From: an uncultured Acidobacteriota bacterium | GTDB lineage: Bacteria > Acidobacteriota > JAQAZP01 | Assembly: GCA_963836075.1 (NCBI GenBank) | Contig: CAWIIB010000001.1 | Coordinates: 1,856,001 to 1,920,000 of the forward strand | Reading direction: 5' to 3' | DNA length: 64,000 nt | Shown: one piece after another, positions 1-64,000 of the stretch | How positions within the stretch are numbered: the first letter of the stretch is position 1 | How the letters are laid out: each line of letters opens with the position of its first letter | The notes under the pieces: generated by a model | What the model was told of the DNA's origin: nothing | Seen by the model: the letters and a program-made list of their open reading frames with translations, nothing else | Database searches by the model: none | Position numbers and translations under genes: made by a program

Positions 1-60
1 CAGCACGGTGCTGGTGACCAGCCGTCCACAGCACTCGTTTCGTTTCCAGCGCATCACCAT
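1..60 (-). CDS. 5' end of a downstream gene running off the window (possibly the partner M16 peptidase subunit)
   Basis: ATG at 60-58 lies 1 nt after the M16 stop and reads MVMRWKRNECCGRLVTSTVL, open to the window edge. M16 genes often occur in pairs (inference). Confidence 0.45.
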   Translation of the reverse strand, partial: MVMRWKRNECCGRLVTSTVL

Positions 61-61
61 G

Positions 62-1528
62 TCACTTCCCCAGCAGGCTCTTCATGATGCCGAAGAACCA
101 GTACTTGAGGTGGAACTCCTCGGGCCGGATCCAGCCCACCACCACGTTCTCCTCCGCCAGATAGGTCGCCGCCACCCGCCGCACGTCCTCGGCGGTCACT
201 GCCTCGATCCGGGCCGCCCGGTCAGCGAACCGCAACCTGTCCCCCTCGATCACCGCTGCCCACCCCAGGGCGCCGGCGGCACCCGCCGGTCCGGCCAGGC
301 TGAAGAGCCGGCGTACCAGCAGCCGGCGGCGGGCCTGTTCCAGTTCATCCTGCGGCACGTCCTCCTCGCGCAGCCGGCGGATCTCCTCCCACATCGCTTG
401 CTCCACGGTCTTTGAGCGCACCGAGGGGAGAAAGACAGCAAAGGCCACCAGGCCCGAGGGGTCGATGGTGCGCTCGAAGATGGTGTCCACGTAAACCGCC
501 ACCCGCTTCCGGCGCACCAGGCTGTTGGTCAGCCGGGCCCGGCTGCCGCCGGTGAGCAGTTCGCGGATCACCTCCAGGGCCGGGTAATCGGGGTGCGCGG
601 CCTCCGGGGTATGGAAGCCGAGGCCCACCACCGGCACCTCCACCGGCAGTTTCAGCGTGTGACGCACCAAAGCTTCGCCATAGGGCTCGGGGGTGGGTGA
701 AGGACGCTCCTCCATATCCCCCGCCGGCACCGCCCCGAAGTGGTGACGCACCAGCTGATCCACCTGCGCCGGCTCCACCTGCCCGGTGATCACCAGCAGT
801 GCGTTGCCGGGCTGGTAATAGCGGCGGTAAAACTCGCGGCACTGCTCCACGGTGAAGCTGTTCAGCTGCTCCGCGTCGCCCAGCACGTCGTGGCGGTAGG
901 GGTGGACGGTGAAGAAGAGCTTCTTGTACCAGGAGTAGGCCGCGCCCAGCGGGTCGTTCTCCAGCCGCAGCCGCAGTTCCTCCAGCACTACCTGGCGCTC
1001 GGTGTCCAGCACCCCGGCGTCGAGGGCCAGGTTGGCCATGCGGTCCGCTTCCATCTCCAGGGCCAGTTCCAGGTGTTCCGCCGGCAGGGTCTCGTGGTAG
1101 ACGGTGACGTCCTCGCTGGTCCAGGCGTTGGCCTCCCCCCCTACAGCCTGGATCCGGCGGATGAACTCCTCCGGCCCCACGGTGGGGGTTCCGCGGAACA
1201 TCATGTGCTCGAAGAGGTGGGCCAGGCCGTGCTCACCCGGCCCCTCGTCCCGGCCGCCCACGCGGTACCAGACCTGCACCGCCGCCACCGGCGCCCGGCC
1301 GCCGGGCAGCACCAGCACACGGAGGCCGTTGTCCAGGGTATATGAATAAAGTTGAAGATCGGCCTCCAGGGCAGCGGGATCGAGGGGGGCACCGGTCTCC
1401 GCATGGAGCTCGGGCAGGGGGCCTCCGCCGCAGGCGGTGGAAGAGCATGCCGCCATCAACAGGGTGAAGAGAAGCAAAAATCGGGGACAGGCACCGATTT
1501 CCTGCTGAAATCGAGAGCCAGTCCCCAT
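62..1528 (-). CDS. M16 (pitrilysin/insulinase) family zinc peptidase, exported
   Basis: Inverted zincin motif GLAHLFEHMMFRG, NAWTSEDVTVY, LDNGLRV. N-terminal hydrophobic segment ending LLMAAC. GAGGAG RBS precedes ATG 1528. Confidence 0.92.
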   Translation of the reverse strand: MGTGSRFQQEIGACPRFLLLFTLLMAACSSTACGGGPLPELHAETGAPLDPAALEADLQLYSYTLDNGLRVLVLPGGRAPVAAVQVWYRVGGRDEGPGEHGLAHLFEHMMFRGTPTVGPEEFIRRIQAVGGEANAWTSEDVTVYHETLPAEHLELALEMEADRMANLALDAGVLDTERQVVLEELRLRLENDPLGAAYSWYKKLFFTVHPYRHDVLGDAEQLNSFTVEQCREFYRRYYQPGNALLVITGQVEPAQVDQLVRHHFGAVPAGDMEERPSPTPEPYGEALVRHTLKLPVEVPVVGLGFHTPEAAHPDYPALEVIRELLTGGSRARLTNSLVRRKRVAVYVDTIFERTIDPSGLVAFAVFLPSVRSKTVEQAMWEEIRRLREEDVPQDELEQARRRLLVRRLFSLAGPAGAAGALGWAAVIEGDRLRFADRAARIEAVTAEDVRRVAATYLAEENVVVGWIRPEEFHLKYWFFGIMKSLLGK

Positions 1529-1554
1529 TTTTGTCTCCTCGAAATGAGGCAGGT

Positions 1555-1998
1555 TCAAGCGATATCCACCAGCTCGATGTCGAAGGTCAGGTCCTTGCCG
1601 GCCAGCGGGTGGTTGGCGTCGAGGGTCACCTCTTCGTCGGAGAGCCCGGTGATGGTGAAGATCACCCGCTGTGGATCGCCCTCAGCCTCGCCCTCGGAAC
1701 GCCCCTCGAGCTGGCGGCCCAGCTTCAGTTCCAGGCCTTCGGGCATCTCGGACCGCTTGGCCTTGATCACCATCTCGTCGCGGTGCGGTCCGTAGGCCTG
1801 GTCCGAAGTGATCTCCACGGTGCGGTTGTCGCCCACGGCCAGCCCCTCCACCGCCTTCTCGAAACCGGGGATCACCTCGCCCTTGCCCAATGTAAAGGAG
1901 AGCGGGTCGCTCCCCTTGCTGGTGTCGAATTCCATGCCGTCGGCCAGCCTCCCGGTATAGTGGATTTTGACCGTATCGCCTTTCTTTGCTTCACTCAT
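1555..1998 (-). CDS. FKBP-type peptidyl-prolyl cis-trans isomerase (SlyD/SlpA-like, no His-rich tail)
   Basis: MSEAKKGDTVKIHYTGRL...FDTS...VIPGFEKA...LDANHPLAGKDLTFDIEL. Confidence 0.95.
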   Translation of the reverse strand: MSEAKKGDTVKIHYTGRLADGMEFDTSKGSDPLSFTLGKGEVIPGFEKAVEGLAVGDNRTVEITSDQAYGPHRDEMVIKAKRSEMPEGLELKLGRQLEGRSEGEAEGDPQRVIFTITGLSDEEVTLDANHPLAGKDLTFDIELVDIA

Positions 1999-2109
1999 AC
2001 GCTTGTTTTCCGGCCGGGCCTTTCCTGCCCGGCAGCAGAACACTCCTTTGCTGTGGTTCCGTAAACGCCTCTGGTGATCCCCGGCTCCGAATCGAGCCGG
2101 GAACCGGCG

Positions 2110-2901
2110 TCACTTGACAAAAATCTCGACTTTCTCCATCAGGTCGCCCTGGTCCCGCTGCTGCGGGCTCACTATTTTCAGGTTATCCACCACGTCCATC
2201 CCGTGAATCACCTCGCCAAAGGCGGTGTGCTTGCCGTTGAGGCCCTTGAACTCCTGCTTGCCGGTGACCAGGAAAAACTGGCTGGTGTTGGTATTCGGGC
2301 CGGCGTTGGCCATGGCGATCACACCCCGCTGCACGCGCAGCGAGGGCAGCGCGTTGTCGAACTTATAGCCCAGCGAAGTGTAGAACTCCTCGATGGAGCG
2401 CTCGCCGAAGGTCTCCAGCTGCTGCTTGGTCGGGGGGGGGATGATGAAATCTCCGTCCTTGACCTTGATCTTGTCCAGCCCCAGGGCGGTAGCGCTGATC
2501 TCGTTGGGATAGTGGTAGGGACCGCTGCTGATCCCGGGCAGGACTCCCCCCTGGGCCATGAAGTCCTTGATCACCCGGTGGAACCGGCTGCCGTCGTACA
2601 GGCCGTTGCGGGCCAGGTTGATGAAGCTGGTCACGGTGTACGGCGCGGCCGCCACGTCGAAACGGATGGTGATCGGGCCCCTGGTGGTGGTGATCACCGC
2701 GAAGTAGGCCCGGGCCGGGTCCACTTCGGGACCGGCGGGCTTGGAGATCATGCTCCCCGCCTTGGCCAGCTTCTCCGCCCCCTCGGGCACTCCCGGGGCC
2801 GGGCCTTCGCCGGCCGGCGATACGCAGCAGACCAGCAGCGCCAGAACGGTGGCCAGGGCAATACGGTTCAGGGAACGGCTGACGTTCATCCTCTGGAACA
2901 T
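2110..2901 (-). CDS. Cyclophilin-type peptidyl-prolyl isomerase, exported, with an insertion
   Basis: YDGSRFHRVIKDFMAQGG, IAMANAGPNTNTSQFF, LNGKHTAFGEV; N-terminal signal or lipoprotein-like segment. Confidence 0.93.
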   Translation of the reverse strand: MFQRMNVSRSLNRIALATVLALLVCCVSPAGEGPAPGVPEGAEKLAKAGSMISKPAGPEVDPARAYFAVITTTRGPITIRFDVAAAPYTVTSFINLARNGLYDGSRFHRVIKDFMAQGGVLPGISSGPYHYPNEISATALGLDKIKVKDGDFIIPPPTKQQLETFGERSIEEFYTSLGYKFDNALPSLRVQRGVIAMANAGPNTNTSQFFLVTGKQEFKGLNGKHTAFGEVIHGMDVVDNLKIVSPQQRDQGDLMEKVEIFVK

Positions 2902-2983
2902 TCGATGAAAACTCCTTCTGCTTGAGTGGGCCGCTGGCTCAGCGGCCGGGAATCAGGGTCCTGACATCATGAACAGCTAGAGG

Positions 2984-5893
2984 TCACTCCCCCGCCGGCG
3001 GCCGGACAGGCGCCTCCTGCACCGTGCCCGGCACGAACCATACCTCACCGTCGGCGTTGCCTGCCAGTAGGTCGGGCAGCCCGTCACGGTTGAAATCCAT
3101 CACAAAGGGCACCGGGTCCCGGCCCAGATAGAGGGTGCCACGCTCGTAGGTCACCGGTTCGGCAGCGCCGAAGTTACCCTCACCGGACCGCTGCCCCCTC
3201 TCCCCCCGCTGGTTGAGAAAGAGGAACAGGCTGCCCTGGGCCGTCCCGAGCATGATATCCGGCAAGGCGTCACCGTTCCAGTCGGAAACGGCAAAAGGCG
3301 CCGCACCGCCTTCCGACCGGCCGGAGCCGGGGCGGGGGGAGGCATCGAACACTACCCGCGACGGCTCCAGCTCGGGCTGGCTGTCCTCACCCCGGTTGCG
3401 GTAGAGCAGCACCTGTCCCGAGCCGCTGCCGCAGAGCAGATCCTTGCGTCCGTCACCGTCCCAGTCCACCACCACCGGGCAGGCATCCTCGCCCAGATCG
3501 ATCTCCTTCGACCCGCTTGAGAGGTAGGTGCCGTCGTTGTATACCGGGCCGTCACTGGTGCCCATGTTGCGGTAGAGGGTGAGAAACCCGATGCCGTCCC
3601 CCACCAGCAGATCCTCCCGGCCGTCGTTGTCCCAGTCCACCGGGAAGGGCGAGGAAAAGCTCTCCACCGCCTCCCCCAGCCGGAGACCGGGTTCGAAACG
3701 GAGACCCTCCGCTTCGGGGTCCCGGCGGAAGAGGGTCAGATAGCCGAAACGGTCCCCACAGAGGATGTCGTAGAAACCGTCGCCGTCGTAATCCACCACC
3801 CGGGGCACGCAGGCGCCCTCCACCGTCAACGCTTTGCCGGTGTTGTCGGTGAGCAGTTCCGGAATACCGAGAGAGAAAGGTTCAAAGGGCGTGAGGGACA
3901 CCGAAAGGCTGCCCTTCGAGCCCTCGGGCACCACCACCGTCTGGATCCGCTCGGCATAGCCGGCGGCGATCACCCGCAGCCGGTGCACCCCGGCGGGCAG
4001 GTCCTCCAGCTCGAGGGGCGTGGCGCCGAGGTAGCGGCCGCGGTAGGCCAGGGTGCCGTCGAGATAGACATGGGCCCCGTCCGGGTTGGTGGTCACGGAA
4101 AGCGACCCGCCATCGAGGCCGAACCGCCGGGCGGTCTCCGCCGGCGACTCCTCCACCAGCGAGCCCACCCGGCCGCCCACCATGTTGGAGAGCATGCGGT
4201 CCATGGCCGAGGCGGGCATGCTCACCCTGCCGCCGCCCACCGCCTGGCCCTCCAGGGTCTTCATCGGCTCGCCGGCATCCCCCTCGGCCGGCAGTTCGGG
4301 CTCCGGCTCCGGCGGCGTCTGCGGCATATCGGGGGCGGGATCCGGCTCCACTTCGCAGCTGACGCCCCGCACGCCCCACCAGTAGCGCTGGGGCGGATTG
4401 AAGGCCGCGGAAAAGGTCAGGGTGTTCAGCCCCTCGTCGGCCACCAGCGTGTCGTCCACCCGCAGGACCTGCTCGTCGCTCCATTCCTCGTCACCGGTGA
4501 GCGGCCCGTAGGACCGGATCAGGGTGCCGTTGAGCAGCACCTCCAGCTCGTCGGCGGCGTCGATGTCCCACAGCTGGAAACGGAACAGTACCCCGCCCGG
4601 CCGGCCGGGAAAGGTGAACGAGGCCCGCTGCTCGTGCTCCATGTCTCCGCCGCCGGCCATCCGGCCCAGCGGCCCCGGCCAGGGCAATGGCCGGGCGGGC
4701 AGCACGCTGCGCACGCCCCAGATATAGCGGTGCGGGGGGTTGTAGGTGTTGCGGAAGACCAGACGGTTTGACCGGCCGGGCTGCACCAGGCCGGCGGGAA
4801 GGACCAGTTGCTGGGTCCGGCTCCAGCCGTCGTCGGAAACTCCAGGGCCCAGCGTCCGCACCACCGTTCCGTTGAAGATGATCTCCAGTTCGGCGGGAGA
4901 GTCGATGTCGTAGGCCTGGAAGGTGATCACCTGGTCCCCGGCCCCCTGGGGGACAAACTCGTAGGCCACCCTGGAGATGTTGCCCTCGGGCAGGCCCCGG
5001 GCATTGCCGTAAGCCCGCAGGCTGGGCAGCGGGATGGCCTGGCCCACCGCCACCCGGTTCACCCCCCAGAGGAGATTCCTCCGCGGGTCCTCGGGATTGA
5101 GGAAGCAGACCGTGTTGGGCCGTCCCGCCAGCAGCAGCTCCGCGGGGATGGTCAGCGACCTCAGGGAACTCCAGTTGTTGTTCCCCGGTACCGGGTCGGC
5201 CCGGGCCAGCCGCCTGCCGTTGACCAGAATCTCCACCTCGCCCCGGTAGTCCACATCAAAGAGGCGGTAGGTCAGCACCGTGTCGGTCAGGCCGGGCTCG
5301 GGGGTGAAGAGAAAGACCGCCGCCGGGATCTCCGGAGCGCCCACCTCCAGGTCGCCGGTCACCGTTTCCCCGGCGGGGAGCGGCAGGGCGTCGGCGGCGA
5401 GGATGTCCACCCCCCAGGGATAACGCTTGCCCGGCGGCGCGTTGTTGCGGAACATCAACATTGCCCGCCGGCCGGATACCTGCTCCGCGGGTATCTCCAT
5501 CGAGAGAACTTCCCCCCACTGCTCGTTGCCGGTGGGCGGGATGATGAAGACCGGTTTTCCGTCCAGCAGCAGGTCCAGCTCGCCCGGGTAGTCCACGTCC
5601 CAGACGCGAAAGGTGATCACCCGCTTGCGGCCCGGATCAGCCGACCCCACCGGAAAGGCGAGCATCGGCGACCAGGAGTCGGGGCTGCGGGTGAAACGGA
5701 CCTGCAGTTGCTGGGGGAACCCCCGCTCCGGCGGTGCCGGCAGCGCCATGACCGGGGGGCAGACCCAGGTCAGGCAGAGCAGCGCCGCGAGTATCGTCAG
5801 GAGGAGCCCCCCGGCGGTTTCCGGCTCGCGCTTTTCCGGGGACCCGGCCCGCTGCGGCAGGTGAATGGTGTACACGGAATTCCGCTCGGTCAT
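2984..5893 (-). CDS. Large exported protein: four ~115-aa repeats + PEGA domain + FG-GAP/VCBS propeller
   Basis: Four D(V/I)D..E...NG...W...WGV repeats; PEGA-like LSVTTNPDGAHVYLDG...G.TPL; DYDGDG/DWDNDG/DWDGDG/DWNGD/DFNRDG blades. Start uncertain (5893 chosen). Confidence 0.8.
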   Translation of the reverse strand: MTERNSVYTIHLPQRAGSPEKREPETAGGLLLTILAALLCLTWVCPPVMALPAPPERGFPQQLQVRFTRSPDSWSPMLAFPVGSADPGRKRVITFRVWDVDYPGELDLLLDGKPVFIIPPTGNEQWGEVLSMEIPAEQVSGRRAMLMFRNNAPPGKRYPWGVDILAADALPLPAGETVTGDLEVGAPEIPAAVFLFTPEPGLTDTVLTYRLFDVDYRGEVEILVNGRRLARADPVPGNNNWSSLRSLTIPAELLLAGRPNTVCFLNPEDPRRNLLWGVNRVAVGQAIPLPSLRAYGNARGLPEGNISRVAYEFVPQGAGDQVITFQAYDIDSPAELEIIFNGTVVRTLGPGVSDDGWSRTQQLVLPAGLVQPGRSNRLVFRNTYNPPHRYIWGVRSVLPARPLPWPGPLGRMAGGGDMEHEQRASFTFPGRPGGVLFRFQLWDIDAADELEVLLNGTLIRSYGPLTGDEEWSDEQVLRVDDTLVADEGLNTLTFSAAFNPPQRYWWGVRGVSCEVEPDPAPDMPQTPPEPEPELPAEGDAGEPMKTLEGQAVGGGRVSMPASAMDRMLSNMVGGRVGSLVEESPAETARRFGLDGGSLSVTTNPDGAHVYLDGTLAYRGRYLGATPLELEDLPAGVHRLRVIAAGYAERIQTVVVPEGSKGSLSVSLTPFEPFSLGIPELLTDNTGKALTVEGACVPRVVDYDGDGFYDILCGDRFGYLTLFRRDPEAEGLRFEPGLRLGEAVESFSSPFPVDWDNDGREDLLVGDGIGFLTLYRNMGTSDGPVYNDGTYLSSGSKEIDLGEDACPVVVDWDGDGRKDLLCGSGSGQVLLYRNRGEDSQPELEPSRVVFDASPRPGSGRSEGGAAPFAVSDWNGDALPDIMLGTAQGSLFLFLNQRGERGQRSGEGNFGAAEPVTYERGTLYLGRDPVPFVMDFNRDGLPDLLAGNADGEVWFVPGTVQEAPVRPPAGE

Positions 5894-6207
5894 GCTCTTT
5901 CTCTCGAACGGTGTTCCCGGTTCCGTGGCCGGCAACCAGGCCGTTTCCCCGGATGAACTGGAGCTACAGGGCCAAGTTTGCCCCGATTCGGCCTCCGGTG
6001 CAAGCAACGCCGCTCCCCGGGCCGTGACAAAACCATGACTAAATCAGTCAACTATTGCTGGAAAGTCTTTTTTGCCGAACCTATATTGAAAACAGCCGTT
6101 AGTAAAATAAAACCGCTAAATGCCTTGCCTGAAAAAACCGAACACCGACCGGCACCGGATGGTAAGCTTTTACCAAGCCTTGCCTGCCGACCATGAGGGG
6201 GTCACCG

Positions 6208-9200
6208 ATGAAGAAGCACCCCGTTCCATGGCCACCAGCACGGAGTTCCGCGAGACTCGCCATGGCGACAGTCGTCTGCCTGCTGCTGGCCACCCCGGCC
6301 CTGACCGTCGATGACACCCCGGTGATGGAGATCCCCGGGGGGATGGACTCGGTGAGCCGGCTGCTGGGCCACGCCGACGAGACACCGGACGGATTCGCCC
6401 GCAGCGTCAACCGCATCCTGCTGGAGATCGTCCGGCCGGACAACGACTGGCGGCAGCACGAGGAGCGCGCCCTGCTCTCGGCGTTCGTCGCCACCGTCCG
6501 CGAGCTGGAAGCGAACTACGGGCCGCGCATCGAACTCTCGCCCGCCGCGGGACAGGGCCGGCGCGACTTCGCCCGGCTGGCCGCTCTCTGCGGCTACTCG
6601 GTGCACCGCAAACATGGCCGGCTGGTCTGTGACCAGCGCGGCGGCCCCACCGCCATGCACCGCCGCCGCACGGCACTGGCCCTGGACTGGGACCTGGCCG
6701 GCGAGGCGGAGAAACTGGATGCCGGCGAGACCGTGGTGCTGGAGATCCATAACGGCCGGGCCGAGGCGCCGCTGGACTTCCCTACCTGGGCATCGATCAC
6801 CGGCCGCCCGGTGGACAGCGCCACGGCTTTCCTGGAGCTGGTCCGTGACCAACGGCTGGGGCTGCTGCTGGAGGGTCTGCACCAGGTAACCGCGGAAACC
6901 AGAGACTTCTTCCGCGACGGCCAGCTGCCCTGGATCTACAGCGAGGCCCCCGCCCCCTTCTACCGTTACTCCGCCCAGCTGGAACTGCGCCACGGTATGC
7001 TGGTGGTGCCCGGCGGCAGCGGCGCCGAGGAAGGCTGGTCCAGACTGCTGGGGGTTCCGGTATCCGATACCGCTCCCTTTATTCGCGCCCTGCTGGGCAC
7101 CGCTGATGCCCGCGGCGCCTATCTCTGGCAGCTGCTCTCCACGGTGCCCCCCACGGTTCTGGACGAACTGGCCTCCGCCGGCCTGGACCGCGACCCGTCC
7201 TGGCCGGTGCGGTTGGAGAAGATGTTCCAGCGGCTGGGTGAGGAGTCCAGCCGACTGGCCTTTGACCGGCCGCGGGCCCCCGGCTTCGGCATCGGCGACT
7301 GGGAAGTGCTGGGGCTGGTCTTCCCTGCCGCGCCCGGTGACGAGTGGGACGGCGAGGAGCCGATCGCCAGGATCGTCCGGGCCTCGGGCTTTGCCGCCGG
7401 CTGCTCCGGCCAGGGACTGCTCAGCGACACCCGGGCCGACCTGCCGCTGCTGCTGCGGGCCGAGGACCGCACGCCCATGGCCCTCCACACTTTGGAAAGC
7501 CTCTGCATCTCCGACCCGGTTCTGCTCCGCGACTACCTCCAGCTGGTGGACCAGATGGACCGCCGGACCTCGGGCCGCGGCACATCGTGGCCGGCGGAGA
7601 ACTTCCAGGGCGGGGTGGTTCTGCTGCGGATCCTCTCCGAAGCCGGCTGGGTGGGACACGATTTCATCGAGGACCGGCTGCGGGACTGGGTCCAGATCCA
7701 CCGCAGCGCCGCACGGCCGGAAGAGGCCGGCTCGGCCCAGCTGCAGTGGCTGGCCGGCCTGCTCACCGACCTCCCCGCCACCGTGGATGACGCCCCGGGC
7801 CGCGGCGAGCGGGAGCGGGCATTTATCTCCGCACTGGTCCGGCGCCGCGACCCCCAGGCCTTCCACTGGGGCGGCCTCGACTACCGGGGCGAACGGGGCC
7901 GGGACCTGGCGGCCACCATGGCCCGCCGGATGGTGGATCAGCGGATTCCCTGCCCCGACCAGCTGGTGGAGATCGCCGCCCAGCTGAACCAGCTGACCGA
8001 GGCCTGCCGCCACCGTGACCTGGATCGGTCCCGGCGTATCGCCTCAGCCCTGGGCAGCCGTATCTCGGCCCTGCCCTACCCCCATTTTGAACCGCTGCCG
8101 GGACGGCAGAACCTCGATGACGGCCTGATGCCCGTGGAGCGGAAAAAAATACTCAACCGGCTGACCACCATCCGTGAAAACCGCGACCCGGGGCGGCTGG
8201 GGGCCATGGCCCGGGCGGCCGAGGCGGCATCGCGGATGATGGGCCCGGAGATCCGGCCGCTGCTGCTCTGCCCGGCCTATCTCGAGGCGATGGGCGAGGA
8301 GGAGCACTTCCTCTTTGCCGACCGCAACCTGATCCGGCGGCACGCGGTCAGTTCCGGCTGGGGGACCAGGGACCACCCGGTGACCCCCTGGCGCGCGGCC
8401 ATGGTGATTCCGGCAGCACACTCCGACCACGGGACCCACATCGCCGGGCACCTCACCGGGGTTCCCGCGGCCATGGCCGCGGTCCTCTCGGTGGGCAACG
8501 ACCCGGCAGCGGGAACCGGCACCGCGTATGCGCGTCTCGAGCCGGCGTGGTACGAGAACGCGGTGACCACACCGTGGCACCGCATCACCCCCGAGCTGTC
8601 GCGGTTCGTCTCCGCGGCGCTGGCGGCCGGCGACAGCCTGATCCACAACGCGCTGGCCGAGGGCCCGGGCCACCAGGCGCTGAACCCGGTGCGCCTGATC
8701 GTCCCCCCGGCCCGGCTGCAGCAGGAGGCCCAACGGCTGCGCAGTAACCACGGCAGCCCGTCCCTGATCTCACCCAGCGAGCGGTTCATGGCCGGCCTGG
8801 CCGTGGCGGAGAGCGGCCCGCTCACCGCGGCGGTCTGGGGCATCCCCACGGCCCACCGCGAGGAACTGGAGGCGTCGCGGGCAGTGCTGGGCGACGACTG
8901 GCGCCGGCTGGTGGACGAGGCCGGCGCCCCCACCCCGGCGATCAACGGCCGGGGCCGGCCCTGGGTCGGCTACTGGCCGACCTACGAGTCGCTGGTCCGC
9001 AACGGCCCGGTGGAGCGGCTGCGGGAACGGCAGCTGATCGACCTCCGGCTCTCGGTGATCGACTACCTGGGCCGCCACCAGCTGCCCGGCGAGGTGGGCG
9101 CCGATCTGTTCACCGACCTGCTCTTTGCCGTACCGCGGGAACTGCTGATGGAAACAGCCCGCGACTGGGAAGGGTTTCTTGCCTGGACCGCCATGCTGGA

Positions 9201-9267
9201 TGAAAAGAGCTTTGACGAAAGGATGAGAAAATGTTTCGCCTCCGGACGTTATTTTGCGCAGCTCTAG
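6208..9267 (+). CDS. Large hypothetical exported protein (~1000 aa) coupled to the VWA gene
   Basis: Long ORF with high-GC codon pattern and a signal-like segment (MATVVCLLLATPALT); overlaps the VWA gene start. No family recognised. Confidence 0.75.
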   Translation: MKKHPVPWPPARSSARLAMATVVCLLLATPALTVDDTPVMEIPGGMDSVSRLLGHADETPDGFARSVNRILLEIVRPDNDWRQHEERALLSAFVATVRELEANYGPRIELSPAAGQGRRDFARLAALCGYSVHRKHGRLVCDQRGGPTAMHRRRTALALDWDLAGEAEKLDAGETVVLEIHNGRAEAPLDFPTWASITGRPVDSATAFLELVRDQRLGLLLEGLHQVTAETRDFFRDGQLPWIYSEAPAPFYRYSAQLELRHGMLVVPGGSGAEEGWSRLLGVPVSDTAPFIRALLGTADARGAYLWQLLSTVPPTVLDELASAGLDRDPSWPVRLEKMFQRLGEESSRLAFDRPRAPGFGIGDWEVLGLVFPAAPGDEWDGEEPIARIVRASGFAAGCSGQGLLSDTRADLPLLLRAEDRTPMALHTLESLCISDPVLLRDYLQLVDQMDRRTSGRGTSWPAENFQGGVVLLRILSEAGWVGHDFIEDRLRDWVQIHRSAARPEEAGSAQLQWLAGLLTDLPATVDDAPGRGERERAFISALVRRRDPQAFHWGGLDYRGERGRDLAATMARRMVDQRIPCPDQLVEIAAQLNQLTEACRHRDLDRSRRIASALGSRISALPYPHFEPLPGRQNLDDGLMPVERKKILNRLTTIRENRDPGRLGAMARAAEAASRMMGPEIRPLLLCPAYLEAMGEEEHFLFADRNLIRRHAVSSGWGTRDHPVTPWRAAMVIPAAHSDHGTHIAGHLTGVPAAMAAVLSVGNDPAAGTGTAYARLEPAWYENAVTTPWHRITPELSRFVSAALAAGDSLIHNALAEGPGHQALNPVRLIVPPARLQQEAQRLRSNHGSPSLISPSERFMAGLAVAESGPLTAAVWGIPTAHREELEASRAVLGDDWRRLVDEAGAPTPAINGRGRPWVGYWPTYESLVRNGPVERLRERQLIDLRLSVIDYLGRHQLPGEVGADLFTDLLFAVPRELLMETARDWEGFLAWTAMLDEKSFDERMRKCFASGRYFAQL

Positions 9268-10367
9268 CCATCGCCGCCCTCTGCTCCACGGTGGGCGCGG
9301 CCAACCTGGTGCAGTTCATCTCACCGCGACCCGGTGACCTGGTGACCGGCTTGACCCAGATCCAGCTGGCGGTGGGCAACGGCACGCGGCACATCGAACG
9401 GGTGGACCTCTATGTACGGGGCCGGCTGATCGGCACCGCCTTCCCCCCCGAGTGGTCGCTGACCTGGGACGCGCCCACCGACGTCTCGGCCGACGGTATC
9501 GACGCTGTGGTCTACGAGGACGGGGCGATGGTGGGCAAGGTGCGCCTGGACACCCGCGAGTTCTACTTCGGCGAGTCGATCAACGTCTCGGCGGTGCAGC
9601 TCTACCCGGTGGTGGTGGACCGCCGGGGCCGCTACATCAAGAACCTCTCCGCCGACGACTTCCGCATCTTCGACCAGGGGCGACAGGTGGAGATCGAGCA
9701 CTTCGCCACCGAGGCCACCAGCCTGAGCATCGCCGTGGTGCTGGACACCAGCAACAGCATGTCGAAGAAGATCGGCGTGGTGCAGAACGCCTCCTGCGGC
9801 TTCGTGGACAAACTGGGCGAGGAGGATGAGGTGGCGGTCTACGCCTTCAACCAGCAGCTGCAGCGGATCATGCCCCCCACCCGGCTCCGCGGCCCGGTGA
9901 AGCGCGGGATCCGCACCCTGGAAGCCGGCGGGGGCACCGCCCTCTACGACGCCCTGATCAGGGTCCTCGGGGACATGGAGGGGGTCACCGGCCGCAAGGC
10001 GATCTTCCTCTTCTCCGACGGTCTGGACGAGCTGAGCCTGGCCAGCCTGGAGATGGTGACCGACGCCGCCAGGGACCACGAGGCGATAATCTACACCGTG
10101 GGCGCCGGGCAGGACGAGAGGACCGCGCGGGCGCGCACGGACCTGCGGATGCTGGCCGAAGAGACCGGCGGCGAGGTCCACTTCATCGAGCGTTTCGAGG
10201 AGCTGCCCACCGTCTTCGACGCCATCCTCGACCACCTGCGCTCGCAGTACGTGCTGAGCTACCGCCCCACACCGGGCCCCCCGGGGACCCGTTCGCTGGA
10301 CATCCGCTGCGACAAGCGCTCGTACCGCGTGCGCTGCCGCAAGAGCTACTACCACCAGGGGTCGTGA
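9231..10367 (+). CDS. VWA domain protein (VWFA-related Acidobacterial type) with N-terminal Ig-like domain
   Basis: MIDAS motif VVLDTSNSM, GGTALYDAL, RKAIFLFSDG, LAEETGG, LRSQYVLSY; signal peptide. Confidence 0.92.
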   Translation: MFRLRTLFCAALAIAALCSTVGAANLVQFISPRPGDLVTGLTQIQLAVGNGTRHIERVDLYVRGRLIGTAFPPEWSLTWDAPTDVSADGIDAVVYEDGAMVGKVRLDTREFYFGESINVSAVQLYPVVVDRRGRYIKNLSADDFRIFDQGRQVEIEHFATEATSLSIAVVLDTSNSMSKKIGVVQNASCGFVDKLGEEDEVAVYAFNQQLQRIMPPTRLRGPVKRGIRTLEAGGGTALYDALIRVLGDMEGVTGRKAIFLFSDGLDELSLASLEMVTDAARDHEAIIYTVGAGQDERTARARTDLRMLAEETGGEVHFIERFEELPTVFDAILDHLRSQYVLSYRPTPGPPGTRSLDIRCDKRSYRVRCRKSYYHQGS

Positions 10368-10711
10368 GGAACCAGCAATCATCGGAAAAATTTCTTGATT
10401 TCTGCAATTTGTTGCCTTAAATTGAATACGCTGCCACTCAGGCACACACCACACACAACTAAACGACTGGTCGAAAACTCGCACTGATCCTGCGACAGGC
10501 CATCGATCCCGTCGATGACGGACTACGCAAACAGGATCCAGGGAGGCCGAGTCTTGCGTGGACACGTGCTGAAACTGCCTCAACCACGCCCCGGAGGGGC
10601 GGTAGTCCGTCCGGGGCGCGACACAGCAGTATGCGAACCCGCGTGAAGCTGCTTACGGTAGTACCAGTTGTCACCACATTTCATACCAAGACAAAAACAA
10701 TGAGGGAGAAA

Positions 10712-12719
10712 ATGAGAAAGCTCGGATCCATGAGCCCCTTTAACGGCATCCTCCTCACCCTGATCTTCTTCTTGGTCACCGGCTGTTTCGCCGCCACCCA
10801 GGTTGCACTGGCAGAAAGCGGATCAGGCGTTGTCACGCCTTCGGTCTCGGCGACCGAGACCGCGAGCAATACGCCCCTCCCGCCGTCAGCTTCCACGGTG
10901 CAGGTAAAGAGAAGTGCCCATGCCGAAGAGCTGCACGCAGCGCGTCTGGCCGGCGATCTGGCGGCGGTACAGGCCCTGGAAGCCTCAGCGTCAATCCAGC
11001 CTGCCGTTGGCGAGAATTGCGGTCAGCCCGCACTGCGCACAAGCGGCGCCGTCTGCGGATCCGGCGAACCACAGGTGACGGCCACCTCGAACAGGAAAGC
11101 CGCTGCCCCGTCAGACGGAGATCGGGCGACCTTCGGCGCGGATATTAAGGTGAGAACGAGCGACTACGACACCATGGAGATCAATCCCTCCATGGCTTCC
11201 GATTCGGACGGCAATCTCTACGCGGCCTTCCAGACCGATCTCTCCACCACCGGCTACTTCTACATCCAGCTGTACAGGTCCATCGACGGCGGCGTTACGT
11301 GGGATGGATACGGATTCGTGCTCGCCACGGACACTCACCTGCTGACCCCCTCCATCGCCATCGGTGAGGGGACCGCGGATACGCTGCTCCTGGCCTACAT
11401 CGTTGACGATGGATCGAGCACCCCCTACCCTGAAGTGGCCACCGCTCCACTGGGATCAAGCACCTTCACCATCCAGAAGCGTACCGTACGTCAGCACCTG
11501 GGAAGAGTATGCCAAGCCGGTCATCTGGACCGATGCCTACGAGTATCCGGGTTGGTTTGCCTATCTGACCTGCGAAGGGATCTATGATTCATCGGTCGAC
11601 AATATCAATGTCTGCTTCTGGCGCTCCATCGACTTGGGTGTCACCTGGAACTATCCGGCCAGCGGCGGCCCGGCGGTGATCGGGAATCTGGATGCATTCG
11701 CCTGGCTCGATGCCGACGGCACCTACGGCACGACGCAGAACAGGGTATTCCTCGCCTGTTACAACCAGACCGACAGCACGCTCTACAGCCTGGCCAGTGA
11801 TGATTTCGGCAACAACTGGGACGATACCCTCGACCTGAAGGCCATCAGCACCCTGCCCTACGATCCGTATTATCCCGTTGATCCGGACATCGAGGCGGCC
11901 GTTGCCTACGACCACGTGATGCTGGTCTGCACCCACGACCACGATTTCGACGGCCAGGACGACGACGACGTCGGCCAAACCTATTCCACCGATGCCGGGG
12001 AGACCTGGCCTAATCCGCTGTGGAATCTCAATGGGGCAACGGATGATCACGAATTCGGCGCGGACCTGAACGCCAACGAGGGGGGAGGCAGCTGGCACCT
12101 GACCTACACCCGGTGGGAGACCCCCGTCAACGATCACTTCGTCCAGTACAGCCAGCGCCAGCAGGACCTCGGCGACTACTGGCAGTCCTTCCCGGACGTG
12201 GTGGATGACCTGGCCCTGGCCAGTATCGGCTATTCCAAGAAGGGCATCGCCAGCAACTGGTCCACCGACGTGGCGGGAATCTGCTGGGCCGACTACCGGG
12301 ACGGCACACCCGACTACGACCTTTATTTCGACTACGACCGGGGGGGGGCGTCGGGGCCCACGGTGGCCTGTAGCTATTCCTGCAGCCCGAGCTCCGGCCA
12401 GCTGCCCTTCAGCACCCAGATGACCGTGAACATGACCAACCTCTACACCGGTTTCACCCGCACCATTTCCGGACGGATCAATATCAGTACCGCCGGCGGC
12501 GGATACATCAGCAATTGGCGCGCGGGATTCACCAACATCCCGGCCGGTGGAACCTTCACCAGATCCTGGAACCAAAACCTCCCCGCCCTGGGAGCACTAT
12601 ACGGAACCAACTACTTCTACATCTACGCCATGGACACCACCGCGAGCCCGTATAACCAGCCGCCATACCCCGCCTCGGGGGATACGGATATCGCAACCTG
12701 TCTTATCGTGGGGAACTGA
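10712..12719 (+). pseudogene. Secreted Asp-box (BNR)/sialidase-like propeller protein with the conserved C-terminal domain, split by a +1 frameshift at ~11477 (pseudogene or sequencing error)
   Basis: Removing one A from ATCCAGAAGCGTA joins ORF 10631..11587 to ORF 11364..12719 (...FTIQ-SVPYVSTWEEY). Asp-boxes RSIDGGVTW, RSIDLGVTW, SDDFGNNW, STDAGETW. GGGAG RBS before ATG 10712. Confidence 0.8.
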
Positions 12720-12732
12720 TCCTGTCGATCCA

Positions 12733-12762
12733 TGGGGGAGGGGGCATTGCCGCCCCCTCCTC
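12733..12762 (+). terminator. Hairpin after the BNR/CTD gene
   Basis: GGAGGGGGC...GCCCCCTCC inverted repeat 14 nt after the stop; weak U-tract. Confidence 0.5.
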
Positions 12763-12891
12763 TGTATCACCCGTGCCCACCGGCTCAGAACTCCCAGTCC
12801 TGGCCCAGACCCGGCAGGTCCATGTCCCGGTTGTCGTTGAGGAGGCAGCTTCGTTCGCCGGCGGTTGGCGGGATCAAGGAATTGCACCCAA

Positions 12892-12927
12892 TAAAACAAA
12901 CGCCCCGGCAACAGGGTGCCGGGGCGT
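12892..12927 (-). terminator. Intrinsic terminator of fadL
   Basis: ACGCCCCGGCA...TGCCGGGGCGT stem followed by TTTGTTTT on the minus strand. Confidence 0.75.
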
Positions 12928-12960
12928 GAATCGGTCATTCGGGTGACGGTCCGAACCGTC

Positions 12961-14328
12961 CTAGAAATTCCAGCTCAACTGGACGCTGAGGATATCCACC
13001 GACGCCTTGTATTCGCCGTGTATCGCGCCGCGGGTCACTTCCTCGGACGCCACACCCTCCTTGTGGATCCCGGCATTGGAAACCATGATGTGGGCGTAAC
13101 CACCGCTCAGCGCGAAGGCATCGTTGATCCGGTACGTGGTGCCCAGGGTCAGCCACCAGCGGTCGTTGCCCGGCACGCGAACCGTGCGCAGCGAGGGGTT
13201 GGGAATGGGCGACTGGTCATAGGCCGCACCGAAACGCCAGTCCCACTTTTCGCCGGGGGTATAGGTCAGCCCCGAGGCAAGACGCCAGGTGTCGTTCCAG
13301 TCGAGGGTGGTCACCGCGTCGCTGGCGCCGCTGGCGAACTTGATGCGCAGTTCCTCGATGCTGCTCCAGCCGGTCCAGGTCGCATCAGCCATCAGCGCCC
13401 ATTCGTCCGAGAGCGCGTGGAAGACGCTGGCCGAAGCGCTCTGGGGCAGGGTGATGTCAGCCGAGGCCGGCCCGTCCACCAGGCCGGACAGCCCGGCCAG
13501 GATGTCGGTGTACGCATTGGGCGAAGTGAAGTCGGCGTCGCCCTCCAGGTCGTAGTCGATCTCCGAACGGTAGGAGAGCCCGTAGCGGGTCCCTTCCGTC
13601 TGCTCGAAGAGGAAGCCGAAGTTGAAACCGTAGCCGTAATCATCGGCCTCAATCTTCACGAACCCGTCATCACCCTGGGGAGTCAGCGGCAGGCCCGCGC
13701 CGACCAGGGTGTTGATCGTGCCGTAGTCGATGGCGTTGCTGAACGTCCCATCCAGCGCCTGGATATTGATCCCCAGACCCGCCGAGAACTTGTCGGTGAA
13801 TTTGAAGGCCACGGTGGGGTTGAAGTTGACGGTCATCACCTCGGAATCGACACCGTGGTAGCGCCCCTTCCAGTCCTCATCATACTTGGTGGCCAGGCCG
13901 AAGGGAACGTTGATGCCGAGACCGAGGAAAAGCTTCTCGCCAAACTGCCCGCTCCAATAGATATTGGGCACGAGCGTGAAACTGCCGGCATTCCCGCCGT
14001 CACCGCCGGTGAGCGGGATCTCCACCCCAAGCAGCGGGGTGAGCGTGGAACCGTCATCGCTGAACTTGGTTGACGGATTGATGCCGTGGAGGCCGACTTC
14101 AATATTCTGCCCCTTAAGCCGGGTCAGGCCGGCCGGGTTGAAGAAGATGGTGGTGGCGTCCTCGGCCACCGCCGCACCGCCGCCAAAGGCGTTGCCCAGC
14201 CCCCTCACCCCCTGCTCGATCAGCGCGAACCCCGAGGCGCGGGCATCCATTGCGCTGCCCCCGGCCAGCAGGGCCGCAGCGATGATGATCAGAACCAACC
14301 GGCATGAATTCGTCCCTTTTCTCGACAT
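12961..14328 (-). CDS. fadL: OmpP1/FadL/TodX family outer-membrane long-chain fatty acid transporter
   Basis: SGFALIEQG...GNAFGG.AA.AEDATTIFFNPAGLT, GLGINVPFGLATKY, C-terminal F. Confidence 0.93.
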   Translation of the reverse strand: MSRKGTNSCRLVLIIIAAALLAGGSAMDARASGFALIEQGVRGLGNAFGGGAAVAEDATTIFFNPAGLTRLKGQNIEVGLHGINPSTKFSDDGSTLTPLLGVEIPLTGGDGGNAGSFTLVPNIYWSGQFGEKLFLGLGINVPFGLATKYDEDWKGRYHGVDSEVMTVNFNPTVAFKFTDKFSAGLGINIQALDGTFSNAIDYGTINTLVGAGLPLTPQGDDGFVKIEADDYGYGFNFGFLFEQTEGTRYGLSYRSEIDYDLEGDADFTSPNAYTDILAGLSGLVDGPASADITLPQSASASVFHALSDEWALMADATWTGWSSIEELRIKFASGASDAVTTLDWNDTWRLASGLTYTPGEKWDWRFGAAYDQSPIPNPSLRTVRVPGNDRWWLTLGTTYRINDAFALSGGYAHIMVSNAGIHKEGVASEEVTRGAIHGEYKASVDILSVQLSWNF

Positions 14329-14572
14329 TGTTCCCCCCTGAATTGTTAAGTTATTAATGATGCCTGCACAGTGCCGCCGCACCGTGCATTCATCCGCCAA
14401 CCGCACGCTACGGCACTCCGGGTTGCCCTCGGTAAAAATGTCTGAAACTGGGACTGCTTACACCAGAATTTTTTGAAATGTAGATGAAACGGGCACTTAT
14501 GTCAAGCGGGGCGGGCCTCCCGGCGGCGCCGGATCAGCGGCGGCGCCGGGAGCGCGTCTGAGGAGGAAATGG

Positions 14573-15223
14573 CTACTTCTGCTTCCACTGGCCGTCGGGC
14601 ATCTGGATCCAGTCTCCGGCCCTGGCATCCCCGCGCAGGGTGGCGGCGTAGGTTTCCTTGATCCGCTCCAGCTGGGAGAGATCCACGTTCTTCGCCGCGG
14701 CGATCTCTTTGAACAGCTGCTCGCGGTCCCGGTTCTCGTCCTTGATCAGCCGCTGCACCTCCGCCCGCTGCTTGAGATCCTTCATTGACTGCAGTTCCCG
14801 GGGAGCCAGCAGGGCGTCGTTGCCCTCACCGACCACGCCCATGTTCTTGAACTTCCTGATCCCCGGCAGGCGGGCGGCACGGGAATCGATGATGCGGCGG
14901 ATGGCCGGGTTGGTGATCTCGGGCCGCGACACCTCGTCGGCGTATGCCGGGGTCACGCCCAGCAGCAGGTCGAACAGACCGGCGGAGTTGGGGGCCGCCT
15001 CTCCTTCTCCGGTTGCCGGCACCGCGTCAACTTCACTCTCGCCCTGGGGCTCGGCAACGGCCGTCTCGGCGGCCTCGGCGGCCTTGAGCGCCACCTCCTC
15101 CTCGATCTGCTCCGAGATGTCCTTGATCGCCGCCTCGGGGAAATAGACGTTGATCGTGACGCAGGCGATGATCAACAGGGCGGCACAACCGGTGACGGTC
15201 AACAGGGTCATTCTGGTCTTCAT
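14573..15223 (-). CDS. YdbL/DUF1318-family lipoprotein (YnbE-like N-terminus)
   Basis: Lipobox IIAC then VTINVYFPEAA; GVVGEGNDALL...ENRDR...F.EIA...A.AGDWIQ..DGQW. Confidence 0.85.
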   Translation of the reverse strand: MKTRMTLLTVTGCAALLIIACVTINVYFPEAAIKDISEQIEEEVALKAAEAAETAVAEPQGESEVDAVPATGEGEAAPNSAGLFDLLLGVTPAYADEVSRPEITNPAIRRIIDSRAARLPGIRKFKNMGVVGEGNDALLAPRELQSMKDLKQRAEVQRLIKDENRDREQLFKEIAAAKNVDLSQLERIKETYAATLRGDARAGDWIQMPDGQWKQK

Positions 15224-15265
15224 GGCAAGTCTCCTTTTCCTCCAGTGGGATATGTTCAGTATACC

Positions 15266-18200
15266 CTAAGGTTGTGTAACAGGTTTATCCCGGCGTTCGT
15301 TTCCGCTCTCACCGGTGTCAGTGGTGGCCTGTGAAAAATCGAGCGACTGCAGCCGGGCCAGCATGGTGCTGAAGGAAACGGTCTTGCCAGGTTCGGCATT
15401 GACCACGTCGATGCGGAAGGGCAGCCGGCCCTTGAGAAAGAGTTCCCGGTCGCCGCGCTGTTCGGTGCCGCGGAGATAGAACATATCCTTTTCCAGCCGC
15501 ATCTTCACCCCCAGTTGCTCGTAGGTGTAGCGGTCGAGCAGGGAGTGAATTCCACGGTCGAAGATGGTGATTCGGCCGCCGGTGCCGACGATGGCGATGT
15601 TGTTGATCGCCTTCACGTTTATGGTCTGCGGAACGCCCTTCCGGGGCACGGTCCGCATCTCCGCCCGGAACCCCACCGGCGTGCCGGCAAAAAGACGGCA
15701 CTCGATGACCGATCCCTCGAGAATGCCGGTGACCTCGCCGAAATCGAAGGTCCGGGTGAGCCGGGCCAGGTCGATATTGCTGAAATCGGCGGAGAAGGAG
15801 AGACGTGGATAGCGGGAGAGCACCTCCTCGCCGGAGATGTCGCTGATCTTCACCGTTCCGCCGAACAGGGACATCTCGCCGCCGCCGTCCACCCGCAGCC
15901 TGGTTGGCGAGAGGACAACCCGCGGGAGGCTCCCCTCCAGTTCACCTTCGAAAGGCGGCCAGTCCATGGCCCGGCTCAGCTCACCCAGCTGCAGCCCCGC
16001 GAGGGTGATCCCCGCTTCCAGCCGCCGGTCCGCGCCCCCCAGCCCGGCCAGGGTCATCCGGTGAAACATAACCGTGCCGCCGAGCAGCGAGATGCTCTGC
16101 GGCTCTTCGAGACTAACCGTATCGCCCTGCACCACCAGGCCGGAATCAGTCCGCTGGAAGGTGAAGGTTTCCAACCTCAGTTCGTCGAAGCCCATCCGTC
16201 CCCGCCGGGCAGGGCCGTCCACTGACCTCGTCCCGTCCTCGGCCGGCGGTCCCCAGACCAGGTCCAGCGGCAGATCGAGATCCAGCCCCCGCACCGCCAT
16301 GGTCCGTTCCGCCCCGGTAAGGTCCAACCCGGCCAGGTGCACCAGGCCATGGAGGGTGGCGCCCTCCCCGGCAACCTGTCCCTCGGCAAAGGCGTTGATG
16401 ATACCGCCGACATCCAGGCGCTCCAGCAGTGGCAGCGAGTCGCCCAAGGGCTGACGGGCGCAGCGATCGAAAGCCGCCGCCAGGTCTTCCACCACCAGGG
16501 CAGCGGAGAACCGGCGGTCCGGGCCCTCGGCGCCGGAGAGCGATGCCCGGAGCCGGAGACCGGGAACCGGTTGCAGTCCGCCCTCGGCCCACCAGCGGCC
16601 GGCACTCCCCTCCTCCTCTTCCAGGCCCGCAGCCAGACGGATCTGCGGTTCAAGATCCTCGAAGTCACCATAGACCGAACCCCAGAGCAGCTGGAAGCCG
16701 CCGGCGCTGGTGGTGGCCTCCCCGCGAAGGGATCCGTCCGCCCCGGCCTGCGCCGTGACCTGCCAGGTTGAGGCCAGGCCCTGGACCGCCCGGGCGCCGT
16801 CCTCCGAAGCGAACCAGGCATCGCCGATGTCGATGGTACCGGCGGCCGACCAGCCGGTGATGTCTGAATATGCCGCATCGCCCCCGCCACTCACCGCAGC
16901 CTGCAGTTCGTACCCCGGCAGCAGTTCCCCGGTGAGGGGCAGCAGTGCCTGGCGGATGGCCGGCAGGTCGGCTTGGTCCAGACTGAGGGTGGCGGTGACC
17001 TGCGGGTCATGGTCCGGGTTCCACCGGCCCTGGCCGCTGATCCGCACCAGGTCACCCAGTGTCGCCCCCTGGATCTCGAACCGGCCCTGCCATGTTGCCG
17101 GGTCGATCCTGCCCGAGCCGGAAAGGGACAGCGGCCGCGGGTCCAGCGGCCCCGTTTTGAGAGTTCCATTGAGACTCAGGCCGGGAACGCCCAGGCCGTC
17201 CTGCTCGCGGAAGCGGAAATCCACGGCCAGCGTCCCCTCGCTCAACTCCAGCGGACAGCCCGGCTGACCCTTCGATTCCAGGCAGAATGCCACCTCGTCC
17301 AGCTCCAGCCTGCCGCTCACCAGCGGCTGGTCCAGGGGCCCGCGGACATCCCCGGCGGCTCGCGGTGAACCGTCGAGGGCATATCGTTTCGAGATATGGA
17401 GGCCAAATCCCACGGCCAGCCGGCGCAATGCGGGGATGGCCGGCCCGGACCAGTTCCAGGAGGCGTCCAGCAGGTTGTCCGAGCCGCCCCCGAAGAGGAG
17501 TGAACCATCGGCCCGCAGTGTGCCGGCGGCTGCCGACACGACCCGGGCCCCGCCCGCGGTGCGCCAGTGGCCAGAGGCCTCGTCCCGTTCCACCCTCCCC
17601 TCGTAAGTCAGTTCCAACGGACAGAGGCTGTCCAGCTGCCGCGGTTCGCCGGGGCCCTTCACCTCGCCGCCCAGGGGCAGCGTCAGGGCCTCGGCCAGGG
17701 CGTCGATCCGGCAGAGCGGCCTCCCCTCAGCGGTCCGTTCGAGGATAAGTTCGGCCCGGCCCCGGCCGGCAACCCCTTCCCGCACCAGGCCCAGGGCGAA
17801 GAGGAACTGGATCGGGTCGGCGGTATCCACGATGACCCGGTCGAACCAGAAGTCGTCGCCGTCGGCGGTCACCCCTCCTTCCATCTCCAGGGTGGCCAGG
17901 TCGGGAGACTCGGCGTTGACGATGAAACGCCACCCATCCCCCGGTCCCTCCACCAGCCGCACGGTCCCGGCCGGGAACGGCAGCGGATCACGCCCCGGTT
18001 CGCGGAAGGGAACCACACCTCCGGCCCGAACCTCGACCAGCGCTGCCGCATCACCGCGGCCGAAACCGAGATCGATTTCCACATTCGCCACCGGCTGGCC
18101 CAGGTCGAGGGGCGTGCCATCGATGAAATCGGCCGCCTCATCCGATCCGGCGAGAATGGAGAGCAGCGGGACCAGCGGCAGCTGCCCTGAGCGCAACCGC

Positions 18201-18694
18201 ACTCCCCCCCCGAGGCCCGTGCCCAGGCCGGTGATCTCCCCGGCCACTTCAAACCGGCTCTCCCCGCCCCCGCCCCTGACGAAGAGGTCTGCATCGGAGA
18301 TCACCAGCCGCCCCACCTCCACACCGGCCGTCTCCTCCTTTTCCGGAGGCCGTTCCGCGCTCTCCCGCACCGTGGCGGTGACGCCCTCCAGGACGATCTC
18401 CTCGAAGCGGTTCCCCAGAATCGAGCCCGGGCTGCCGGTGACGGTGAGCCGGTCCACGCGGAGCGTCTCGAGCCACGGGTAGGCACGCATCCGGCGCACG
18501 CCGAAGCCGTGGAGGACAAAGATCCGCCGGCTCAGGATCTCCAACCGGTCCAGCTCCACCTCGGCATCCAGCGCCCGGGCCAGCGCGGACTGGACCTGCC
18601 GTCGCGGCCAGTCCCGGGCCAGCCAGACGGTGAGGGCCGCCCCCAACACCAGGGCCAGGAGAATCCAGAGCAGGATGTGGTACCGCTTCTTCAT
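15266..18694 (-). CDS. AsmA-like / YdbH-like intermembrane lipid-bridge protein
   Basis: N-terminal membrane anchor (MKKRYHILLWILLALVLG), long Gly-rich beta-strand body, C-terminal LTRTFDFGEVTG.LEG...INVKAINNI...Y..LG. Directly upstream of the YdbL-like gene. Confidence 0.75.
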   Translation of the reverse strand: MKKRYHILLWILLALVLGAALTVWLARDWPRRQVQSALARALDAEVELDRLEILSRRIFVLHGFGVRRMRAYPWLETLRVDRLTVTGSPGSILGNRFEEIVLEGVTATVRESAERPPEKEETAGVEVGRLVISDADLFVRGGGGESRFEVAGEITGLGTGLGGGVRLRSGQLPLVPLLSILAGSDEAADFIDGTPLDLGQPVANVEIDLGFGRGDAAALVEVRAGGVVPFREPGRDPLPFPAGTVRLVEGPGDGWRFIVNAESPDLATLEMEGGVTADGDDFWFDRVIVDTADPIQFLFALGLVREGVAGRGRAELILERTAEGRPLCRIDALAEALTLPLGGEVKGPGEPRQLDSLCPLELTYEGRVERDEASGHWRTAGGARVVSAAAGTLRADGSLLFGGGSDNLLDASWNWSGPAIPALRRLAVGFGLHISKRYALDGSPRAAGDVRGPLDQPLVSGRLELDEVAFCLESKGQPGCPLELSEGTLAVDFRFREQDGLGVPGLSLNGTLKTGPLDPRPLSLSGSGRIDPATWQGRFEIQGATLGDLVRISGQGRWNPDHDPQVTATLSLDQADLPAIRQALLPLTGELLPGYELQAAVSGGGDAAYSDITGWSAAGTIDIGDAWFASEDGARAVQGLASTWQVTAQAGADGSLRGEATTSAGGFQLLWGSVYGDFEDLEPQIRLAAGLEEEEGSAGRWWAEGGLQPVPGLRLRASLSGAEGPDRRFSAALVVEDLAAAFDRCARQPLGDSLPLLERLDVGGIINAFAEGQVAGEGATLHGLVHLAGLDLTGAERTMAVRGLDLDLPLDLVWGPPAEDGTRSVDGPARRGRMGFDELRLETFTFQRTDSGLVVQGDTVSLEEPQSISLLGGTVMFHRMTLAGLGGADRRLEAGITLAGLQLGELSRAMDWPPFEGELEGSLPRVVLSPTRLRVDGGGEMSLFGGTVKISDISGEEVLSRYPRLSFSADFSNIDLARLTRTFDFGEVTGILEGSVIECRLFAGTPVGFRAEMRTVPRKGVPQTINVKAINNIAIVGTGGRITIFDRGIHSLLDRYTYEQLGVKMRLEKDMFYLRGTEQRGDRELFLKGRLPFRIDVVNAEPGKTVSFSTMLARLQSLDFSQATTDTGESGNERRDKPVTQP

Positions 18695-18778
18695 CGAACG
18701 CTTCCGAGAAGTGGCAGGCGTGAATGCAACAGTATGAGGAGGTGCACTCTTATGATTATCAGGCCCCCTTTGTTGCAA

Positions 18779-19450
18779 CTAGTCCTGGTTCCCGGCCGAG
18801 GGGCAGATGTCGGCGAGGACACACTCACCGCACTTCGGTTTACGCGAGGGGCAGACGGCGCGGCCATGGTCGATGAGCAGGTGGCTGAGCAGGGTCCAGT
18901 CCTTGCGGGGGAAAAGCGGCATCAGGTCCTGTTCGATCTTGTCCGGGCTGCTCTGGCTGCTGAACCCCAGGCGGCCGCTGAGCCGTTTTACGTGGGTGTC
19001 CACCACCACGCCGATGTTCCGGCCAAAGGCGTTGCCCAGCACCACGTTGGCGGTCTTCCTCGCCACTCCCCGGAGGGCGGTCAGCTCTTCCATGGTCCGG
19101 GGCACCTGGCCGCCGTGCTGCTCGACGATGGCCCGGCTGCAGGCGATCAGCGATGCGGCCTTGTTGCGGTAGAAACCAGTGGGGCGAATCAGTCCCTCCA
19201 GTTTCTCCCTGTCGGCCCGGGCCATGGCTTCCGCGTCGGGGTAGGCGGCGAAAAGGGCCGGGGTCACCTTGTTCACCATCACGTCGGTGCACTGGGCGGA
19301 GAGAATGGTGGCGGCCAGCAGGCGGAAGGGGCTGTCGTGCACCAGGCCGCAGGCCGAATCGGGGTAGGCCTTTTTCAGCCGCCGCAGGGCCAGACGGGCG
19401 CGCTGGTCCGCCGGGGAACCGCTGCGGGTCTTCACTTTTCGTGTGGCCAT
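18779..19450 (-). CDS. nth: Endonuclease III
   Basis: LLAATILSAQCTD..VN, HhH LRGVARKTANVVL, VVDTHVKR, C-X6-C-X2-C-X5-C FeS motif. Confidence 0.96.
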   Translation of the reverse strand: MATRKVKTRSGSPADQRARLALRRLKKAYPDSACGLVHDSPFRLLAATILSAQCTDVMVNKVTPALFAAYPDAEAMARADREKLEGLIRPTGFYRNKAASLIACSRAIVEQHGGQVPRTMEELTALRGVARKTANVVLGNAFGRNIGVVVDTHVKRLSGRLGFSSQSSPDKIEQDLMPLFPRKDWTLLSHLLIDHGRAVCPSRKPKCGECVLADICPSAGNQD

Positions 19451-19452
19451 GC

Positions 19453-20289
19453 TCACCCGAGGATCGAATAGCCGCCGTCCACGATGATGGTCTGACCCAC
19501 GATCTGGTCGGTACAGCGGTTGCAGAGAAAGAGGATCACGTCGGCCACGTCGTCGGGGGTGGTGAGCCGGCCCGAGGGGGTCCGCTCCCTGGCAGAGCCG
19601 ATCAGCTCGTCCCGATTGGGGAAGTGCTTCAGGGCATCGGTGTCCACCACCCCGGCGGAGACGCAATTGACCCGCACGCCCCGCGGGGCCAGCTCCACCG
19701 CCAGGTGGCGGACCAGCGACTCCAGTGCGGCCTTGGAGGCACCCACCGCGGTGTAGTTGGGCAGGGCGCGGATGGCGCCCAGGGAGGAGACGGCGATGAT
19801 GTGGCCCCGGCGGCCCTCCATCAGCGGCACGGCGTGGCGGGCCAGGGGGATCATGGTCCCGGCGTTGATGTCCATGGTCCAGTGCCAGTGGCGCTCGGTG
19901 AGTTCCAGGGCCGGCTTGAGCACCCCGGAGGCGGCATTGGAGACGAGGATGTCCAGCTGGCCGAACTCCTCCTTGATCTGCCGGAACATCTCGGCCACCG
20001 CGTCCTCGTTGGCCACGTTGGCCTTGACGATCAGGGCTTTCATCCCCGCCGCCCGGACTTCCTCGGCCACCTCCTCGGCGGCCTTTCGCTGGCGGAAGTA
20101 GTTGACCACGATGTGGCAATTGGCCTTGGCCAGCCGGACGGCAATTGCGCGGCCGATGCCCCGGCTGCCGCCGGTGATCAGGGCCACCCGGCCGTGCTGG
20201 TGCAGCCCGCACCCTCCGCTTTCGCAATCCCTGGAAACTGTTTTCACCTGGCACCCCCTTAAGGTCACCCGGACCGATGCCGCCGCCAT
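19453..20289 (-). CDS. fabL: SDR family enoyl-ACP reductase, FabL-like
   Basis: ALITGGSRGIG, VSNAASGVLKP, NYTAVGASKAALESLVRHLAVEL, VDTDALKHFPNR. Start uncertain. Confidence 0.85.
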   Translation of the reverse strand: MAAASVRVTLRGCQVKTVSRDCESGGCGLHQHGRVALITGGSRGIGRAIAVRLAKANCHIVVNYFRQRKAAEEVAEEVRAAGMKALIVKANVANEDAVAEMFRQIKEEFGQLDILVSNAASGVLKPALELTERHWHWTMDINAGTMIPLARHAVPLMEGRRGHIIAVSSLGAIRALPNYTAVGASKAALESLVRHLAVELAPRGVRVNCVSAGVVDTDALKHFPNRDELIGSARERTPSGRLTTPDDVADVILFLCNRCTDQIVGQTIIVDGGYSILG

Positions 20290-20403
20290 CCGCCCGAAAT
20301 CCTGTTCTGCACAATCGATAGATATGGACCAACACTCCTATTGTATCCAATTTACCACAGGATACCAGTCCGCCGGGGCGCAGAAACCGGGGCCGTTATT
20401 CTC

Positions 20404-20464
20404 TTGACAGTGGGGGTGCCCCGCAGTATTCTTAGCCGGCTAAAATAATGTTCGGTTGGTCTAA
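20404..20464 (+). promoter_or_regulatory. Sigma70-type promoter of feoAB with overlapping DtxR-like operators
   Basis: TTGACA(20404)-N17-TATTCT; palindrome TTAGCCGGCTAA at 20432-20443; TTCGGTTGGTCTAA at 20451-20464. Confidence 0.7.
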
Positions 20465-20529
20465 ACCAGCGGAATGAACCGGCCGAACAGAAGAGTGGGC
20501 CGGAAGTTGCCACCAACGAAGGAGCCGGG

Positions 20530-20820
20530 ATGAAAGGGCGTCGTCAAAAGCACCAGCGCGGCGGCTGCAGGAAGGGGCTGAAAGGCCCCTCTATCCCGCT
20601 CGATACGATCCGGGTTTCCCAGGAGGCGGTGATCACCTCTTTCGACGCCCTCAACGGTGAGGCCGCACGGCTTCGCGACCTTGGGATTCGGGAGGGAAGC
20701 CGGGTGCGCATCATCCTCAGCAGCCCGAACCAGATGATCGTGGCCGTCGACCAGGCGCGTGTGGGGCTGCCCAAGAAAGTGGCCAGCCTGGTTCTGGTGC
20801 GCCAGGTCGCCCCGGCCTGA
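20530..20820 (+). CDS. feoA: Ferrous iron transport protein A
   Basis: RLRDLGIREGSRV SH3-like FeoA motif; upstream of feoB; AAGGAG RBS. Confidence 0.9.
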   Translation: MKGRRQKHQRGGCRKGLKGPSIPLDTIRVSQEAVITSFDALNGEAARLRDLGIREGSRVRIILSSPNQMIVAVDQARVGLPKKVASLVLVRQVAPA

Positions 20821-20864
20821 TCCCCTGCCCGCCTTTTTGACCCGTTTCACCACGAAACAGGAAC

Positions 20865-23150
20865 ATGTTCGACAGACCCAGCCGGCCCAGGGATGAGCAG
20901 ACCAGCACGGGCGGGATTCCGCCCGGAAACGATACGGCTCACACCGGGGACACCGTTCTGGTGGCCATCGCCGGCAACCCCAACGTGGGCAAGACCACGG
21001 TCTTCAACCAGCTCACCGGTCTGCGGCAGAAGGTGGGCAACTACCCCGGCATCACCGTCGAACGCAAGACCGGCTATCTCACCGCCGCCGATGGACGGCG
21101 GATCGAGGTGGTGGACGTTCCCGGCACTTACAATCTGCACCCCAAGGCGCTGGATGAGGAAGTGGCCTACCGCGTGCTCATCGGCGCCATCGAGGGGGGC
21201 CGCGCCCCTGACCTGGCGGTCTGCGTGGTGGACGCGGCCAACCTGGAGCGGAACCTCTACCTCGTCTGTCAGATTCTCGATCTCGGCCTGCCCACCGTGG
21301 TGGCGCTGAACATGATGGATGCGGCGGAAAACGCCGGGATGAAGATCGATGTTGACCGGTTGAGCCGCGATCTGCAGGTACCGGTAATCCCCATGGTGGC
21401 CTCCAAAGGGGTCGGGATTGCCCAGCTGAAAGACGCGGTGACCGGAACGCCTCCCCCCTGCCCGCCGCGGCGGTGGCACCTCGAGCCACAGGTGCAGCAG
21501 GAGGTGGACGCCCTGAGTGACCGCCTGGGCCGCGAGCTGACCGAGCTGACCGAGGCCCAGCGCTTTGTGGACGCGCTCCGGGCGGTGGCCCACGAAGGAG
21601 CGGCTTTCTTCGAAACGCACCATGACCAGGCCTTCTGGGATGAGGTGAAGCAGGCCCGCCAACGCCTGGAAGACGCGGGAGTGGCCTACGAGCAGGCCGG
21701 GATCAGCGGCCGCTACGCCTGGATCTCACCGCTGGTGAACAAGGTGGTCCGCCACCGCCAGGCCCCGCAGCTCACTGCCAGTGACCGGGTGGACGCGGTG
21801 ATCACCCACCGCGTGGCCGGGCCGCTGATCTTCATGCTGCTGCTGATGCTGATCTTCCAGTCGGTGTTCACCGCGGCCGTGCCGCTGATGGACGGCATCG
21901 ATTTCGGGGTCAGCGCGCTCAGCGAGTGGCTGGAGCAGGTGCTCCCCGGCGGCATGCTGACCAGCCTGCTGGTGGACGGGGTGGTGGCCGGGTTCGGGGC
22001 GGTGGTGATCTTCCTGCCCCAGATCCTGATCCTCTTCTTCTTCCTCGGACTGATGGAGGACAGCGGCTACATGGCCCGGGCCGCCTTCATCATGGACCGG
22101 TTGATGAAGCGCTTCGGGATGAGCGGCCGCTCGGTGGTGCCCCTGGTCAGTTCGTTCGCCTGCGCCGTTCCGGGGATCATGGCCACCCGGAACATCGAGA
22201 ACCACCGCGACCGGCTGGTAACCATCCTGGTGGCGCCGCTGCTCACCTGCTCGGCCCGGCTGCCAGTCTACACCCTGCTCATCGGCGCCTTCGTCCCCCA
22301 GGCCTACTTCCTCGGTGTCTTCGGCTACCAGGGCACGGTGCTGCTGGGCCTCTACCTGATGGGCATCCTTTTCGCCGTGCTGGCCGGCGCCATCCTGCGC
22401 CGCTTCGTGATCCGGGGCAAACAATCGCCGTTCATCATCGAGCTGCCGCCCTACCGGGCACCCCGCCTCCGCGACGTCCTCTACCAGATGGTGGAACGGG
22501 CCTGGCTCTTTGTCACCCGCGCCGGGGCGATCATCATCTCCATCAGCATCGTCCTCTGGTTCCTGGCCAGCTTCCCCGACGCGGGCAGCAAGCCGGGGCT
22601 GGAAGCGGCGCGGGACGAACTTCTGGCAGCCCACCAGGCATCCATCGCCACAGCCGCCAGCCCCGGAGCGGAGACGGAACTGGCCGCGGCACTGTCGGCG
22701 CTGGACGGGGAGCAGGCCCGCTACCGGGTGGCCCACAGCTACATCGGCCGCATGGGGCGGCTCATCGAACCGCTGATCGCCCCGCTGGGTTTCGACTGGA
22801 AGATCGGCGTGGCCCTGATCTCCAGTTTCGCCGCCCGGGAGGTGGCGGTGAGCGCCCTGGGCACCATCTACAGCATCCAGGACGCGGACGAGGGCAGCGA
22901 GAGCCTGCGTGAAAGGATCCGCAACGACGTCAACCCGCGCACCGGCAAGCCGGTCTTCACCCCACTGGTGGCCTACAGCCTGATGGTTTTCTACGTGCTG
23001 GCCTGCCTCTGCATGAGCACCCTGGCCATCGTCAAGCGGGAGACCAACAGCTGGCGCTGGCCGCTGTTCATGCTCGGCTACATGACCGTGCTGGCCTATG
23101 TCGCCTCGCTGATCACCTACCAGGGCGGCCGGCTGCTGGGATGGGGCTGA
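20865..23150 (+). CDS. feoB: Ferrous iron transport protein B
   Basis: GNPNVGKT, VGNYPGITVE, DVPGTY, LNMMD, LMEDSGYMARAAF, FIIELPPY, FAAREV. Confidence 0.97.
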   Translation: MFDRPSRPRDEQTSTGGIPPGNDTAHTGDTVLVAIAGNPNVGKTTVFNQLTGLRQKVGNYPGITVERKTGYLTAADGRRIEVVDVPGTYNLHPKALDEEVAYRVLIGAIEGGRAPDLAVCVVDAANLERNLYLVCQILDLGLPTVVALNMMDAAENAGMKIDVDRLSRDLQVPVIPMVASKGVGIAQLKDAVTGTPPPCPPRRWHLEPQVQQEVDALSDRLGRELTELTEAQRFVDALRAVAHEGAAFFETHHDQAFWDEVKQARQRLEDAGVAYEQAGISGRYAWISPLVNKVVRHRQAPQLTASDRVDAVITHRVAGPLIFMLLLMLIFQSVFTAAVPLMDGIDFGVSALSEWLEQVLPGGMLTSLLVDGVVAGFGAVVIFLPQILILFFFLGLMEDSGYMARAAFIMDRLMKRFGMSGRSVVPLVSSFACAVPGIMATRNIENHRDRLVTILVAPLLTCSARLPVYTLLIGAFVPQAYFLGVFGYQGTVLLGLYLMGILFAVLAGAILRRFVIRGKQSPFIIELPPYRAPRLRDVLYQMVERAWLFVTRAGAIIISISIVLWFLASFPDAGSKPGLEAARDELLAAHQASIATAASPGAETELAAALSALDGEQARYRVAHSYIGRMGRLIEPLIAPLGFDWKIGVALISSFAAREVAVSALGTIYSIQDADEGSESLRERIRNDVNPRTGKPVFTPLVAYSLMVFYVLACLCMSTLAIVKRETNSWRWPLFMLGYMTVLAYVASLITYQGGRLLGWG

Positions 23151-23371
23151 TGATGAAGATGGACCTGCAGTTTATCGCTGTCCTGGGGATCGTGATCCTG
23201 GCTGCCGTCTACGCCGGCTGGCGCTTCCTGCGGCAGTTCTTCCGGGCCGACGACGAGGCGGCGGCCTGCGCCAGATGCCCGGCCGCCAAGCCTGATTTCT
23301 TCAGCGCTACGGACGGTGAAGCAGCAGCACCGTCGAGTGACGGGCCACCGTCAGACGAGCCCCGGGGCTGA
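23150..23371 (+). CDS. FeoB-associated small Cys-containing membrane protein
   Basis: TGATG coupling to feoB; one TM helix then CARC. Its 3' end overlaps the convergent methyltransferase gene. Confidence 0.7.
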   Translation: MMKMDLQFIAVLGIVILAAVYAGWRFLRQFFRADDEAAACARCPAAKPDFFSATDGEAAAPSSDGPPSDEPRG

Positions 23372-24323
23372 ACCCGGCGTCCCCGAGCCAGCCCAGCACC
23401 TCTTCCTCACTGTACGACCGGCCCTCTTCGGTGCCCACCAGCATGTTGATACTGAACACCGCCGGCCAGAGCGGCCCGGTGCGGTCCCGCTCCACAAAGA
23501 AGTCCTTGAGGATCAGACGGCCTCCCGGCTCCAGCGACCTGAAGATCCGGCCGAACAGGTTCCGGTTGGCCTCCGGCCCCAGGGAGTGGATGATGTTGGA
23601 GAGCAGCGCCAGCTGGTTGCCTGCCGGCAGCTCATCCCGCAGGTAGTCGCCCCCCACGGCGCTGACCCGCTCTCCCAGACCGCGGGCAGCGACCTGTTCC
23701 TCGGCGATGGGCACCACCTCGGGCAGGTCGAAGACCACCGCACGGAGCTCCGGATTGTGCTCGGCGAACTGCAGGGCGTAGGTGCCCGGACCGCCGCCCA
23801 CGTCGAGCAGAGTCATCGGGCCCCGGGGGTCGAGGGCCCGCACCAGTTCCCGGGCACCCTGGGCACCGATGTTGGCCATACCGAGGATGAAGTCCCGCCG
23901 CGCCCCTTCGTCCTCCCGGGCGCCGGGCGCCTCCTTCCGCGGCACCGGCTTGCCGCTGGTCACCACTTCGGTGAGTTTGGACCAGCGGTCCCACAACCGC
24001 TCGTGGTGCCCGAGAATGTCTCCCACATAGTGTGCCCCCCCGGGAACCAGGTAGTCCTCCCGGCCGGTGGCAACCCGGTAGCGCCCGTCCTCCTTGGCCA
24101 GGAAACCCATGGCGCAGAGAGCGTCCAGCAGCATGGCGCAGGCCCGCGGGTCGGCCCCCGCCGCTTCGGCCACCTCACCGGCCTCCACCGGCCCCCGGTG
24201 GCCGAGAATGCCGAAAAGGCCCAGACGGATCGCGGTGAGCAGGATCCTCGACTGCATATACTGAGACCCGACGGTGGTGATCGCTTCGATATCGAGACGT
24301 GCTTTGTGACTGGTCATCTCCAT
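23307..24323 (-). CDS. Class I SAM-dependent O-methyltransferase with dimerisation domain
   Basis: SRILLTAIRLGLF, LLDALCAMG, LLDVGGGPG, FDLPEV, GGDYL, LSNIIH. Start at 24323 or 24317. Confidence 0.9.
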   Translation of the reverse strand: MEMTSHKARLDIEAITTVGSQYMQSRILLTAIRLGLFGILGHRGPVEAGEVAEAAGADPRACAMLLDALCAMGFLAKEDGRYRVATGREDYLVPGGAHYVGDILGHHERLWDRWSKLTEVVTSGKPVPRKEAPGAREDEGARRDFILGMANIGAQGARELVRALDPRGPMTLLDVGGGPGTYALQFAEHNPELRAVVFDLPEVVPIAEEQVAARGLGERVSAVGGDYLRDELPAGNQLALLSNIIHSLGPEANRNLFGRIFRSLEPGGRLILKDFFVERDRTGPLWPAVFSINMLVGTEEGRSYSEEEVLGWLGDAGFSPGARLTVARHSTVLLLHRP

Positions 24324-24409
24324 CCCCCATCCAGCTGTCCGTTGTTCCCGGTGCGAAGGTTGAGAGGACCTGCTCCGCATCCCAAAGGCAATGCCGCGGC
24401 CTTTCGTTC

Positions 24410-24454
24410 TTGACAAATCGCGTGATGGACGTATATTTCTTAGGCAAGCCGTAA
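24410..24454 (+). promoter_or_regulatory. Promoter of the DtxR-family gene with a putative autoregulatory box
   Basis: TTGACA(24410)-N16-TATATT followed by TTAGGCAAGCCGTAA at 24440-24454. Confidence 0.6.
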
Positions 24455-24484
24455 ATTGTTGGGGACATTTGACAGAGGATTGCC

Positions 24485-24997
24485 ATGGCCCGGGAGGAAT
24501 CACTGAGCGCCAGCCTCGAGGACTACCTGGAGGCGATCTACCTCATCATCGCCGAGAAGAAGGTGGCCCGGTCCAAGGACATCACCCGCAAGCTGGGGGT
24601 CAGTGGGTCCTCGGTCACCGGGGCGCTCCGGGCCCTGGGTGAACGCGGCCTGATCAACTACGCCCCCTACGACGTGATCACCCTCACCGACCACGGTGAA
24701 GATCTGGCCCGCAACATCGTCCTGCGCCACGACACGCTGAAGAACTTCTTCCACAAGGTGCTGTTCATCGACGAGGCCGAAGCGGAACGCTCGGCCTGCG
24801 AGATGGAGCACTCCCTCTCCCGCCCCATCCTGCATCGCATGGTTTCCTTCATCGAGTTCATGGAGAACTGCCCGATGGCCGGTGTGGAGTGGGCCGAAGG
24901 CGTCGGTTTCCGCTGCTCCCACGGCGAGAATATCGAAAACTGCCAGCGCTGCCGTGACGAGTGGAAAACAGGGCGAAAGCGGGCGAGTCGCCCGTAG
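24485..24997 (+). CDS. DtxR/MntR family metal-dependent transcriptional regulator
   Basis: SLEDYLEAIY, SVTGALRALG, RHDTLKNFF, ACEMEH; Cys-rich tail. Confidence 0.94.
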   Translation: MAREESLSASLEDYLEAIYLIIAEKKVARSKDITRKLGVSGSSVTGALRALGERGLINYAPYDVITLTDHGEDLARNIVLRHDTLKNFFHKVLFIDEAEAERSACEMEHSLSRPILHRMVSFIEFMENCPMAGVEWAEGVGFRCSHGENIENCQRCRDEWKTGRKRASRP

Positions 24998-25199
24998 TTT
25001 CAAGTCCTGACCAGAGCCGCCTGACCCTGTCCTCATTACCGCCGGCATGGCGAATCCTGTCCGGAATTTTTTAACCGAAAAATTCCATTGACAGCATATA
25101 ATATCGACAGTTAATATAGACTATAAGCTGGTGGTCTATCTCACTAGCGAAGTTGCGCCTGGTGCGTCTTCGTTACATCGTCACGGGAATGTTCGAACA

Positions 25200-25859
25200 A
25201 TGATCAGTTCAGCCGCCCTGGATATCATCGCCGGCCAATATGAAGTTATCGGAAATTTGCCGCGGACAGCCCTGGATTCGCTGAGAGCAGAGGCCCGGAC
25301 ATTCCAGGCGTCGGCAGGCACCCGGATGTTCGAGGTGGGTGATCCCTGCCAGGGTTTCCCCCTGCTCATCGAGGGTGAGATACAGGTGGAGCGCATGTCA
25401 GCCAGCGGACGCCGGATTCTCCTGTACACACTGGCGCCGGGAGACAGTTGTATCCTCAGCGTCAGCAGCCTGTTGGGCCAGGGCAGATACCCGGCCAGCG
25501 GCATCGTCTCCGCCGATGCTGTGGGCGCAACCATCCCGCGCCCGGAATTTATCCGTCTCCTGGAGAAAGAGGAGCTTTTTCGAACCTATGTCTTCCGGTT
25601 TTTCTCGGAGCGGATCACCAGCCTGATGTCGCTCATCGAAGACCTCGCCTGCCACAAGATCGGTCATCGGCTGGGGCGCATCCTCGCCGACGGCCCCGCA
25701 AAACTGGAGATGACTCACCAGGACCTGGCCAGCAGGCTAGGCACGATCCGCGAAGTGATCAGCCGCAACCTGAAAGAATTCGAAGATAAAGGATGGATCA
25801 AACTCGGCCGTGGCCGAATTGAAATCATCGACGCCGCCATGCTCAAAAAAAATCGATGA
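25200..25859 (+). CDS. Crp/Fnr family transcriptional regulator
   Basis: cNMP-like domain (G.I.V.R.S.SGR.I.LY.L.PG.SC) and HTH MTHQDLASRLGTIREVISRNL. Start uncertain. Confidence 0.92.
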   Translation: MISSAALDIIAGQYEVIGNLPRTALDSLRAEARTFQASAGTRMFEVGDPCQGFPLLIEGEIQVERMSASGRRILLYTLAPGDSCILSVSSLLGQGRYPASGIVSADAVGATIPRPEFIRLLEKEELFRTYVFRFFSERITSLMSLIEDLACHKIGHRLGRILADGPAKLEMTHQDLASRLGTIREVISRNLKEFEDKGWIKLGRGRIEIIDAAMLKKNR

Positions 25860-26014
25860 AATGTATCCACAGTCACTGACTTTTGCCCCGGAAAGACATA
25901 AATATTCCACTACAGCCTGAATCAAACTATTTCAACAGACCGCACCGCAACCGTGCTGTCCTGAAACTTTAGGCATTTGATCATGAATGCCCTTCTGCAA
26001 TACTGGAGTCCACA

Positions 26015-28528
26015 ATGAAGACCGTTCTCCGGATCTTTTTTGTTCTCGCCATGACCGCGGCGGCCATGCTTCCGGCCCAGGCACAGGGCCCCTCCACTGG
26101 GATCGCCGGAGAAGGCCCTGATGGCTACCTGGATGCAGATTTGATCAGACCGGTGTCCGACCAGGATCCTGGTGTTCCCGCCGCCTCGCGCCTGGAGCTG
26201 CCCGGGGACTGGAGCTGGACCTATTACCGCCCGACAAACACCGGCATCCAGGGTGATTGGAGTGGAGCGCTCTGGATCGACCCCGAAGGCGCACCTTATA
26301 TCGCGGCCTACAATCCCTTCTGGGAAGAGGGGGGCCTGGCTCGTTTCATCGAGGCCGAAAACCGCTGGGAGAATTTTTCCAATGTCGACTACCCGGAGAT
26401 CGGGGATCCGGATATCACCGGATCCGCCCGGATCGAGACCATCAGCACCGCCGAGGACGGCTCCCTCTGGATGGTGACCTGGAACTCCGTGCTTCATTTC
26501 GATCCCGACGGCGGGGCGGCCCCCTTCCGGCGTTACGATGAGTTCAACTCCCCCTTGCCGGGCGGCAGGGCCGGAGACATCGGCATCGCACCCGACGGCA
26601 CGGTCTGGAGCGCATGGCAATCGACCAGCGGCGGCGGGGGTCTGGTGCGTCACGATCCGGCCACCGATGACTGGACCGTCTGGGATGCGGTCTCCACCGC
26701 CAACGACTGGCCGGGCTGGGCCCACATCACCCATGCGGCGATCCAGCCGAAACCGGGCGGCGGCTACTACGTTCGGCTGAAAGACACCTTCTACGGTCTT
26801 GCGGTCTTCGACAGCGATACTCAGCTCTTCAGCCTGCTGCCGAGCAGCGGCACACCGGGCGAAATCGGAGGGCTGCTGCACAACAGCGTCGACGAAGCCG
26901 GCAACGCCTGGATGTTCCGGGAGCAGTCCGGCTCGGGTTGGTCCCTGGACTACCGGCGCCCTGACGGCAGCTGGGTGACCCCCCCTGCAGTCTACCCGGC
27001 CTACTATGGACTGACGGCCTTCCAGGCCTTCGGCGACACGCAGGCCCTGATGGTCGCCGCGGGAGCCGAGGTCTGGCACTTCGACGGCCTCAACTGGTCG
27101 AGCCTGGGCGACTGGCCCTCGCTCTCCTCAATCGTGGGGGGACTCGGCATGGATGCAGACGGCAACGTCTGGGTCTCGGGGTCCGGCGGCGCCGCGCGCC
27201 TCGACGCCGGAACCGGCCAGTGGCAGCGCCACCGGATCACCAACTCGTCGCAGATCGACATGTGGGTCCGGGACATCAGTTTCGGGGAAAATGGCGACGT
27301 CTGGGTCACCGGCAACGCCGGTCCGGGCTATGGAGGCTTCGGCGTCTTCGACGGCCTTCGCTGGTACAACTTCAACGATTACACCTACGGCCTGGGCGGT
27401 GACTGGGGCTTCAACACCGACAATACGGACGCCATCACCTATCGCCCGTCCACCGGGGCCGTGGCACTCAATCCCATGTTCAATGGAATCCACGAATGGG
27501 ATGGCTCGGCCTACAAAATGCTCGAGCCCGGATCTCAGATCGACGGCCTCACCGAGGACTCCCTCGGCCGGCTCTGGATCATGGGCAACTACTTCAGCCT
27601 GCGCTACCATGACGGAACCGGCTTCACCGACGTCCCCATCCTGGGCTGGGGCGCCAACGTGGTGCCGGATCCGGACCGGCCGGGCACGGTCTGGGCCTGC
27701 GCCAACGGCGAGGTGGTCCGCACCGATGGCGAGTACCTTTTCTCACGCACGACCAGCGACCTGCCCGAACTGAACCCGCTGCACGACGTCTTCACCACCG
27801 TGGCGGTGGACCGCAACGGCGTGGCCTGGGTCGGCAGCACCGAGGGCCTGTTCCGTCTCGATGCGGAGACCGGCACGCACCAGTGGTGGCACTCGAGCAA
27901 TTCCGCACTGCCCGGCGACCAGGTCACGCCATTGGCGGTGACGCCGGACGGACGAGTGTGGTTCACCAATTTCAACAGTTTCGGCATCGAAGCCTCGCTG
28001 GTCTGGTTCGACGGCAACGAGTTCGGCACGATCACCCGGGACGAGGGCTTGCCTCACGCCCAGATCTACGATGGCGAGGCACGCGCCGTGCCGGGCGGGT
28101 ACGAACTCTGGATCTCCTGCGCCAGCCGCGGCATCGCGGTGCTCAACGTACCCTTCAGCAATACGGTGGCAGCCGGCTACAGCTGCACCCCGGATTCGGG
28201 AACGGTGCCCTTTGCCACCACCATGACCGTCCGACTGGACAACCTGTCACCCGACTCCAACCGCCGGATGGCGGCCCGGCTCGACGCGGCGCTGGCCGGC
28301 GGAATGACCGTCACCGGCTGGCGCAACGGATTCACCAACATCTCCCCCTCGAGCTCGTTCCAGACCTCGTGGAACCAGGCCATTCCGGCCGTCGGCGGTG
28401 TGATCGGCAACAACGTGTTCACCCTCGTCGCCGAGGACGTGACCCCGCCGCCGTTCAACCAGCCGCCGTATCCTCCCGCCGGGGATACGGACAGCGCGGC
28501 CTGCACCGTGACGGGCGTATCGCCATAA
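26015..28528 (+). CDS. Secreted multi-beta-propeller protein (two-component-regulator-propeller-like blades) with the conserved C-terminal domain
   Basis: Signal peptide ending AQA; repeated D.DG.VW and NS.LP motifs; CTD at ~28166-28528. Confidence 0.85.
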   Translation: MKTVLRIFFVLAMTAAAMLPAQAQGPSTGIAGEGPDGYLDADLIRPVSDQDPGVPAASRLELPGDWSWTYYRPTNTGIQGDWSGALWIDPEGAPYIAAYNPFWEEGGLARFIEAENRWENFSNVDYPEIGDPDITGSARIETISTAEDGSLWMVTWNSVLHFDPDGGAAPFRRYDEFNSPLPGGRAGDIGIAPDGTVWSAWQSTSGGGGLVRHDPATDDWTVWDAVSTANDWPGWAHITHAAIQPKPGGGYYVRLKDTFYGLAVFDSDTQLFSLLPSSGTPGEIGGLLHNSVDEAGNAWMFREQSGSGWSLDYRRPDGSWVTPPAVYPAYYGLTAFQAFGDTQALMVAAGAEVWHFDGLNWSSLGDWPSLSSIVGGLGMDADGNVWVSGSGGAARLDAGTGQWQRHRITNSSQIDMWVRDISFGENGDVWVTGNAGPGYGGFGVFDGLRWYNFNDYTYGLGGDWGFNTDNTDAITYRPSTGAVALNPMFNGIHEWDGSAYKMLEPGSQIDGLTEDSLGRLWIMGNYFSLRYHDGTGFTDVPILGWGANVVPDPDRPGTVWACANGEVVRTDGEYLFSRTTSDLPELNPLHDVFTTVAVDRNGVAWVGSTEGLFRLDAETGTHQWWHSSNSALPGDQVTPLAVTPDGRVWFTNFNSFGIEASLVWFDGNEFGTITRDEGLPHAQIYDGEARAVPGGYELWISCASRGIAVLNVPFSNTVAAGYSCTPDSGTVPFATTMTVRLDNLSPDSNRRMAARLDAALAGGMTVTGWRNGFTNISPSSSFQTSWNQAIPAVGGVIGNNVFTLVAEDVTPPPFNQPPYPPAGDTDSAACTVTGVSP

Positions 28529-28682
28529 GGGAGACATAGTAAACAGACACGTCTCGAGGACGTGAAATCGCTATTGAAGCAAAAGAGAGTAAAACCCGTT
28601 CAACCGATCTTCGTGCGATCCCGGCACTGGCCCTATCGGCCCCGATTGTCCCGATCGCCGACAGTATGAAGGAGTCAGTACC

Positions 28683-30263
28683 ATGCGCACCACCCATTTC
28701 CTTTTCATCGCCATAATGACCGGTCTTGTCGCCATTGCGCCTCCGGCCTGGGGGCAGGTGATCAACGAGGATCTCAAGGTAGTGGGAAGCGGCGGAGCCA
28801 CAGGTGACGAGTTCGGCTATTCCCTCGCCATCGACAACGGCCTCCTCGTCGTGGGGGCGCCCTACAGCGACGACAACGGTCTCGATTCCGGTGCGGCGTA
28901 TCTGTTCCAGGCCTCCACCGGAGCCGAATTGTTCATGCTGACCCCGGCCGACGGCGCGGCGGGAGACGGGTTCGGCTTCTCCGTCGCCATCGCGGGCGGC
29001 ATCGTCGCGGTGGGTACGCCCGGAAAGGGTGACAACGGCGCCGACTCCGGCGCAGCTTACCTGTTCGACGCTTCCACCGGGGCGCAAATCGCCAAACTCC
29101 TGCCCAGCGACGGCGCGGCGGGGGACGAGTTCGGCAATTCAATTGCCATCGATAATGGCATCGTTGCCGTCGGAGCCTGGCGAGCTGACGAGTATGGCGA
29201 CGGCTCTGGCGCGGCGTATCTCTTTGATGCGTCAACGGGGAATCAGCTAGACAAACTGTTGCCGGACACGGGCAACAACTATCAGACCTTCGGCGTATCG
29301 ATCGCCATGGACGCCGGGATCGTTGCCATCGGAGCGCGTACATACTTTGTCCTTGGTGAGGGCTATACCTTTGCCAAAGCGTATCTGTTCGATGTGTCTT
29401 CGGGGAATCAGCTCAACGTGCTTCAGGCGGATATCGAGAACTACAACGGAGATCTGGGTGGCCAGTTCGCCGATAGCATCGATATCGATAACGGCTTGGT
29501 CGCCGTGGGAGCTCCGTTCAGGAGCGTCTTCTTCGACTTCTCTGGCGCTGCATACATATTTGATGCCTCGACGGGAGAGCAACTCCACTTCATCTTCCCC
29601 GCCGACGGCCACGACCGGGACCACTTCGGCGCCTCGATTTCCATCGACAACGGCGTCCTTGCGATTGGTGCGGATGAGGACGACGACAGCGCCTGGAGCG
29701 CCGGCTCCGCGTATCTCTATGACGCCGCCGACTTCACGCTGATCGACAAGCTCCTCGTGAGCGACGGGGCGGAATTCGATCTCTTCGGATCTTCCATTGC
29801 CATCGACAACGGCCTTGTTGCTGCCGGGGCGATTGGTTTTGGAGGCAGCGGAACCGAGACAGGTTACGTGGGCGTGTTTTTTGCACAGCCCACGACCACC
29901 GTCTCCGCCTCGCTGAACTGCCTGCCGTCCTCGGGCATGGTGCCCTTTGCCACCACCATGACCGTGCAGCTGGAGAACCAGTCCCCTGACTCCACCCGCC
30001 GGGTGGCGGCAAAGCTCAATGCCGCGCTGGCCGGCGGGCAGACCGTCGCCGGCTGGCGCAGCGGGTACACCAACATCGCCCCCTCGGGCTCGTTCCAGGC
30101 CTCGTGGAACCAGGTCATCCCGGCTGTCGGCGGTGTGATCGGCATCAACGTCTTTACCATCGTTGCCGAGGACGTTACCCCCGCACCGTTCAATCAGCCG
30201 CCGTACTCTGCCGCCGGGGATACGGACAACGCGGCCTGCACCGTGACGGGCCTGGCTCCCTGA
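28683..30263 (+). CDS. Secreted FG-GAP repeat protein with the conserved C-terminal domain
   Basis: Signal peptide ending AWG; seven DEFG.S.AID...VGA...SGAAYLF repeats; CTD at ~29901-30263; AAGGAG RBS. Confidence 0.9.
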   Translation: MRTTHFLFIAIMTGLVAIAPPAWGQVINEDLKVVGSGGATGDEFGYSLAIDNGLLVVGAPYSDDNGLDSGAAYLFQASTGAELFMLTPADGAAGDGFGFSVAIAGGIVAVGTPGKGDNGADSGAAYLFDASTGAQIAKLLPSDGAAGDEFGNSIAIDNGIVAVGAWRADEYGDGSGAAYLFDASTGNQLDKLLPDTGNNYQTFGVSIAMDAGIVAIGARTYFVLGEGYTFAKAYLFDVSSGNQLNVLQADIENYNGDLGGQFADSIDIDNGLVAVGAPFRSVFFDFSGAAYIFDASTGEQLHFIFPADGHDRDHFGASISIDNGVLAIGADEDDDSAWSAGSAYLYDAADFTLIDKLLVSDGAEFDLFGSSIAIDNGLVAAGAIGFGGSGTETGYVGVFFAQPTTTVSASLNCLPSSGMVPFATTMTVQLENQSPDSTRRVAAKLNAALAGGQTVAGWRSGYTNIAPSGSFQASWNQVIPAVGGVIGINVFTIVAEDVTPAPFNQPPYSAAGDTDNAACTVTGLAP

Positions 30264-30284
30264 ACCGGCCGGTAACTTGACATA

Positions 30285-30330
30285 CAAAAAGCCCCCGGAC
30301 CGGCACACGCCGTTCGGGGGCTTTCTTTAT
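30285..30330. terminator. Bidirectional intrinsic terminator
   Basis: AAAAAAGCCCCCGGACCGGC...GCCGTTCGGGGGCTTTCTTT between convergent genes. Confidence 0.85.
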
Positions 30331-30339
30331 TACGTCGAT

Positions 30340-33234
30340 TCACTTTTCCCGGCGCCAGCTGCCCAGGGCCAGGCCGGCTGCGAAAAAGGCGACGAGGTTC
30401 AGCGAGAACCAGTAGAGCCCGTCGAAGAGCAGCATGCTCGCCGAGAGGCCGGCCAGGCCGTAGATCATGGCCGTGGCCAGCTGGCGGCCCTGCTCGCGGG
30501 GGCTATGGCGGCGGCGGGCCAGCAGGCTGCGGAAGAGGAAGAAGAGGAAGAGCAGGAAGCAGGCAGCCCCGGTGACGCCGGTCTCGGCAGCGATGCGGAT
30601 CATCATGTTGTCCGGCGTGTTGTACTGCTCGTGGAGAAACTCCTTGCCCTTGTGCCCGCCGTAGTTCAGCGCCTCCCGGGAATAGTTTCCCGGCCCCACA
30701 CCGAGCAGCGGGTTCTGGGCGGTCATGGCCAGCCCGCTCTGCCAGCCGGCCAGCCGCTGGACCACCGCCGCCGACCGCGAAATGGAACCGAGATCGACAA
30801 AGCGGTCCCGCAGCTGGCTGCGGGCCGTACCGGAAACCAGGGCCAGGCCGCCGAGGGCCAGGACGAGGAGGATGGCCGACGCGGCCAGCAGCGCCGGCTT
30901 GCGCCGTCCGAGGAACAGGGCGGCGAAGAGGGCGAGGATGACCAGGGCCCCGCGGGAGAAGGTGAGCACCAGGGCCGCCACCATCAACAGCGAGCAGGCG
31001 CTCCAGAAGATGCGGGACAGGATGCAGCCGCCCTTGCGCCAGCCGAGCCAGACCCCCAGGGGCAGGACCAGCAGCAGGAAAGTGGCCAGGGCGATGGGCA
31101 CCACAAAGGTGGACGCGGCGCGGAAGACCGGCACCTCGAAGTAGAACGGGGCATAGACCTTGAGGATGTTGTGCAGCAGCGGGTTGTAGCCCAGGGCGTA
31201 TTCGGCGACGGCCAGCAGCGAGACGGCGGTGGCCGAGAGGGCCAGTGCCCGCAGCAGCAGGCCGGTCCCGCGCCAGGTCCCGCAAGAGGCGAGCAGCAGC
31301 AGCAGGAGCAGAGCGGGCAGGATGAAGAAGAGGATCGTCTGCAGGCTGGGCAGGGGCCAGGCGGAGAACGTGCCCCCGGCCAGGGCCGCCAGCAGGAAGA
31401 GGCCGAAGGCGATCAGGGCCCGCCGGGCCGCTCCGCCGCCGGGTTCCTCCGCCGCCGGGAATGAGAGCTCACGGCCGATGAGCAGGCGGAAGGGCACCAG
31501 CAGGACCAGCAGCAGGTGCAGCGGTGTAAAGCTGATCCCGCCGGCCCAGGTGCGCATGCCGGTGTAGTGCTCGAAGGGGAAACAGGCGGCCAGCACCACG
31601 AAGAGGACCAGCAGCAGCCGGAGCGGTGTGACCGTCAGCCCGGGGACGGCAGGCCCGCCCCGCTGCCGGCGCAGCCGGCCGATGAGCGGCAGGATCAGCA
31701 GCAGGGCCACGGCGGTCAGGAGCCACTGGTCCCAGCCGAGGCCCAGGGGCCGGGCGCGGCAGAGCTGCAGCACCGGCGCCCGGACCAGCCGGATCCGCTG
31801 CACGCCGGTGCGCACCGGGTGGTTGGCCGGTTCCAGGCGCAGCGCGGTGATCTCACCGTCCCACAGCGGGTGGGAGCCCACATCGAGGTAGTAGATCTCG
31901 TCACCGCCGTAGCGGTTGAGGCTGAACGTTATCGAGCGGCGGCGGCTGAACCGCGGGCCGCTGCCGGTGGCCCAGTAGAACCGCCCCTCCCCCACCCCGC
32001 TGTTTACCCGGCCCATGATCTCGATCAGGTCCACGTCCCCGGCCCGAATTTCCTGCCGTTCGGATGTAACCAGGCCGTGACCCGGCGAGGCGAGGTCCAG
32101 CAGGGCAAAATCGCTCTCCAGCACCGGCGGCGGCTGACCCTCGCGCGGCAGCCAGCCCTGCCAGCCCCGCTCTTCGGTGAAGACCCACTCCGCGGCGTAG
32201 GGGCCGATGAACTCCTCGTCGCCGGCCCGCGCCCTGGCCGCGCTCCTCTTGGTCTCCAGCACCCAGTCGGTCTGCAGGGCCATGGCGTCGAGGTTCAGGC
32301 TGAGCCGCCCCTGGTTGGCCGGCAGGTCGAGCAGTTCCACCCGCACCGCCCGCGGGGCGATGACCTCCGGCAACCGGCGGCGGATGTAAAAAGACCGGCC
32401 GAGACAGGTGATACCGGGGATCGTCTTCCACAGTCCGGGCAGGGAGATGTCGGCAAAATCGAGACCGTTGACCAGCTGGATCTCGGTCTCCCCGCCGCCG
32501 CTGTCCTCGATCACCAGCCGGGCCACCGCCTGGCCGAACTCGATGCCAAAGGTGTCGTTGAGCGATGACGACAGTTCGAGGGCCCGGCAGGGCGGGAACC
32601 CGGGGGTGGGGATCCTGGTCACCGGCTGCCCCGGGGTGAGGGTGATCAGCTGGTTCAGGGGCACCGGCTTGAAGTGCATGAACGATTCCCGGCGGTCGTC
32701 CGGCTCCGCTGCTCCGGTGACGCGGATCGACTCCAGCACCAGGGTCCCCGCTTCCATGATCGGATCGAACCGCAACTGGTGGATGGTCCCCCGCCACCAG
32801 GGCGACCGGCCCACTTCGGCGCGGCAGGTCTGCAGGACACCGTCCAGCTCCACGCGGTAAAAGACGCTCTTCTCCTGGCTCCAGCCCCGGTCACCCTCGT
32901 TCATCCAGTAGAGCTGACCCACGGTGGCATCCCGCCCCAACCGGCCCCGGGCGGCCAGGCGCAACAGCACCAGCGATGCGTCGGCGGCATCGATCCCCAG
33001 CCCTGACCGGGTGACCAGGTAGGGGTCTTCCCCGGGAATGGTGAACAGGGGCATCCCGGTGACCCCATCCATACCGGCCGGTTCCAGCTGCTGGCTGTAC
33101 TCGAACCGCGCGAGGGCCGGGTCGTCCACGGCATTCCAGGACCAGACGGCCACGCCCGGTCCGGTCTCCGCACCGGCGGGAACCGGGAAACAGGCCAGCG
33201 TGGCACAGAGGGCGATCAGCAGCAGCCTTCTCAT
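30340..33234 (-). CDS. O-antigen ligase/Wzy_C-family membrane protein fused to an exported N-terminal region with two CBM-like repeats
   Basis: RAASTF, LTFSRGA, R...WQSGL.M..QNPLLGVGPGNY, TPDNMMIRIAAETG; signal peptide; two ..YW....(W/F)S....WxG.I..LR.DP/EP repeats. Confidence 0.85.
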   Translation of the reverse strand: MRRLLLIALCATLACFPVPAGAETGPGVAVWSWNAVDDPALARFEYSQQLEPAGMDGVTGMPLFTIPGEDPYLVTRSGLGIDAADASLVLLRLAARGRLGRDATVGQLYWMNEGDRGWSQEKSVFYRVELDGVLQTCRAEVGRSPWWRGTIHQLRFDPIMEAGTLVLESIRVTGAAEPDDRRESFMHFKPVPLNQLITLTPGQPVTRIPTPGFPPCRALELSSSLNDTFGIEFGQAVARLVIEDSGGGETEIQLVNGLDFADISLPGLWKTIPGITCLGRSFYIRRRLPEVIAPRAVRVELLDLPANQGRLSLNLDAMALQTDWVLETKRSAARARAGDEEFIGPYAAEWVFTEERGWQGWLPREGQPPPVLESDFALLDLASPGHGLVTSERQEIRAGDVDLIEIMGRVNSGVGEGRFYWATGSGPRFSRRRSITFSLNRYGGDEIYYLDVGSHPLWDGEITALRLEPANHPVRTGVQRIRLVRAPVLQLCRARPLGLGWDQWLLTAVALLLILPLIGRLRRQRGGPAVPGLTVTPLRLLLVLFVVLAACFPFEHYTGMRTWAGGISFTPLHLLLVLLVPFRLLIGRELSFPAAEEPGGGAARRALIAFGLFLLAALAGGTFSAWPLPSLQTILFFILPALLLLLLLASCGTWRGTGLLLRALALSATAVSLLAVAEYALGYNPLLHNILKVYAPFYFEVPVFRAASTFVVPIALATFLLLVLPLGVWLGWRKGGCILSRIFWSACSLLMVAALVLTFSRGALVILALFAALFLGRRKPALLAASAILLVLALGGLALVSGTARSQLRDRFVDLGSISRSAAVVQRLAGWQSGLAMTAQNPLLGVGPGNYSREALNYGGHKGKEFLHEQYNTPDNMMIRIAAETGVTGAACFLLFLFFLFRSLLARRRHSPREQGRQLATAMIYGLAGLSASMLLFDGLYWFSLNLVAFFAAGLALGSWRREK

Positions 33235-34271
33235 CGATCCCCTCCACCGAGGAACGGACGGAAACGGATGAACCCGGCGGCCATGCCCGCCAGCAGGGCC
33301 AGGGCGCGCAGGCCCAGCAGCAGCGGCGAGGCCAGGGCCAGCAAAGGGTCGCGGGGCAGCGCGGCCGCGGCAAAGGGAACCGTGGAGAGCACAAACAGCG
33401 CCAGCAGAAGGAGTGCCGGCAGAACCGCCGGCGGGAAGACCAGGGCCGTGGCCAGCGCGGCAAGCGCCCCGGCCATGGCGGCCAGCTGGACCTTCATGGT
33501 CCGCGGGGTGTAACTGTCCCCCGCCGCCTTTCCCGGGTAGCGGCGGTAGACCTTCATCCGCCAGTAGCCCCGGCTGACCTTCAACCGGAGATAGCCGGCC
33601 AGCGTGGGCCGGTGCTGGTGCTCCACCACCGCGGCCGGGGCAAAAACCATCCGGTGGCCGGCGGCGGCGATACGGTAGGAGAGGTCCACGTCCTCGTTGT
33701 TGGGCAGCGGGAAGCTGGTGTCGAACCCGCCGACCTCTTCCAGTACCCTCCTGCGGAAAGCGGCGGCATAGGTGTCGACAAAATCGATGGTCGGGAGACG
33801 GGCCATCATCCGGTACCGTTCCTCGAACTCGGCCTGGGCAAACCGTGCGGCCAGCGAGCGCTGGCCCGTGCGGTAGGCGCCCTTGACCCCGCCCACCCCC
33901 GGATCGTCCAGCAGGGGGCGGCAGATCTGGGCAACAAAGCGCGGGTCGGGGATGCAGTCGGCATCGGTGAAGAGCACCAGGTCACCCCGTGCCGCCGCAA
34001 TGCCGTCGTTGCGCGCCGCCGCCGGCCCGCCGCGCGAGCCGCGGCCCACAACCCGCACCATCGCTCCTCCGGCACGGCGGGCCGCTCCGACAGTGCCGTC
34101 GGTGGAGCCGTCGTCAACCACCAGGACCTCCAGCCCGCCGGGGAGCTCCTGCTGGCCGGCCAGGGCGCGGACGCAGAGCGGCAGCCGTTGCTCGGCGTTG
34201 TACGCCGGAACCACCACTGAAACCAGCGGCGGGGGGGACGTATCCTGCTGTTCGGCTGTCCTGGTCATCAT
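33231..34271 (-). CDS. Glycosyltransferase family 2 with C-terminal TM segments
   Basis: VSVVVPAYN, VVDDGSTDGT, GPAAARN, FTDADC, GGFD, EDVDLSYR. Overlaps neighbouring genes by 4 nt. Confidence 0.93.
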   Translation of the reverse strand: MMTRTAEQQDTSPPPLVSVVVPAYNAEQRLPLCVRALAGQQELPGGLEVLVVDDGSTDGTVGAARRAGGAMVRVVGRGSRGGPAAARNDGIAAARGDLVLFTDADCIPDPRFVAQICRPLLDDPGVGGVKGAYRTGQRSLAARFAQAEFEERYRMMARLPTIDFVDTYAAAFRRRVLEEVGGFDTSFPLPNNEDVDLSYRIAAAGHRMVFAPAAVVEHQHRPTLAGYLRLKVSRGYWRMKVYRRYPGKAAGDSYTPRTMKVQLAAMAGALAALATALVFPPAVLPALLLLALFVLSTVPFAAAALPRDPLLALASPLLLGLRALALLAGMAAGFIRFRPFLGGGDR

Positions 34272-35713
34272 CCCTTGAACAGATATCTGGCAAACGTCTT
34301 CAGCGCCTTGAAATTCCGCACCGCCTCGCCGGGGCCGGTCAGTGTCTGCCACCCCTTGTAGAGCAGGTAGCGCGGCCGGAGATAGAACCGCCGGCGCGCC
34401 CGGTTGCAAAAATCCACCAGCTGGGCGCCGTCCAGACTGCCGGTGGAGATCACGCAGTTGTGCTGGCCGGTCTCGTCGAGCCACAGGGCGTAATCCTCGG
34501 TCTCCAGCAACCCCTGCGACCGGTAGTGCTCGTAGGCCGTGGTGCCGGGGTAAACCATCACCGGGTAGAACTGGGCCGTGTCGGGCCGCAGGGCGGCGGC
34601 CAGCCGGTAGGTCCGCTCCAGGTCGTCAGCGGTTTCGCCGGGGAAACCGACGATGAAACAGCCGTGGACCAGGATGCCGGCCCGGCGGGCATCCCTGACG
34701 AACTGGTGCATCCGCACCGTGTCGAGCTTCTTCTCGATAAAGGCCAGCGAGGCCGGGGCGCCGCTTTCAAAGCCGACACAGACCTGGCGGCAACCGGCCC
34801 GTTTCATCAGCTGCAGCAGGTCCGCCGACACGTCGGCCCGGGCATTGGCCGTCCAGGGGATATCGATGCCGGCGGCGAGAATCGCCTCGCACAGCGCGGC
34901 CACCCGCTGCGTACCGAGGGTGAAGGTGTCGTCCTCGAAGAAGAGACCGCGGACCTCGGGGAAATGGCGCTTGATGTATCGCAGTTCCTCCACCACGTTC
35001 TCCGGCGAGCGGGTGCGCAACCGCCGGCCCATGGTGGTCTGGGGGTAAAGGCAGAAGCTGCAGCTGTGCGGGCAACCGCGGCTGGTGACCAGGGTCAGCA
35101 TGGGGTAGAGCGAGTTGGGATTGAAGTAGTGGGCCGGCACCAGGTGGCGGCGGTAGAAGGTGGAAACAAAGGGCAGCGCGTCGAGATCGCCGATCGGTTG
35201 ACGGGGTGCGGTGACCACCTTTTCGCCCCCCGTACCGCGCAGCACCAGCCCCGGAACCCCGGAGAGGTCTTGGCCCTGATCCAGTGCCACGGCCAGGTCG
35301 CGGACGGTCTCGTCGTATTCACCCACCACCACCGCGTCCAGCGCCGCACAGAGGTCCAGCGTCTCTTCCGGCAGCGCGGTGACGTGGGTCCCGGTGGCCG
35401 CCGTAAAGCAGTGGGGCAGCCGCTCCCTGATCCGCTCGATGAAGCGGAGATCGTTGTTGATGCTCGGCGTGGAGGTATCGATCACCGCCAGCATCGGGTC
35501 CCCGGCAGCGGCTTCGTCCAGGGTGGCCGCTTCGTCCAGGCCCCGGGCCGGGGCGTCCACCATGGTCACCAGGTATTCCGACGCTTCCAGCAGGGCGCCG
35601 GCATGGGCCAGCCAGAGGGGATAGTAGAGTGTGCCGCTGCGGGTCACCGCCGGGCTGCGCTGGGCCCGGGAGTACAGCGGGAGGTAGGGCGGGTTGATCA
35701 GGCTGACCTTCAC
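34268..35713 (-). CDS. B12-binding-domain radical SAM protein (HpnJ-like)
   Basis: YYPLWLA, TSTPS, GTHVTALP, SRGCPHSCSFC, FEDDTFT, VGFESG, FIVGFPGET. Confidence 0.9.
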   Translation of the reverse strand: MKVSLINPPYLPLYSRAQRSPAVTRSGTLYYPLWLAHAGALLEASEYLVTMVDAPARGLDEAATLDEAAAGDPMLAVIDTSTPSINNDLRFIERIRERLPHCFTAATGTHVTALPEETLDLCAALDAVVVGEYDETVRDLAVALDQGQDLSGVPGLVLRGTGGEKVVTAPRQPIGDLDALPFVSTFYRRHLVPAHYFNPNSLYPMLTLVTSRGCPHSCSFCLYPQTTMGRRLRTRSPENVVEELRYIKRHFPEVRGLFFEDDTFTLGTQRVAALCEAILAAGIDIPWTANARADVSADLLQLMKRAGCRQVCVGFESGAPASLAFIEKKLDTVRMHQFVRDARRAGILVHGCFIVGFPGETADDLERTYRLAAALRPDTAQFYPVMVYPGTTAYEHYRSQGLLETEDYALWLDETGQHNCVISTGSLDGAQLVDFCNRARRRFYLRPRYLLYKGWQTLTGPGEAVRNFKALKTFARYLFKG

Positions 35714-36957
35714 CGGGTTTCTCCTTCACCCGTGGTGCGGGCGGACAGGATCTCCATACAGGAAGTATAAACCGCTTCGAGGCTGACCTGCTCCATGCAG
35801 CCGGCCGAGCGGGTGCAGCCGGGGAACGGTTCGTTGTTGTAACAGGGGCTGCAGTCCAGACTGGCCTCCACCACCCGCACACCCGGATCATCCAGGGGCA
35901 GGAGCGCCGAAGCCCTGGTGGGGCCGAAGAGGCCCACCAGGGGCACGCCGAGGGCCAGGGCGATGTGCATCGGTGCCGAGTCCACGGTGACCAGCAGGCT
36001 GGTCCGGCGGATCAGCCCGGCCAGCGAAGTCAGGGTGGTGTACCCGGAAAAATCGATAGCCGGTCTTTTCATTCTTGCGGCCACTTCCCGGACCAGCTCC
36101 GTGTCGCCGGGCGAACCAAAGAGCCAGACCGGCCGACCGGTCTCCTCGATGATCCGGTCGGCCAACGCCGCGAACCGCCGGGCCGGCCAGCGCTTCTCCG
36201 GCACCCGGTCCCGGGGATTGATCCCGCCGCCGGGCACCAGGCCCACCGGACCGCCGCCACCGGCGCCGGCGCCGGCGCCCAGCGTCCCGATCAGCCGCTC
36301 CGCCTCCAGCTCCGCATCGTCTCCCGGATGGAGTTCGAGGCGGCGCTCTTCGGCACCCCCACCCGCTGCGACGCCACAGGCCGCCGCGGCCAGCCGGAGG
36401 TAGTCGTCCGCCACGTAGTGCCGGTCGTTGGGACCGCGCCAGGGAACGGCAGTGGTGAGGGAGAACCCGGAACCGCCGGCGTCGAAACCGATGCGATGGG
36501 GCACGCCGGCCAGGCGGGCCAGCAGGTGGACCGGCCAGGCCGGATGGAACAGCACCGCCGTTTCGCAACCCAGCCGGCCGATCAGCCGCACGGTGTCCCG
36601 CACCGCGCCGGGACGGCGGGCCAGCAGCCATTGCTCGGACACGGCGAGCACGCGGTCCAGGTGCGGGTTTCCTTCGAGGAGCGGCAGGGCGCTGGCACCG
36701 GCGAGGAAGATCAGCTCGGCATCGGGCATTTGCCGGCGGAGCAGCCGGATCGCCGGGGTGACCATCAGGATGTCTCCGAGAGCGTGGGTCTTGACCAGCA
36801 GCACCCGGCCCGGGCGGGTCCGGCCGGGACGGCGGTCCAGTCCCCGGGAAAGGGCCCGTCCAAGGGCCTGTCCGGACCGTGTCCAGAAATGGCTGCCGCC
36901 GACGGTCATTCCGTCACCCCGGTCCCGCGGCTGCACCTCAGGTGAGCCGGAATTCAT
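35710..36957 (-). CDS. Glycosyltransferase family 9 (heptosyltransferase-like)
   Basis: ALGDILMVTP, KRWPARRF, DSAPMHIA, LFGPT, CSPC...C. Confidence 0.92.
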   Translation of the reverse strand: MNSGSPEVQPRDRGDGMTVGGSHFWTRSGQALGRALSRGLDRRPGRTRPGRVLLVKTHALGDILMVTPAIRLLRRQMPDAELIFLAGASALPLLEGNPHLDRVLAVSEQWLLARRPGAVRDTVRLIGRLGCETAVLFHPAWPVHLLARLAGVPHRIGFDAGGSGFSLTTAVPWRGPNDRHYVADDYLRLAAAACGVAAGGGAEERRLELHPGDDAELEAERLIGTLGAGAGAGGGGPVGLVPGGGINPRDRVPEKRWPARRFAALADRIIEETGRPVWLFGSPGDTELVREVAARMKRPAIDFSGYTTLTSLAGLIRRTSLLVTVDSAPMHIALALGVPLVGLFGPTRASALLPLDDPGVRVVEASLDCSPCYNNEPFPGCTRSAGCMEQVSLEAVYTSCMEILSARTTGEGETR

Positions 36958-38377
36958 CCCGCTGGCCCGCGGGCCAGATCACCCCGGCATGCTCGCGCTG
37001 GGGACACAGCGCGGCGGGTCCAGGTCCGGCCAGGGCTTCGGCCAGGTCGAGACCGGCTTCGATGGAGTCATCCATGTTGTTGTACCAGAAAGTCCCGCAG
37101 CGACCGAGACAGAGGAGGTTGGCAAACGGCGACAGCTGGTGTACGAAGCTGGCCAGCTGCCGGGGGTACTCCATGCGGTACACCGGATAGGCTCCGCTGA
37201 CCACTTCGCTGTGAACCCGCTCCACCCGGCCGCGTTCCACCAGCCTCACCTGCTCCAGCTCGCCCACCACCTGCTCCTCGATTCGCGACAGTTCCGCCTG
37301 CGGCGGCGGATCGCCGGACCAGGTCACCTCCACACAGAGCCCGTCCTTGCCCGGCGGCACCAGGCCGGGGTGAAAGTTGCGCGGAAAGGAGATCCGCGAG
37401 ATGGCCAGATCGCTGTCCGAAAAGTAGGTCCACTGGTTTGGGGTCTTGACCTGGCCCTTCACCTCGACGTTGAAAATCAGCAGGCTGAGGAAGTCGAGCC
37501 CGGGCAGGTCTACGCCCAGACCGGTTGCCAGGTCGGCCGGCGGGGCGGTCCAGACCATCCAGGCCGGCTCCACCCGTTCACCCTGGAAACAGACCGCGGT
37601 GACCTCCTTCCCGTCGGTTTCCAGGGCCAGGTCCTGCACCCCGGCGACCAGACGCCCGCCATCGGCCAGAAAGGCGTCGCGCACCCGTTCCGCATAGAGG
37701 TCGATTCCCCCCTCGGGGTAGATGAACTTGGTCACTTTGGGCTTGGGCAGCAGGGCGATACGCAGGATGTCCAGCAACGACCCCTGCTGGTAGCGGCGGT
37801 CGATGGTGGCCCGGTGGATCGACTGGCTGGCCCAGCTGTGGTGCAGCCGGTCGGGCGTGCAGTGGGCAAATTTGGTGGTGTAGCCCTTGAAGAAAACGTC
37901 GTAGAGCGTCGGCCCGTAACGGCTGACGATGTAGTCTTCAAAACTCTGCTCGTCCCCGTCGCCGTCATCCCCCGTCCCACCCCTCCGCCCGCGCAGCAGG
38001 TCTCCGAGGCAGCGCAGCAGCACCGAGGGCGGGAGGCGGAAGATGGAGGAGGTCCCCAGGGGCCAGGTGTGGTAGCGGCCGAAGAGGTAGACGCTGCTGC
38101 AGCGGTCGATGAGCACATACTGCTCCCCCAGCGCTTCCCGGATCAGGGCCAGCGCCCGCTCGCTGTAGGTGTGGAACCGGTGCGGCCCGATATCAAAGGT
38201 GAAATCGCCATAGCGGAAACAGCGGGCCAGGCCGCCCACCTCGGGCAGGCGCTCGATGAGCAGCACCGGCAGGCCGCGGCGAACCAGTTCCCGCGCGGCG
38301 GTGAGGCCGGCGATGCCGGCGCCCACCACCACCACCGGCCGGCCGTTGTCGATCCGCCCACTCGCGGTGTTTTCCAT
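36938..38377 (-). CDS. FAD-dependent oxidoreductase (protoporphyrinogen oxidase / UDP-galactopyranose mutase-like)
   Basis: VVGAGIAGLTAA, VGGL, FDIGPHRF, FIYPEGG, AYPVY, GRCGTFWYNNMDDS. Confidence 0.88.
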   Translation of the reverse strand: MENTASGRIDNGRPVVVVGAGIAGLTAARELVRRGLPVLLIERLPEVGGLARCFRYGDFTFDIGPHRFHTYSERALALIREALGEQYVLIDRCSSVYLFGRYHTWPLGTSSIFRLPPSVLLRCLGDLLRGRRGGTGDDGDGDEQSFEDYIVSRYGPTLYDVFFKGYTTKFAHCTPDRLHHSWASQSIHRATIDRRYQQGSLLDILRIALLPKPKVTKFIYPEGGIDLYAERVRDAFLADGGRLVAGVQDLALETDGKEVTAVCFQGERVEPAWMVWTAPPADLATGLGVDLPGLDFLSLLIFNVEVKGQVKTPNQWTYFSDSDLAISRISFPRNFHPGLVPPGKDGLCVEVTWSGDPPPQAELSRIEEQVVGELEQVRLVERGRVERVHSEVVSGAYPVYRMEYPRQLASFVHQLSPFANLLCLGRCGTFWYNNMDDSIEAGLDLAEALAGPGPAALCPQREHAGVIWPAGQRDEFRLT

Positions 38378-38671
38378 CGTCCGCCCCTCTGCCCCGCACT
38401 TCAGACCCGGAGGGCCTGCGCTCATCTCTGACGGGAGTTGGATCTGGATCAGGGATGTGTCCTGTGACGAGCAATCAGTGTACCGGGCAATTCCGGCCCG
38501 CGTCAACCCGCAGGGAACCCGGCGCCCCGGAGGTCGGACTTGCCCGATGAAATGTTCCGCTATACAGTTCCCACAGGCTATACTGCAAAAATCCTCAAGA
38601 ACGTAAACCAGCGGCCCCGGCAGGCCGATGAGGGAGATGTGGCCACAGGAGAGGGAGCAGGGACACTACGC

Positions 38672-39819
38672 ATGCAGCGGACAGCATTCTCAACAGCAGC
38701 GCCGGCATTCAGACCGGGGACGGTCATTCTGCTGGCCGCCCTCCTGATCCTCGCCGCCGCCATGGTCGGCCCCGCAGCCCTGGCTGACAACGTCACCTGT
38801 TCGGCCTGCGGCAAGAAGATCCGCGGCGACTACCTGGTCATGGACGGTGACCCGTACTGCAGCCAGTCCTGCCTCGACACGGTGCTCCCCGGCTGCGCGG
38901 TGTGTGGAGAGGTGATCAGGGGAGCCCACCTGACCCTGAACGGCAAGCGTTACTGCAGCCAGAACTGCCTGGACCGGGACCTGCCGGCCTGCGACATGTG
39001 CGGCCGGCCGGTGCGGGGCGACTACTTCCAGAGCAAGGGCAAAACCTATTGCAGCGAAGCCTGCTACACCCTCTCGCTGCCCCGCTGCGAGGCCTGCGCG
39101 GAACCGATGAAAGAGTGGCTGGATATCGAGGGCCGGCACTACTGCCACTCCTGCGCCAGCAGACAGCGCTGCAGTACCCTGCGGCCACCCCGGCCCCACC
39201 ATCAGCCTGGGGGATGGGCGGCGGATCTGCGACAGGTGCCGGGATACGGCGGTGATGGAACAGACCGACGGGGAACAGCTCTTTGATCTGGTCCGCAGGC
39301 GGATGGACCGCACCCTCGACCTTTCCACCGAGCACGAGATCGAGTTCCACCTGGTGAGCCGCGACGACCTGGAGCGGATCAGCAACGGTTCCTCCAGCGG
39401 ACGGGAACTGGGCTATTACCAGTATCAGGCCGAGACAACAACCACCTACCTCACCACCCGTGATCGCAACGGCCGCGAAAAAAAACGGGTGGCCGGCGAG
39501 CGGACCGACAGGAAGTTCCGCATCTACATCCTTTACGGGTTGCCCGAGAAGCGGCTGATGGAGGTGGCGGCCCACGAACTGGCCCACGACTGGATGCGGG
39601 TCAATCTGCCGCGAGATCAAGGCCCCGATCTTCGAGGAGGGATTTGCCGAATACGTCGCCTGGCTGGTCAACGATTGTTTCGGCCACGAGGAGTTGAAGA
39701 AGCGGATCGAGGAGAACAGTGACCCGATTTACGGCGACGGGTTCAAGATGATGAAGGGCCTGGCCGACCGGCACGGCGGCCTCGACGGACTGATCGACTA
39801 CCTCGCCGACCTCCCCTGA
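38672..39819 (+). pseudogene. Secreted DA1-like zinc metallopeptidase with LIM-like Zn-finger repeats; two +1 frameshifts (~39178, ~39612)
   Basis: Signal peptide ending ALA; four CxxC...YC repeats. Corrected reading gives CSTCGHP...LGDGRRICDRC..AV, AHELAH, EEGFAEY, YGDGF, 381 aa in total. Confidence 0.8.
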
Positions 39820-39976
39820 GCATACCGATTCGTGGCCCCCGCCGGCTGCAGCCCGGTTTTCCGTTGTCAAGCTTGTATTCCACTATCCCGATATTTAATA
39901 TGCTGTATATTGGGTTAAGGATTGGTCCATTCACCTGTAAAGTAACGAGGGTTTCCCTTCAACAGGCTCGTCACCC

Positions 39977-41281
39977 ATGCTGGAAACGGTCATCTACGCG
40001 GCGACGGCGGCGACGGTCATCGGCATCCCCGCCGTCTACATCTTCCTCGAGATGCGGAAGGCCCGCCTGGCCAGGGAGATGTGGCAGGCCGCCGAGACCC
40101 GGGGGCTCACCGAACCGGTGAACCTGCACCCGGTGATCGACCCGGCCCGCTGTATCGGCACCGCCGCCTGTGTCCCGGCCTGCCCCGAGGGTGAAATTCT
40201 CGGGGTCCTCGACGGCCGTGCCAAACTGGTTTCGCCGAGCAAGTGCATCGGCCACGGGGCCTGCGAGGCGTCCTGCCCGGTGGGGGCCATCACCCTGGTC
40301 TTCGGCACGGAGCGCCGCGGGGTGGACATCCCCTATGTCAAGGAGACCTTCGAGACCAACGTGGAGGGAATCTACATCGCCGGCGAACTGGGAGGCATGG
40401 GGTTGATCCGCAACGCGGTGACCCAGGGGCGGGAGGCGATGGACTACATCTGCCGCTCGCTCGACGGCAGCCAGCCCGGGGTCCACGACGTGGCCGTGGT
40501 GGGCGCCGGACCGGCCGGTCTCTCGGCCAGTCTCCAGGCCCGTTCCGCCCGTCTGGACAGCATCACCCTCGATCAGGATGACATCGGCGGAACCATCCTC
40601 AGCTACCCGCGCCAGAAACTGGTGATGACCCGGCCGATGGAGGTGCCGCTCTACGGCACGGTGAAGGTCAGGGAAATCCTCAAGGAGGACCTGCTCGACC
40701 TGTGGAACGAGATCATCACCCGGACCGGACTGGAGATCCGCACCAAAGAGCGGGTGGAGACGGTGGTCAGGACCAACGGCTGCTTCAAGGTCGTCTCCCC
40801 CAACGGAGAGTACCTGGCCCAGCGCGTGCTGCTGGCCATCGGGCGCCGGGGCACCCCGCGAAAGCTCGGCGTCCCAGGCGAGTTGTCAGCCAAGGTGGCC
40901 TACCGGCTGCTGGAACCGGAGCAGTATCGCGGGAATGATATCCTGGTGGTGGGCGGCGGGGACAGCGCGGTTGAGGCCGCCCTTTCACTCTCCGGGCAGC
41001 AGGGGTGCCGGGTCACCCTTTCCTACCGAAAAAACGTTTTCGGCCGGATCAAGGAGAAGAACGAGAACCGGATCAGCGAAGCCATCGAGAATGGCCGGGT
41101 GCGGGTACTCTTCGAATCGGTGGTCACCGAAATCCGTGACCGGGAAGTCGTGCTGGTGCAGGACGGGAAACAAATGACCGTGATCAACGACTTCGTCTTT
41201 GTTTTTATCGGCGGTGTTCTGCCCACCAACTTCCTCCAGGGGATGGGCATCAGCATTGAACGGAAATTCGGCACGAGGTAA
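39977..41281 (+). CDS. Membrane-anchored ferredoxin-fused thioredoxin-reductase-like NAD(P)H flavoprotein
   Basis: N-terminal TM; CIGTAACVPACP and CIGHGACEASCP FeS motifs; VVGAGPAG (FAD); VVGGGDSA...LSYRK (NADPH type); no TrxB active-site CxxC seen. Confidence 0.88.
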   Translation: MLETVIYAATAATVIGIPAVYIFLEMRKARLAREMWQAAETRGLTEPVNLHPVIDPARCIGTAACVPACPEGEILGVLDGRAKLVSPSKCIGHGACEASCPVGAITLVFGTERRGVDIPYVKETFETNVEGIYIAGELGGMGLIRNAVTQGREAMDYICRSLDGSQPGVHDVAVVGAGPAGLSASLQARSARLDSITLDQDDIGGTILSYPRQKLVMTRPMEVPLYGTVKVREILKEDLLDLWNEIITRTGLEIRTKERVETVVRTNGCFKVVSPNGEYLAQRVLLAIGRRGTPRKLGVPGELSAKVAYRLLEPEQYRGNDILVVGGGDSAVEAALSLSGQQGCRVTLSYRKNVFGRIKEKNENRISEAIENGRVRVLFESVVTEIRDREVVLVQDGKQMTVINDFVFVFIGGVLPTNFLQGMGISIERKFGTR

Positions 41282-41282
41282 C

Positions 41283-42149
41283 GTGAAGATTCACCGCACA
41301 CTGCTTGTCCTGCTCTACGTTTCGGGGATTCTGCTAGCCGCGGCGCTGGCGGTGGACGGGCTGGACTACTACCGGACACCACTGGCCGAACGTCCGCACA
41401 TGGCCCGGCACGCCGAACTGAAGCCGGGTGGAATCATCGGCCACGGGCTGGGGATCCTGGGCAGCGGTCTGATCCTGCTGCTCTTCCTCTATTCGCTGCG
41501 CCGGCGGAATCTCCTCGGGCTGCGCTTCGGCGATATCGGCCAGTGGCTGAACATTCATATCCTCTTCGGTATCATGGGGCCGATATTCGTCACCCTGCAC
41601 ACCTGTTTCAAATTCGGCGGAATCGTCTCGGTAAGCTTTTATTCCATGGTGGCGGTGGCGGCCAGCGGGTTCATCGGCCGCTACCTCTATGTCCAGATTC
41701 CCCGCACCATCTCCGGGGATGAATTGACCTTGATAGAGATGGAAGAGAAGAGCCGCGAAATGGGACTGCTGCTGGAGGAATACGGCATGGATGAACAGCT
41801 TCTCGCCGAAGTGCGTGCCGTATCCGGAGCGAGGCCCAGGCGGCGAAACGCGTTGACGGTGATCCCGGCGATCATTTTCAATGACCTGGCCCGGCCGTTC
41901 AGGCGCTACGGGTTGAAAAAGCGGCTCCGCAGCCAGGCAGCAGCCCTGACTGGAGAGGATTCAGGGAAACTGATGAGAATCATCGACCGCCACTCGCTGC
42001 TGGTGCGGAAAATCGAAATGCTCTCCTCGGTCCAGCGGCTGTTTCACCTCTGGCACGTGGTGCACAAACCGTTCGCCACGGTGATGATCCTGATCATGAT
42101 GGTCCACGTGACCGTGGCCATACTCTTCGGTTACCGGTGGATTTTCTGA
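41283..42149 (+). CDS. Integral membrane protein, putative di-heme cytochrome b (ferric-reductase-TM-like)
   Basis: GTG start 1 nt after the upstream stop; ~5 TM segments; two His pairs 14 residues apart (NIH...TLH; VVH...MVH). Confidence 0.75.
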   Translation: MKIHRTLLVLLYVSGILLAAALAVDGLDYYRTPLAERPHMARHAELKPGGIIGHGLGILGSGLILLLFLYSLRRRNLLGLRFGDIGQWLNIHILFGIMGPIFVTLHTCFKFGGIVSVSFYSMVAVAASGFIGRYLYVQIPRTISGDELTLIEMEEKSREMGLLLEEYGMDEQLLAEVRAVSGARPRRRNALTVIPAIIFNDLARPFRRYGLKKRLRSQAAALTGEDSGKLMRIIDRHSLLVRKIEMLSSVQRLFHLWHVVHKPFATVMILIMMVHVTVAILFGYRWIF

Positions 42150-43891
42150 TGGGATTGGGATACCTGGCAACCCGCACGATCCACGGCCTGGCCGCAGCGC
42201 TGCTGATGGCCGTCGTCACCGTTCCGGTCCCGGCCCAGTTGTCGCCGGGAGACCTGGCCCGGCCCCACGCCGATCTGGAGGGCATGGCCAGCTGCATCTC
42301 CTGCCACAAACTCGGCGAAGGGCCCAGCGACCGGCTCTGTCTCGACTGCCACGCCGAAATCGACGAGCGGCTGAAGAGCCGCCGGGGCTACCACCACCGG
42401 CTGATGCAGGACCGGGAGAACAGCTGCCCGAAATGTCACAGCGACCACAACGGCCGCGAGTTCGAACTGATTCACTGGCCGGAGAGCGAGGAGCGGTTCG
42501 ACCACGCGCTCACCGGATACCAGTTCGAAGGCGCCCACACCGCGTTGAAGTGCCGCCAGTGCCACCAGCCGAAATACATCGCCCGCGACCTCCGGATCCT
42601 CCGGCCGGATGTGAACCTCGAGCGGACCTTCCTCGGCCTGGGCACCCGCTGCCTCCACTGCCACGAGGACCGGCACGGGGAGCAGCTGACCGACGACTGC
42701 ACGCGCTGCCACGACCAGCAGCAGTGGAAGCCGGCCCGGTTCTTCGACCACGAGCTGGCCGGGTACCGCCTCACCGGCCTCCACCAGCAGGTGGCCTGCA
42801 AGAAGTGCCACCCGGCAATACCCGGGGAGGCTGAGATGGACGGACAGCCGGCCCTCCGCTACACCGGCATCTCCTTCGGCGCCTGCACCGACTGCCACCG
42901 GGACGAGGTCCACAAGGGCCGCCTGGGCACCCGCTGCGAGGAATGCCACCAGACCGGCGGCTGGCGTCAGCCAGTGGGCGACCGAGAGCGTTTCGATCAC
43001 TCGAAAACCGTCTATCCCCTTGAGGGGCGGCACGCCGTGGTGGAGTGCCGCAAGTGCCACAAAGGACCGAAGTACACAACGCCGCTGCGTCACGGCGCCT
43101 GCGCCGACTGCCACCAGGACACGCACCAGGGCCAGTTCGCCAAGCGGGCCGACGGCGGCCGCTGCGAGAGCTGTCACGACCTGAACGGCTTCCTTCCCGC
43201 GAAATTCGACCTGCCCGAGCACCAGTTGGGCCCCTACCCGCTCACCGGGGCGCACACCGCACTGCCCTGCAGCGACTGCCACCAGCTGGAGGCGCTGCGA
43301 GGTACCGAACCTGTGCGGCGTTTCCGCATGGCTGACAGCGCATGCCAGGACTGCCACAGGGACGAGCACCGGGGGCAGTTCCCGCCCCGTCTGGGCGAAC
43401 CGTGGTGCGAGACATGCCACACCACATCGACCTGGAAGGGGGTGCAGATCGACCATGGCCTGACCCGTTTCCCGCTGGAAGCAAGCCACGGTCAGGTGGC
43501 CTGCGCCAAGTGCCACCCGCGGGTGGACGAGGGCGCCGAGAACGAGCACACCCGCTACCGGCCCCTGGAGCTGACCTGCGTCGGCTGCCACACCGACATT
43601 CACCGGGGCCAGTTCGCGGTTGGCGAAACGCCGAAAGACTGCATCACGTGCCACGCACCAGAAACCTGGAAAAAGATCACCTTCGATCACGACCGCGATT
43701 CACGGTTCTCACTCAGAGGGGCTCACGAAAGGGTACCCTGCGCCAGTTGTCACTCTCTGGAAAATGCCGGCGGCGATGGGGATGACTTTGTCCGCTACCG
43801 CCCCTTGAAAAGCGGCTGTGCCGACTGCCACCGTGGCAGTCTCGGATCCCTTGATCTCACCACTGAAGAATCCGCGCGGCCCCGACCATGA
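42137..43891 (+). CDS. Periplasmic multiheme cytochrome c, 20 CxxCH
   Basis: Signal peptide then QLSPGDLARPH; 20 CxxCH motifs counted by hand in FDH...L.G.H tri-heme repeats. Confidence 0.93.
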   Translation: MDFLMGLGYLATRTIHGLAAALLMAVVTVPVPAQLSPGDLARPHADLEGMASCISCHKLGEGPSDRLCLDCHAEIDERLKSRRGYHHRLMQDRENSCPKCHSDHNGREFELIHWPESEERFDHALTGYQFEGAHTALKCRQCHQPKYIARDLRILRPDVNLERTFLGLGTRCLHCHEDRHGEQLTDDCTRCHDQQQWKPARFFDHELAGYRLTGLHQQVACKKCHPAIPGEAEMDGQPALRYTGISFGACTDCHRDEVHKGRLGTRCEECHQTGGWRQPVGDRERFDHSKTVYPLEGRHAVVECRKCHKGPKYTTPLRHGACADCHQDTHQGQFAKRADGGRCESCHDLNGFLPAKFDLPEHQLGPYPLTGAHTALPCSDCHQLEALRGTEPVRRFRMADSACQDCHRDEHRGQFPPRLGEPWCETCHTTSTWKGVQIDHGLTRFPLEASHGQVACAKCHPRVDEGAENEHTRYRPLELTCVGCHTDIHRGQFAVGETPKDCITCHAPETWKKITFDHDRDSRFSLRGAHERVPCASCHSLENAGGDGDDFVRYRPLKSGCADCHRGSLGSLDLTTEESARPRP

Positions 43892-44206
43892 ACTTCCTAG
43901 CGAAACCCAATAACCGCCTTGTTCTGTAGATCATACGCATAATCGTCACCGACGAAATCGTCACCGAATTACAATATTGAAAGTGCCCCACCAGCAAAAC
44001 GCCAACAGGGTGATTGTTCACCGGTCAACGAAATGACATTTCACTTTTAATCAATTCATTCAAAACAACTTGCCTGATACTGCACGGGGGCGCTGGAGAG
44101 CCGTCATCATGGTATGAATCTTGTATCCTATTAGACTGATAATCACTGTGGTATATGTAGGATTCAACTGATACCCATTTGATGTGAACTGGTGAAGGAG
44201 ATCATC

Positions 44207-46957
44207 TTGACCATATATCCGGGCCGTCAGATTTTGCAGAATCACGACGAACGGTCACCCTCCGGGACGGTGGGGCGGGATCGCAGGCTGCAGGACAACC
44301 CCTGGCTGCGCACTGCCCTCTTCCTGGTCCTGTTCGCAGCCCTCTTCTTTCTCACCACCGGGATGACCGGGGAAGACGACTTCCCCCACGGCGAGTTCGA
44401 CGGGGACTGCTCACTCTGCCATACCGACGAAGCCTGGGTCCCGGCGGTAATCTCACCCGAGTTCGACCATGACGAGGCATCCGGATTCACCCGGCGCGGG
44501 GCGCACCTCGACCTGCGCTGTCAGGCCTGCCACAAGAGTCTCAATTTCGCCGAAGCGCCCCGGGAGTGCGCCGGCTGCCACGAGGACGTGCACCTGGGCG
44601 AACTGGGCTCGGACTGCGGCCGTTGCCACAACCCGGAGAGCTTCATCGACCACGGTTCCTGGCTGAGGGCACACAATTCGACCCGCATGCCGCTCACCGG
44701 CCGCCACCTCACCGCCGACTGCGAAGAATGTCACCTGCCCCAGCCCCAGGGAAGACTGAAATGGGTCAACCTGCCGGTGGACTGTTATGCCTGTCACCGG
44801 GAAGAGTACCAGGGCACCAGCAATCCGAACCACGCCGACTCGGGCTTTGACACCGGGTGCGATCAGTGCCACACCACCGCCGCCTGGTTCCCGGCCTACT
44901 TCAGCCACAACTCTTCGGGCTTCCCGCTCACCGGCGGGCACGCCGGGTTGGACTGCGAGGACTGTCACGTCGGCGGCAACTACGAGAACACGCCCAGCGA
45001 CTGTTACGCCTGCCACCAGGACGACTACGACCGAACCGACGACCCGGACCACCGGGCCGCCGGTTACTCCACCGACTGCACCCAGTGCCACACCACCAGC
45101 GACTGGAGCGGGGCGGTGGACCACACCTCATTCCCGCTCACCGGGGGGCACGGCGGCCTCGACTGCAACGACTGCCACGCCGACGGCGTCTACCAGGGAA
45201 CGCCCACCGACTGCTTCGCCTGCCACCAGGACGACTACAACCGGGAGCACGCCGGCAGCGGCTTCCCCACCGACTGCACCCAGTGCCACTCCACCAGCGA
45301 CTGGGAGGGAGCCACCGACCACTCGGCCTTCCCGCTCACCGGGGCTCACGGCACGCTGGACTGTGACGCCTGTCACGGCGACGGGGTCTACGAAGGGACG
45401 CCCACCGACTGCTACGCCTGTCACCGGGATGACTACGATAATACCGACGACCCGGATCACCAGGCAGCGGGCTACCCCACCGACTGCACCCAGTGCCACT
45501 CCACCTCCAACTGGGACGCCGAGGACGCGCACACCAGCTTCCCGCTCACCGGCGGCCACGGCGGCCTCGACTGCAACGATTGTCACGCCAACGGCGTGTA
45601 CCAGGGGACGCCCACCGACTGCTACGCCTGCCACCAGGACGACTACAATGAGGAGCACGCGGGCAGCGGCTTCCCCACCGACTGCACCCAGTGCCACACC
45701 ACCGCTAACTGGGAGGGAGCCACCGACCACTCGGCCTTCCCGCTCACCGGGGCCCACGGCACACTGGACTGCGACGCCTGTCACGCCAACGGCGTGTATG
45801 AGGGGACACCCACCGACTGCTGGTCCTGCCACCAGGACGACTACAACGGCGAGCACGCCGGCAGCGGCTTCTCCCACGACTGTACCGAGTGTCACAGCAC
45901 CAGCAACTGGGACGCCGATCTCGACCACACCAGCTGGCCGCTCACCGGCGCCCACGCCGCGGTGGACTGCAGCCTCTGCCACATCGACGGGGTCTACGAA
46001 GGCACGCCCACCGACTGCTGGTCCTGTCACAGCAGCGAATACAACCAGGAACACAGCGGCAGCGGCTTCCCCCACGACTGTTCCATCTGTCACAGCACCA
46101 CCAACTGGGATGCGGAGGATGCCCACACCAGCTGGCCGCTCACCGGCGGCCACGGCGGTCTCGACTGCAACGACTGCCACGCCGGCGGGGTCTACGAGGG
46201 CACGCCCACCGACTGCTGGTCCTGTCACGAGGACGACTACAACGACGAGCATGCCGGCAGCGGATTTCCCCACGACTGCACCGAGTGTCACTCCACCACC
46301 GACTGGGACGCCGACTTCGCCCACACCAGCTGGGCGCTCAACGGGGCCCACGCATCGGTGGCCTGCAACGACTGCCACGAGAACGGGGTCTACGAGGGAA
46401 CACCCACCGACTGCTACGACTGCCACACCTCGGACTTCACCGGCGAGCACGGAGGGGACGGCTATCCCCACGACTGCCTGCTCTGCCATGACGAGAACAA
46501 CTGGGACTCCGACTACGACCACAACAGCTTCTGGCCGCTCACCGGCGCCCACCGTTTCGCCAACTGCACCGAGTGCCACATCGGCGGGGTGTATGCGGGG
46601 ACGCCGACACTCTGTTACGACTGCCACCGGGAGGAGTACGAGGACGAGCACTCCAGCAGTACGCCGCGCCAGTGCGAGGAGTGCCACAGCACCAGCGACT
46701 GGGACGACGACAGCCCCCGAACGGCCATCGCCGACCACGACGCCCTGTTCCCCATCCGCTCCGGCCGGCACCGCAACCTCTGGTTCTCCTGCCAGGACTG
46801 TCACCCCAACAAGAAGAACCCGGCTGTCTTCACCTGCGCCGGCTGCCACTCCCCCGGCGACCACCCGGCGTCAGGGCTGAAAAAGGCGAGCCCCGCCCCC
46901 TCTGTCTTCAGGAGGGCTGACCGGGACTGCCTGGTCTGTCATCCGAGGGGGGACTGA
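44207..46957 (+). CDS. Giant multiheme cytochrome c, 37 CxxCH
   Basis: 37 CxxCH counted by hand; N-terminal hydrophobic segment; AAGGAG RBS before TTG 44207 (alternative GTG 44192). Confidence 0.93.
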   Translation: MTIYPGRQILQNHDERSPSGTVGRDRRLQDNPWLRTALFLVLFAALFFLTTGMTGEDDFPHGEFDGDCSLCHTDEAWVPAVISPEFDHDEASGFTRRGAHLDLRCQACHKSLNFAEAPRECAGCHEDVHLGELGSDCGRCHNPESFIDHGSWLRAHNSTRMPLTGRHLTADCEECHLPQPQGRLKWVNLPVDCYACHREEYQGTSNPNHADSGFDTGCDQCHTTAAWFPAYFSHNSSGFPLTGGHAGLDCEDCHVGGNYENTPSDCYACHQDDYDRTDDPDHRAAGYSTDCTQCHTTSDWSGAVDHTSFPLTGGHGGLDCNDCHADGVYQGTPTDCFACHQDDYNREHAGSGFPTDCTQCHSTSDWEGATDHSAFPLTGAHGTLDCDACHGDGVYEGTPTDCYACHRDDYDNTDDPDHQAAGYPTDCTQCHSTSNWDAEDAHTSFPLTGGHGGLDCNDCHANGVYQGTPTDCYACHQDDYNEEHAGSGFPTDCTQCHTTANWEGATDHSAFPLTGAHGTLDCDACHANGVYEGTPTDCWSCHQDDYNGEHAGSGFSHDCTECHSTSNWDADLDHTSWPLTGAHAAVDCSLCHIDGVYEGTPTDCWSCHSSEYNQEHSGSGFPHDCSICHSTTNWDAEDAHTSWPLTGGHGGLDCNDCHAGGVYEGTPTDCWSCHEDDYNDEHAGSGFPHDCTECHSTTDWDADFAHTSWALNGAHASVACNDCHENGVYEGTPTDCYDCHTSDFTGEHGGDGYPHDCLLCHDENNWDSDYDHNSFWPLTGAHRFANCTECHIGGVYAGTPTLCYDCHREEYEDEHSSSTPRQCEECHSTSDWDDDSPRTAIADHDALFPIRSGRHRNLWFSCQDCHPNKKNPAVFTCAGCHSPGDHPASGLKKASPAPSVFRRADRDCLVCHPRGD
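44900..46710 (+). repeat. Nine tandem ~200-nt intragenic repeats encoding tri-heme modules
   Basis: Recurrent CCGCTCACCGG(C/G)G...CCCACCGACTGC...GACTGCACC(C/G)AGTG(C/T)CAC DNA units. Confidence 0.9.
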
Positions 46958-46959
46958 AG

Positions 46960-48600
46960 ATGAACTGCAGAACCCTTCTCGTGATGTCGATTCTAGTGGC
47001 CCTGGCCGCCGCGGTTCCCGCCGCGGGTCAGGACGGAGAGCAGGCCACCTGTGAGATCACCTATCTCACCGGCAGCTCGGTCTACATCAACGCCGGCAGC
47101 GAGGACGGTCTCCGTCCCGGCGACCTGGTGGAGCTGGTCACCGCGGGAGAGGTGGTGCTGGTGCTCCGGGTGCGGGACGTCTCCAGCCGCAAGTCGGCCT
47201 GTATCCCCCAGGACCAGGATCTGAATCTGACCGGGCTGGTCAATGTGGGGGATACCATTCGCTACACCAGACGGGCGCCGCAGCCGCCGGCGGCCGCGGC
47301 CGTCACCGTGGAATCCGAAGCGGAGACCGCGGTGCTGACCGAGCAGACCGAGCCCGCACCGGCAACGAAAACCTCCGGCGAGCGAAGCCTGTTCGGCGGT
47401 CTGCGGGGCCGGGTGGGCCTGGCCTACCTGCTGGTCAACGACCGGGAGAACGACAGCGGCGGCTTTGACCGGCCGGCCATCACCCTGCGTCTGGACGGCG
47501 AGCACCTCGGCGATTCAGCCTTCAGCATCCACGTGGACACCCGGCTGCGGCGCACCACCAGCAACAGCAACAACGAGGCGGTGGCCAGCAACCGGATTTA
47601 CCGCTTCTCCGCCGAGTGGCAACGCCGGGGCTCGCCCTACCGGCTCTCCCTGGGCCGGCAGTATTCCCCGGGGCTGTCCGGGCTGAGCCTTCTCGACGGC
47701 CTGCTGGCCGAACGGCGCACCGACCGCTGGGCCTTTGGCATCTTTGCCGGGACCCAGCCGGATTACGAGGACTACAGCTTCTCCACGGACACCACCCAGT
47801 ACGGCATCTACGCCCAGCGCACCAGCTACCTCGACGCCGGGAAGAGCTGGGACGTGACCGCCGGCCTCTCCGCCAGCTACGGCAAGGGGGAGGACTTCCG
47901 CGAGTTCTTCTATCTCCAGGCCAACTACTTCACCCGGCGCTGGACCCTCTCGCTCAACCAGGAGGTGGACTTCAACCGCGACTGGAAGTCGGACGCCGGG
48001 GAGAGCACCGTCCAGCCCACGGCCACCTTCGCCATCGCCCGCTACCGGGTGAGCGACTACCTGACGCTCAACGCCGGCTACGACGACCGGCGCAACGTGA
48101 TCCTCTACCGCGAGTTCGAGAACCCGGAAACCGAGTTCGACGACGACAACCGGCAGGGGCTGTGGGGCGGGGCCGACGTGAACTTCCTCCAGCGCTTCCG
48201 TGCCGGGGTCAACTACCGCGGCAACAGCGGCGGGGACAACGGCACCTCCGACTCCTACACCCTGACCCTCGGGGCGCGGGACCTCTTCCCCTTCCACCTC
48301 GACATCGGGGCCCGCTCCACCCGGTTCGAGAACGACACCATGGAGGGCTGGCTGAACTCGCTGAACCTCTACCTGCCGCTGGGCCGGCGCACGCAGTTCT
48401 CGGTCTACGGCGGGCTGCGCCAGGACGAGTACGTCGAGGCGCTCAGCCCGGACCTGGTCAGCCAGGACCTGTTCTGGTACGGCGCGGAGATGAACCTCCG
48501 CTTTGGCAAGTCGTGGTTCTTCCTCATTTCACTGGAGAGGAATTCGGGGGACGTGGAGGATTTCGACCAGCTCTACACCATGCTCAGCTACCGCTTCTGA
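46960..48600 (+). CDS. Putative outer-membrane beta-barrel (porin) with small N-terminal soluble domain
   Basis: Signal peptide; VYINAGS.DGL..GD domain; Ala/Pro/Thr linker; amphipathic aromatic-rich strands ending LSYRF; starts 2 nt after the 37-heme gene stop. Confidence 0.8.
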   Translation: MNCRTLLVMSILVALAAAVPAAGQDGEQATCEITYLTGSSVYINAGSEDGLRPGDLVELVTAGEVVLVLRVRDVSSRKSACIPQDQDLNLTGLVNVGDTIRYTRRAPQPPAAAAVTVESEAETAVLTEQTEPAPATKTSGERSLFGGLRGRVGLAYLLVNDRENDSGGFDRPAITLRLDGEHLGDSAFSIHVDTRLRRTTSNSNNEAVASNRIYRFSAEWQRRGSPYRLSLGRQYSPGLSGLSLLDGLLAERRTDRWAFGIFAGTQPDYEDYSFSTDTTQYGIYAQRTSYLDAGKSWDVTAGLSASYGKGEDFREFFYLQANYFTRRWTLSLNQEVDFNRDWKSDAGESTVQPTATFAIARYRVSDYLTLNAGYDDRRNVILYREFENPETEFDDDNRQGLWGGADVNFLQRFRAGVNYRGNSGGDNGTSDSYTLTLGARDLFPFHLDIGARSTRFENDTMEGWLNSLNLYLPLGRRTQFSVYGGLRQDEYVEALSPDLVSQDLFWYGAEMNLRFGKSWFFLISLERNSGDVEDFDQLYTMLSYRF

Positions 48601-48608
48601 GGCGCGGG

Positions 48609-51017
48609 TCAGAACCCTCCCGCCGCCACGTTGACCCCGTAGGTCCAGCCGGCAGGGAAAGCTTCCAGGGAAAACGACTGGATCACATCTGATCCGTCGT
48701 AGCGGTAGACCTTGACCGGCGACCCGGTTGACGGGTCCGGCCCGGGGCCCACCACCAGGTCATCCCGCCCGTCACCGTCCAGGTCGGCCATGGCGCAGAC
48801 CTTCGCCCCGTACTGCACCTGGCTCGGCGGCCAGGCAAAGAAGTTGAACCCGTCCAACTGGACCACCGCCACCCCGTCGTAATTCCAGCCCCGGACATGG
48901 GCCCCGAAGGCCGGCCCCGGCCCCGCGCCGCTGATCAGCTCGTCCATTCCGTCACCGTCCATGTCGCCGCAACTGACGTTCACGCCGAACTCGTTGCTGC
49001 CGTATGCAAAGAAACTCACTGCCGGGATGGCCTCGGCCGGCCCGCCGTCCACGTTCCAGCCCCGCACGTGGGGACCGAAGATCCTGCCGGGTCCGGCGCC
49101 GGTGACGATTTCGTCGTACCCGTCGCCGTCGATATCGCCGGCAGCCACATTCACCCCCCACTGGCTGGTGCCGTAAGCGAAGAAGTTGACCCACGGCGAG
49201 GGCGCCACGCTGCCGCCGCTGCCGTACTGGATCAGGTCAAAGGCGCGGACGTGGGGGCCGAACACGCGGCCCGGCCCGGCGCCGGTGATCAGTTCGCAGG
49301 TCCCGTCGTGGTCGATGTCGCCGGCACAGATGTTCACCCCGTAGCGCAGAGTGCCGTAGGCAAAGAAATTAAGTCCGGGCACGGGCAGGCCGTCCGTGGT
49401 GAACCCGCGCACCTGGGGCCCGTAGATCTCACCCGGCCCGGCGCCGGTGAGCAGCTCGTCGCGGTGATTGCCGTCCACGTCGCCGCAGCAGACGTTCACC
49501 CCGTAGCTCGGTGCTCCATAGGCGATGATCTCGTGAGTGTGCGCGGCGTCCTGCTGCGGAGGGAAGAGTCGCACCAGGGGCGGGTTGGTGAGCCCCGGAC
49601 CGGGCCCGGCCGCCAGGGCGGGAGTGGTGATCGGTGACGATTCGCCCTTGTACAGGGCACTGTAGTGCCGGGTCAGGTTGATGAACTGGTCGTTGTACTC
49701 GCTGGAGTCACAGACATCGGTCCCCTCGTAGAACTCGTTCCAGGTCTCGATGGCGATCATCGGCGCGCCCGAGGCGATGGCCGCCTCCCAGCTCTCGCGG
49801 TAGTAGCGGCCGCCCTCACGGTCGCGATAGGAGGGCGGGTAACGCACCGAAGAGTCATCGTACCCCGGCCCCACGGCAGCGGTGTGCAGCAGCTGCGGCC
49901 CGTTCAGCGCCGCACCCCAGCGGTAGCGGCTGTCGGTGACCACGTTCCAGCTGTCCTCCCGAATGATGTATGGGGCCACACCGAACTGCAGCGTGAACTG
50001 GTCCTTGAGGCAGTCGATGGACCACTGGTTGTAGTTGCCGGCAAAGTGGCTGCCGTAGAACTGGATCACCGGCCGGCCGTCCACAGTGGCCCGCAATTCG
50101 TACGGCACCATGTCAAAGAAGTCCCGCACGGTCCTCCAGAAATAGCCGTGCTCCTCGGTGGTGGTGATGTCCAGGCCGGGGTTGAGGCCCGCCTCGTACG
50201 AGTCATCCACCGACTGCAGCATGCCGGCTCGCGAACCGCCCCCGTCGAGATAGCTCATCCAGTAGAGCAGCCCCGCGCTGTCCGGCGCCCGGCCAAGGAT
50301 CAGCTGGAAGGTGTCGTTGACGTATTCCTCGTCGTCGACGATCAGGCTGCCGTATTCCGCGGAGGCGAGAACCGTGTCGATCATCCCCCGCCGTGTGCCG
50401 CCCCCGGCCAGGACATCCACCCACTGCTGCAGCTCGAAGAGATCGGGCTGGCGGTTGAGCAGCACCGTGTAGCAGCGGATGATAAAGTGGCCGTCCAACA
50501 GGAAAAGGGCTGCCCGGTAGCTGCAGTGCCGGTAGTCGTGCTGGTCGTAGTCGTAGGTCAACGGGTTCATGGTCAGGGTGACCGTGTCGTAGAACATTCC
50601 GATCTTTGGCGGGGTCTCGCCCTGGGCCGCCAGTTGCTGCGCGGCCTGCACCAGCAGCTCCAGCCCCTGGTTGCTCCAGTAGTTGTAGCGGGCAGCGGTG
50701 TGCGGAAAGCCCCAGTAGACAGGCAGCACCACATCAACACCGGCCTCGCTCATCCGGCGCAGGTTGAAGGTGTACCAGGGCAGTGATTTCCACCACAGGG
50801 GGGTGCCGGCGGGGAGCCAGGGGTGGTCGGACATCTCGCCTGGGTCTTCGTGATACCAGTAGAAAAAGTAGGTGGTGACGAGTTTGTCGTCCAGCGGGAC
50901 CGTGCCGGTTTCCGCCGCGGCGGATGCCGTGGCGCTGTTCCCGGCGGCGAAAAGCAGCCCGAGCAGCAGCACGATTCCGAAGGACGTGATCCGCTTAGCC
51001 AACCAATTGTTCCTCAT
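48609..51017 (-). CDS. Secreted DUF5010/GH99-like glycosidase with inserted DUF4214-like repeats and a C-terminal FG-GAP-like propeller
   Basis: TTYFFYWY, AGVDVVLPVYWG, KIGMFYDT, VGPGYDDS, ETWNEFYEGT; L.R.PD...W repeats; GD.DGDG.DE..TGAGPG..FGPHVR repeats. Confidence 0.8.
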   Translation of the reverse strand: MRNNWLAKRITSFGIVLLLGLLFAAGNSATASAAAETGTVPLDDKLVTTYFFYWYHEDPGEMSDHPWLPAGTPLWWKSLPWYTFNLRRMSEAGVDVVLPVYWGFPHTAARYNYWSNQGLELLVQAAQQLAAQGETPPKIGMFYDTVTLTMNPLTYDYDQHDYRHCSYRAALFLLDGHFIIRCYTVLLNRQPDLFELQQWVDVLAGGGTRRGMIDTVLASAEYGSLIVDDEEYVNDTFQLILGRAPDSAGLLYWMSYLDGGGSRAGMLQSVDDSYEAGLNPGLDITTTEEHGYFWRTVRDFFDMVPYELRATVDGRPVIQFYGSHFAGNYNQWSIDCLKDQFTLQFGVAPYIIREDSWNVVTDSRYRWGAALNGPQLLHTAAVGPGYDDSSVRYPPSYRDREGGRYYRESWEAAIASGAPMIAIETWNEFYEGTDVCDSSEYNDQFINLTRHYSALYKGESSPITTPALAAGPGPGLTNPPLVRLFPPQQDAAHTHEIIAYGAPSYGVNVCCGDVDGNHRDELLTGAGPGEIYGPQVRGFTTDGLPVPGLNFFAYGTLRYGVNICAGDIDHDGTCELITGAGPGRVFGPHVRAFDLIQYGSGGSVAPSPWVNFFAYGTSQWGVNVAAGDIDGDGYDEIVTGAGPGRIFGPHVRGWNVDGGPAEAIPAVSFFAYGSNEFGVNVSCGDMDGDGMDELISGAGPGPAFGAHVRGWNYDGVAVVQLDGFNFFAWPPSQVQYGAKVCAMADLDGDGRDDLVVGPGPDPSTGSPVKVYRYDGSDVIQSFSLEAFPAGWTYGVNVAAGGF

Positions 51018-51169
51018 GACATCAGAGAGGGTCCGATCCGACAGGGTTGCCTGAAACACCCTTGATCTGCAACCTGAATATAGGGTTCCGGAGGACAAAG
51101 GGCAAGGAAAGCGGTGCATGAACGGGAGGTCATAGTACCGCTTGCGCGCCATTCCCGACAGGCGTACAT

Positions 51170-51205
51170 AAAAAAACGGGATGAAACCCGAGAGTCTCAT
51201 CCCGT
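51170..51205 (-). terminator. Terminator of RRM copy 1
   Basis: ACGGGATGA...TCATCCCGT stem with T-tract on the minus strand; same stem follows copy 2. Confidence 0.8.
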
Positions 51206-51289
51206 CCTTCTCAAACGATCCCGGCCGGATCGGGTTCACCCCTCACTCAGTGCAGGGGAGTGTCCCGGTCCGGCACCGGATGCTGCGCC

Positions 51290-51550
51290 CTAGTAACGGG
51301 GACGCCGCTCTTCCCGGGGCCGGGCTTCGTTGACCTTCAGATTACGACCGCCAAGCTCCTTGCCGTCGAGGGCGCGGATGGCTTCGTCGCCGCCCGAGGA
51401 CATCTCGATGAAACCGAATCCCCGCGGACGGCCGGTGTCCCGGTCGGTGATCATCTTGACTTCATCCACGGTGCCGAACTCTTCGAACATTTCGCGGATG
51501 TCGCTCTCGGTGGAATCAAAGGACAGGTTGCCAACATAGATATTCGTCAT
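51290..51550 (-). CDS. RRM (RNP-1) RNA-binding protein, copy 1
   Basis: RNP2 IYVGNLSF, RNP1 RGFGFIEM, GRNLKVNEARPR; AAGGAA upstream. Confidence 0.95.
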   Translation of the reverse strand: MTNIYVGNLSFDSTESDIREMFEEFGTVDEVKMITDRDTGRPRGFGFIEMSSGGDEAIRALDGKELGGRNLKVNEARPREERRPRY

Positions 51551-51940
51551 GGTCTTTATTCTCGTTTCCTTTTTCATGATCGGTCTCGAGGGTGGATACC
51601 ACTCCCGATCGATCGTCCTCGCGGCCCAGCAGATTCAGCTGAAGGCTCGGAGGGCCCCTTGTGGGGCTAGTGTTCTCTTGATCCGGCACCAGTTGTCACT
51701 ATTGACCACCGGCGCATTCTCGACTCGTGCGTCGTCGCGCTCCTCTTCGCTTATTCAAACCTTGCTGCCCGCTGAAACAAAAAGAGCCTCCGCAACGGTG
51801 AATCCAGGCCGGCAGTCTGAATGGGGCGCCGTCCCGGCCACCGTCGCGGTAAGGGGTTTCCGATCCACATCCACTCAATAAAAAGAGGCGGTCTCTAGAC
51901 CGCCCCTCTCACTTGCGTGCGACATGTCCGAAAACTCAAG
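51551..51940 (-). ncRNA. Candidate structured 5' leader RNA of RRM copy 1 with an internal terminator-like hairpin
   Basis: Extended -10 TGGTATAGT at 51952-51944; hairpin 51906-51885 followed by TTTTTATT; stems preserved by compensatory changes in copy 2. Confidence 0.6.
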
Positions 51941-52105
51941 CGGACTATACCACCACCATGGGAAAAAGTATAGAAAAATAAAATATTTATATCGTTGTCA
52001 GGTACCGACGCCGCCCCGGGGAAGCCCGGTGTTTCATCTATCCATGCATTGTCCATGAAAACGTCCCCGGCGATGCCGCCGACGGTCACACAAGCAGCCA
52101 TGGCA

Positions 52106-52372
52106 TCAGGAGGACAGGGTAACCCAGTTTCCGCAAATACCGGAGATCGGCGTGGACATTGATGTCCCGCCGGGGCCAAAGCCGACACCCGCCTGAGCCG
52201 GGCTCAGACTCTCGTCGACGCCCATCCCTGGTCCCAGGTGGCCGGTGAAGGTTTCATAAGCGGTTGAAAAGTGCATGGAACCAGCCGGAGGCGTGAACGT
52301 CTTGCCACAGCCAAGGGCCGAAGTCTCGAAACTCGTCTGAGATTGCATGGTGGGGGGCGAATACTTTTTCAT
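52106..52372 (-). CDS. Small 88-aa protein, RiPP-precursor-like
   Basis: GGAGG RBS 5 nt before ATG; MKKYSPPTMQSQTSFETSALGCGKT... followed by a Gly/Ser/Thr/Pro-rich core with a second Cys. Confidence 0.6.
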   Translation of the reverse strand: MKKYSPPTMQSQTSFETSALGCGKTFTPPAGSMHFSTAYETFTGHLGPGMGVDESLSPAQAGVGFGPGGTSMSTPISGICGNWVTLSS

Positions 52373-52578
52373 TCTCTCCTCCGCTGCTGATGGACGCATT
52401 ATCGCTCCGGGTCGATACCGCGCGTCTGGAAAGCAGGCCCATTCAACGACTGAACGGTCCGGGGGAAACCCAAACTTGCCTGCACCGTCAACCAGTACAT
52501 CCTTGCTTCAGGAGCAGCCCAGCACTGGCGGAACGAGTTTCAGACCGAGGCCGTGGCAGCGTTGATCACAGCTTCACG

Positions 52579-52692
52579 TCACTGTGCTCTTTTCGGCTGC
52601 TTGTCCTCCTTTTTCTTCGCTTCCTGCTGCTGTTTACTTTTTTTCTGTTTCTTGATTCTGTCCTTGTCCTTCTTGCCGCCTTTGTCGCCCAT
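52579..52692 (-). CDS. 37-aa lysine-rich small protein
   Basis: MGDKGGKKDKDRIKKQKKSKQQQEAKKKEDKQPKRAQ; purine-rich RBS (GGAAAGGGTG) upstream. Confidence 0.65.
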   Translation of the reverse strand: MGDKGGKKDKDRIKKQKKSKQQQEAKKKEDKQPKRAQ

Positions 52693-53421
52693 TGTTTCAC
52701 CCTTTCCCCTGCCAGGTTCATCGTTCAGGCACAGCCGCAGGTTCACATCTATAGTATTGATATGATGCATCATAAAGTGGGTTTAAGCAATAAAAATCGA
52801 TAGTGCTGTTCGGCCAGTAAGGGCAACAGCTTTATTGAATCGGGATGGGGTCCACCTCTGTCCACCGGGAACCCACTGCAGAACCAGCTCAGATTTTCTT
52901 CGCGCAGCCGCGTGCCCCTGTGGGAACTGGATGATGTACTCTATGTAAAAAATTACCCTGAATACCAATAATTATCTGCTCACAGCCGGTTACGCTCGAG
53001 GGGGCCATTACAAATATATGTATTATTGTCATGTGTTTATACCCACACAAGGATACGACGCCAAGGCAGTGGAATAACAATTGCTTATTGTACGCCATAC
53101 AACCAAATATACAAAAGGTCAGTTCATCCAACTGTATTAGGACCTATGATCTGGCCTTGGCAAATGTTCATTCCCGAAATGGGATACAACAACAGCGCAT
53201 TTTGCTGTTATGTATCTAAGGTGTTTAATTTTTCAACCCACTCACATCGCTCACGGGCCGGGAGGGGAGGTGTCATTTTTGGAGGTACTCGCGGTGAGTA
53301 GCGGGGCGCATTCCACCCAGGTGGAGCGTTCGGCGACTACCGTGAGGTGATATACCCGTGTTGATTTGTTCATAATCCACTACACGGTCAGAATTCCTAT
53401 TCCATTTGGAGGAAATAGCTG

Positions 53422-55146
53422 ATGAAGAAGTATTTCCTGATTTTCGCCCTGGTGATCTGTTTCTGTTCCTGGGGTGCCGTGGCCGACGAGACCACCTGTT
53501 TCCCCACGGCTGCCGCTGACAACACCGGCTCCACCGACGGCGCGACCATCACCGACTCGAGCATGATCCGTGGTTACAGCATGGAGGATGGCTGGGCCAA
53601 GTTTGACGTGTCCGCCATTCCTGACACCAATACGGTGACCCAGGTCGACTTCAACTTCTATGTGAACAGCACGTACCATCCCTACTGGAGCACCACTCCG
53701 GTGACCATCGATCCGGTGGGCGCCGACCCGGCCGCACTCGCCAGTGACATCACTGCCGAAGCGAGCACCGGCTACTACAACTATCAGAACGAGTCGAGCA
53801 CTTACGCTCCTGGGTGGAAAACGCTGACCCTGGGCGGCAATGCCGTGGCCGACATAAACGCCGCCCTGGCCGGCGACGCATTCACGGTGGGTATCGCCAG
53901 CCGCGACAACAGCACGACCTACTACATCATCATGGACGGCTGGAACGAGGCCAACGCGCCCTACTTGGTAGTGACGCACACCGCCGATGAGATCTGCTTC
54001 CACGACGGTTGCTCGGACGCCTATCCCATCGCATCCGGCGAGCTGTTCCAGGGCAGGAACTGTGCCTGCACCGACGACTTCCAGGATTACGCTTGTGCCC
54101 CCTGGAGCTTCCTCGGACCGGACCAGGTGTTCACCATCGACCTGGAATGCACCGGCACCCAGATCGACGTGAACTGCACGCCGACCGACGGGTGGGATCC
54201 GGCCATCGCCATCGGTTTTGAGTGCTCAAACGGGAACCTGGTCTGCCTCGCCGCCGCGGACGCGGGATTTGGCGGTGATCCGGAGGCCATCAGCTATCTC
54301 ACCACCGTCGGTGAAGTGGGTACTCTCTACATCTTCGTCGATTCCTACTATTCAGGAGGAGGCCTGGAATGCGGCGATTATGACCTGACCGTTACTTTGG
54401 ACAACGGCATTCCCAACGACGTCTGCACGGACGCCATCCCCGTGGCCGTGCCCTCGGTGACCCACGGCACCACCGATTGCGCCACGTTCGACGGGGCGCC
54501 GCTCTGCGTGACTTCGCAGACCGCGCCAGGTGTCTGGTACTCGGTTATCGGCACGGGCGTCACCATGTATGCCGAAACCTGCGGTCCCACCTACTGGTAT
54601 GATACCAAGATCTCGGTATTCACCGACGGCTGCGACACGCTGACCTGTGTCACCGGCAACGACGACAACTGCCCGGACGGCGCCAGCGGACTGCTGAGCG
54701 GTGTCCTGTGGGACAGCGTCGAGGGGCAGGAGTACCTGATCCTGGTGCACGGCTTCAGTTCTGCCACCGGTGAGTTCGACCTCTATGTGGATTCCGATGT
54801 GGTGGACACCTTCGACGTGACCATCACCTGCGTCACGCCGTCTGTTGTAATTCCCGGCATGGTGAGCCTGAGTGTCGACGTGACCAACCTCACCGACGCG
54901 CCGATCACCGTGAGCGGCCACGTGGACGCCACCCTCTGCAACGGCGTCGAGGTAGGACCGATCCGCAACGGTTTCCTCTACCTCAACCCGTTCGAGACCA
55001 AGGCCATCGCGTGGACACAGGGGCTTTGGGCGGCCAATCCCAGGACCTGCGACTGTGATCTGATCTGGACGGTCTACGCACAGGATGATGCAACGCTCGT
55101 CGAAAAGACGAACTCCTGCGTCATCTCCACGACGTGCCCTAAATAG
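53422..55146 (+). CDS. Secreted Cys-rich multidomain protein (DNRLRE/CBM-like domain + PPC-like domains) with a divergent C-terminal domain
   Basis: GGAGG RBS; signal peptide; KFDVSAIPD...PYLVVT; NDVCTDAI, GVWY, DTKISVF, NDDNC motifs. Confidence 0.85.
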   Translation: MKKYFLIFALVICFCSWGAVADETTCFPTAAADNTGSTDGATITDSSMIRGYSMEDGWAKFDVSAIPDTNTVTQVDFNFYVNSTYHPYWSTTPVTIDPVGADPAALASDITAEASTGYYNYQNESSTYAPGWKTLTLGGNAVADINAALAGDAFTVGIASRDNSTTYYIIMDGWNEANAPYLVVTHTADEICFHDGCSDAYPIASGELFQGRNCACTDDFQDYACAPWSFLGPDQVFTIDLECTGTQIDVNCTPTDGWDPAIAIGFECSNGNLVCLAAADAGFGGDPEAISYLTTVGEVGTLYIFVDSYYSGGGLECGDYDLTVTLDNGIPNDVCTDAIPVAVPSVTHGTTDCATFDGAPLCVTSQTAPGVWYSVIGTGVTMYAETCGPTYWYDTKISVFTDGCDTLTCVTGNDDNCPDGASGLLSGVLWDSVEGQEYLILVHGFSSATGEFDLYVDSDVVDTFDVTITCVTPSVVIPGMVSLSVDVTNLTDAPITVSGHVDATLCNGVEVGPIRNGFLYLNPFETKAIAWTQGLWAANPRTCDCDLIWTVYAQDDATLVEKTNSCVISTTCPK

Positions 55147-55160
55147 GTACACGTTATGAA

Positions 55161-55200
55161 AGTGGGGTGCGGTCGCCCGACCGCACCCCACTCCCTTTTC
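55161..55200 (+). terminator. Intrinsic terminator
   Basis: AGTGGGGTGCGGTCG-CC-CGACCGCACCCCACT stem followed by CCCTTTT. Confidence 0.8.
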
Positions 55201-55467
55201 ACCAGCTTCAGATCCACCCCATCATTCTCAGACCGGTTCCCACTCGTCCCAGCCGGCAACCCATCCTGCTGATGATGTATTCGATTTAACTCGAACAGGT
55301 TTCCACTGATTGCCGAGCCCAGAGCCGAGATTGTCATGTTTCAGGCGGCAATATAACGGCTCCCGGGGGCCACGGTGGCGGTACTGTTCAGCAGCTTCCA
55401 TTGGCTATATGTGTCTGATACTCGATGGACGGGGAAGCTCGCAGCATATATGCCATGCCTTGTGTAC

Positions 55468-55506
55468 AAAAGAAAACGGGATGAAGCCCAAAGAACCTCA
55501 TCCCGT
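55468..55506 (-). terminator. Terminator of RRM copy 2
   Basis: ACGGGATGA...TCATCCCGT stem followed by TTTCTTTT on the minus strand. Confidence 0.8.
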
Positions 55507-55589
55507 CTTTATCGAAAGACCCCGGTCGGATCGGGTCTCCACCTGAACTTTACAGAGGCACCACCGGCACGGCACCGGGATGCAGCACT

Positions 55590-55850
55590 CTAGTACCGGG
55601 AACCCCGCTCTTCACGGGGCTTCGCCTCGTTGACTTTCAGGTTGCGGCCGCCGAGTTCCTTGCCGTCGAGGGCGCGGATGGCTTCGTCGCCACCCGAGGA
55701 CATCTCGATAAAACCGAATCCCCGCGCACGACCGGTGTCACGGTCGGTGATCAGCTTGACTTCGTCCACGGTGCCGTGCTGTTCGAACAGCTCGCGGATA
55801 TCGCTCTCGGTGGAATCAAAGGACAGGTTTCCAACATAGATATTCGTCAT
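55590..55850 (-). CDS. RRM (RNP-1) RNA-binding protein, copy 2
   Basis: MTNIYVGNLSF...RGFGFIEM...GRNLKVNEAKPR; near-identical to copy 1. Confidence 0.95.
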   Translation of the reverse strand: MTNIYVGNLSFDSTESDIRELFEQHGTVDEVKLITDRDTGRARGFGFIEMSSGGDEAIRALDGKELGGRNLKVNEAKPREERGSRY

Positions 55851-56236
55851 GGTCTTTCTTCTCGTTTCCTTTTCAAGATCAGACCCAGGGAAGGCCCCTG
55901 GTTGATCGTCCCCGGGGCTCAGCAAATTCAGCTGAATGCTCGGAGGGCCCCTTTCGGGGTTGGTGTTCTCTTGACTTGGGCACCAGTCGTCACCGCTGAC
56001 CACTGATGCTCAGATGACTCTTGCGTTGTCGCGCTCCTCTTTGCGCATTCAAACCTTGCTGCCCGATGGACTCATTTTGAGCATCCACAACGGTTAAACC
56101 GGACCGGCAGTCTGAATGGGCGCCGACCCGACCACTGTTGCGGCTGCGAGCTTTCGATCCACATCCACGCAATAAAAAGGGGACGATCTCAAGACCGTCC
56201 CTCTCACTTGCGTGCGACATGTCCGAAAACTCAAGC
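55851..56236 (-). ncRNA. Candidate structured 5' leader RNA of RRM copy 2
   Basis: Extended -10 TGATATAGT at 56247-56239; hairpin 56201-56180 followed by CTTTTTATT. Confidence 0.6.
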
Positions 56237-56588
56237 TGACTATATCACCAACGAAGCGAAAAGCATAGTAAAATTAATATTTTACACCGAACCCGTCACC
56301 GTGCAGGTGGCCCTGTGAGACTGATGATGGGGCCAATGTAACCACTAACCAGCAAATATCCTTGGTCGCAGGTGGGATCAGGTGGATCAGCCGATTCCTC
56401 ATGCTGATGGCATCTTTCCTCCTGTTGGCCAAGACATTGCGGAGGATGAACCCCCGGAGAAGCCACGCGGCATGGCAATTAACCACTATTTCTTGCTTTG
56501 GCAACACCCCAGCCCTATATTTTACGTTGATAGATAAACCAATGGCGGTCATGGGCTGACGAGCGAATGAGGAGATAAGGAGACAACA

Positions 56589-58955
56589 ATGAGAATCGAC
56601 AACCGTTTCAAGGGGGGCATGGCTCTCAGGTGGGCGATGACCCTGGCCTTTCTCCTGATCCCACCCTCACCGGCATCGACGATAGCATTTGCCGGCGCCG
56701 GTCTCGACCAGGATACCGGATCCATCATTCTGCTCAAGTATGGCGCATTCAATCCCCTGGTTGGCGAACCGGAGGTGCCGGCCGAGCTCACCTCCGAGAC
56801 CGTTAGTAGCATCAGGCTGGTCCAGGTATCCGGCCCGCTCACCTCACCGGAAATTCTTTCCCTGGAGGACGCCGGGGCCACTCTGCTCAGCTACGTACCG
56901 GAAAATACATACCTGGCCCACGTCCCGCCTCAGGCACTCCCGCGTCTCCGGGCCCTGCCCGTGGTCCTGTGGGTGGGTCACTATCATCCCGCCTATAAAA
57001 TTCAAGCCGGGTTGCTCGAGCGGGAGGAGGCGCAGATCGAGATCAACATACTGCTCTTCCCTCAGCTGGCCGAAGAGAATGATCGGATAGCGCTGGGTGC
57101 CGAGATTGCATCTCTGGGGGGGCAACTCACCTTCCAGGAGGAGCTGTCCCACGTTCTTCGTGCCACCGTTCCACCGGCTGCGGTGATTTCACTGGCCAAA
57201 CTCCCCCAGGTTCATTGGATCGACCGCTACGATCCACCGCGAAAGGACATGGACGCTGTCCGCGAGATGATCGGGGCCACCTCGGTGTTTACTTTCGGCT
57301 TTGACGGCACCGGTATCACCGGCGCGGTAAAGGACGCGGGAATCGATCCGACTCATCCCGACTTCGGGAATCTCATCGGCACCCAGGGAAATCCAGGGGT
57401 GGACGAGCATGGTACCTGCACCTTTGGCATCGTTTTTGCCGACGGGACCGATAGCGTCCAGGCCATGGGAATGATGCCCGGAGGAGACGGGGTTTTCTGC
57501 AACTGGGACTGGGGCCGGAACTGGTCGATTCACGACCTGTTCCATTCCTATGGGGGGGTCTTTCAGTCCAACAGCTGGAGTCAGGGCCTGCATAACGGGG
57601 ACTACACCAGTTACTCCGACTCGAACGACGGCGCCATCAACAGCTATGATGTGTCCATGCTCTACTCTGCTGGAAACAGCCCGGTCAGTGTGGGGGCCGT
57701 CACCATTTCCCAGGATTCAGCAGCCAAAAACGTAATCTGTGTCGGCGGTGTATTTCACAAGGGCGACACCAACCAGGACAACGATGAGTGGCACAACTAT
57801 TTTGGGGCCGGGACCACACCCAGCCAGGGCCCGGCGGCCGACGGCCGGATCAAACCCGATCTCTGCGGCTATGTGGACTTAATCTACACCACTGATATTG
57901 TCGGCGCCGGCGGCTATACCTCCGGGAACTATGTCAGCGACTTTGGCGGAACCAGCGGGGCCTGTCCCATCGTGGCCGGTGCGGCGGGTCTGACCTATGA
58001 CATGTATATCGACAACCATTTCGGCAACAACACCGCCGGCGACACGCCACTGCCGGCCACAATCAAGGCACTGCTGATTGCCAACGCTTATCAGTACAGC
58101 CTCAGCGGTTCCTACTCCGCAACCCGCTACCAGCAGGGCTGGGGGGCACCTGACCTTGACCGGACCCACCAGGCAGGTTCCAATCAGGTCATTGTGGATG
58201 GCGGCACCGCCCTGAGTACCGGGGAAAGCTGGAGTACGGTCGTCACTCGTTACAGCGGCGCGGAGCCGTTGAAGATCTCTCTGGTCTGGAGTGATAAGGC
58301 CGGTGAAGCCTCGGCCTCGAAGGCGTTGATCAACGATCTGGATCTCATCGTGACCGCACCGGGCGGCTCTACCTTCCACGGCAACTATGGGCTTACCTAC
58401 AACCGGTATTCCACGGCCAGCGGTTCAGCCGACCGTCTGAACAACGTGGAAAATGTCTTCATCCAGTCCCCGGCCGAAGGCGACTACACCATTGAAGTTT
58501 TCGCCTACGACGTGGCCCTGGACAATCACCCCGACGCCGGGGTGAACCAGGATTTCTCACTGGTGGCCTCCATGGCCCTGGAAGGGGGGGCGAGCGATAC
58601 CATGCACGCAGTGATGGCTTGTGTCCCCACCTCGGGCACACTGCCCGCCACCGTCCAGATTCAGCCGCAACTGTGCAACGATGATTGGTTCACCCGCAAA
58701 CTTGCCGGTCATATCGATCTGACGATCGCCAACGGAGCAACTTACACCAACTGGCGCGCCGGCAATACCAACGTGGATCCCGGTGAATGTTATTACGGTC
58801 CGTTCAACATCAACCTGCCAAACCTCGGCACACTCAAAGGGGACAATATCTTTGTTCTGGTGGGTGAGGATGTAACGCCCCCGCCCTACAACCAACCCCC
58901 ATATTCCCCCGCCGGTGATTCGGACAGCGATGCCGGCACCTTCACCGGTTATTGA
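56589..58955 (+). CDS. S8 (subtilisin-like) serine peptidase with the conserved C-terminal domain
   Basis: Triad motifs KDAGID, DEHGTC, GGTSGACP; SAGN; SQGPAADGRIKPD; NDLDL...NNVENV domain; CTD at ~58602-58955; AAGGAG RBS. Confidence 0.93.
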   Translation: MRIDNRFKGGMALRWAMTLAFLLIPPSPASTIAFAGAGLDQDTGSIILLKYGAFNPLVGEPEVPAELTSETVSSIRLVQVSGPLTSPEILSLEDAGATLLSYVPENTYLAHVPPQALPRLRALPVVLWVGHYHPAYKIQAGLLEREEAQIEINILLFPQLAEENDRIALGAEIASLGGQLTFQEELSHVLRATVPPAAVISLAKLPQVHWIDRYDPPRKDMDAVREMIGATSVFTFGFDGTGITGAVKDAGIDPTHPDFGNLIGTQGNPGVDEHGTCTFGIVFADGTDSVQAMGMMPGGDGVFCNWDWGRNWSIHDLFHSYGGVFQSNSWSQGLHNGDYTSYSDSNDGAINSYDVSMLYSAGNSPVSVGAVTISQDSAAKNVICVGGVFHKGDTNQDNDEWHNYFGAGTTPSQGPAADGRIKPDLCGYVDLIYTTDIVGAGGYTSGNYVSDFGGTSGACPIVAGAAGLTYDMYIDNHFGNNTAGDTPLPATIKALLIANAYQYSLSGSYSATRYQQGWGAPDLDRTHQAGSNQVIVDGGTALSTGESWSTVVTRYSGAEPLKISLVWSDKAGEASASKALINDLDLIVTAPGGSTFHGNYGLTYNRYSTASGSADRLNNVENVFIQSPAEGDYTIEVFAYDVALDNHPDAGVNQDFSLVASMALEGGASDTMHAVMACVPTSGTLPATVQIQPQLCNDDWFTRKLAGHIDLTIANGATYTNWRAGNTNVDPGECYYGPFNINLPNLGTLKGDNIFVLVGEDVTPPPYNQPPYSPAGDSDSDAGTFTGY

Positions 58956-58965
58956 TCCCAACCAT

Positions 58966-59000
58966 CATTCCAACGCCCCCCGCCGGGGGGCGTTGGAATG
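58966..59000. terminator. Inverted repeat between convergent genes
   Basis: CATTCCAACGCCCCCC-GCC-GGGGGGCGTTGGAATG. Confidence 0.7.
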
Positions 59001-59251
59001 ATGAGGATAGAGAGAAAGGGGGAAACGCAGTTCAGTCAAGCAGCCTGGAACTCGACCTGCTGCGGCCGCCGGAAAATGCAACCGAGCTATCGATGTGGCG
59101 GCCGGAGGTCCCAACCTGCTACTGATGTATTTAACCTTTTGAATACAAAGGACGGTGGTGCGGTGAGCAGGATCAACCGTCGGACGTAGTCATGGCTGGC
59201 CGTACGGAGCAACACCGGCCCGGTTAGTCCCGAGCCGGTGCCCGCTAGATA

Positions 59252-59290
59252 TCAGGGTTCGATCCCCGTCACCGTACAGGAGGCCGCCGT
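59252..59290 (-). pseudogene. Orphan 3' remnant of the conserved C-terminal domain (AASCTVTGIEP*)
   Basis: Minus strand GCGGCCTCCTGTACGGTGACGGGGATCGAACCCTGA resembles the end of 60987..62564 (TCCTGCACGGTGACGGGGATCGCTCCGTGA). Confidence 0.6.
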
Positions 59291-59319
59291 TAAGCGGACT
59301 CCATCAGTCCCTGACCGGG

Positions 59320-60723
59320 TCAGGGAGCAACGCCCACCACCACGTTGGCGCTGGTGCAGGTCGTTCCCGAAGCCGGATAGGGCGGCTGGTTGTAAGGAGC
59401 AGGCGTCACGTCCTCGGCGGTCAGTACAAAGGTGTTGCTGCCGATCACCGTGCCCGTTGCCGGGAGGTTGGCCGGAAACTGGATGGTGAAATTGCTCTGC
59501 GGCTGGATATCGGTGAAATTGGCACGCCACGGGTCGTAGACGTTGCCGTTGGCCAGGGTCACCGCAATCCGTCCGGCCACGCAGCGGAACCAGTCCGGTC
59601 CGCCGCTGTTCAGGTTGGACAAGGTGATCCGGTGGGTCATGGAGAAGGGCACCGTGCCCGACAGCGGAGTCACCGTGTAGTCGCAGTCAATGGGACCGGT
59701 GGCGAGGCAACTGATGTCCACCCCCAGTTCGAAGGTGCCGACACCGCCGTCAGTGCGACTGTCGACAATGATGTAGTAAGTCTGGGTGGAGGTCTGGCTG
59801 TAGCAGAAAACCTCGTCCTCACCACCGGCCAACCAGCCGCTGGCGCCGGCCACGCAGGTGCCGTTGACATCAGCGCAGTCAGTGACCATGTAGACACCGC
59901 CGTTCCAGGTCATCACGCTCTGGTTGAGCGTGACGCAGACTTCGCAGTGGCCCGGCAATGTGATGATGTAGGTCACGTCCTTGCCGGCATGGTCCAAACC
60001 GCCGACGCAGGCCGCGGTACAGTCGTAGTCGTTGGTGGCCAGGGTGATGTCACCGGTGTAGCTGCTGCTGCCGGGGGTGCCCGGGATCACGATGGCTCCG
60101 GCGCAGGTATCGTTGGCCGGCGGCGGCGTATCGGTGACCACCAGGTAGGGCACGTTGGCGCCGGTGTGGCCGTCGATCTCCAGGTAGTAGGTGGTGGTCG
60201 TGTCACGGCTGGCAGCACCGATGGTGAACCAGTCCTGGGCCAGGGCAGCGGTGAGATCGGCGTTGGCCGTGCCGCCCAGCGCCAGCGTCTTCCAGCCAAC
60301 ATCGTAGGTGGAAGACTCGTTCAGGTAATTGTAATAACCAGCAATTATCTCAGCCTGGGCATCGTCCCAGAGCAGGGCGGCGGTGGAATCGATGGGCACC
60401 GGGTCGAGGTCCACCGGCGTCACACTCCAGTAGGGCCAGTTGGTGTTGTTGACGTAGAAGTTGAATACCAACCCGGTAACTGTTGTGCCATCGGGTATCG
60501 AGCTGATGTCAAACTTGAAGAACGCGGTTTCCATCCGGGTGGTGCCGGTGGAAGCGCCGCCGTAGACCAGGGCCTCACCGTCGGTCTTGACGTCGTAGGT
60601 GGTGGTGCCGGTGGTGAAATCCTCCGTGGTGGGGTAGACCGTCCAGGTTGCGGCCATGGCGCCGATATCCAGAACGGGCAGGCAAAGGAATAGGATGGCC
60701 AGACTCGTCAATGTTTTGAGCAT
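59320..60723 (-). CDS. Secreted protein (DNRLRE/CBM-like + PPC-like domains) with the conserved C-terminal domain; paralog of 53422..55146
   Basis: Signal peptide; KFDISSIPD...NESSTY..GWKTL.LGG...PYLVVT; PPANDTCAGAI; CTD; GAGG RBS. Confidence 0.88.
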   Translation of the reverse strand: MLKTLTSLAILFLCLPVLDIGAMAATWTVYPTTEDFTTGTTTYDVKTDGEALVYGGASTGTTRMETAFFKFDISSIPDGTTVTGLVFNFYVNNTNWPYWSVTPVDLDPVPIDSTAALLWDDAQAEIIAGYYNYLNESSTYDVGWKTLALGGTANADLTAALAQDWFTIGAASRDTTTTYYLEIDGHTGANVPYLVVTDTPPPANDTCAGAIVIPGTPGSSSYTGDITLATNDYDCTAACVGGLDHAGKDVTYIITLPGHCEVCVTLNQSVMTWNGGVYMVTDCADVNGTCVAGASGWLAGGEDEVFCYSQTSTQTYYIIVDSRTDGGVGTFELGVDISCLATGPIDCDYTVTPLSGTVPFSMTHRITLSNLNSGGPDWFRCVAGRIAVTLANGNVYDPWRANFTDIQPQSNFTIQFPANLPATGTVIGSNTFVLTAEDVTPAPYNQPPYPASGTTCTSANVVVGVAP

Positions 60724-60888
60724 GGTAGCTGCCTCTTTTGATTGAATATACAGAGAGATTCGACGCTGAGATCAAAGTGATCCCACCACTTTTTTCACAA
60801 TGAATATAGTTTCTTTCGAGACAAAGGACAAGTGGGTTTTCGAGAGTAAGCATCCGGTGGCCCAACATTGCTGATGATGTAGTCAATT

Positions 60889-60901
60889 TAAGTTGTTGAT
60901 A
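60889..60901 (-). promoter_or_regulatory. IHF-consensus site
   Basis: TATCAACAACTTA matches WATCAANNNNTTR; near-copy at 63002-63014. Confidence 0.45.
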
Positions 60902-60986
60902 ACAATAGATCGGCTATTTTGCTGGGATCGTTTTCTGGATGCGCTACGAGGCCTGCCCGATCAATGTCGCTGTTTCACCCGATCGT

Positions 60987-62564
60987 TCACGGAGCGATCC
61001 CCGTCACCGTGCAGGAGTCGGTATCAGTGTCGCCCGACGGCGGGTACGGGGGTTGGTTGAAGGGCGCAGGGGTCACGTCCTCGGCCACCAGCGTGAACTC
61101 GTTTCTCCCAATCACCGACCCGAGGGCCGGGATGTTCCGGGGCCAGGACGTGGTAAAGCTGTCTCCGGGCGGAACGCTCAAGAATCCGGTTCGCCAGTTC
61201 GGGAGAGACTGGCCGCCGGCGAGCTCGACATCGATACGGCCGGCAAGAGTCCGGGACTGGCTTGGGTGCCGGTTCGAGACCGTCACCGACAGATCCGTCG
61301 TGAAGGGCACCGTGCCGAACGTCAGGGAACTGGTCAGAACCGACTCCACCATCCGGCCGGGGTAGTGGTATCCCATGTCCACCTGCCCGGCGTCGTCGAC
61401 GAAGTCGGTGCGGGTCGGGCGCTGGTCGAGGCAGACAGTCCCCTCGCCACTGTCGAAGCAGATGTCCGCTGACGGTTCGCTCCCGGCATCCAGACACGGG
61501 CTGTCCTCGGCCTGCCCCGCGGCTACCTGGCTGAAGTAGTAGTTGCCCTCGGGTCCGGCAAAGAATAGCGGATCGGCGTCGATGTTTCCCTCGCCCGGCC
61601 AGCCGCCCTGAACGTCGGAGTAGGAGACGATCGAGGAGCCCGATGCGTCATGGATGCTGTCCGGGCTGTTGTTCCAGACGATGCAGTTGGTGATTGTAGT
61701 TGAGCCCCAGCAGGCGATCCCACCACCGTCACCAGCTACGTTTCCACTGAAGGTGCAGTTGGTGATCGTCGTTGAGTCCCCGCAGCTGATCCCACCACCG
61801 TCATTAGCTACGTTTCCACTGAAGGTGCAGTTGGTGATCGTCGTCGATTGCCAGCAGGCGATCCCACCACCCCTAGAATATCCATACAAACCCCCATGTG
61901 CCACGTTAGCGCTGAAGGTGCAGTTGGTGATCGTCGGCGAGGAGGCGTCAATGCAGCAGACCCCACCACCGTCACCAGATAGTTCATACCCATAATACCA
62001 ATCAAGTGCGTGGTTAGCGCTGAAGGTGCAGTTGGTGATCGTCGGGGAGGAGTGGACGCAGAAGATCCCACCACCATAATGAGCTACGTTTCCACTGAAG
62101 GTGCAGTTGGTGATCGTTGGCGAGGAGAAGGCGCAAAAGATCCCACCACCATACTCTTCAGCGGTGTTATCACTAAAGGTGCAGTTGGTGATCGTCGGGG
62201 AGGAGCCGTCGCATAAGATCCCACCACCACCCCAAGCTTCTCCGTTGCGGATCGTGAATCCGTCCAGCACCGAATCCTGCTCCTCACCGTTTGTGAAATG
62301 GAAGCCTCTGCCTTGCTCCTCACAATCTATGATGCAATTCTCCGACCCGCTCTCCGCCCTGACTGTTATCGCCTTGCCGCGGAAGCCAATGTCGCGGTTG
62401 CCTGAACCAGTGTATGTACCATCGGAAACCAGCACTATGTCACCGTCTACAGCGGCATCGATCCCCGCCTGGATGGTGGGCTGGTCGCCGGGGACGTAGA
62501 TCATGGCTGCTGCGGCCACTAGGGGAAAGCAGAGTATCAGGAAAATGGGTATTGTGCGTTTCAT
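60987..62564 (-). CDS. Secreted right-handed beta-helix (Pmp-like GGGI/FxxN repeat) protein with the conserved C-terminal domain
   Basis: VPGDQPTIQAGIDAA; seven GGG(I/V).C...TITNC repeats; GNIDADPLF; SPCLDAG; DMGYHY; CTD; GGAGG RBS. Confidence 0.92.
   Translation of the reverse strand: MKRTIPIFLILCFPLVAAAAMIYVPGDQPTIQAGIDAAVDGDIVLVSDGTYTGSGNRDIGFRGKAITVRAESGSENCIIDCEEQGRGFHFTNGEEQDSVLDGFTIRNGEAWGGGGILCDGSSPTITNCTFSDNTAEEYGGGIFCAFSSPTITNCTFSGNVAHYGGGIFCVHSSPTITNCTFSANHALDWYYGYELSGDGGGVCCIDASSPTITNCTFSANVAHGGLYGYSRGGGIACWQSTTITNCTFSGNVANDGGGISCGDSTTITNCTFSGNVAGDGGGIACWGSTTITNCIVWNNSPDSIHDASGSSIVSYSDVQGGWPGEGNIDADPLFFAGPEGNYYFSQVAAGQAEDSPCLDAGSEPSADICFDSGEGTVCLDQRPTRTDFVDDAGQVDMGYHYPGRMVESVLTSSLTFGTVPFTTDLSVTVSNRHPSQSRTLAGRIDVELAGGQSLPNWRTGFLSVPPGDSFTTSWPRNIPALGSVIGRNEFTLVAEDVTPAPFNQPPYPPSGDTDTDSCTVTGIAP
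61670..62230 (-). repeat. Intragenic tandem repeats (beta-helix rungs)
   Basis: GTGCAGTTGGTGAT core recurring with CCCACCACC. Confidence 0.85.
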
Positions 62565-63001
62565 GCTTCACCTCCATTAGCAGTGCGCAATGAGGGATAA
62601 AGAACTCGGGCACCCTGAGACGACGACGGCTATCGCACGCTGTGTGGGACGCTTGGCACCTTCATACTGTCGAACGGGTTCAGTTGAGTGAAGATAAGGT
62701 CAATATATTGAGCAGTAAGCGTAAATTCAAGGCATTAAGGGAAGATGGTATTCCGAAACGAACATAGCATTCAGGAGCCGAACAGAAAAGATAAATATTC
62801 CGATGGGATTGTCCATTTGATGATTAAGGAAATCAGTGCTTCGCCAAATACTCCTTTATCGCCTCCTCGAGCAGCGAGCCGGCGGTCTTGTCCATCTTCA
62901 GCGCCAGTATCTTCATCTCCCGCCATAGCTCGGAGTCCATATGACGTCGTTTCTAAGAGACCATTGCTGGCGGCCTCACCAGGCTAACGTTGTATACAAT
63001 T

Positions 63002-63014
63002 TAAGTTGTTGAAA
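63002..63014 (-). promoter_or_regulatory. IHF-like site (one mismatch)
   Basis: TTTCAACAACTTA at the same distance from the upstream stop codon as the 60889 site. Confidence 0.4.
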
Positions 63015-63099
63015 ACAAAAGATTGACGTTTTACGCCCAGTCGACTATTGGCTATTGTGCCTCGACGAATTGATCAATGTCGCCGTTTCACCCGACTGT

Positions 63100-64000
63100 C
63101 TACGGCGCTATCCCGGTCACAATGCAATGGTCAATGACCCGGTCACCCGCTGGTAGGTAGGGCGGCTGGTTCCATGGGGCTGGTGTCACATCCTCGGCAA
63201 CCACAGTGAAGACGTTATCCCCGACCAGGGGACCTAAATTCGGGATGTTCTGGTTCCAGGACGTATAGCAGCTTTCACCACTTGCAAGGGTGGTCAGTCC
63301 TGCTCGCCAGTTGAAATAGAAGGTGCTGCTGGCATAGGTGACCTGGATGCGTCCCGCAATTCTGCGAGTCTGACCGGCGTGGTTATTCGTTAGTGTTGCA
63401 GTCATTTGGGTCGTAAATGGCAAGGAGCCCGAGGCTGGGGCGCAGGTCAACTCTGCCGAGATGATTGTTGGAGGGCTCACGTTGATGAGTATGGCGACCT
63501 GGTCGGTCGTTATCGCAACGGCCAGATCCGGGGCACCGTCGCCATTCAGATCTCTAATGGCGACCGAACTGGGATCATAAGAGACCCCGTATTCCACCGC
63601 GGTCTGAAAGGTGCCGTTCCCATTGCCCAGGAGCACGGAAACATGATGAGAATTGTCATTTGCCGTAACCAGGTCCGGAACACCGTCTCCATCCAGGTCG
63701 TCAATGGCGACTGACACAGGTTGGCTACTGACACCGTAATTCACCGCGGCATCAAAAGTTCCGTCTCCATTGCCCAGCAGCACCGAAACATTGTCGTCGG
63801 TCCAATTCGCAACTACCAGATCCGGGTTGCTGTCGCCGTTCAGGTCTTCGATTACAACTGACCGAGGATAATTTCCGACCCCGTAATTCACCGCAGGCTG
63901 GAAGGTGGCGTCCCCATTGCCCAGGAGTATGGAAACGTTGTCAGAATCAAAATTCGCCACGGCCAGGTCCGGGGCGCCATCACCATCCATGTCGTCGATG
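63100..64000 (-). CDS. FG-GAP/VCBS repeat protein with the conserved C-terminal domain (5' end outside the window)
   Basis: D.(N/D)GDG.PDL..AN....VS.LLGNG.GTF repeats; CTD at ~63100-63462. Confidence 0.9.
   Translation of the reverse strand, partial: IDDMDGDGAPDLAVANFDSDNVSILLGNGDATFQPAVNYGVGNYPRSVVIEDLNGDSNPDLVVANWTDDNVSVLLGNGDGTFDAAVNYGVSSQPVSVAIDDLDGDGVPDLVTANDNSHHVSVLLGNGNGTFQTAVEYGVSYDPSSVAIRDLNGDGAPDLAVAITTDQVAILINVSPPTIISAELTCAPASGSLPFTTQMTATLTNNHAGQTRRIAGRIQVTYASSTFYFNWRAGLTTLASGESCYTSWNQNIPNLGPLVGDNVFTVVAEDVTPAPWNQPPYLPAGDRVIDHCIVTGIAP

Follow-up and report, generated by a model that had tools for sequence, protein, structure and literature searches.

Why do seven unrelated proteins encoded on one stretch of bacterial DNA end in the same domain? 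The stretch, hereafter the window, comprises 64,000 nucleotides from an uncultured Acidobacteriota bacterium. A shared domain of about 120 residues caps seven unrelated proteins in it, each copy directly preceding the stop codon (Table 1). An earlier note on this DNA had read the arrangement as a new sorting or anchoring system. What it predicted on copies, placement, cargo, range, novelty and fold agrees with the results described below, and of the explanations considered, such a system is the most plausible one that we infer from these features. The functional part of the claim is an interpretation, and the searches described below yielded no partner.

Copies of the domain in the window

Table 1. 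Copies of the C-terminal domain (CTD) in the window, with the genes that carry them
Copy	Position	Strand	Gene	Protein ended by the copy	Remarks
1	12357..12716	+	10631-12719	Asp-box (BNR-type) protein	
2	28166..28525	+	26015-28528	837-aa Reg_prop propeller protein	signal peptide
3	29901..30260	+	28683-30263	526-aa FG-GAP_2 protein	signal peptide
4	58593..58952	+	56589-58955	788-aa Peptidase_S8 protein	
5	59323..59682	-	59320-60723	467-aa protein without Pfam family	C3/C109 Cys arrangement
6	60990..61349	-	60987-62564	525-aa Beta_helix/PMP-repeat protein	both Cys missing
7	63103..63462	-	63100->64000	FG-GAP_3 (VCBS-type) protein	gene start past window end
8 (diverged variant)	54799..55143	+	53422-55146	574-aa protein	signal peptide

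Translations and alignment uphold the positions of the seven copies and their extreme C-terminal placement on unrelated signal-peptide proteins. Alignment of these copies revealed 22 invariant columns, N-Q-P-P-Y among them, at an identity to the first copy of 45-74%; copies 2 and 3, which end adjoining genes, are 74% identical to each other. Signal peptides had been claimed for six of the genes, and the N-termini are indeed signal-peptide-like in the five intact genes and also in the sixth (BNR), which is interrupted near 11461-11472 by a frameshift. Asp-box motifs are visible in the translation of this latter gene, and a DNA-level search of it against the sister genomes matched only the part that codes for the domain.

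An eighth, diverged copy lacks the NQPPY loop and carries extra Cys. It is tied to the family by an hhalign comparison of alignments A2 and A3 (99.2% probability), and the passenger of its gene resembles that of the 59320 gene. As the loop-less variant is kept in all three genomes that bear the domain, the NQPPY loop is not indispensable.

Copy number, placement and distribution

The 6.2 Mb genome, 94.7% complete, is that of an uncultured sediment bacterium. It encodes 191 full-length copies in 190 ORFs, so that about 4% of its 4507 ORF-genes (a crude set) carry the domain. At least 139 and at least 112 scored matches were found in two sister species, in line with the expectation of many copies per genome. 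The domain was present in 3 of 31 and 3 of 151 sampled genomes of the phylum, all three belonging to one genus, and only 501 matches were obtained among 1.84 billion protein representatives; the anticipated taxonomic restriction is thus confirmed.

Two descriptions in the earlier note need softening. The domain was said to lie always at the extreme C-terminus, and nearly always it does: 185 of the 191 copies end within two residues of the ORF end, and placement is terminal in 76 of 78 loci of the two sister MAGs and, among 165 public proteins of the family, in 161, leaving a few exceptions. It was also said to be always single, which applies to most proteins (157 of the 165 public ones), but two copies occur in 1 of 190 ORFs of this genome and in 8 of the 165 public proteins, seven of these as a C-terminal tandem.

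Cargo proteins and export signals

The passengers form a varied set of extracytoplasmic kind. When 92 cargo proteins were scanned, 38 carried families such as FG-GAP, beta-helix, S8, C1, M28, GH5, BNR, CBM96 and LamG; in no case did a catalogued family fall on the C-terminal domain itself. Signal-peptide-like N-termini were found in 105 of 149 gene-called cargo proteins starting with Met, as expected for a domain borne by exported proteins. By a cruder heuristic the count is 129 of 190 cargo ORFs compared to 851 of 2787 control ORFs. Both heuristics are crude, and ORF models in the assembly are affected by frameshifts.

Among the S8 proteases, homologues elsewhere in the phylum carry other C-terminal modules at the same position, which fits the expectation for swappable tags. 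Close paralogues of cargo passengers also exist without the domain, e.g. an S8 protease of genome G002 that ends in FG-GAP repeats; the domain is therefore not needed to export a passenger of the S8 type.

Fold and relation to catalogued families

The AlphaFold2 model of the domain is an eight-strand all-beta sandwich of Ig/CARDB-like type (pLDDT 97). Its structural neighbours include RbmA (Z 11.8), an Ig domain of AlkC (Z 11.1) and the CARDB structure 3idu (Z 9.9; rmsd 2.4 over 97 residues), the last a likeness at the level of the fold only, equalled by many further Ig-like families. In language-model space the nearest clusters are CARDB/DUF11, at 0.88-0.91, a lead only. The structure searches thus agree with the view that the fold is only generically Ig-like.

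The absence of a catalogued sequence match, likewise claimed before, was found in Pfam, NCBIfam and the PDB. Pfam and NCBIfam gave no match on the domain in the seven full proteins, nor with the seven isolated domains at E<=10; the NCBIfam sorting-signal models did not match it, and the best E-value in a PDB profile search was 0.44. A literature search on C-terminal sorting in Acidobacteriota, on PorU/PorV-type systems and on the NQPPY loop returned nothing on such a tag.

Comparison with known C-terminal modules is instructive in several cases. CARDB (PF07705) shares the E-set Ig-like fold but is usually internal or repeated, whereas the present domain is a single terminal cap. CARDB, PPC and PKD profiles did not match it even at E<=10, and PF07705 had no match in the whole genome, with controls responding in 7 of 14 cases. 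Dockerins are small Ca-binding helical modules of duplicated EF-hand type that occur on tens to hundreds of unrelated secreted enzymes and whose partner is the cohesin on scaffoldins; they are docking tags, not export signals. The domain resembles them as a single, mostly C-terminal module on many unrelated secreted proteins in a narrow set of organisms, and differs from them as an all-beta sandwich without Pfam match. PPC (PF04151), LPXTG, PEP-CTERM and GlyGly-CTERM are also lineage-specific C-terminal elements common to many secreted proteins; PPC and the tripartite sorting signals are removed or used during sorting. PPC is set apart by the lack of a profile match. The other three consist of a short motif, a hydrophobic helix and a basic tail, whereas the domain ends in a beta strand followed by ...G-x-A-P. 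Neither a hydrophobic helix nor an Arg/Lys cluster was found at its C-terminus in the window copies or the predicted structure, which bears out the earlier remark that it lacks the TM/basic tail of LPXTG or PEP-CTERM.

Conserved loop, cysteine pair and termini

Paralogues share a mean identity of only 47.6%. Even so, 22 columns reach a conservation of >=90%, clustering in the F-G loop with its near-invariant D-V-T-P-x-P-x-N-Q-P-P. Such conservation across paralogues of this divergence reflects purifying selection on a surface feature common to proteins with unrelated passengers. The earlier description of NQPPY as invariant holds for the seven window copies, and genome-wide N98 (186/191), Q99 (172/191), P100 (183/191) and P101 (186/191) are mostly kept; it fails for the Tyr, which lies outside the >=90% columns, and for the loop-less eighth copy.

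Two cysteines form a second shared feature. Of the 191 copies, 128 have both C7 and C113, 26 only C7, 8 only C113 and 29 neither of them; an alternative C3/C109 pair was found in seven copies. The concerted shift of both Cys by four residues in the same direction, as noted before for the 59320 protein, is confirmed. The covarying pair and its -4/-4 alternative suggest a disulfide, and hence an oxidising compartment.

Both ends of the domain are also marked. At the boundary between linker and domain, 162 of 190 copies have a Thr, as do 90% or more of the 78 rows in alignment A4; the ten residues preceding it model as flexible (mean pLDDT 65). Of 185 copies, 162 end in Pro, compared to 318 of 3624 control ORFs. 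Taken together, the Cys pair, the loop, the boundary Thr and the terminal Pro point, as sequence features, to one common extracytoplasmic partner.

Search for a machine or receptor

Among 477 ORFs neighbouring cargo genes no candidate for a recurring machine or receptor gene was found. Genes met there repeatedly encode FG-GAP proteins, Ser/Thr kinases, RND pumps, sigma-54 activators and sulfatases, and the largest cargo cluster is flanked only by regulators. A fragment-based scan for a cohesin-like repeat scaffold revealed none by eye in the best 45 of 277 internal-repeat proteins, which comprise proteins with FG-GAP-type repeats, other cargo and the multihaem cytochrome of the window. One protein with an internal copy (C9:2819390-2822476) was considered as receptor and rejected, as its appearance is that of two tandem paralogues fused by read-through.

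Two further candidates were suggested by their likeness to components of type IX secretion (T9SS). The PorU-like C25 peptidase was discarded as sortase, because a full-length ortholog is present in only one of the two sister genomes (G002 has no full-length match) and relatives occur in 13 of 28 genomes that lack the domain. Its gene lies next to a signal-peptidase-like gene and to that of a P-loop protein, with no T9SS genes as neighbours. The PorV-like barrel was discarded as receptor: it is an ordinary FadL-family protein that matches FadL/Toluene_X better, and its conservation within the genus (86-87%) equals the baseline (FeoB 89%, the FadL protein of the window 83-87%). Neither candidate tracks the domain. 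Across cargo neighbourhoods, PorU/PorV candidates and the repeat scan, no receptor, translocon, sortase or scaffold was found.

Proposed function and alternatives

We attribute to the domain the probable role of a lineage-specific C-terminal address tag, serving surface docking or outer-membrane sorting. The cargo would be exported by Sec via its N-terminal signal peptide, whereupon the last ~120 residues would fold in the periplasm into the eight-strand Ig/CARDB-like beta-sandwich, with a predicted disulfide linking the parallel first and last strands in most copies. A single envelope partner may then recognise the F-G loop (D-V-T-P-x-P-x-N-Q-P-P) together with N26, R33 and W52-R53, and probably also the free ...G-x-A-P-COOH end. 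Such a partner could hold the cargo on a lineage-specific surface structure, possibly a glycan, following the logic of dockerin and SLH modules. Alternatively, it could pass the cargo to an outer-membrane export or attachment step, T9SS-like in its logic but relying on a machine non-homologous to T9SS. The single partner, the destination of the cargo and any removal of the domain are what we infer from the domain and its bearers.

Docking is our tentative and slight preference between the two; a translocation signal is conceivable, though doubtful. A machine or receptor restricted to a single genus fits poorly with a dedicated new translocon, and the two-copy proteins (8/165) would be unusual for a pure secretion signal. 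There is also a modest chance that the domain is the cargo signal of a non-T9SS outer-membrane sorting or attachment pathway, as one of several interchangeable lineage-specific tags in Acidobacteriota, given that in other genomes of the phylum homologous proteases bear a different tag in this place.

The address-tag reading has to be weighed against a structural or protective cap without common partner, i.e. a stable, disulfide-clamped Ig-like domain that would have travelled by domain shuffling at 3' ends. Such a cap could stabilise, space or protect the proteins (for example against periplasmic C-terminal proteases), or be a folding aid trimmed after export like PPC/PKD/CARDB-type domains. 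The generic Ig/FnIII/CARDB/MG sandwich (RbmA, AlkC, 3idu) and the CARDB/DUF11 language-model neighbours are compatible with this, the terminal Pro could merely block exoproteases, and no partner was found. Moreover, the domains of neighbouring genes are more alike than those of distant genes (58.5% compared to 47.6%), which fits local shuffling. However, accessory Ig-like domains are usually internal and in tandem, whereas this one is single in 157/165 and terminal in 161/165 proteins. Stability alone would not lead one to expect a long, near-invariant surface loop over ~190 paralogues at 48% mean identity, and the CARDB, PPC and PKD profiles failed to match. A cap is considered unlikely.

Less probable still is a self-associating or matrix module, in which the domains would bind each other or a shared extracellular polymer and thereby build a surface layer or biofilm matrix out of ~190 proteins. 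The top structural neighbour, RbmA (Z 11.8), is a biofilm scaffold protein, but this likeness extends to the fold only and is equalled by many unrelated Ig-like domains. Two copies in 8/165 proteins, seven of them tandem and C-terminal, would raise avidity. The conserved W, R, N, Q, Y and D belong to the residue kinds often met in sugar-binding sites. A polymer partner is hypothetical, however, and the idea overlaps with the docking branch of the address-tag reading. A two-copy complex prediction scored 0.00 against a mark of 0.42, which bears neither way on self-association.

Finally, a highly diverged T9SS CTD, passing through a SprA/Sov-type translocon and with the PorU-like C25 peptidase as its processing enzyme, is very improbable: the logic of a Sec signal and a folded Ig-like CTD ending many diverse cargoes is the same, and the genome does encode a 914-aa C25 peptidase (PorU model, 201.9 bits) and a FadL-like barrel (PorV_fam, 48.9 bits), but these scores are far under the curated thresholds (420 and 90 bits), the PorU-like gene is distributed as described above, and no copy matches TIGR04183 or any Pfam/NCBIfam CTD model. 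The type A model TIGR04183 had no match genome-wide, a weak negative given that no positive control was available. SprA (TIGR04189), SprA_N (PF14349) and GldL (TIGR03513) were likewise unmatched in the 94.7%-complete genome, and these too are weak negatives, as none of 14 control genomes responded. Type A CTDs were detected in only 2 of the 31 sampled genomes of the phylum, one of them above the cut-off. T9SS CTDs are absent from the 50 matches listed by either structure search, but generic Ig-like matches fill both lists, and this observation weighs neither way.

The resemblance to the type A CTD (TIGR04183/PF18962) nevertheless deserves mention. Both are folded Ig-like sandwiches, by prediction in the present case, at the extreme C-terminus of Sec cargo, present once per protein and preceded by a flexible linker, and in both cases they are borne by very many unrelated proteins, such as proteases, propellers, beta-helices and proteins with adhesin-type repeats. 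In T9SS the CTD is cut off at its N-terminal boundary and the cargo becomes linked to anionic LPS; for the present domain, the boundary Thr (162/190) and the flexible linker are the sole hints of a similar cut. The present domain differs in its ~120 residues and eight strands, the solved T9SS CTD being described as seven-strand (PMC4804311), as well as in its predicted disulfide clamp, its NQPPY loop, its one-genus range and the lack of a family-model match. By the 31 genomes sampled, moreover, the phylum of the host does not count among those with T9SS.

Implications

Shared C-terminal tags have repeatedly led to sorting machineries, as for sortase, exosortase, rhombosortase and T9SS. In the bacterium studied here, ~4% of the genes carry one uncatalogued tag, and selection acts strongly on one of its loops and on its free C-terminus. 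The domain profile would be an immediate annotation marker for the secretome of this lineage. Discovery of the partner would explain how the lineage displays or releases a very large exoproteome, which comprises proteases, glycosidases and proteins with adhesin-type repeats. Should the pathway of interchangeable tags exist, it would amount to a phylum-wide secretion or surface-display system with swapped tags and an undescribed core machinery. Together with the other tags of the phylum, the domain could open protein export in Acidobacteriota to direct testing.

The shared C-terminal domain in the window

Translation of the window placed the same ~120-residue block (the tag) directly before the stop codon in all seven ORFs for which it had been claimed (see table). 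In the alignment of these copies (A1), identity to the first copy ranges from 45 to 74% and 22 columns are invariant, N-Q-P-P-Y among them. The proteins in front of the tag, i.e. the cargo, had been described as unrelated, and their Pfam assignments agree: a Reg_prop propeller, FG-GAP_2, Peptidase_S8, a protein without Pfam family, a beta-helix with PMP repeats, and FG-GAP_3. The first cargo gene contains Asp-box motifs of the Asp-box/BNR type. It is split by a frameshift: the alignment with its intact 647-aa homologue P0089 changes frame between ~11461 and ~11472. The claimed signal peptides were recognized as signal-peptide-like starts in five intact cargo genes, and also in the broken first gene.

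Although all seven copies listed by the earlier note are real, an eighth, diverged copy had been missed. It lacks the NQPPY loop and carries extra cysteines; the window's genome encodes six such variants (A3). Profile–profile comparison relates A3 to the canonical, loop-containing tag with 99.2% probability (E 3.6e-19, 109 columns), with an 11-residue gap falling exactly at the NQPPY loop.

Tag copies and other features of the window
Feature	Position	Strand	Remarks
Tag-ending ORFs	ORF ends 12719, 28528, 30263, 58955	+	from translation
Tag-ending ORFs	ORF ends 59320, 60987, 63100	-	from translation
First cargo gene	10631-12719		frameshifted
Eighth tag copy	54799-55143		ends 574-aa signal-peptide protein encoded at 53422-55146
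1170-aa ORF without Pfam family	14573-18778	-	directly upstream of DUF1318 gene
Four envelope-related genes	30340-36957	-	directly beside two cargo genes
Fe-S/FAD oxidoreductase, then two multihaem cytochromes (584 aa, 921 aa) and 546-aa protein without Pfam family	39977-48600

Three further regions of the window were noted. The layout of the 1170-aa ORF and the DUF1318 gene is reminiscent of the YdbH/YdbL envelope pair. The oxidoreductase and cytochrome genes may constitute an extracellular electron-transfer cluster; the second cytochrome shows an MtrC/MtrF-like domain match. The envelope-related genes encode a 964-aa protein with a C-terminal-only O-antigen-ligase (Wzy_C) domain, a GT2 glycosyltransferase, a B12-binding radical SAM protein and a GT9 heptosyltransferase. 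It is conceivable that this surface-polysaccharide cluster is the source of a tag ligand, but the adjacency may be due to chance.

Copy number, placement and cargo

The window's genome (6.23 Mb in 10 contigs) was translated into ORFs in all six frames and searched with a profile built from the seven copies. As predicted, there are many copies per genome, namely 191 full-length domains in 190 ORFs. The 27 further tag fragments, most of which resemble pieces of frameshifted genes, suggest many breaks like that of the first cargo gene, i.e. assembly indel errors or pseudogenes. The extreme C-terminal placement is equally pronounced, with 185 of 191 copies at most 2 residues from the ORF end. The six non-terminal cases comprise one two-copy ORF, one 1028-aa protein, two cases with 7–8 extra residues and two broken ones. 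The 1028-aa ORF (G000:C9:2819390-2822476; L083, P0173) holds the clearest internal tag of the genome, followed by a second passenger near-identical to the first; two tandem paralogues appear to have been fused by read-through. Across the two sister MAGs (78 loci) the ORF stops at the domain end in 76, with 6 or 12 extra residues in the other two. That the tag is always single proved too strict: one copy is present in 157 of 165 public family proteins, but eight contain two, as does one ORF of the genome. In seven of these eight the copies lie in tandem at the very end, and the last copy is at most 3 residues from the protein end in 161 of the 165.

For cargo assignment, 92 of the 165 family proteins (250–1300 residues, taken in id order up to a total of 50,000 residues) were scanned against Pfam at E<=1e-8; a family was present in 38 and none in 54. 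Beta_helix (10) and FG-GAP_2 (8) are followed by Peptidase_S8 (3), BNR_2 (3), FG-GAP_3 (2) and LTD (2), with one protein each for FGE-sulfatase, PQQ_2, SBBP, GH5 cellulase, Peptidase_C1, Peptidase_M28, CBM96, Laminin_G_3, DUF362 and Sortilin-Vps10. None of the families found in these 92 proteins is typical of cytoplasmic proteins, and none covers the tag itself. Cargo of the signal-peptide type is supported by a crude heuristic (a basic residue, then an uncharged hydrophobic stretch of at least 10 residues, inside the first 38), which was positive for 105 of 149 gene-called Met-starting family proteins; those failing it are mostly obviously truncated. A looser, also crude version applied to raw ORFs gave 129/190 for cargo vs 851/2787 for controls.

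Sequence conservation and fold

The 191 paralogues share a mean pairwise identity of 47.6%, with only 9 pairs at >=90%, and 22 columns are conserved at >=90%. In the long loop these include D91 (191 copies), T93 (190), P96 (187), N98 (186), P100 (183) and P101 (186); R33, W52, R53, G55 and N26 also exceed this level. Of the 185 terminal copies, 162 end in Pro and 110 in A-P; among control ORFs, a final Pro is found in 318 of 3624 (8.8%). Selection is strong on one surface loop of the tag and on its free C-terminal residue. At the N-terminal boundary, a Thr just before the first strand is found in 162/190 copies and in >=90% of the 78 rows of alignment A4, 71 of which stem from the sister genomes. 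In a model lengthened by 15 residues, order is low over the first ten (mean pLDDT 65), with the first strand beginning right after this Thr; neither a long linker nor a conserved motif was found further upstream.

Cysteines are present at both columns 7 and 113 in 128 copies, at column 7 alone in 26, at column 113 alone in 8 and at neither in 29 (Fisher p 2e-12, which overstates the case as the copies are kin). The concerted displacement reported for the 59320 copy was reproduced in its paralogue subgroup, where both cysteines have moved four residues N-terminally; the C3/C109 pair is found in 7 copies. Such a same-direction shift would be expected if a disulfide joined the first strand to a last strand running parallel to it, and a disulfide would imply folding outside the cytoplasm.

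AlphaFold2 (85-sequence alignment) predicts an all-beta domain of eight strands (pLDDT 97, pTM 0.85), in which an ordered 16-residue loop joins the last two strands. Simple up-and-down counting of the strands, following their order in this model, would put the N-terminal boundary at the same end of the sandwich as N26/R33 and the conserved loop, opposite the C-terminus.

As anticipated, the tag matched no catalogued family: whole proteins gave no Pfam or NCBIfam match on it, isolated domains searched against Pfam at E<=10 gave only one chance match (0.12), and the best E in a PDB profile search was 0.44. Structure comparison returned generic Ig-like sandwiches only, with Spo0M as best Foldseek match (E 8.5e-4) and, in VIA-align, RbmA (Z 11.8), the AlkC Ig domain (Z 11.1), CARDB 3idu (Z 9.9) and PKD (Z 9.1), with transglutaminase and complement MG domains at ~Z 10. 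Language-model neighbours, taken as a lead only, were CARDB/DUF11 clusters (0.88–0.91). Still, the CARDB profile had no match in the window's genome while it was positive in 7 of 14 control genomes. Because the fold matches without a profile match, the tag is CARDB-like in fold but not detectable as a CARDB family member. Full-text literature searches listed no description of the tag.

Taxonomic distribution

The predicted taxonomic restriction is narrow indeed. Among 31 genomes, i.e. the window's own and 30 relatives, matches were confined to the former and two species of the same genus (139 and 112 scored matches); the other 28, from 25 further families of the phylum, had none. The more divergent A3 profile, which still finds canonical copies at E 1e-12 to 1e-18, gave the same genus-only answer for the 31 genomes and matched 3 of 151 genomes from 105 genera of the phylum. 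These tallies include the unpublished genome G025, with no match for the tag, the type A CTD or A3 and one FadL-like match. Among 1.84 billion protein representatives, the tag profile matched 501 at E<=1e-3 and 358 at E<=1e-30. A pattern search across 185,579 species genomes yielded 159 confirmed stretches, the best 80 of which all fall in two MAG records (titled Acidobacteriota bacterium and uncultured bacterium).

Homologues of the S8 passenger in the window's tagged protease were sought in the 31 genomes. The ortholog in sister species G001 (64% identity) has kept the tag, and a paralogue in sister species G002 (62% identical) has FG-GAP repeats in its place. Distant homologues from other families of the phylum (L110-L114) carry other C-terminal modules: a short F-E-x-G...W-type tail in G007, thrombospondin-type and dockerin-like repeats in G006, and another Cys-containing domain in G003 and G021. 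The C-terminus of this protease family is thus a position at which the module varies from lineage to lineage, which fits interchangeable tags but also ordinary modular variation.

Search for a partner

Models for SprA (TIGR04189), SprA_N (PF14349), GldL (TIGR03513) and the type A CTD (TIGR04183) had no match in the genome; these are weak negatives, as control genomes also gave none. The type A CTD matched 2 of the 31 genomes, one above cut-off and neither in the tag's genus. A 914-aa C25 peptidase with C25 propeptide (G000:C1:1027244-1029985; L003/L085/L086) reached 201.9 bits with the PorU model vs a cut-off of 420. Its gene lies between a signal-peptidase-I/S24-like gene and one for a 355-aa P-loop protein, and its full-length ortholog in G001 is 65% identical. 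The peptidase does not track the tag, as a full-length match is missing in G002 and C25 relatives occur in 13 of 28 tag-free genomes. A PorV-like barrel (PorV_fam 48.9 bits vs cut-off 90; better matched by FadL/Toluene_X) was likewise discarded, its within-genus identity of 86–87% not exceeding the baseline of FeoB (89%) and the window's FadL (83–87%). Three secretin matches, two of them strong, indicate that a type II or pilus-type route exists.

Up to two genes away from cargo genes lie 477 ORFs, which recurrently encode other FG-GAP/beta-helix proteins (56), Ser/Thr kinases (10), RND pumps, sigma-54 activators and sulfatases. The ten kinase-family ORFs measure 415–1362 aa from stop to stop and possibly regulate the exoproteome. 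Just outside the window, seven cargo genes stand side by side as the largest such cluster, whose flank contains regulators.

Interpretation

None of these searches, whether for T9SS components, PorU/PorV-like proteins, secretins or cargo neighbours, yielded a partner of the tag, and a structural cap acting without one is a serious if unlikely rival. A single shared partner outside the cytoplasm, for which the tag would serve as an address, best accounts for the strict terminal placement, the mostly single copy, ~190 unrelated exported cargoes and the strong selection on loop and free C-terminal residue. Membership in the T9SS, whose CTD is described in PMC4804311 as a seven-strand Ig-like sandwich that is removed by PorU before the cargo is linked to A-LPS, is very improbable.

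Concerning the role of a common partner, we lean slightly towards retention on a surface structure, following dockerin/SLH logic, over outer-membrane translocation as in the T9SS. A lineage-specific surface glycan receptor would explain the genus-level range more easily than a new translocon; moreover, passengers of like type also occur untagged, some proteins bear two tags in tandem, and the conserved residues are of the sugar-binding type. Conversely, a processing or sorting role is kept alive by the Pro at the C-terminus and by the boundary Thr, which is conserved beside a flexible linker.

In summary, the tag is a real, uncatalogued family. Shared C-terminal tags are already known as a kind; in this one, the cargo set is unusually large and the taxonomic range very narrow.

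Follow-up and report, generated by a model that had tools for sequence, protein, structure and literature searches.

A flavoprotein gene kept with PCC3-type porin-cytochrome genes suggests a quinone-independent electron conduit

Where do the electrons of a bacterial outer-membrane conduit come from? In MtrCAB of Shewanella and Pcc/Ext of Geobacter, a porin together with periplasm-facing and outward-facing multihaem cytochromes crosses the outer membrane, and the conduit is fed by the quinol oxidases CymA, ImcH and CbcL. A locus in an uncultured Acidobacteriota bacterium, whose products are predicted to cross the outer membrane with the same kinds of component, raises the question of whether such a wire may instead be supplied from NAD(P)H. 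Its five genes, here g1 to g5, occupy positions 39977-48600 of the window, the 64,000-nucleotide stretch of DNA that was analysed (Table 1). A preliminary description had listed five co-oriented genes, coupled as a first three and a last two; altered ferredoxin motifs on a TrxB-like module lacking CxxC; a membrane protein with two Hx13H pairs; cytochromes with 20 and 37 CxxCH; and a barrel ending in F. Every detail of this observation that we checked was upheld.

Table 1. Positions of the genes and sequence features of the locus within the window
Feature	Position	Strand	Basis or remark
g1, membrane-anchored ferredoxin + thioredoxin-reductase-like (YpdA-like) FAD/NAD(P)H flavoprotein (predicted), 434 aa	39977..41281	+	
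g1 N-terminal TM anchor, aa 5-23	39989..40045	+	hydropathy peak 1.92
g1 Fe-S motif 1, CIGTAACVPACP, aa 59-70	40151..40186	+	second Cys replaced by Thr
g1 Fe-S motif 2, CIGHGACEASCP, aa 90-101	40244..40279	+	second Cys replaced by His
g1 FAD-binding GxGxxG, aa 176-181	40502..40519	+	motif and conservation
g1 NAD(P)H-binding GGGDSA, aa 326-331, then conserved SYRK...R	40952..40969	+	motif and conservation
g2, PCC3-type inner-membrane protein, putative di-haem b cytochrome, 288 aa	41283..42149	+	
g2 TM3 motif W88-x3-H92-x13-H106	41544..41600	+	motif check and conservation
g2 TM5 motif W257-x3-H261-x13-H275	42051..42107	+	motif check and conservation
g3, exported 20-haem cytochrome c, presumed periplasmic wire	42137..43891	+	20 CxxCH
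AT-rich gap between g3 and g4, 300 nt	43892..44191	.	sequence read
g4, 37-haem cytochrome c, tri-haem c7-type repeats, presumed outer/extracellular wire	44192..46957	+	37 CxxCH
Tandem DNA repeats within g4, 198-nt unit = 66 aa = 3 haems, about 7 copies	44915..46552	+	TRF
g5, outer-membrane protein with signal peptide, ends in Phe	46960..48600	+	AlphaFold model

All five genes lie on the forward strand. One nucleotide separates the stop codon of g1 from the start of g2, g3 begins within the end of g2 (a 13-nt overlap) and 2 nt lie between g4 and g5, a spacing that fits coupling of g1-g2-g3 and of g4-g5 on either side of the gap. The gap is probably a second promoter or regulatory region; it gave no Rfam match, and a sigma-70 scan of it found nothing. 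The arrangement is far beyond chance: 40 of 80 related loci contain the same set, and contig ends truncate most of the remainder.

Four of the genes, g2 to g5, fit a published cluster type of predicted function: PCC3, the putative porin-cytochrome c complex 3 (He, Barco, Emerson and Roden 2017, PMC5566968), which is further treated in a Gallionellaceae pangenome (PMC9900912) and a Sideroxydans CL21 preprint (10.1101/2025.02.27.639646). By the published descriptions, on which this likeness rests rather than on sequence alignment with proteobacterial PCC3, the PCC3 membrane protein has about 300 residues, five TM helices, SGxxG on TM4 and Wx3Hx13H on TM3 and TM5, as does g2; the periplasmic cytochrome has about 21 haems (20 in g3), the repeat-rich cytochrome a median of 34 (37 in g4), and both clusters include a barrel. 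The preliminary description knew of no characterisation of the arrangement. That view did not hold for g2 to g5, which were already in the literature together with the remark that ties the Hx13H pairs to FRD/NOX domains (He et al. 2017, PMC5566968); it did hold in that PCC3 function is stated as putative, predicted only, in all three sources (PMC5566968, PMC9900912, 10.1101/2025.02.27.639646). Published PCC3 is proteobacterial and is described as four genes, none of them an NAD(P)H flavoprotein, whereas here there is a fifth, g1; it is also modelled as taking electrons up into the quinone pool, whereas we read the present cluster as outward. The retention of g1 with PCC3-type genes in other phyla is an addition to the four-gene PCC3 described so far.

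The AlphaFold model of g5 (pLDDT 81.4), which terminates in ...SYRF, has a small N-terminal beta domain (aa 27-104), a disordered linker (aa 109-144) and a barrel (aa 148-545) with 22 strands. Foldseek returned 337 matches at E<=0.001, all of them outer-membrane barrels among the matches listed, and in VIA the SusC barrel 5t3r_D scored best (Z 19.6, rmsd 3.6 Å, 359 aligned). On this evidence g5 models as a 22-strand outer-membrane barrel. The barrel of MtrB has 26 strands; MtrCAB and Pcc/Ext differ from the present cluster in their barrel and in carrying about ten haems per protein. The two cytochromes here hold 57 CxxCH together. In g3, a signal-like segment (aa 15-33) accompanies a Cytochrome_C7 match (E 9.4e-25), homologues carry 17, 20 or 23 haems, and a weak similarity links the C-terminal part to DmsE/MtrA decahaem proteins (E 8.5e-16), at 58 bits where the family cut-off is 192. 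In g4, Cytochrome_C7 matches over 10 stretches (E 1.6e-41), homologues range from 10 to 62 haems, and the repeats were found as an array of period 198 with 6.8 copies and 76% matches, alongside overlapping arrays. The start of g4 is uncertain; a GTG at 44270 may be the true one and would put a hydrophobic segment at the N-terminus.

At the inner membrane, the start of g2 was placed at GTG 41283, and an identical product exists in the sequence collection. Its five hydrophobic segments are read as five TM helices, and its loop charges fit an N-in/C-out topology in which one His of each pair would lie near each membrane face and a helical insert (aa ~137-254, 118 residues) would be cytoplasmic. 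Conservation centres on the two pairs, H92/H106 and H261/H275 in the 288-aa numbering: W88, H92 and H106 on TM3 and W257, H258 and H275 on TM5 are unvaried in 21 aligned sequences, 20 of which also have H261. Assignment to a family is less clear, with g2 scoring 23.8 bits against DUF4405 (a weak match, cut-off 26.7) and 13.6 bits against Ferric_reduct (cut-off 28), while its 21 relatives match DUF4405 in 13 cases, Ferric_reduct in six and Ni_hydr_CYTB in one. The structure model is mediocre (pLDDT 70.6). That g2 matches haem-b families below their Pfam cut-offs counts against the explanation we favour. DUF4405, FezC and PepSY-like flavinylation-associated cytochromes b are small membrane proteins whose four central His are most conserved, and haem b binding is demonstrated for one DUF4405 protein and for FezC (PMC11334425); their partners there are ApbE-flavinylated, whereas those of g2 are multihaem cytochromes c and a predicted NAD(P)H flavoprotein.

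NADPH oxidase/FRD proteins (PF01794) pass electrons from NAD(P)H through flavin and two stacked haems b to a trans-membrane acceptor, a logic that g1-g2 would share. The split MsrQ-Fre pair likewise runs from NAD(P)H through flavin and haems b to a far-side acceptor. Compared with both, g2 has five helices and a large cytoplasmic insert, and the acceptor would be a cytochrome wire rather than O2 or MsrP; compared with NADPH oxidase/FRD, the dehydrogenase would have the TrxR fold, carry two Fe-S clusters and stand apart as a protein of its own, where the oxidase has a fused domain of FNR fold. In FRD proteins the haems b sit on His pairs of TM3 and TM5 (He et al. 2017, PMC5566968), as they would in g2.

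The candidate dehydrogenase, g1, matches Pyr_redox_3 (E 2.3e-44) and Fer4_10 (E 4.9e-10), and no CxxC occurs anywhere in its 434 residues. Across 29 homologues the mean number of K+R is 0 N-terminal of the anchor helix and 5.5 C-terminal of it, which places the catalytic part on the cytoplasmic side. G176, G178, P179 and G181 of the FAD site are unvaried across 29 sequences, as are G326, G327, G328, S330, A331 and R351 of the nucleotide site; judging by TrxR motifs, NADPH is presumably preferred. The closest solved chains are YpdA/Bdr (7a76, E 7.4e-31; 7a7b, E 1.3e-26), followed by thioredoxin reductases and TrxR-type FNRs (FNRs 3ab1 and 3lzw, ~1e-11). With YpdA/Bdr and TrxR-type FNRs g1 shares the two-Rossmann FAD/NAD(P)H fold without a redox-active CxxC; it differs from them in its TM anchor, its di-cluster ferredoxin domain and a 'GD'-type FAD motif that lies ahead of GxGxxG rather than C-terminally. 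Its score against the YpdA model (170 bits) is half of the 339.9 cut-off. Both ferredoxin motifs depart from the canonical pattern. Among 79 pattern-matched homologues the variant position of motif 1 is Cys in 35, Thr in 28, Ala in nine, Ser in four, Ile in two and Val in one, and within the first 80 loci Cys occurs there solely where g1 is the last gene. The corresponding position of motif 2 is His in 64/64 first-set homologues and in 77/79 pattern matches overall, with Ala in two more sequences (L088 and L089). This conserved His may mark the exit site to a protein partner.

Does the flavoprotein belong to the wire? We fetched 80 loci with the g2 profile, from records of KSB1, Calditrichota, Zixibacteria, Gemmatimonadota, Acidobacteriota, Ignavibacteria, Eisenbacteria, Krumholzibacteriia, Nitrospirae and Nitrospinota. 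All five genes were present in 40 (g1 first in 22, last in 18), and g1 was found in 65, beside the membrane-protein gene. Fourteen of the 15 loci without it stop at a contig edge ahead of its expected place; the other, L038, holds g2 alone and is the sole locus of this sample with room on both sides yet without g1. For a second sample we took 20 loci of the phylum to which the window belongs, picked for low similarity (26-43% identity to g2); 17 contained g1, in further gene orders, although L101 and L106 lack it despite room on both sides. Thus the genes do occur together elsewhere, in many phyla, with their order shuffled in at least eight of these. Of six gene pairs, g1-g2 also shows the best correlation of pairwise distances (r 0.865; others 0.68-0.77), which is weak support because the 41 sequences are related to one another. 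Emticicia oligotrophica DSM 17448 is a cultured carrier of the system, which makes it open to testing.

Proteobacterial plasmids offer a further view. Of 13 proteobacterial records with a g2-family match, we inspected five plasmids (Methylophaga, Alteromonas, Qipengyuania, Acetobacter and Legionella). All five carry a shorter g2 homologue that retains Hx13H, SGxxG and Wx3Hx13H. In each, translational coupling joins this homologue to an upstream gene whose annotation reads 2Fe-2S cluster-binding protein, and a 7-haem cytochrome c comes next. The upstream proteins that were scanned (Methylophaga and Alteromonas) are FAD_binding_6 + NAD_binding_1 + Fer2 flavoproteins. On these plasmids g1 thus appears to be replaced by a non-homologous FNR-type NAD(P)H/2Fe-2S flavoprotein, which independently supports NAD(P)H feeding of g2 and lends support to the split NOX-like module of the preliminary description.

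The analysis shows the genes, the conservation of their motifs, a modelled barrel fold and the retained linkage of all five; by comparison, we infer that g1 uses NAD(P)H and contacts g2, that g2 binds haem b, that quinones are bypassed and that electrons flow outward. With its anchor in the inner membrane, g1 would oxidise NAD(P)H at FAD in the cytoplasm and hand single electrons through two Fe-S clusters, one with a His ligand or of 3Fe type, the other without its fourth Cys in the present clade. Electrons would then pass to a cytoplasm-side haem b (H92/H261) and a periplasm-side haem b (H106/H275) of g2, to g3 in the periplasm, and to g4 held in or at the g5 barrel; the final acceptor would be extracellular, such as Fe/Mn oxides, humic matter or a partner cell. 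Outward, quinone-independent export from NAD(P)H is the best reading and, in our judgement, a reasonably probable one; the bypass of the quinone pool is suggested by the attached flavoprotein.

It is rather unlikely that g2 is instead a quinone-active cytochrome b through which the wire trades electrons with the quinone pool, g1 then being accessory rather than the direct donor, whether as NAD(P)H:quinone-type feeder, as regulator or as repair enzyme. Ubiquinone is reportedly held by MsrQ, a related haem-b protein, and this counts in favour, as do the g1-less variants and the relative matching Ni_hydr_CYTB, a quinone-reactive family. He et al. (2017, PMC5566968) likewise proposed a quinone-linked role for the membrane protein of PCC3. 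However, g1 is coupled to g2 or retained in the cluster although gene order has changed several times, its place beside distant g2 homologues is occupied by an unrelated NAD(P)H Fe-S flavoprotein, and the g1 cluster His looks like an exit to a protein. The g1-less variants and four-gene PCC3 do imply that the membrane protein can use another electron partner, possibly quinone. Electrons could also run inward, from Fe(II), a mineral, a cathode or a partner cell through g4/g5, g3, g2 and g1 to NAD(P)+, which we regard as improbable even though TrxR-type FNRs, which figure among the solved relatives of g1, can work in either direction. PCC3 first came to light in Fe(II) oxidisers, where it was modelled as an uptake route (PMC5566968), and its copy-2 inner-membrane gene is significantly up-regulated in iron-oxidising Sideroxydans CL21 (10.1101/2025.02.27.639646). 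Yet reduction of NAD(P)+ (about -320 mV) by Fe(II)-type donors is uphill, an inward electron opposes the membrane potential, and the iron-oxidiser clusters are described without a flavoprotein. The flavoprotein-bearing loci belong to lineages that we take not to be known as iron oxidisers, which also counts against uptake.

Least probable, to our minds, is that g1-g2 supply periplasmic reductant for ends outside respiration and redox balance, such as cytochrome or haem-iron reduction in maturation or detoxification of surface metals or oxidants. A precedent is MsrQ and Fre, in which a cytoplasmic flavin reductase feeds a haem-b protein for periplasmic repair; in addition, the three-gene proteobacterial version lies within copper and heavy-metal resistance islands, and in Emticicia ccsA, a gene of cytochrome c biogenesis, lies immediately ahead of the cluster. 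A 57-haem wire with a dedicated barrel far exceeds such a need, however, and haem and Fe-S carriers transfer electrons, not thiol-disulfide equivalents.

An inward wire would provide reducing power without reverse electron transport. The outward NAD(P)H route that we favour would conserve no energy, which makes its wide distribution harder to explain; by bioenergetic reasoning it would not be an energy-conserving respiration. As the membrane potential favours the outward electron and no protons would be pumped, it may serve these bacteria as a redox-balancing sink or as a route to low-potential acceptors.

The interval 39977-48600 is filled on the forward strand by five genes: a ferredoxin fused to a TrxR-like NAD(P)H flavoprotein (g1), an inner-membrane protein that is putatively a di-haem cytochrome b (g2), two multihaem cytochromes c (g3 and g4) and an outer-membrane barrel (g5). 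The preliminary description of these five genes was correct at every point checked. The system is real and conserved, and its core is of a known kind, the putative porin-cytochrome c complex 3 (PCC3), whose function is putative. What appears to be new is the conserved NAD(P)H flavoprotein, together with a parallel pairing of the same membrane-protein family with an FNR-type flavoprotein, which would point to an unusual and testable mechanism.

Features of the gene cluster and its surroundings, with positions in the window
Feature	Position	Strand	Remarks
FeoB ferrous-iron transporter	20865-23147	+	
Crp/Fnr-type regulator	25131-25859	+	
LIM-like protein	38540-39286	+	Repeated LIM-like zinc-finger motifs (PF00412, E 2.3e-7); directly 5' of the cluster
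DA1-like peptidase fragment	39252-39722	+	Short; follows the LIM-like protein (PF12315, E 5.8e-8)
g1	39977-41281	+	434 aa
'GD'-type FAD motif of g1	40352-40396		ETNVxGIYIAGELGG, aa 126-140
g2	GTG start at 41283	+	288 aa; starts 1 base past g1 stop; identical product present in protein collection
g3	42137-43891	+	20 CxxCH; overlaps g2 end
g3-g4 gap			300 nt, AT-rich
g4	44192-46957 (start uncertain)	+	37 CxxCH
g5	46960-48600	+	Begins 2 nt past g4; C-terminal ...SYRF

The neighbours of the cluster are unrelated to it, comprising upstream cell-envelope glycosyltransferases and a LIM/DA1-like pair, a combination better known in plants, and a downstream FG-GAP protein. The FeoB and Crp/Fnr-type genes lie 15-19 kb upstream. 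There were no Rfam matches across 39300-49000, and a scan for sigma-70 promoters and terminators was uninformative, its 3 promoter-like sites (1.1 expected) all lying outside the g3-g4 gap.

The assignment of g2-g5 to PCC3 rests on a fit to published features, the comparison with proteobacterial PCC3 being made through its description. In the original description (He et al. 2017, PMC5566968), PCC3 combines a porin with two cytochromes, one extracellular with a median of 34 haems and one periplasmic with a median of 21. Its fourth component is a five-helix membrane protein about 300 aa long that bears SGxxG on TM4 and a Wx3Hx13H motif on each of TM3 and TM5. The membrane protein g2 matches in length, in its five TM helices and in its motifs (S128-G-x-x-G132; W88...H92...H106; W257...H261...H275). 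The cytochromes, with 20 haems in g3 and 37 in the repeat-rich g4, resemble the PCC3 pair, their cell locations being predicted, and the adjacent g5, with a 22-strand model, resembles the porin. The passages of He et al. 2017 that describe PCC3 mention no flavoprotein, and the words 'oxidoreductase', 'FAD', 'ferredoxin' and '4Fe-4S' are all absent from the supplements. Later papers treat PCC3 as four genes and state that its function is untested (PMC9900912; 10.1101/2025.02.27.639646, in the parts concerned with PCC3), and in the open-access literature (PMC, bioRxiv) no paper turned up that places an NAD(P)H flavoprotein in a cluster of PCC3 type. The Acidobacteriota clusters EET1/EET2, considered as candidates for the same system, have 8-13-haem cytochromes and, in the relevant part of the peat preprint, no mention of a flavoprotein; they were set aside.

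The g2 family is large: of 8,000 candidates scored, 2,083 matched, and at E<=0.001 the family counts 3,751 representatives of 50%-identity clusters. The two histidine pairs first noticed in the window are conserved across 21 aligned relatives: H92, H106 and H275 are invariant, as is H258, and H261 is present in 20. Hydropathy and loop charges indicate five helices, the last scored as two overlapping windows, with the N-terminus inside, the C-terminus outside and a basic, helical insert of 118 residues on the cytoplasmic side. One histidine of each pair (H92, H261) falls close to the inner face and its partner (H106, H275) close to the outer one, the geometry that would be expected of two stacked haems b. 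Against named families, g2 scores 23.8 bits with DUF4405 (PF14358; cut-off 26.7) and 13.6 bits with Ferric_reduct (PF01794; cut-off 28); these families are matched by 13 and 6 of the 21 relatives, respectively (E<=0.01), and Ni_hydr_CYTB by one. Haem b binding has been reported for a DUF4405 protein (PMC11334425).

Structural comparison adds little, because the AlphaFold model of g2 is of moderate quality (pLDDT 70.6), which makes its fold searches uninformative: Foldseek gave no PDB matches at E<=0.001, a wide VIA search found only generic helical bundles (best Z 9.8, an ABC-transporter domain), and no FRD chain is among the matches listed. The best hit of a g2 profile to sequences of solved structures (E 0.067) covers the cytoplasmic insert. 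In the protein Atlas, relatives fall in unnamed clusters and one auto-named 'pyridine nucleotide-disulfide oxidoreductase', a name probably carried over from the adjoining gene. Whereas FRD/NOX enzymes carry an FNR-type FAD/NADPH dehydrogenase on the same chain, g2 has none, and its flavoprotein neighbour is a separate protein of TrxR fold. A weak search for fused forms among longer proteins found none. Of five long representatives considered as fusions, three combine a partial membrane protein with another sequence, a cytochrome c in two cases and a Pyr_redox_3 fragment in the third; these have the appearance of merged or truncated gene calls and were left out of the count.

The g4 gene contains about seven tandem repeats of 198 nt, each encoding 66 residues and three haems. 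Across homologues, g3 has 17, 20 or 23 haems and g4 from 10 to 62, counts that fit a fixed periplasmic span with a variable outer part. As a candidate MtrA/DmsE decahaem cytochrome (TIGR03508), g3 was rejected: its 58.2 bits, which cover just the C-terminal third, fall short of the cut-off (192.2). Very large cytochromes occur in two comparison loci from relatives: a 1993-aa ORF with 62 CxxCH in a related cluster (L098, G312:C4, 11848-17829) and a 1589-aa ORF with 60 CxxCH (L106, G388:C2, 10104-14873), the latter with no g1 within 9.5 kb. That g5 is a barrel, at first proposed from sequence, is borne out by an AlphaFold model built on an alignment of 30 sequences (pLDDT 81.4), in which a small beta domain at the N-terminus leads through a disordered linker to 22 strands (residues 148-545). 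Foldseek returned 337 matches at E<=0.001, and all rows listed are outer-membrane barrels; on re-alignment, 22-strand TonB-dependent transporter barrels rank highest (5t3r_D, Z 19.6, rmsd 3.6 A over 359 residues). Barrels of this size normally contain a plug domain, and that of g5 could have room for part of a cytochrome.

The flavoprotein g1 begins with a hydrophobic helix (aa 5-23), followed by two ferredoxin-type motifs, CIGTAACVPACP and CIGHGACEASCP, in which the second cysteine is replaced by Thr62 and His93, respectively. It is thus not a full 2x[4Fe-4S] bacterial ferredoxin, as two intact CxxCxxCxxxCP motifs (eight Cys) are absent; Fer4 family models still match. The histidine of the second motif is present in all 64 homologues of a first set of loci (described below) and in 77 of 79 pattern-matched sequences overall, with alanine in two further sequences. 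The corresponding position of the first motif is variable (Cys 35, Thr 28, Ala 9, Ser 4, Ile 2, Val 1), and in the first set cysteine there accompanies gene orders in which g1 comes last. These patterns suggest that nearly all members have one cluster that is His-ligated (or 3Fe) and that, in the clade of the window, a second cluster is probably held by three cysteines alone. In [NiFe] hydrogenases, a His-ligated cluster lies at the exit site of the protein.

The remainder of g1 is a two-Rossmann flavoprotein (Pyr_redox_3, E 2.3e-44) whose GxGxxG and GGGDSA motifs are invariant among 29 homologues. Among solved structures, those most similar to it are YpdA/Bdr, thioredoxin reductases and TrxR-type ferredoxin-NADP+ reductases. 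No CxxC occurs anywhere in the protein. Two specific identities were rejected: bacillithiol disulfide reductase YpdA/Bdr (TIGR04018, 170.1 bits against an equivalog cut-off of 339.9) and thioredoxin reductase (TIGR01292, 88.3 bits against 343.45, and lacking the redox-active CxxC). The 'GD'-type FAD motif, found close to the C-terminus of thioredoxin reductases, here lies N-terminal of GxGxxG, before the first Rossmann motif, and positions 295-336 of the NCBIfam SthA model align to g1 residues 121-161. This order of FAD motifs looks like a circular permutation.

The five genes were found to co-occur elsewhere in two sets of loci. A pattern scan with one genome per species gave the first set, 80 loci with a g2 relative, in records from KSB1, Calditrichota, Zixibacteria, Gemmatimonadota, Acidobacteriota, Ignavibacteria, Eisenbacteria, Krumholzibacteriia, Nitrospirae and Nitrospinota. 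All five genes are present in 40, as g1-g2-g3-g4-g5 (22 loci) or g2-g3-g4-g5-g1 (18), and g1 is present in 65. Of the 15 loci without it, 14 end at a contig edge before its expected place; the remaining locus, L038 (JAJRVW010000064.1, 9980-13011), has room on both sides and also lacks g3, g4 and g5. There, a DUF5666-repeat protein carrying a Por secretion tail comes after the g2 homologue. In the phylum of the window, 50 of 401 sampled genomes have a g2 homologue, and 20 loci picked from these for low similarity form the second sample. Here g1 is present in 17, and two further orders appear, g3-g4-g5-g2-g1 and g2-g1-g3-g4-g5; the exceptions are L100, which reaches a contig end, and L101 and L106, where room is present. 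The strongest evidence that the five products would work together is that the set stays together despite repeated reshuffling. Pairwise distances are most highly correlated for g1 and g2 (r 0.865, against 0.68-0.77 for other pairs), weak support because the sequences are related to one another. L101 (G025:C1:22500-42300) carries on the reverse strand a 689-aa ORF (9495-11564) in which a Ser/Thr kinase domain (Pkinase, E 2.4e-51) is fused to a five-helix domain resembling g2. Cytochromes with 8 and 33 haems lie on either side, and g1 is missing. The fused protein may be a redox-sensing kinase built on a g2-type membrane module.

A translated search of plasmids with g2 returned 14 records, one from Emticicia oligotrophica DSM 17448, a cultured member of the Bacteroidota, and 13 proteobacterial. 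The Emticicia plasmid pEMTOL02 (NC_018749.1, 8824-20622) carries the full set, in the order ccsA (1028 aa, cytochrome c biogenesis), g2, g1, a 23-haem and a 40-haem cytochrome and a 538-aa gene of g5 size. The proteobacterial sequences reached by this search are short three-gene relatives alone, with no proteobacterial PCC3 among them. On the five of these plasmids inspected (Methylophaga, Alteromonas, Qipengyuania, Acetobacter and Legionella), a shorter g2 homologue keeps Hx13H on TM3, SGxxG on TM4 and Wx3Hx13H on TM5. Ahead of it lies a translationally coupled gene annotated as a 2Fe-2S cluster-binding protein, and a 7-haem cytochrome c follows. The two upstream proteins scanned, from Methylophaga and Alteromonas, contain FAD_binding_6, NAD_binding_1 and Fer2; both also carry, beyond these domains, an exported N-terminal segment rich in Met and His and a TM helix.

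How might electrons move through such a system? The most economical reading, and one we consider reasonably probable, has NAD(P)H feeding a wire that leads outward: NAD(P)H (~-320 mV) lies well below the likely acceptors, and the membrane potential helps electrons out of the cytoplasm. Flow in this direction would conserve no energy, so on bioenergetic grounds the wire would be a redox valve or a means of reaching very low-potential acceptors. Several observations count against the outward reading. Some loci lack g1, and g2 scores below threshold against the haem-b families. Papers on iron oxidisers instead propose uptake, and in Sideroxydans CL21 a PCC3 membrane gene goes up when iron is oxidised (10.1101/2025.02.27.639646). 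The last two bear on inward electron uptake through the same wire, a direction that runs against both the low potential of NAD(P)H and the membrane potential and that we regard as improbable.

The PCC3 authors compared the histidine pairs with FRD/NOX and proposed a quinone-active cytochrome b together with electron uptake (PMC5566968). A quinone-linked g2, with g1 as an accessory, is a rather unlikely alternative here: two unrelated NAD(P)H-flavin-iron-sulfur proteins beside one membrane-protein family are hard to explain unless electrons pass between that family and a cytoplasmic, NAD(P)H-linked donor. The three-gene proteobacterial module is located within copper/heavy-metal resistance islands; for the system as a whole, a role in periplasmic maintenance or detoxification seems very improbable. 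Extending the outward reading, we suggest tentatively, and at somewhat less than an even chance, that a widespread bacterial 'split NADPH oxidase' is built around the g2-type protein, a two-haem transmembrane relay for which at least two unrelated cytoplasmic NAD(P)H Fe-S flavoproteins have been recruited (TrxR-type 4Fe-4S and FNR-type 2Fe-2S), the five-gene form being a quinone-independent, membrane-potential-assisted NAD(P)H:extracellular-acceptor oxidoreductase.

To our knowledge, all characterised Gram-negative outer-membrane electron conduits draw electrons from the quinone pool. Direct NAD(P)H wiring, if true, would be a different way of coupling metabolism to minerals, humic matter, electrodes and partner cells; it would alter how genomes are read for 'electroactive' potential and would reverse the role usually assumed for PCC3, iron oxidation. 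The membrane-protein family is large, both in cluster representatives (3,751) and in its presence in 50 of 401 genomes of the phylum, and the complete plasmid cluster of the cultured E. oligotrophica DSM 17448 opens the question to ordinary genetics and biochemistry. Should the 'split NADPH oxidase' prove real, it could give fermentative and sediment bacteria in many phyla an outlet for electrons onto minerals, humic matter or partner cells, and among these acceptors would be some too low in potential for quinol-fed conduits.

Follow-up and report, generated by a model that had tools for sequence, protein, structure and literature searches.

The leader of cspA senses temperature and has, close to the 5′ terminus, a “cold box” that is common to the paralogues; we know of no explicit terminator hairpin in it. 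In autogenous attenuators, such as the ribosomal-protein leaders of Bacillus, an RNA-binding protein binds its own terminator-ended leader and sets the read-through. Upstream of RRM genes, the Chlorobi-RRM motif (RF01697) is described by Weinberg et al. 2010 (PMC2864571) as a candidate cis-regulator, its final hairpin being a terminator. The Bacteroides genes rbpA, rbpB and rbpC, as outlined in a 2026 preprint (PMC13370968), encode three RRM-1 proteins with 5′ UTRs of 122–155 nt; these proteins feed back on their own expression, transcriptionally and post-transcriptionally, and act in cold adaptation. The E. coli cspA leader is summarised in the same preprint as being 159 nt long and autoregulated.

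We analyzed a window of 64,000 nt from an uncultured Acidobacteriota bacterium, in which two RRM_1 genes are each preceded by a leader of ~385 nt. We hypothesize that this leader is a new, genus-restricted cis-regulatory RNA of RRM_1 mRNAs, with feedback from the RRM proteins or temperature as the probable input; in our judgement the case for this reading is evenly balanced. The resemblance to Chlorobi-RRM is one of kind only: both are located upstream of genes for RRM-type proteins and contain hairpins that include an intrinsic terminator (PMC2864571, as the motif is described there), and with ~70 nt the Chlorobi motif is comparable in size to the first module of the leader (5′ block, small hairpin and terminator; ~57 nt). 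However, the Chlorobi-RRM covariance model found no match here even at E-values up to 10, and it comes from another phylum. Moreover, unlike in Chlorobi-RRM, the acidobacterial terminator precedes ~330 nt of conserved structure and is flanked by sequences that pair with each other to form a long 5′ hairpin. As in the Bacteroides rbp system, the genome encodes three paralogues with a single RRM, and the 5′ UTR of each gene is long, but the Bacteroides UTRs measure 122–155 nt and the word “terminator” is absent from the main text of the preprint (PMC13370968), while the leader described here has ~385 nt and an early terminator; this comparison is one of descriptions, not of sequences. As in cspA, an RNA-chaperone gene has a long leader, and a conserved box at the extreme 5′ end of this leader is common to the paralogues; the Rfam family of cspA is nevertheless unmatched, and the protein family is RRM here and CSD there. 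Like an autogenous attenuator, the locus has an intrinsic terminator within the structured leader that precedes a gene for an RNA-binding protein. The usual order is reversed, however: here the terminator leads and the main conserved domain follows, and the RRM protein is a putative binder of the leader.

Leader copies and their distribution

Both genes score above the RRM_1 (PF00076) gathering score of 20.7 bits (Table 1). The genome also encodes one CSD gene. The non-coding regions upstream of the two RRM genes had been described as collinear in a first-pass annotation, and alignment confirms this, leaders A and B being 79% identical over query positions 6–410 (BLAST). A third copy is located elsewhere in the same genome and five further copies were found in the two sister species searched, which gives eight copies from three genomes with two or three paralogous copies each. 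Directly 3′ of every one of these lies an RRM_1 gene. Four additional copies were recovered on metagenome contigs from 11 pattern matches; the remaining seven loci had no BLAST similarity to the leader and were discarded as chance, as were four of the nine loci from the pattern scan of genome contigs.

Table 1. Coordinates of the two RRM genes in the window and of the elements of their leaders
Feature	Positions	Strand	Details
RRM gene A	51290–51550	minus	86 aa; Pfam RRM_1 1.2e-19, 70.3 bits
RRM gene B	55590–55850	minus	86 aa; Pfam RRM_1 4.8e-19, 68.4 bits
Leader A	51551–51937	minus	upstream of RRM gene A
Leader B	55851–56232	minus	upstream of RRM gene B
Copy A promoter	51944–51974	minus	extended −10 TGGTATAGT 51944–51952; upstream TCTATAC box 51968–51974
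Copy A start and invariant 5′ block	51910–51937	minus	GUUUUCGGACAUGUCG...; putative start ~51936 ± 2
Copy A terminator-like hairpin	51880–51909	minus	stem 51898–51906 / 51885–51893, loop UAGA, U5 51880–51884
Copy A 5′-terminal long hairpin	51856–51935	minus	5′ block pairs with GAUGUGGAUCGGAAAC (51856–51871), terminator enclosed
Copy A P4/P5 long hairpin	51786–51853	minus	invariant apical loop CCCCAUUCAGAC 51815–51826
Copy A invariant block GGGCAGCAAGGUUUGAA	51754–51770	minus	candidate pseudoknot strand
Copy A hairpin P8	51686–51715	minus	helix 8: 10 pairs, 6 with compensatory change
Copy A 3′ domain	51616–51681	minus	AAGAGAACAC, GCCCC-N4-GGGGC hairpin, nested CCUC/GAGG and UCAGC/GCUGA helices
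Copy A variable hairpin upstream of RBS	51578–51614	minus	GAUCGAUCGGG...CCCUCGAGACCGAUC; helices 12–13, 3 compensatory pairs
Copy A purine-rich RBS region	51551–51577	minus	ends at ATG 51548–51550; unpaired in consensus and single-sequence folds
Copy B extended −10	56239–56247	minus	TGATATAGT; aligned with copy A promoter
Copy B start and 5′ module	56150–56232	minus	putative start ~56231; 5′ block, terminator hairpin 56171–56204 including U-tract, closing strand
Copy B downstream domain	55851–56147	minus	P4/P5 56081–56147; GGGCAGCAAGGUUUGAA 56048–56064; P8 55979–56009
Copy B 3′ part		minus	3′ domain 55909–55974; RBS-proximal hairpin 55877–55907

The invariant leader blocks do not recur in the genome beyond the leaders of RRM genes, and a 16-nt stretch of the 5′ block has exactly three occurrences in its 6.2 Mb, each of them preceding an RRM gene. 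The models R1 and R2 were each searched against 150 genomes of the phylum besides G000. The leader was not found in the ~148 other genomes searched; three weak matches of R1 (29–35 bits) and three of R2 (22–24 bits) outside the genus were terminators or GC hairpins of a generic kind, and no RRM gene was close by. Neither model gave anything meaningful when run on 20 RRM loci taken from other genera of the phylum. As far as searched, the RNA family is confined to one acidobacterial genus. When R1 was run on two distant paralogue loci of G000, one of them (L007) returned a match of 19.5 bits.

The leader is a structured non-coding RNA

Among the eight copies, 147 of 324 leader columns (45%) are invariant, compared to 10 of 35 fourfold-degenerate gene sites (29%), and the mean pairwise identity is 75% in the leader and 68% at the fourfold sites. 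Because invariance exceeds that of the fourfold sites and similarity between copies collapses upstream of the promoter, the likeness of the leaders goes beyond chance or recent duplication. Reading frames differ among the copies and indels of a single base are present, which speaks against a coding role of the leader. A leader peptide was likewise rejected: the ATG in the 5′ block opens ~16 codons in A and ~76 in B, and stops after 4 in the C type.

According to folding against shuffled sequences, the two leaders of the window reach z = −6.17 and −6.45, and 0 of 100 shuffles fold as well. The consensus structure comprises 95 pairs with 95.9% of cells paired. Compensatory change on both sides was counted at 19 pairs, compared to 9.3 ± 2.0 in 500 shuffles (none of which reached 19) and to 3–5 pairs in a control with slid partners. 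The alignment behind these counts holds 8 sequences, and the structure was derived from the same alignment that it scores; with a single genus and three paralogue classes as the source of all sequences, the covariation is shallow. Covariation in a wider alignment, on which the first-pass annotation had staked its proposal, came out above the controls, and the leader is, on these 8 sequences of one genus, a structured non-coding RNA: covariation and stability both beat their controls and no frame is conserved. This is what had been claimed for it from two copies, as was the lack of a recognisable riboswitch: Rfam scans, which had been suggested as a check, matched no family, Chlorobi-RRM and cspA included, to the two leaders of the window or the six other copies. 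The scans covered the whole window at the gathering score, 51200–56400 at E-values up to 10 and the six other copies at E-values up to 1. The weak matches that appeared (sR40, mir-483, MIR7486, P31 and HCV_SL1412) lay far under their gathering scores and were put down to chance or generic hairpins.

Promoter and terminator-like hairpin

Both leaders of the window are preceded by an extended −10 (TGGTATAGT and TGATATAGT), as had been proposed, and 8/8 copies share an unchanged TG-n-TA-nnn-T at this place of the alignment. Conservation starts 8 nt past the −10 and the invariant block begins at about +1. The identical block described earlier is present, but it is 38 nt long and not 36; the invariant 5′ block of copy A includes a small CAC-GNRA-GUG hairpin. 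A sigma-54 box candidate picked by eye, GGGCAGCAAGGTTTGAA, was dismissed, as it has no −12 GC at the right spacing and reads GGGCCTC in two copies. No second TGnTAnnnT is conserved inside the leader, a further match being present in only one of the eight copies. With one conserved promoter only, the gene must be transcribed through the terminator hairpin.

This hairpin, ~57 nt into the transcript, reads GGGGCGGTC-TAGA-GACCGCCTC-TTTTT in copy A (51880–51906) and GGGACGGTC-TTGA-GATCGTCCC-CTTTTT in copy B, the latter being listed by the terminator scan as well. All eight copies have the features of an intrinsic terminator, namely a GC-rich stem of 9–13 bp, a 4-nt loop and a tract of U5–U7. In the nascent RNA the hairpin is the minimum-energy structure of each copy, and folds that contain it range from −18 to −24 kcal/mol. 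Helix 3, which forms the terminator, has 12 pairs, 3 of them with compensatory change, and 98.9% of its cells are paired. The compensatory change that had been noted in the hairpin beside the T-tract is borne out by the full set, the exchanged pair being G-C in four copies and A-U in the other four. An attenuator, as the first-pass annotation called it, is thus recovered in part: the canonical terminator hairpin near the 5′ end and the single conserved promoter are there, but the antiterminator pairing was not found, the 28 nt upstream of the hairpin offering no conserved alternative partner for the terminator 5′ arm. Without an upstream antiterminator, regulated read-through would need a protein or kinetic control, and a classical RNA-switch attenuator appears unlikely from the predicted pairings.

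A weak hint that read-through RNA exists comes from a 151-nt contig of an RNA library (run X2), which could derive from contaminating DNA. It spans 51772–51921 with 3 other letters and 1 gap, and crosses the U-tract with flanks of 108 and 37 nt. Runs X1, X4 and X5 yielded mostly RRM genes of other organisms at <90% likeness; uncovered stretches, like runs that share few words with the locus, are no guide to expression or habitat.

Could the short RNA be the main product? One promoter would then give two products, mostly a stable ~57-nt trans-acting sRNA with the invariant 5′ block and a U-tail, acting as a decoy of the RRM protein or as a base-pairing regulator, and the mRNA as minor read-through. 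The strong terminator features suit this, and the 5′ block is invariant although its pairing partner varies, as though the block were under a second constraint; the 5′ block and the P5 loop, moreover, both contain the heptamer UUCRGAC. We nevertheless regard it as improbable, because a gene for a small RNA alone leaves unexplained why conservation in the downstream ~330 nt equals that of the 5′ block, no separate promoter for the RRM gene was found, and no copy of the 5′ block occurs away from RRM genes.

The 5′-terminal hairpin

In the read-through RNA, the strand immediately 3′ of the U-tract (GAUGUGGAUCGGAAAC) is predicted to pair with the 5′ block. In every copy the 5′ module folds from about +2 to +81 into a single hairpin with hardly a break, in which the terminator hairpin is the tip of an ~80-nt 5′-terminal structure that includes the first transcribed bases. 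Helix 1 of this long hairpin has 14 pairs with 96.4% of cells paired, and its changes are confined to one strand. In helix 3, the U-tract is also paired, to a GAGAG/GAAAG run of the 5′ side, and its conservation could for that reason stem from the long hairpin alone. The predicted fold equally suggests a role in mRNA stability.

Taken further, the hairpin may not terminate at all, but protect the 5′ end of the mRNA as the tip of the ~80-nt structure or offer a double-strand-specific processing site; the entire leader would then act like that of cspA and set the life and translation of the mRNA according to temperature. Besides the near-continuous fold, the pairing of the first conserved base fits this proposal, and a parallel to cspA has been drawn for the Bacteroides rbp genes in the preprint (PMC13370968). 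That at least five U directly follow a perfect GC-rich stem in 8/8 copies argues for a terminator instead; the minimum-energy folds of the read-through module keep the same topology at 15 and 37 °C, a weak test, and the cspA family of Rfam is unmatched. We consider such a non-terminating hairpin doubtful.

Downstream structured domain

The helices 3′ of the terminator extend over a further ~330 nt. Helices 4 and 5 have 23 pairs, 5 of them with compensatory change. The segment GGUUUGAA of the invariant block could pair with UUCAGACU of the P5 loop over 8 bp in all eight copies; as both strands are invariant, this candidate pseudoknot carries no covariation signal. In the middle region of copy A (51716–51785), no consistent helix was seen except a weak GCGC hairpin. 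The 3′ domain has 45 invariant columns out of 66, its helices 9–11 are paired in 97.5–100% of cells, and model R2 scores 84–96 bits on 8/8 copies. Both further stems singled out by the first-pass annotation were found, GCCCC-N4-GGGGC and GATCGG...CCGATC; the latter, the variable RBS-proximal hairpin, is present in six of the eight copies and missing from the C-type copies of G000 and G002. Translational control by masking of the RBS is not evident, since the predicted structure leaves the RBS region open. An inverted-repeat scan for pairing between 5′ and 3′ UTR gave copy-specific matches only. The 3′ UTR of the C-type copies is ~25 nt long.

Invariant loops and a possible pseudoknot recall aptamer cores, as would be expected of a metabolite-binding riboswitch or other ligand sensor. 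The terminator, however, lies upstream of the conserved domain and so cannot be its expression platform, and the sole hairpin near the RBS is the one missing from two copies. The RNA-chaperone class of the genes does not suggest a metabolite either, and the riboswitch families in Rfam are unmatched; a ligand sensor is accordingly very improbable. Equally improbable is an independent ncRNA gene whose product partners the RRM protein, like Y RNA beside Ro, with the RRM gene having its own promoter. RNA and gene have been co-duplicated three times, which would suit such a pair, but the structured region has no terminator at its 3′ end and is not separated from the ATG by any conserved promoter. 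The short C-type copies leave a mere 18 nt from the end of the conserved domain to the ATG.

Proposed mechanism and implications

In the cis-regulatory reading that we prefer, transcription would start at the conserved extended −10, the first RNA bases forming the invariant block, and RNA polymerase would have to pass the intrinsic terminator ~57 nt in for the gene to be expressed. Upon read-through, the sequence past the U-tract would pair with the 5′ end to give the ~80-nt 5′-terminal hairpin, followed on its 3′ side by the conserved multi-helix domain and then by the open, purine-rich ribosome-binding region. The output of RRM protein would be set by the share of prematurely ended transcripts, and also by the effect of the folded 5′ end and the downstream domain on the life and translation of the mRNA. 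By analogy with the leaders of other RNA-chaperone genes, the likeliest signal would be temperature or a feedback loop in which the RRM proteins take part. What the sequences show directly is the conservation and structure of the leader, its terminator features, the single conserved promoter and the exclusive association with RRM genes; we infer the start site, the termination in vivo and the signal.

Could the RRM proteins drive cross-paralogue attenuation at the promoter-proximal terminators of their own three leaders? An RRM protein might bind the invariant single-stranded 5′ block, or UUCRGAC in the P5 loop, and binding while the polymerase is at the U-tract would decide whether the full mRNA is made or only a terminated RNA of ~57 nt, which might in addition serve as a decoy. 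We rate this circuit as a tentative idea, more probably wrong than right by a good measure. If true, it would be the first transcription attenuator run by a bacterial RRM protein.

Recognition of bacterial RRM proteins as RNA chaperones of the cold-shock type is recent. The reach of the finding is limited by the confinement of the leader to one rarely sampled genus. So far a single curated motif, Chlorobi-RRM, ties RRM genes to leader terminators, and the leader described here is a second, unrelated case. Moreover, it offers a defined RNA, unusually long, strongly conserved, clearly structured and with a built-in terminator, on which control by RRM feedback or temperature may be tested in vitro.

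Conservation and distribution of the leader

The two RRM genes of the window (A and B) are each preceded by a structured leader of about 385 nt. The first-pass annotation had described these non-coding regions as collinear, which BLAST confirmed (79% identity across 405 nt), and the extended -10 elements that it read are found in both copies (TGGTATAGT in A, TGATATAGT in B). The identical block reported for the two leaders is present, but is 38 nt long and not 36 nt. The GC-rich hairpin with its T-tract and G-C to A-U exchange, the GCCCC-N4-GGGGC hairpin and the GATC-flanked hairpin adjoining the RBS were likewise recovered.

A third copy in the source genome (C9:3308158-3308483) lies before a third RRM gene. 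BLAST against 60 relatives detected the leader in two other species of the genus only (3 and 2 copies), and not in any of the 58 further genomes from the phylum. It likewise gave no match to the leader at two RRM genes of the source genome that are more distant (65% and 38% identity). Species-representative and metagenome collections were scanned with a 21-base anchored pattern. The former yielded nine loci, five of them real and located on two MAG records, one titled Acidobacteriota bacterium, while the other four were chance matches; the latter yielded 11 loci, four of them real and near-identical to known copies.

Covariance models of the 5' half (R1, 154 positions) and the 3' domain (R2, 68 positions) were each searched against 150 genomes of the phylum and, additionally, the source genome. 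R1 recovered the eight known copies at 141-159 bits and R2 at 84-96 bits; three weak extra matches per model, none of them near an RRM gene, were dismissed as terminators or hairpins of a generic kind. Many genomes of the phylum encode RRM proteins (75 of 151, E up to 1e-20, two genomes flagged as unpublished counted in), and the closest such protein outside the genus is just 69% identical. Both models were also run on the loci of 20 RRM genes outside the genus, where nothing meaningful appeared, and on the two distant paralogue loci of the source genome. The invariant blocks occur in this 6.2-Mb genome at the three leaders only. According to the BLAST, pattern and covariance-model searches, the element is restricted to the genus as far as searched and is always tied to the RRM trio.

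A gap of about 390 nt also lies upstream of the 65%-identical fourth RRM gene (G000:C1:2012052-2012303; gap at 1761-2148 of the extracted locus L007), with AAGGAAGCGAGAA, common to the A and B leaders, just before the ATG. R1 matches this gap weakly (L007:1898-1995, 19.5 bits, E 0.013), and the gap might hold a divergent form of the leader. The source genome has one cold-shock-domain (CSD) gene (C9:2140836-2141027) beside five RRM genes.

The leader is non-coding and under selection. Its reading frames are unlike between copies, with single-base indels, and 147 of its 324 columns do not vary among the eight copies (45 of 66 in the 3' domain); at fourfold-degenerate sites of the RRM genes the count is 10 of 35. 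Mean pairwise identity is 75% in the leader vs. 68% at fourfold sites, and the alignment between copies breaks off upstream of the promoter. Recent gene conversion is ruled out as the source of similarity, because orthologues are closer (92% between copy B and that of a sister species) than paralogues (81% between A and B within the source genome).

Architecture of the leader

Features of the RRM units in the window (leader hairpins and domains in copy A coordinates)
Feature	Position	Strand	Remarks
RRM gene A	51290-51550	minus	86 aa, Pfam RRM_1 match
RRM gene B	55590-55850	minus	86 aa, Pfam RRM_1 match
Extended -10, A	51944-51952
Extended -10, B	56239-56247
5' block		minus	GUUUUCGGACAUGUCG, then small CAC-GNRA-GUG hairpin
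Terminator hairpin	51880-51909	minus	GC-rich stem 9-13 bp, 4-nt loop, U5-U7, all copies
Long 5' hairpin, closing strand	51856-51871	minus	directly past U-tract; pairs with 5' block
P4/P5 hairpin	51786-51853	minus	68 nt, invariant 12-nt loop
Invariant block		minus	GGGCAGCAAGGUUUGAA
P8	51686-51715	minus
3' domain	51616-51681	minus	nearly invariant
RBS region		minus	open, purine-rich
UUCRGAC sites	51815-51821, 51926-51932, 56110-56116, 56221-56227	minus
Gene terminators	51176-51215, 55473-55509	minus
Small lysine-rich frame	52579-52773	minus	64 aa as listed, possibly ~37 aa from internal ATG
Cysteine-rich protein between RRM units	53422-55146	plus	574 aa, signal-peptide-like N-terminus

Fold stability z was -6.17 and -6.45, and the consensus comprises 95 pairs with 95.9% of cells paired. 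Both sides changed in 19 pairs, compared to 9.3 +/- 2.0 in shuffles (0 of 500 reached 19) and 3-5 for slid partners, with the structure taken from the alignment being scored and every sequence from one genus. The compensatory changes cluster in the terminator, P4, P8 and the RBS-proximal hairpin.

The promoter motif TG-n-TA-nnn-T is invariant in 8/8 copies; some 18 nt upstream of it stands a TATAC box. Since conservation sets in 8 nt past the -10, transcription would start near 51936. The loop of the small 5' hairpin varies between GCAA, GGAA, GUAA and GAUA. Pairing of the strand past the U-tract with the 5' block means that a read-through RNA would form one ~80-nt 5'-terminal hairpin carrying the terminator at its tip.

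Downstream, GGUUUGAA of the GGGCAGCAAGGUUUGAA block could form 8 bp with the P5 loop (UUCAGACU), a pairing beyond the reach of covariation because both sides are invariant. A settled fold was not found for the middle region (51716-51785), and a variable hairpin is absent from two C-type copies. UUCRGAC occurs twice per leader, in the 5' block and the P5 loop; its 16 window-wide matches on both strands are not above shuffles, and about 0.05 would be expected per leader. Observed post hoc, the two occurrences may represent a protein site present in duplicate, or may offer GGUUUGAA a choice of pairing partners. In copy B, the terminator 3' arm is perfectly complementary over 10 nt to the GGGGACGAUC block ending the 3' domain (55904-55913 / 56179-56188); by eye, this complementarity is incomplete in the other aligned copies compared, and it may be due to chance.

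Homologous terminators (ACGGGAUGA...UCAUCCCG with a U-run) stand behind the genes of all eight copies. The 3' UTR is about 110 nt, conserved and hairpin-bearing in A and B types, and just ~25 nt in C types. An AT-rich stretch (about 52700-53400) is located between the RRM units and contains the lysine-rich frame; Pfam matched neither this frame nor the cysteine-rich protein.

Comparison with known leaders and proposed mechanism

No Rfam family matches at the gathering score (whole window), at E up to 10 (region) or at E up to 1 (six other copies). Among curated families, Chlorobi-RRM (RF01697) comes closest in concept; it is listed as a probable cis-regulator of Chlorobi, and its drawing shows P1, P2 and a P3/terminator (PMC2864571). 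A 2026 preprint describes three Bacteroides RRM-1 paralogues that have 5' UTRs of 122-155 nt, are subject to two-level feedback and take part in cold adaptation; it does not decide whether these UTRs are thermosensors (PMC13370968).

Only one conserved promoter was found, and transcription must therefore pass the hairpin to reach the gene. In its sequence, the hairpin has all the features of an intrinsic terminator. In predicted folds the nascent RNA always forms the terminator, and no competing helix lies upstream. Among rival readings, a ~57-nt small RNA as chief product, ending at the terminator, is unlikely, as is a pure 5' stabiliser or processing hairpin; a ligand sensor and a separate partner RNA both have very little probability. 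A single 151-nt contig from a near relative's RNA library spans the U-tract and, with DNA carry-over possible, is a hint and the sole sign of expression.

Because of the required read-through, the terminator features, the constant terminator fold and the lack of a competing upstream helix, we favour a putative termination whose extent is set by a factor and not by an RNA switch. What could this factor be? The RRM proteins themselves are obvious candidates, as is temperature, which might act through folding and polymerase speed. On this view, the long hairpin at the 5' end and the domain that follows it would influence mRNA life and translation.
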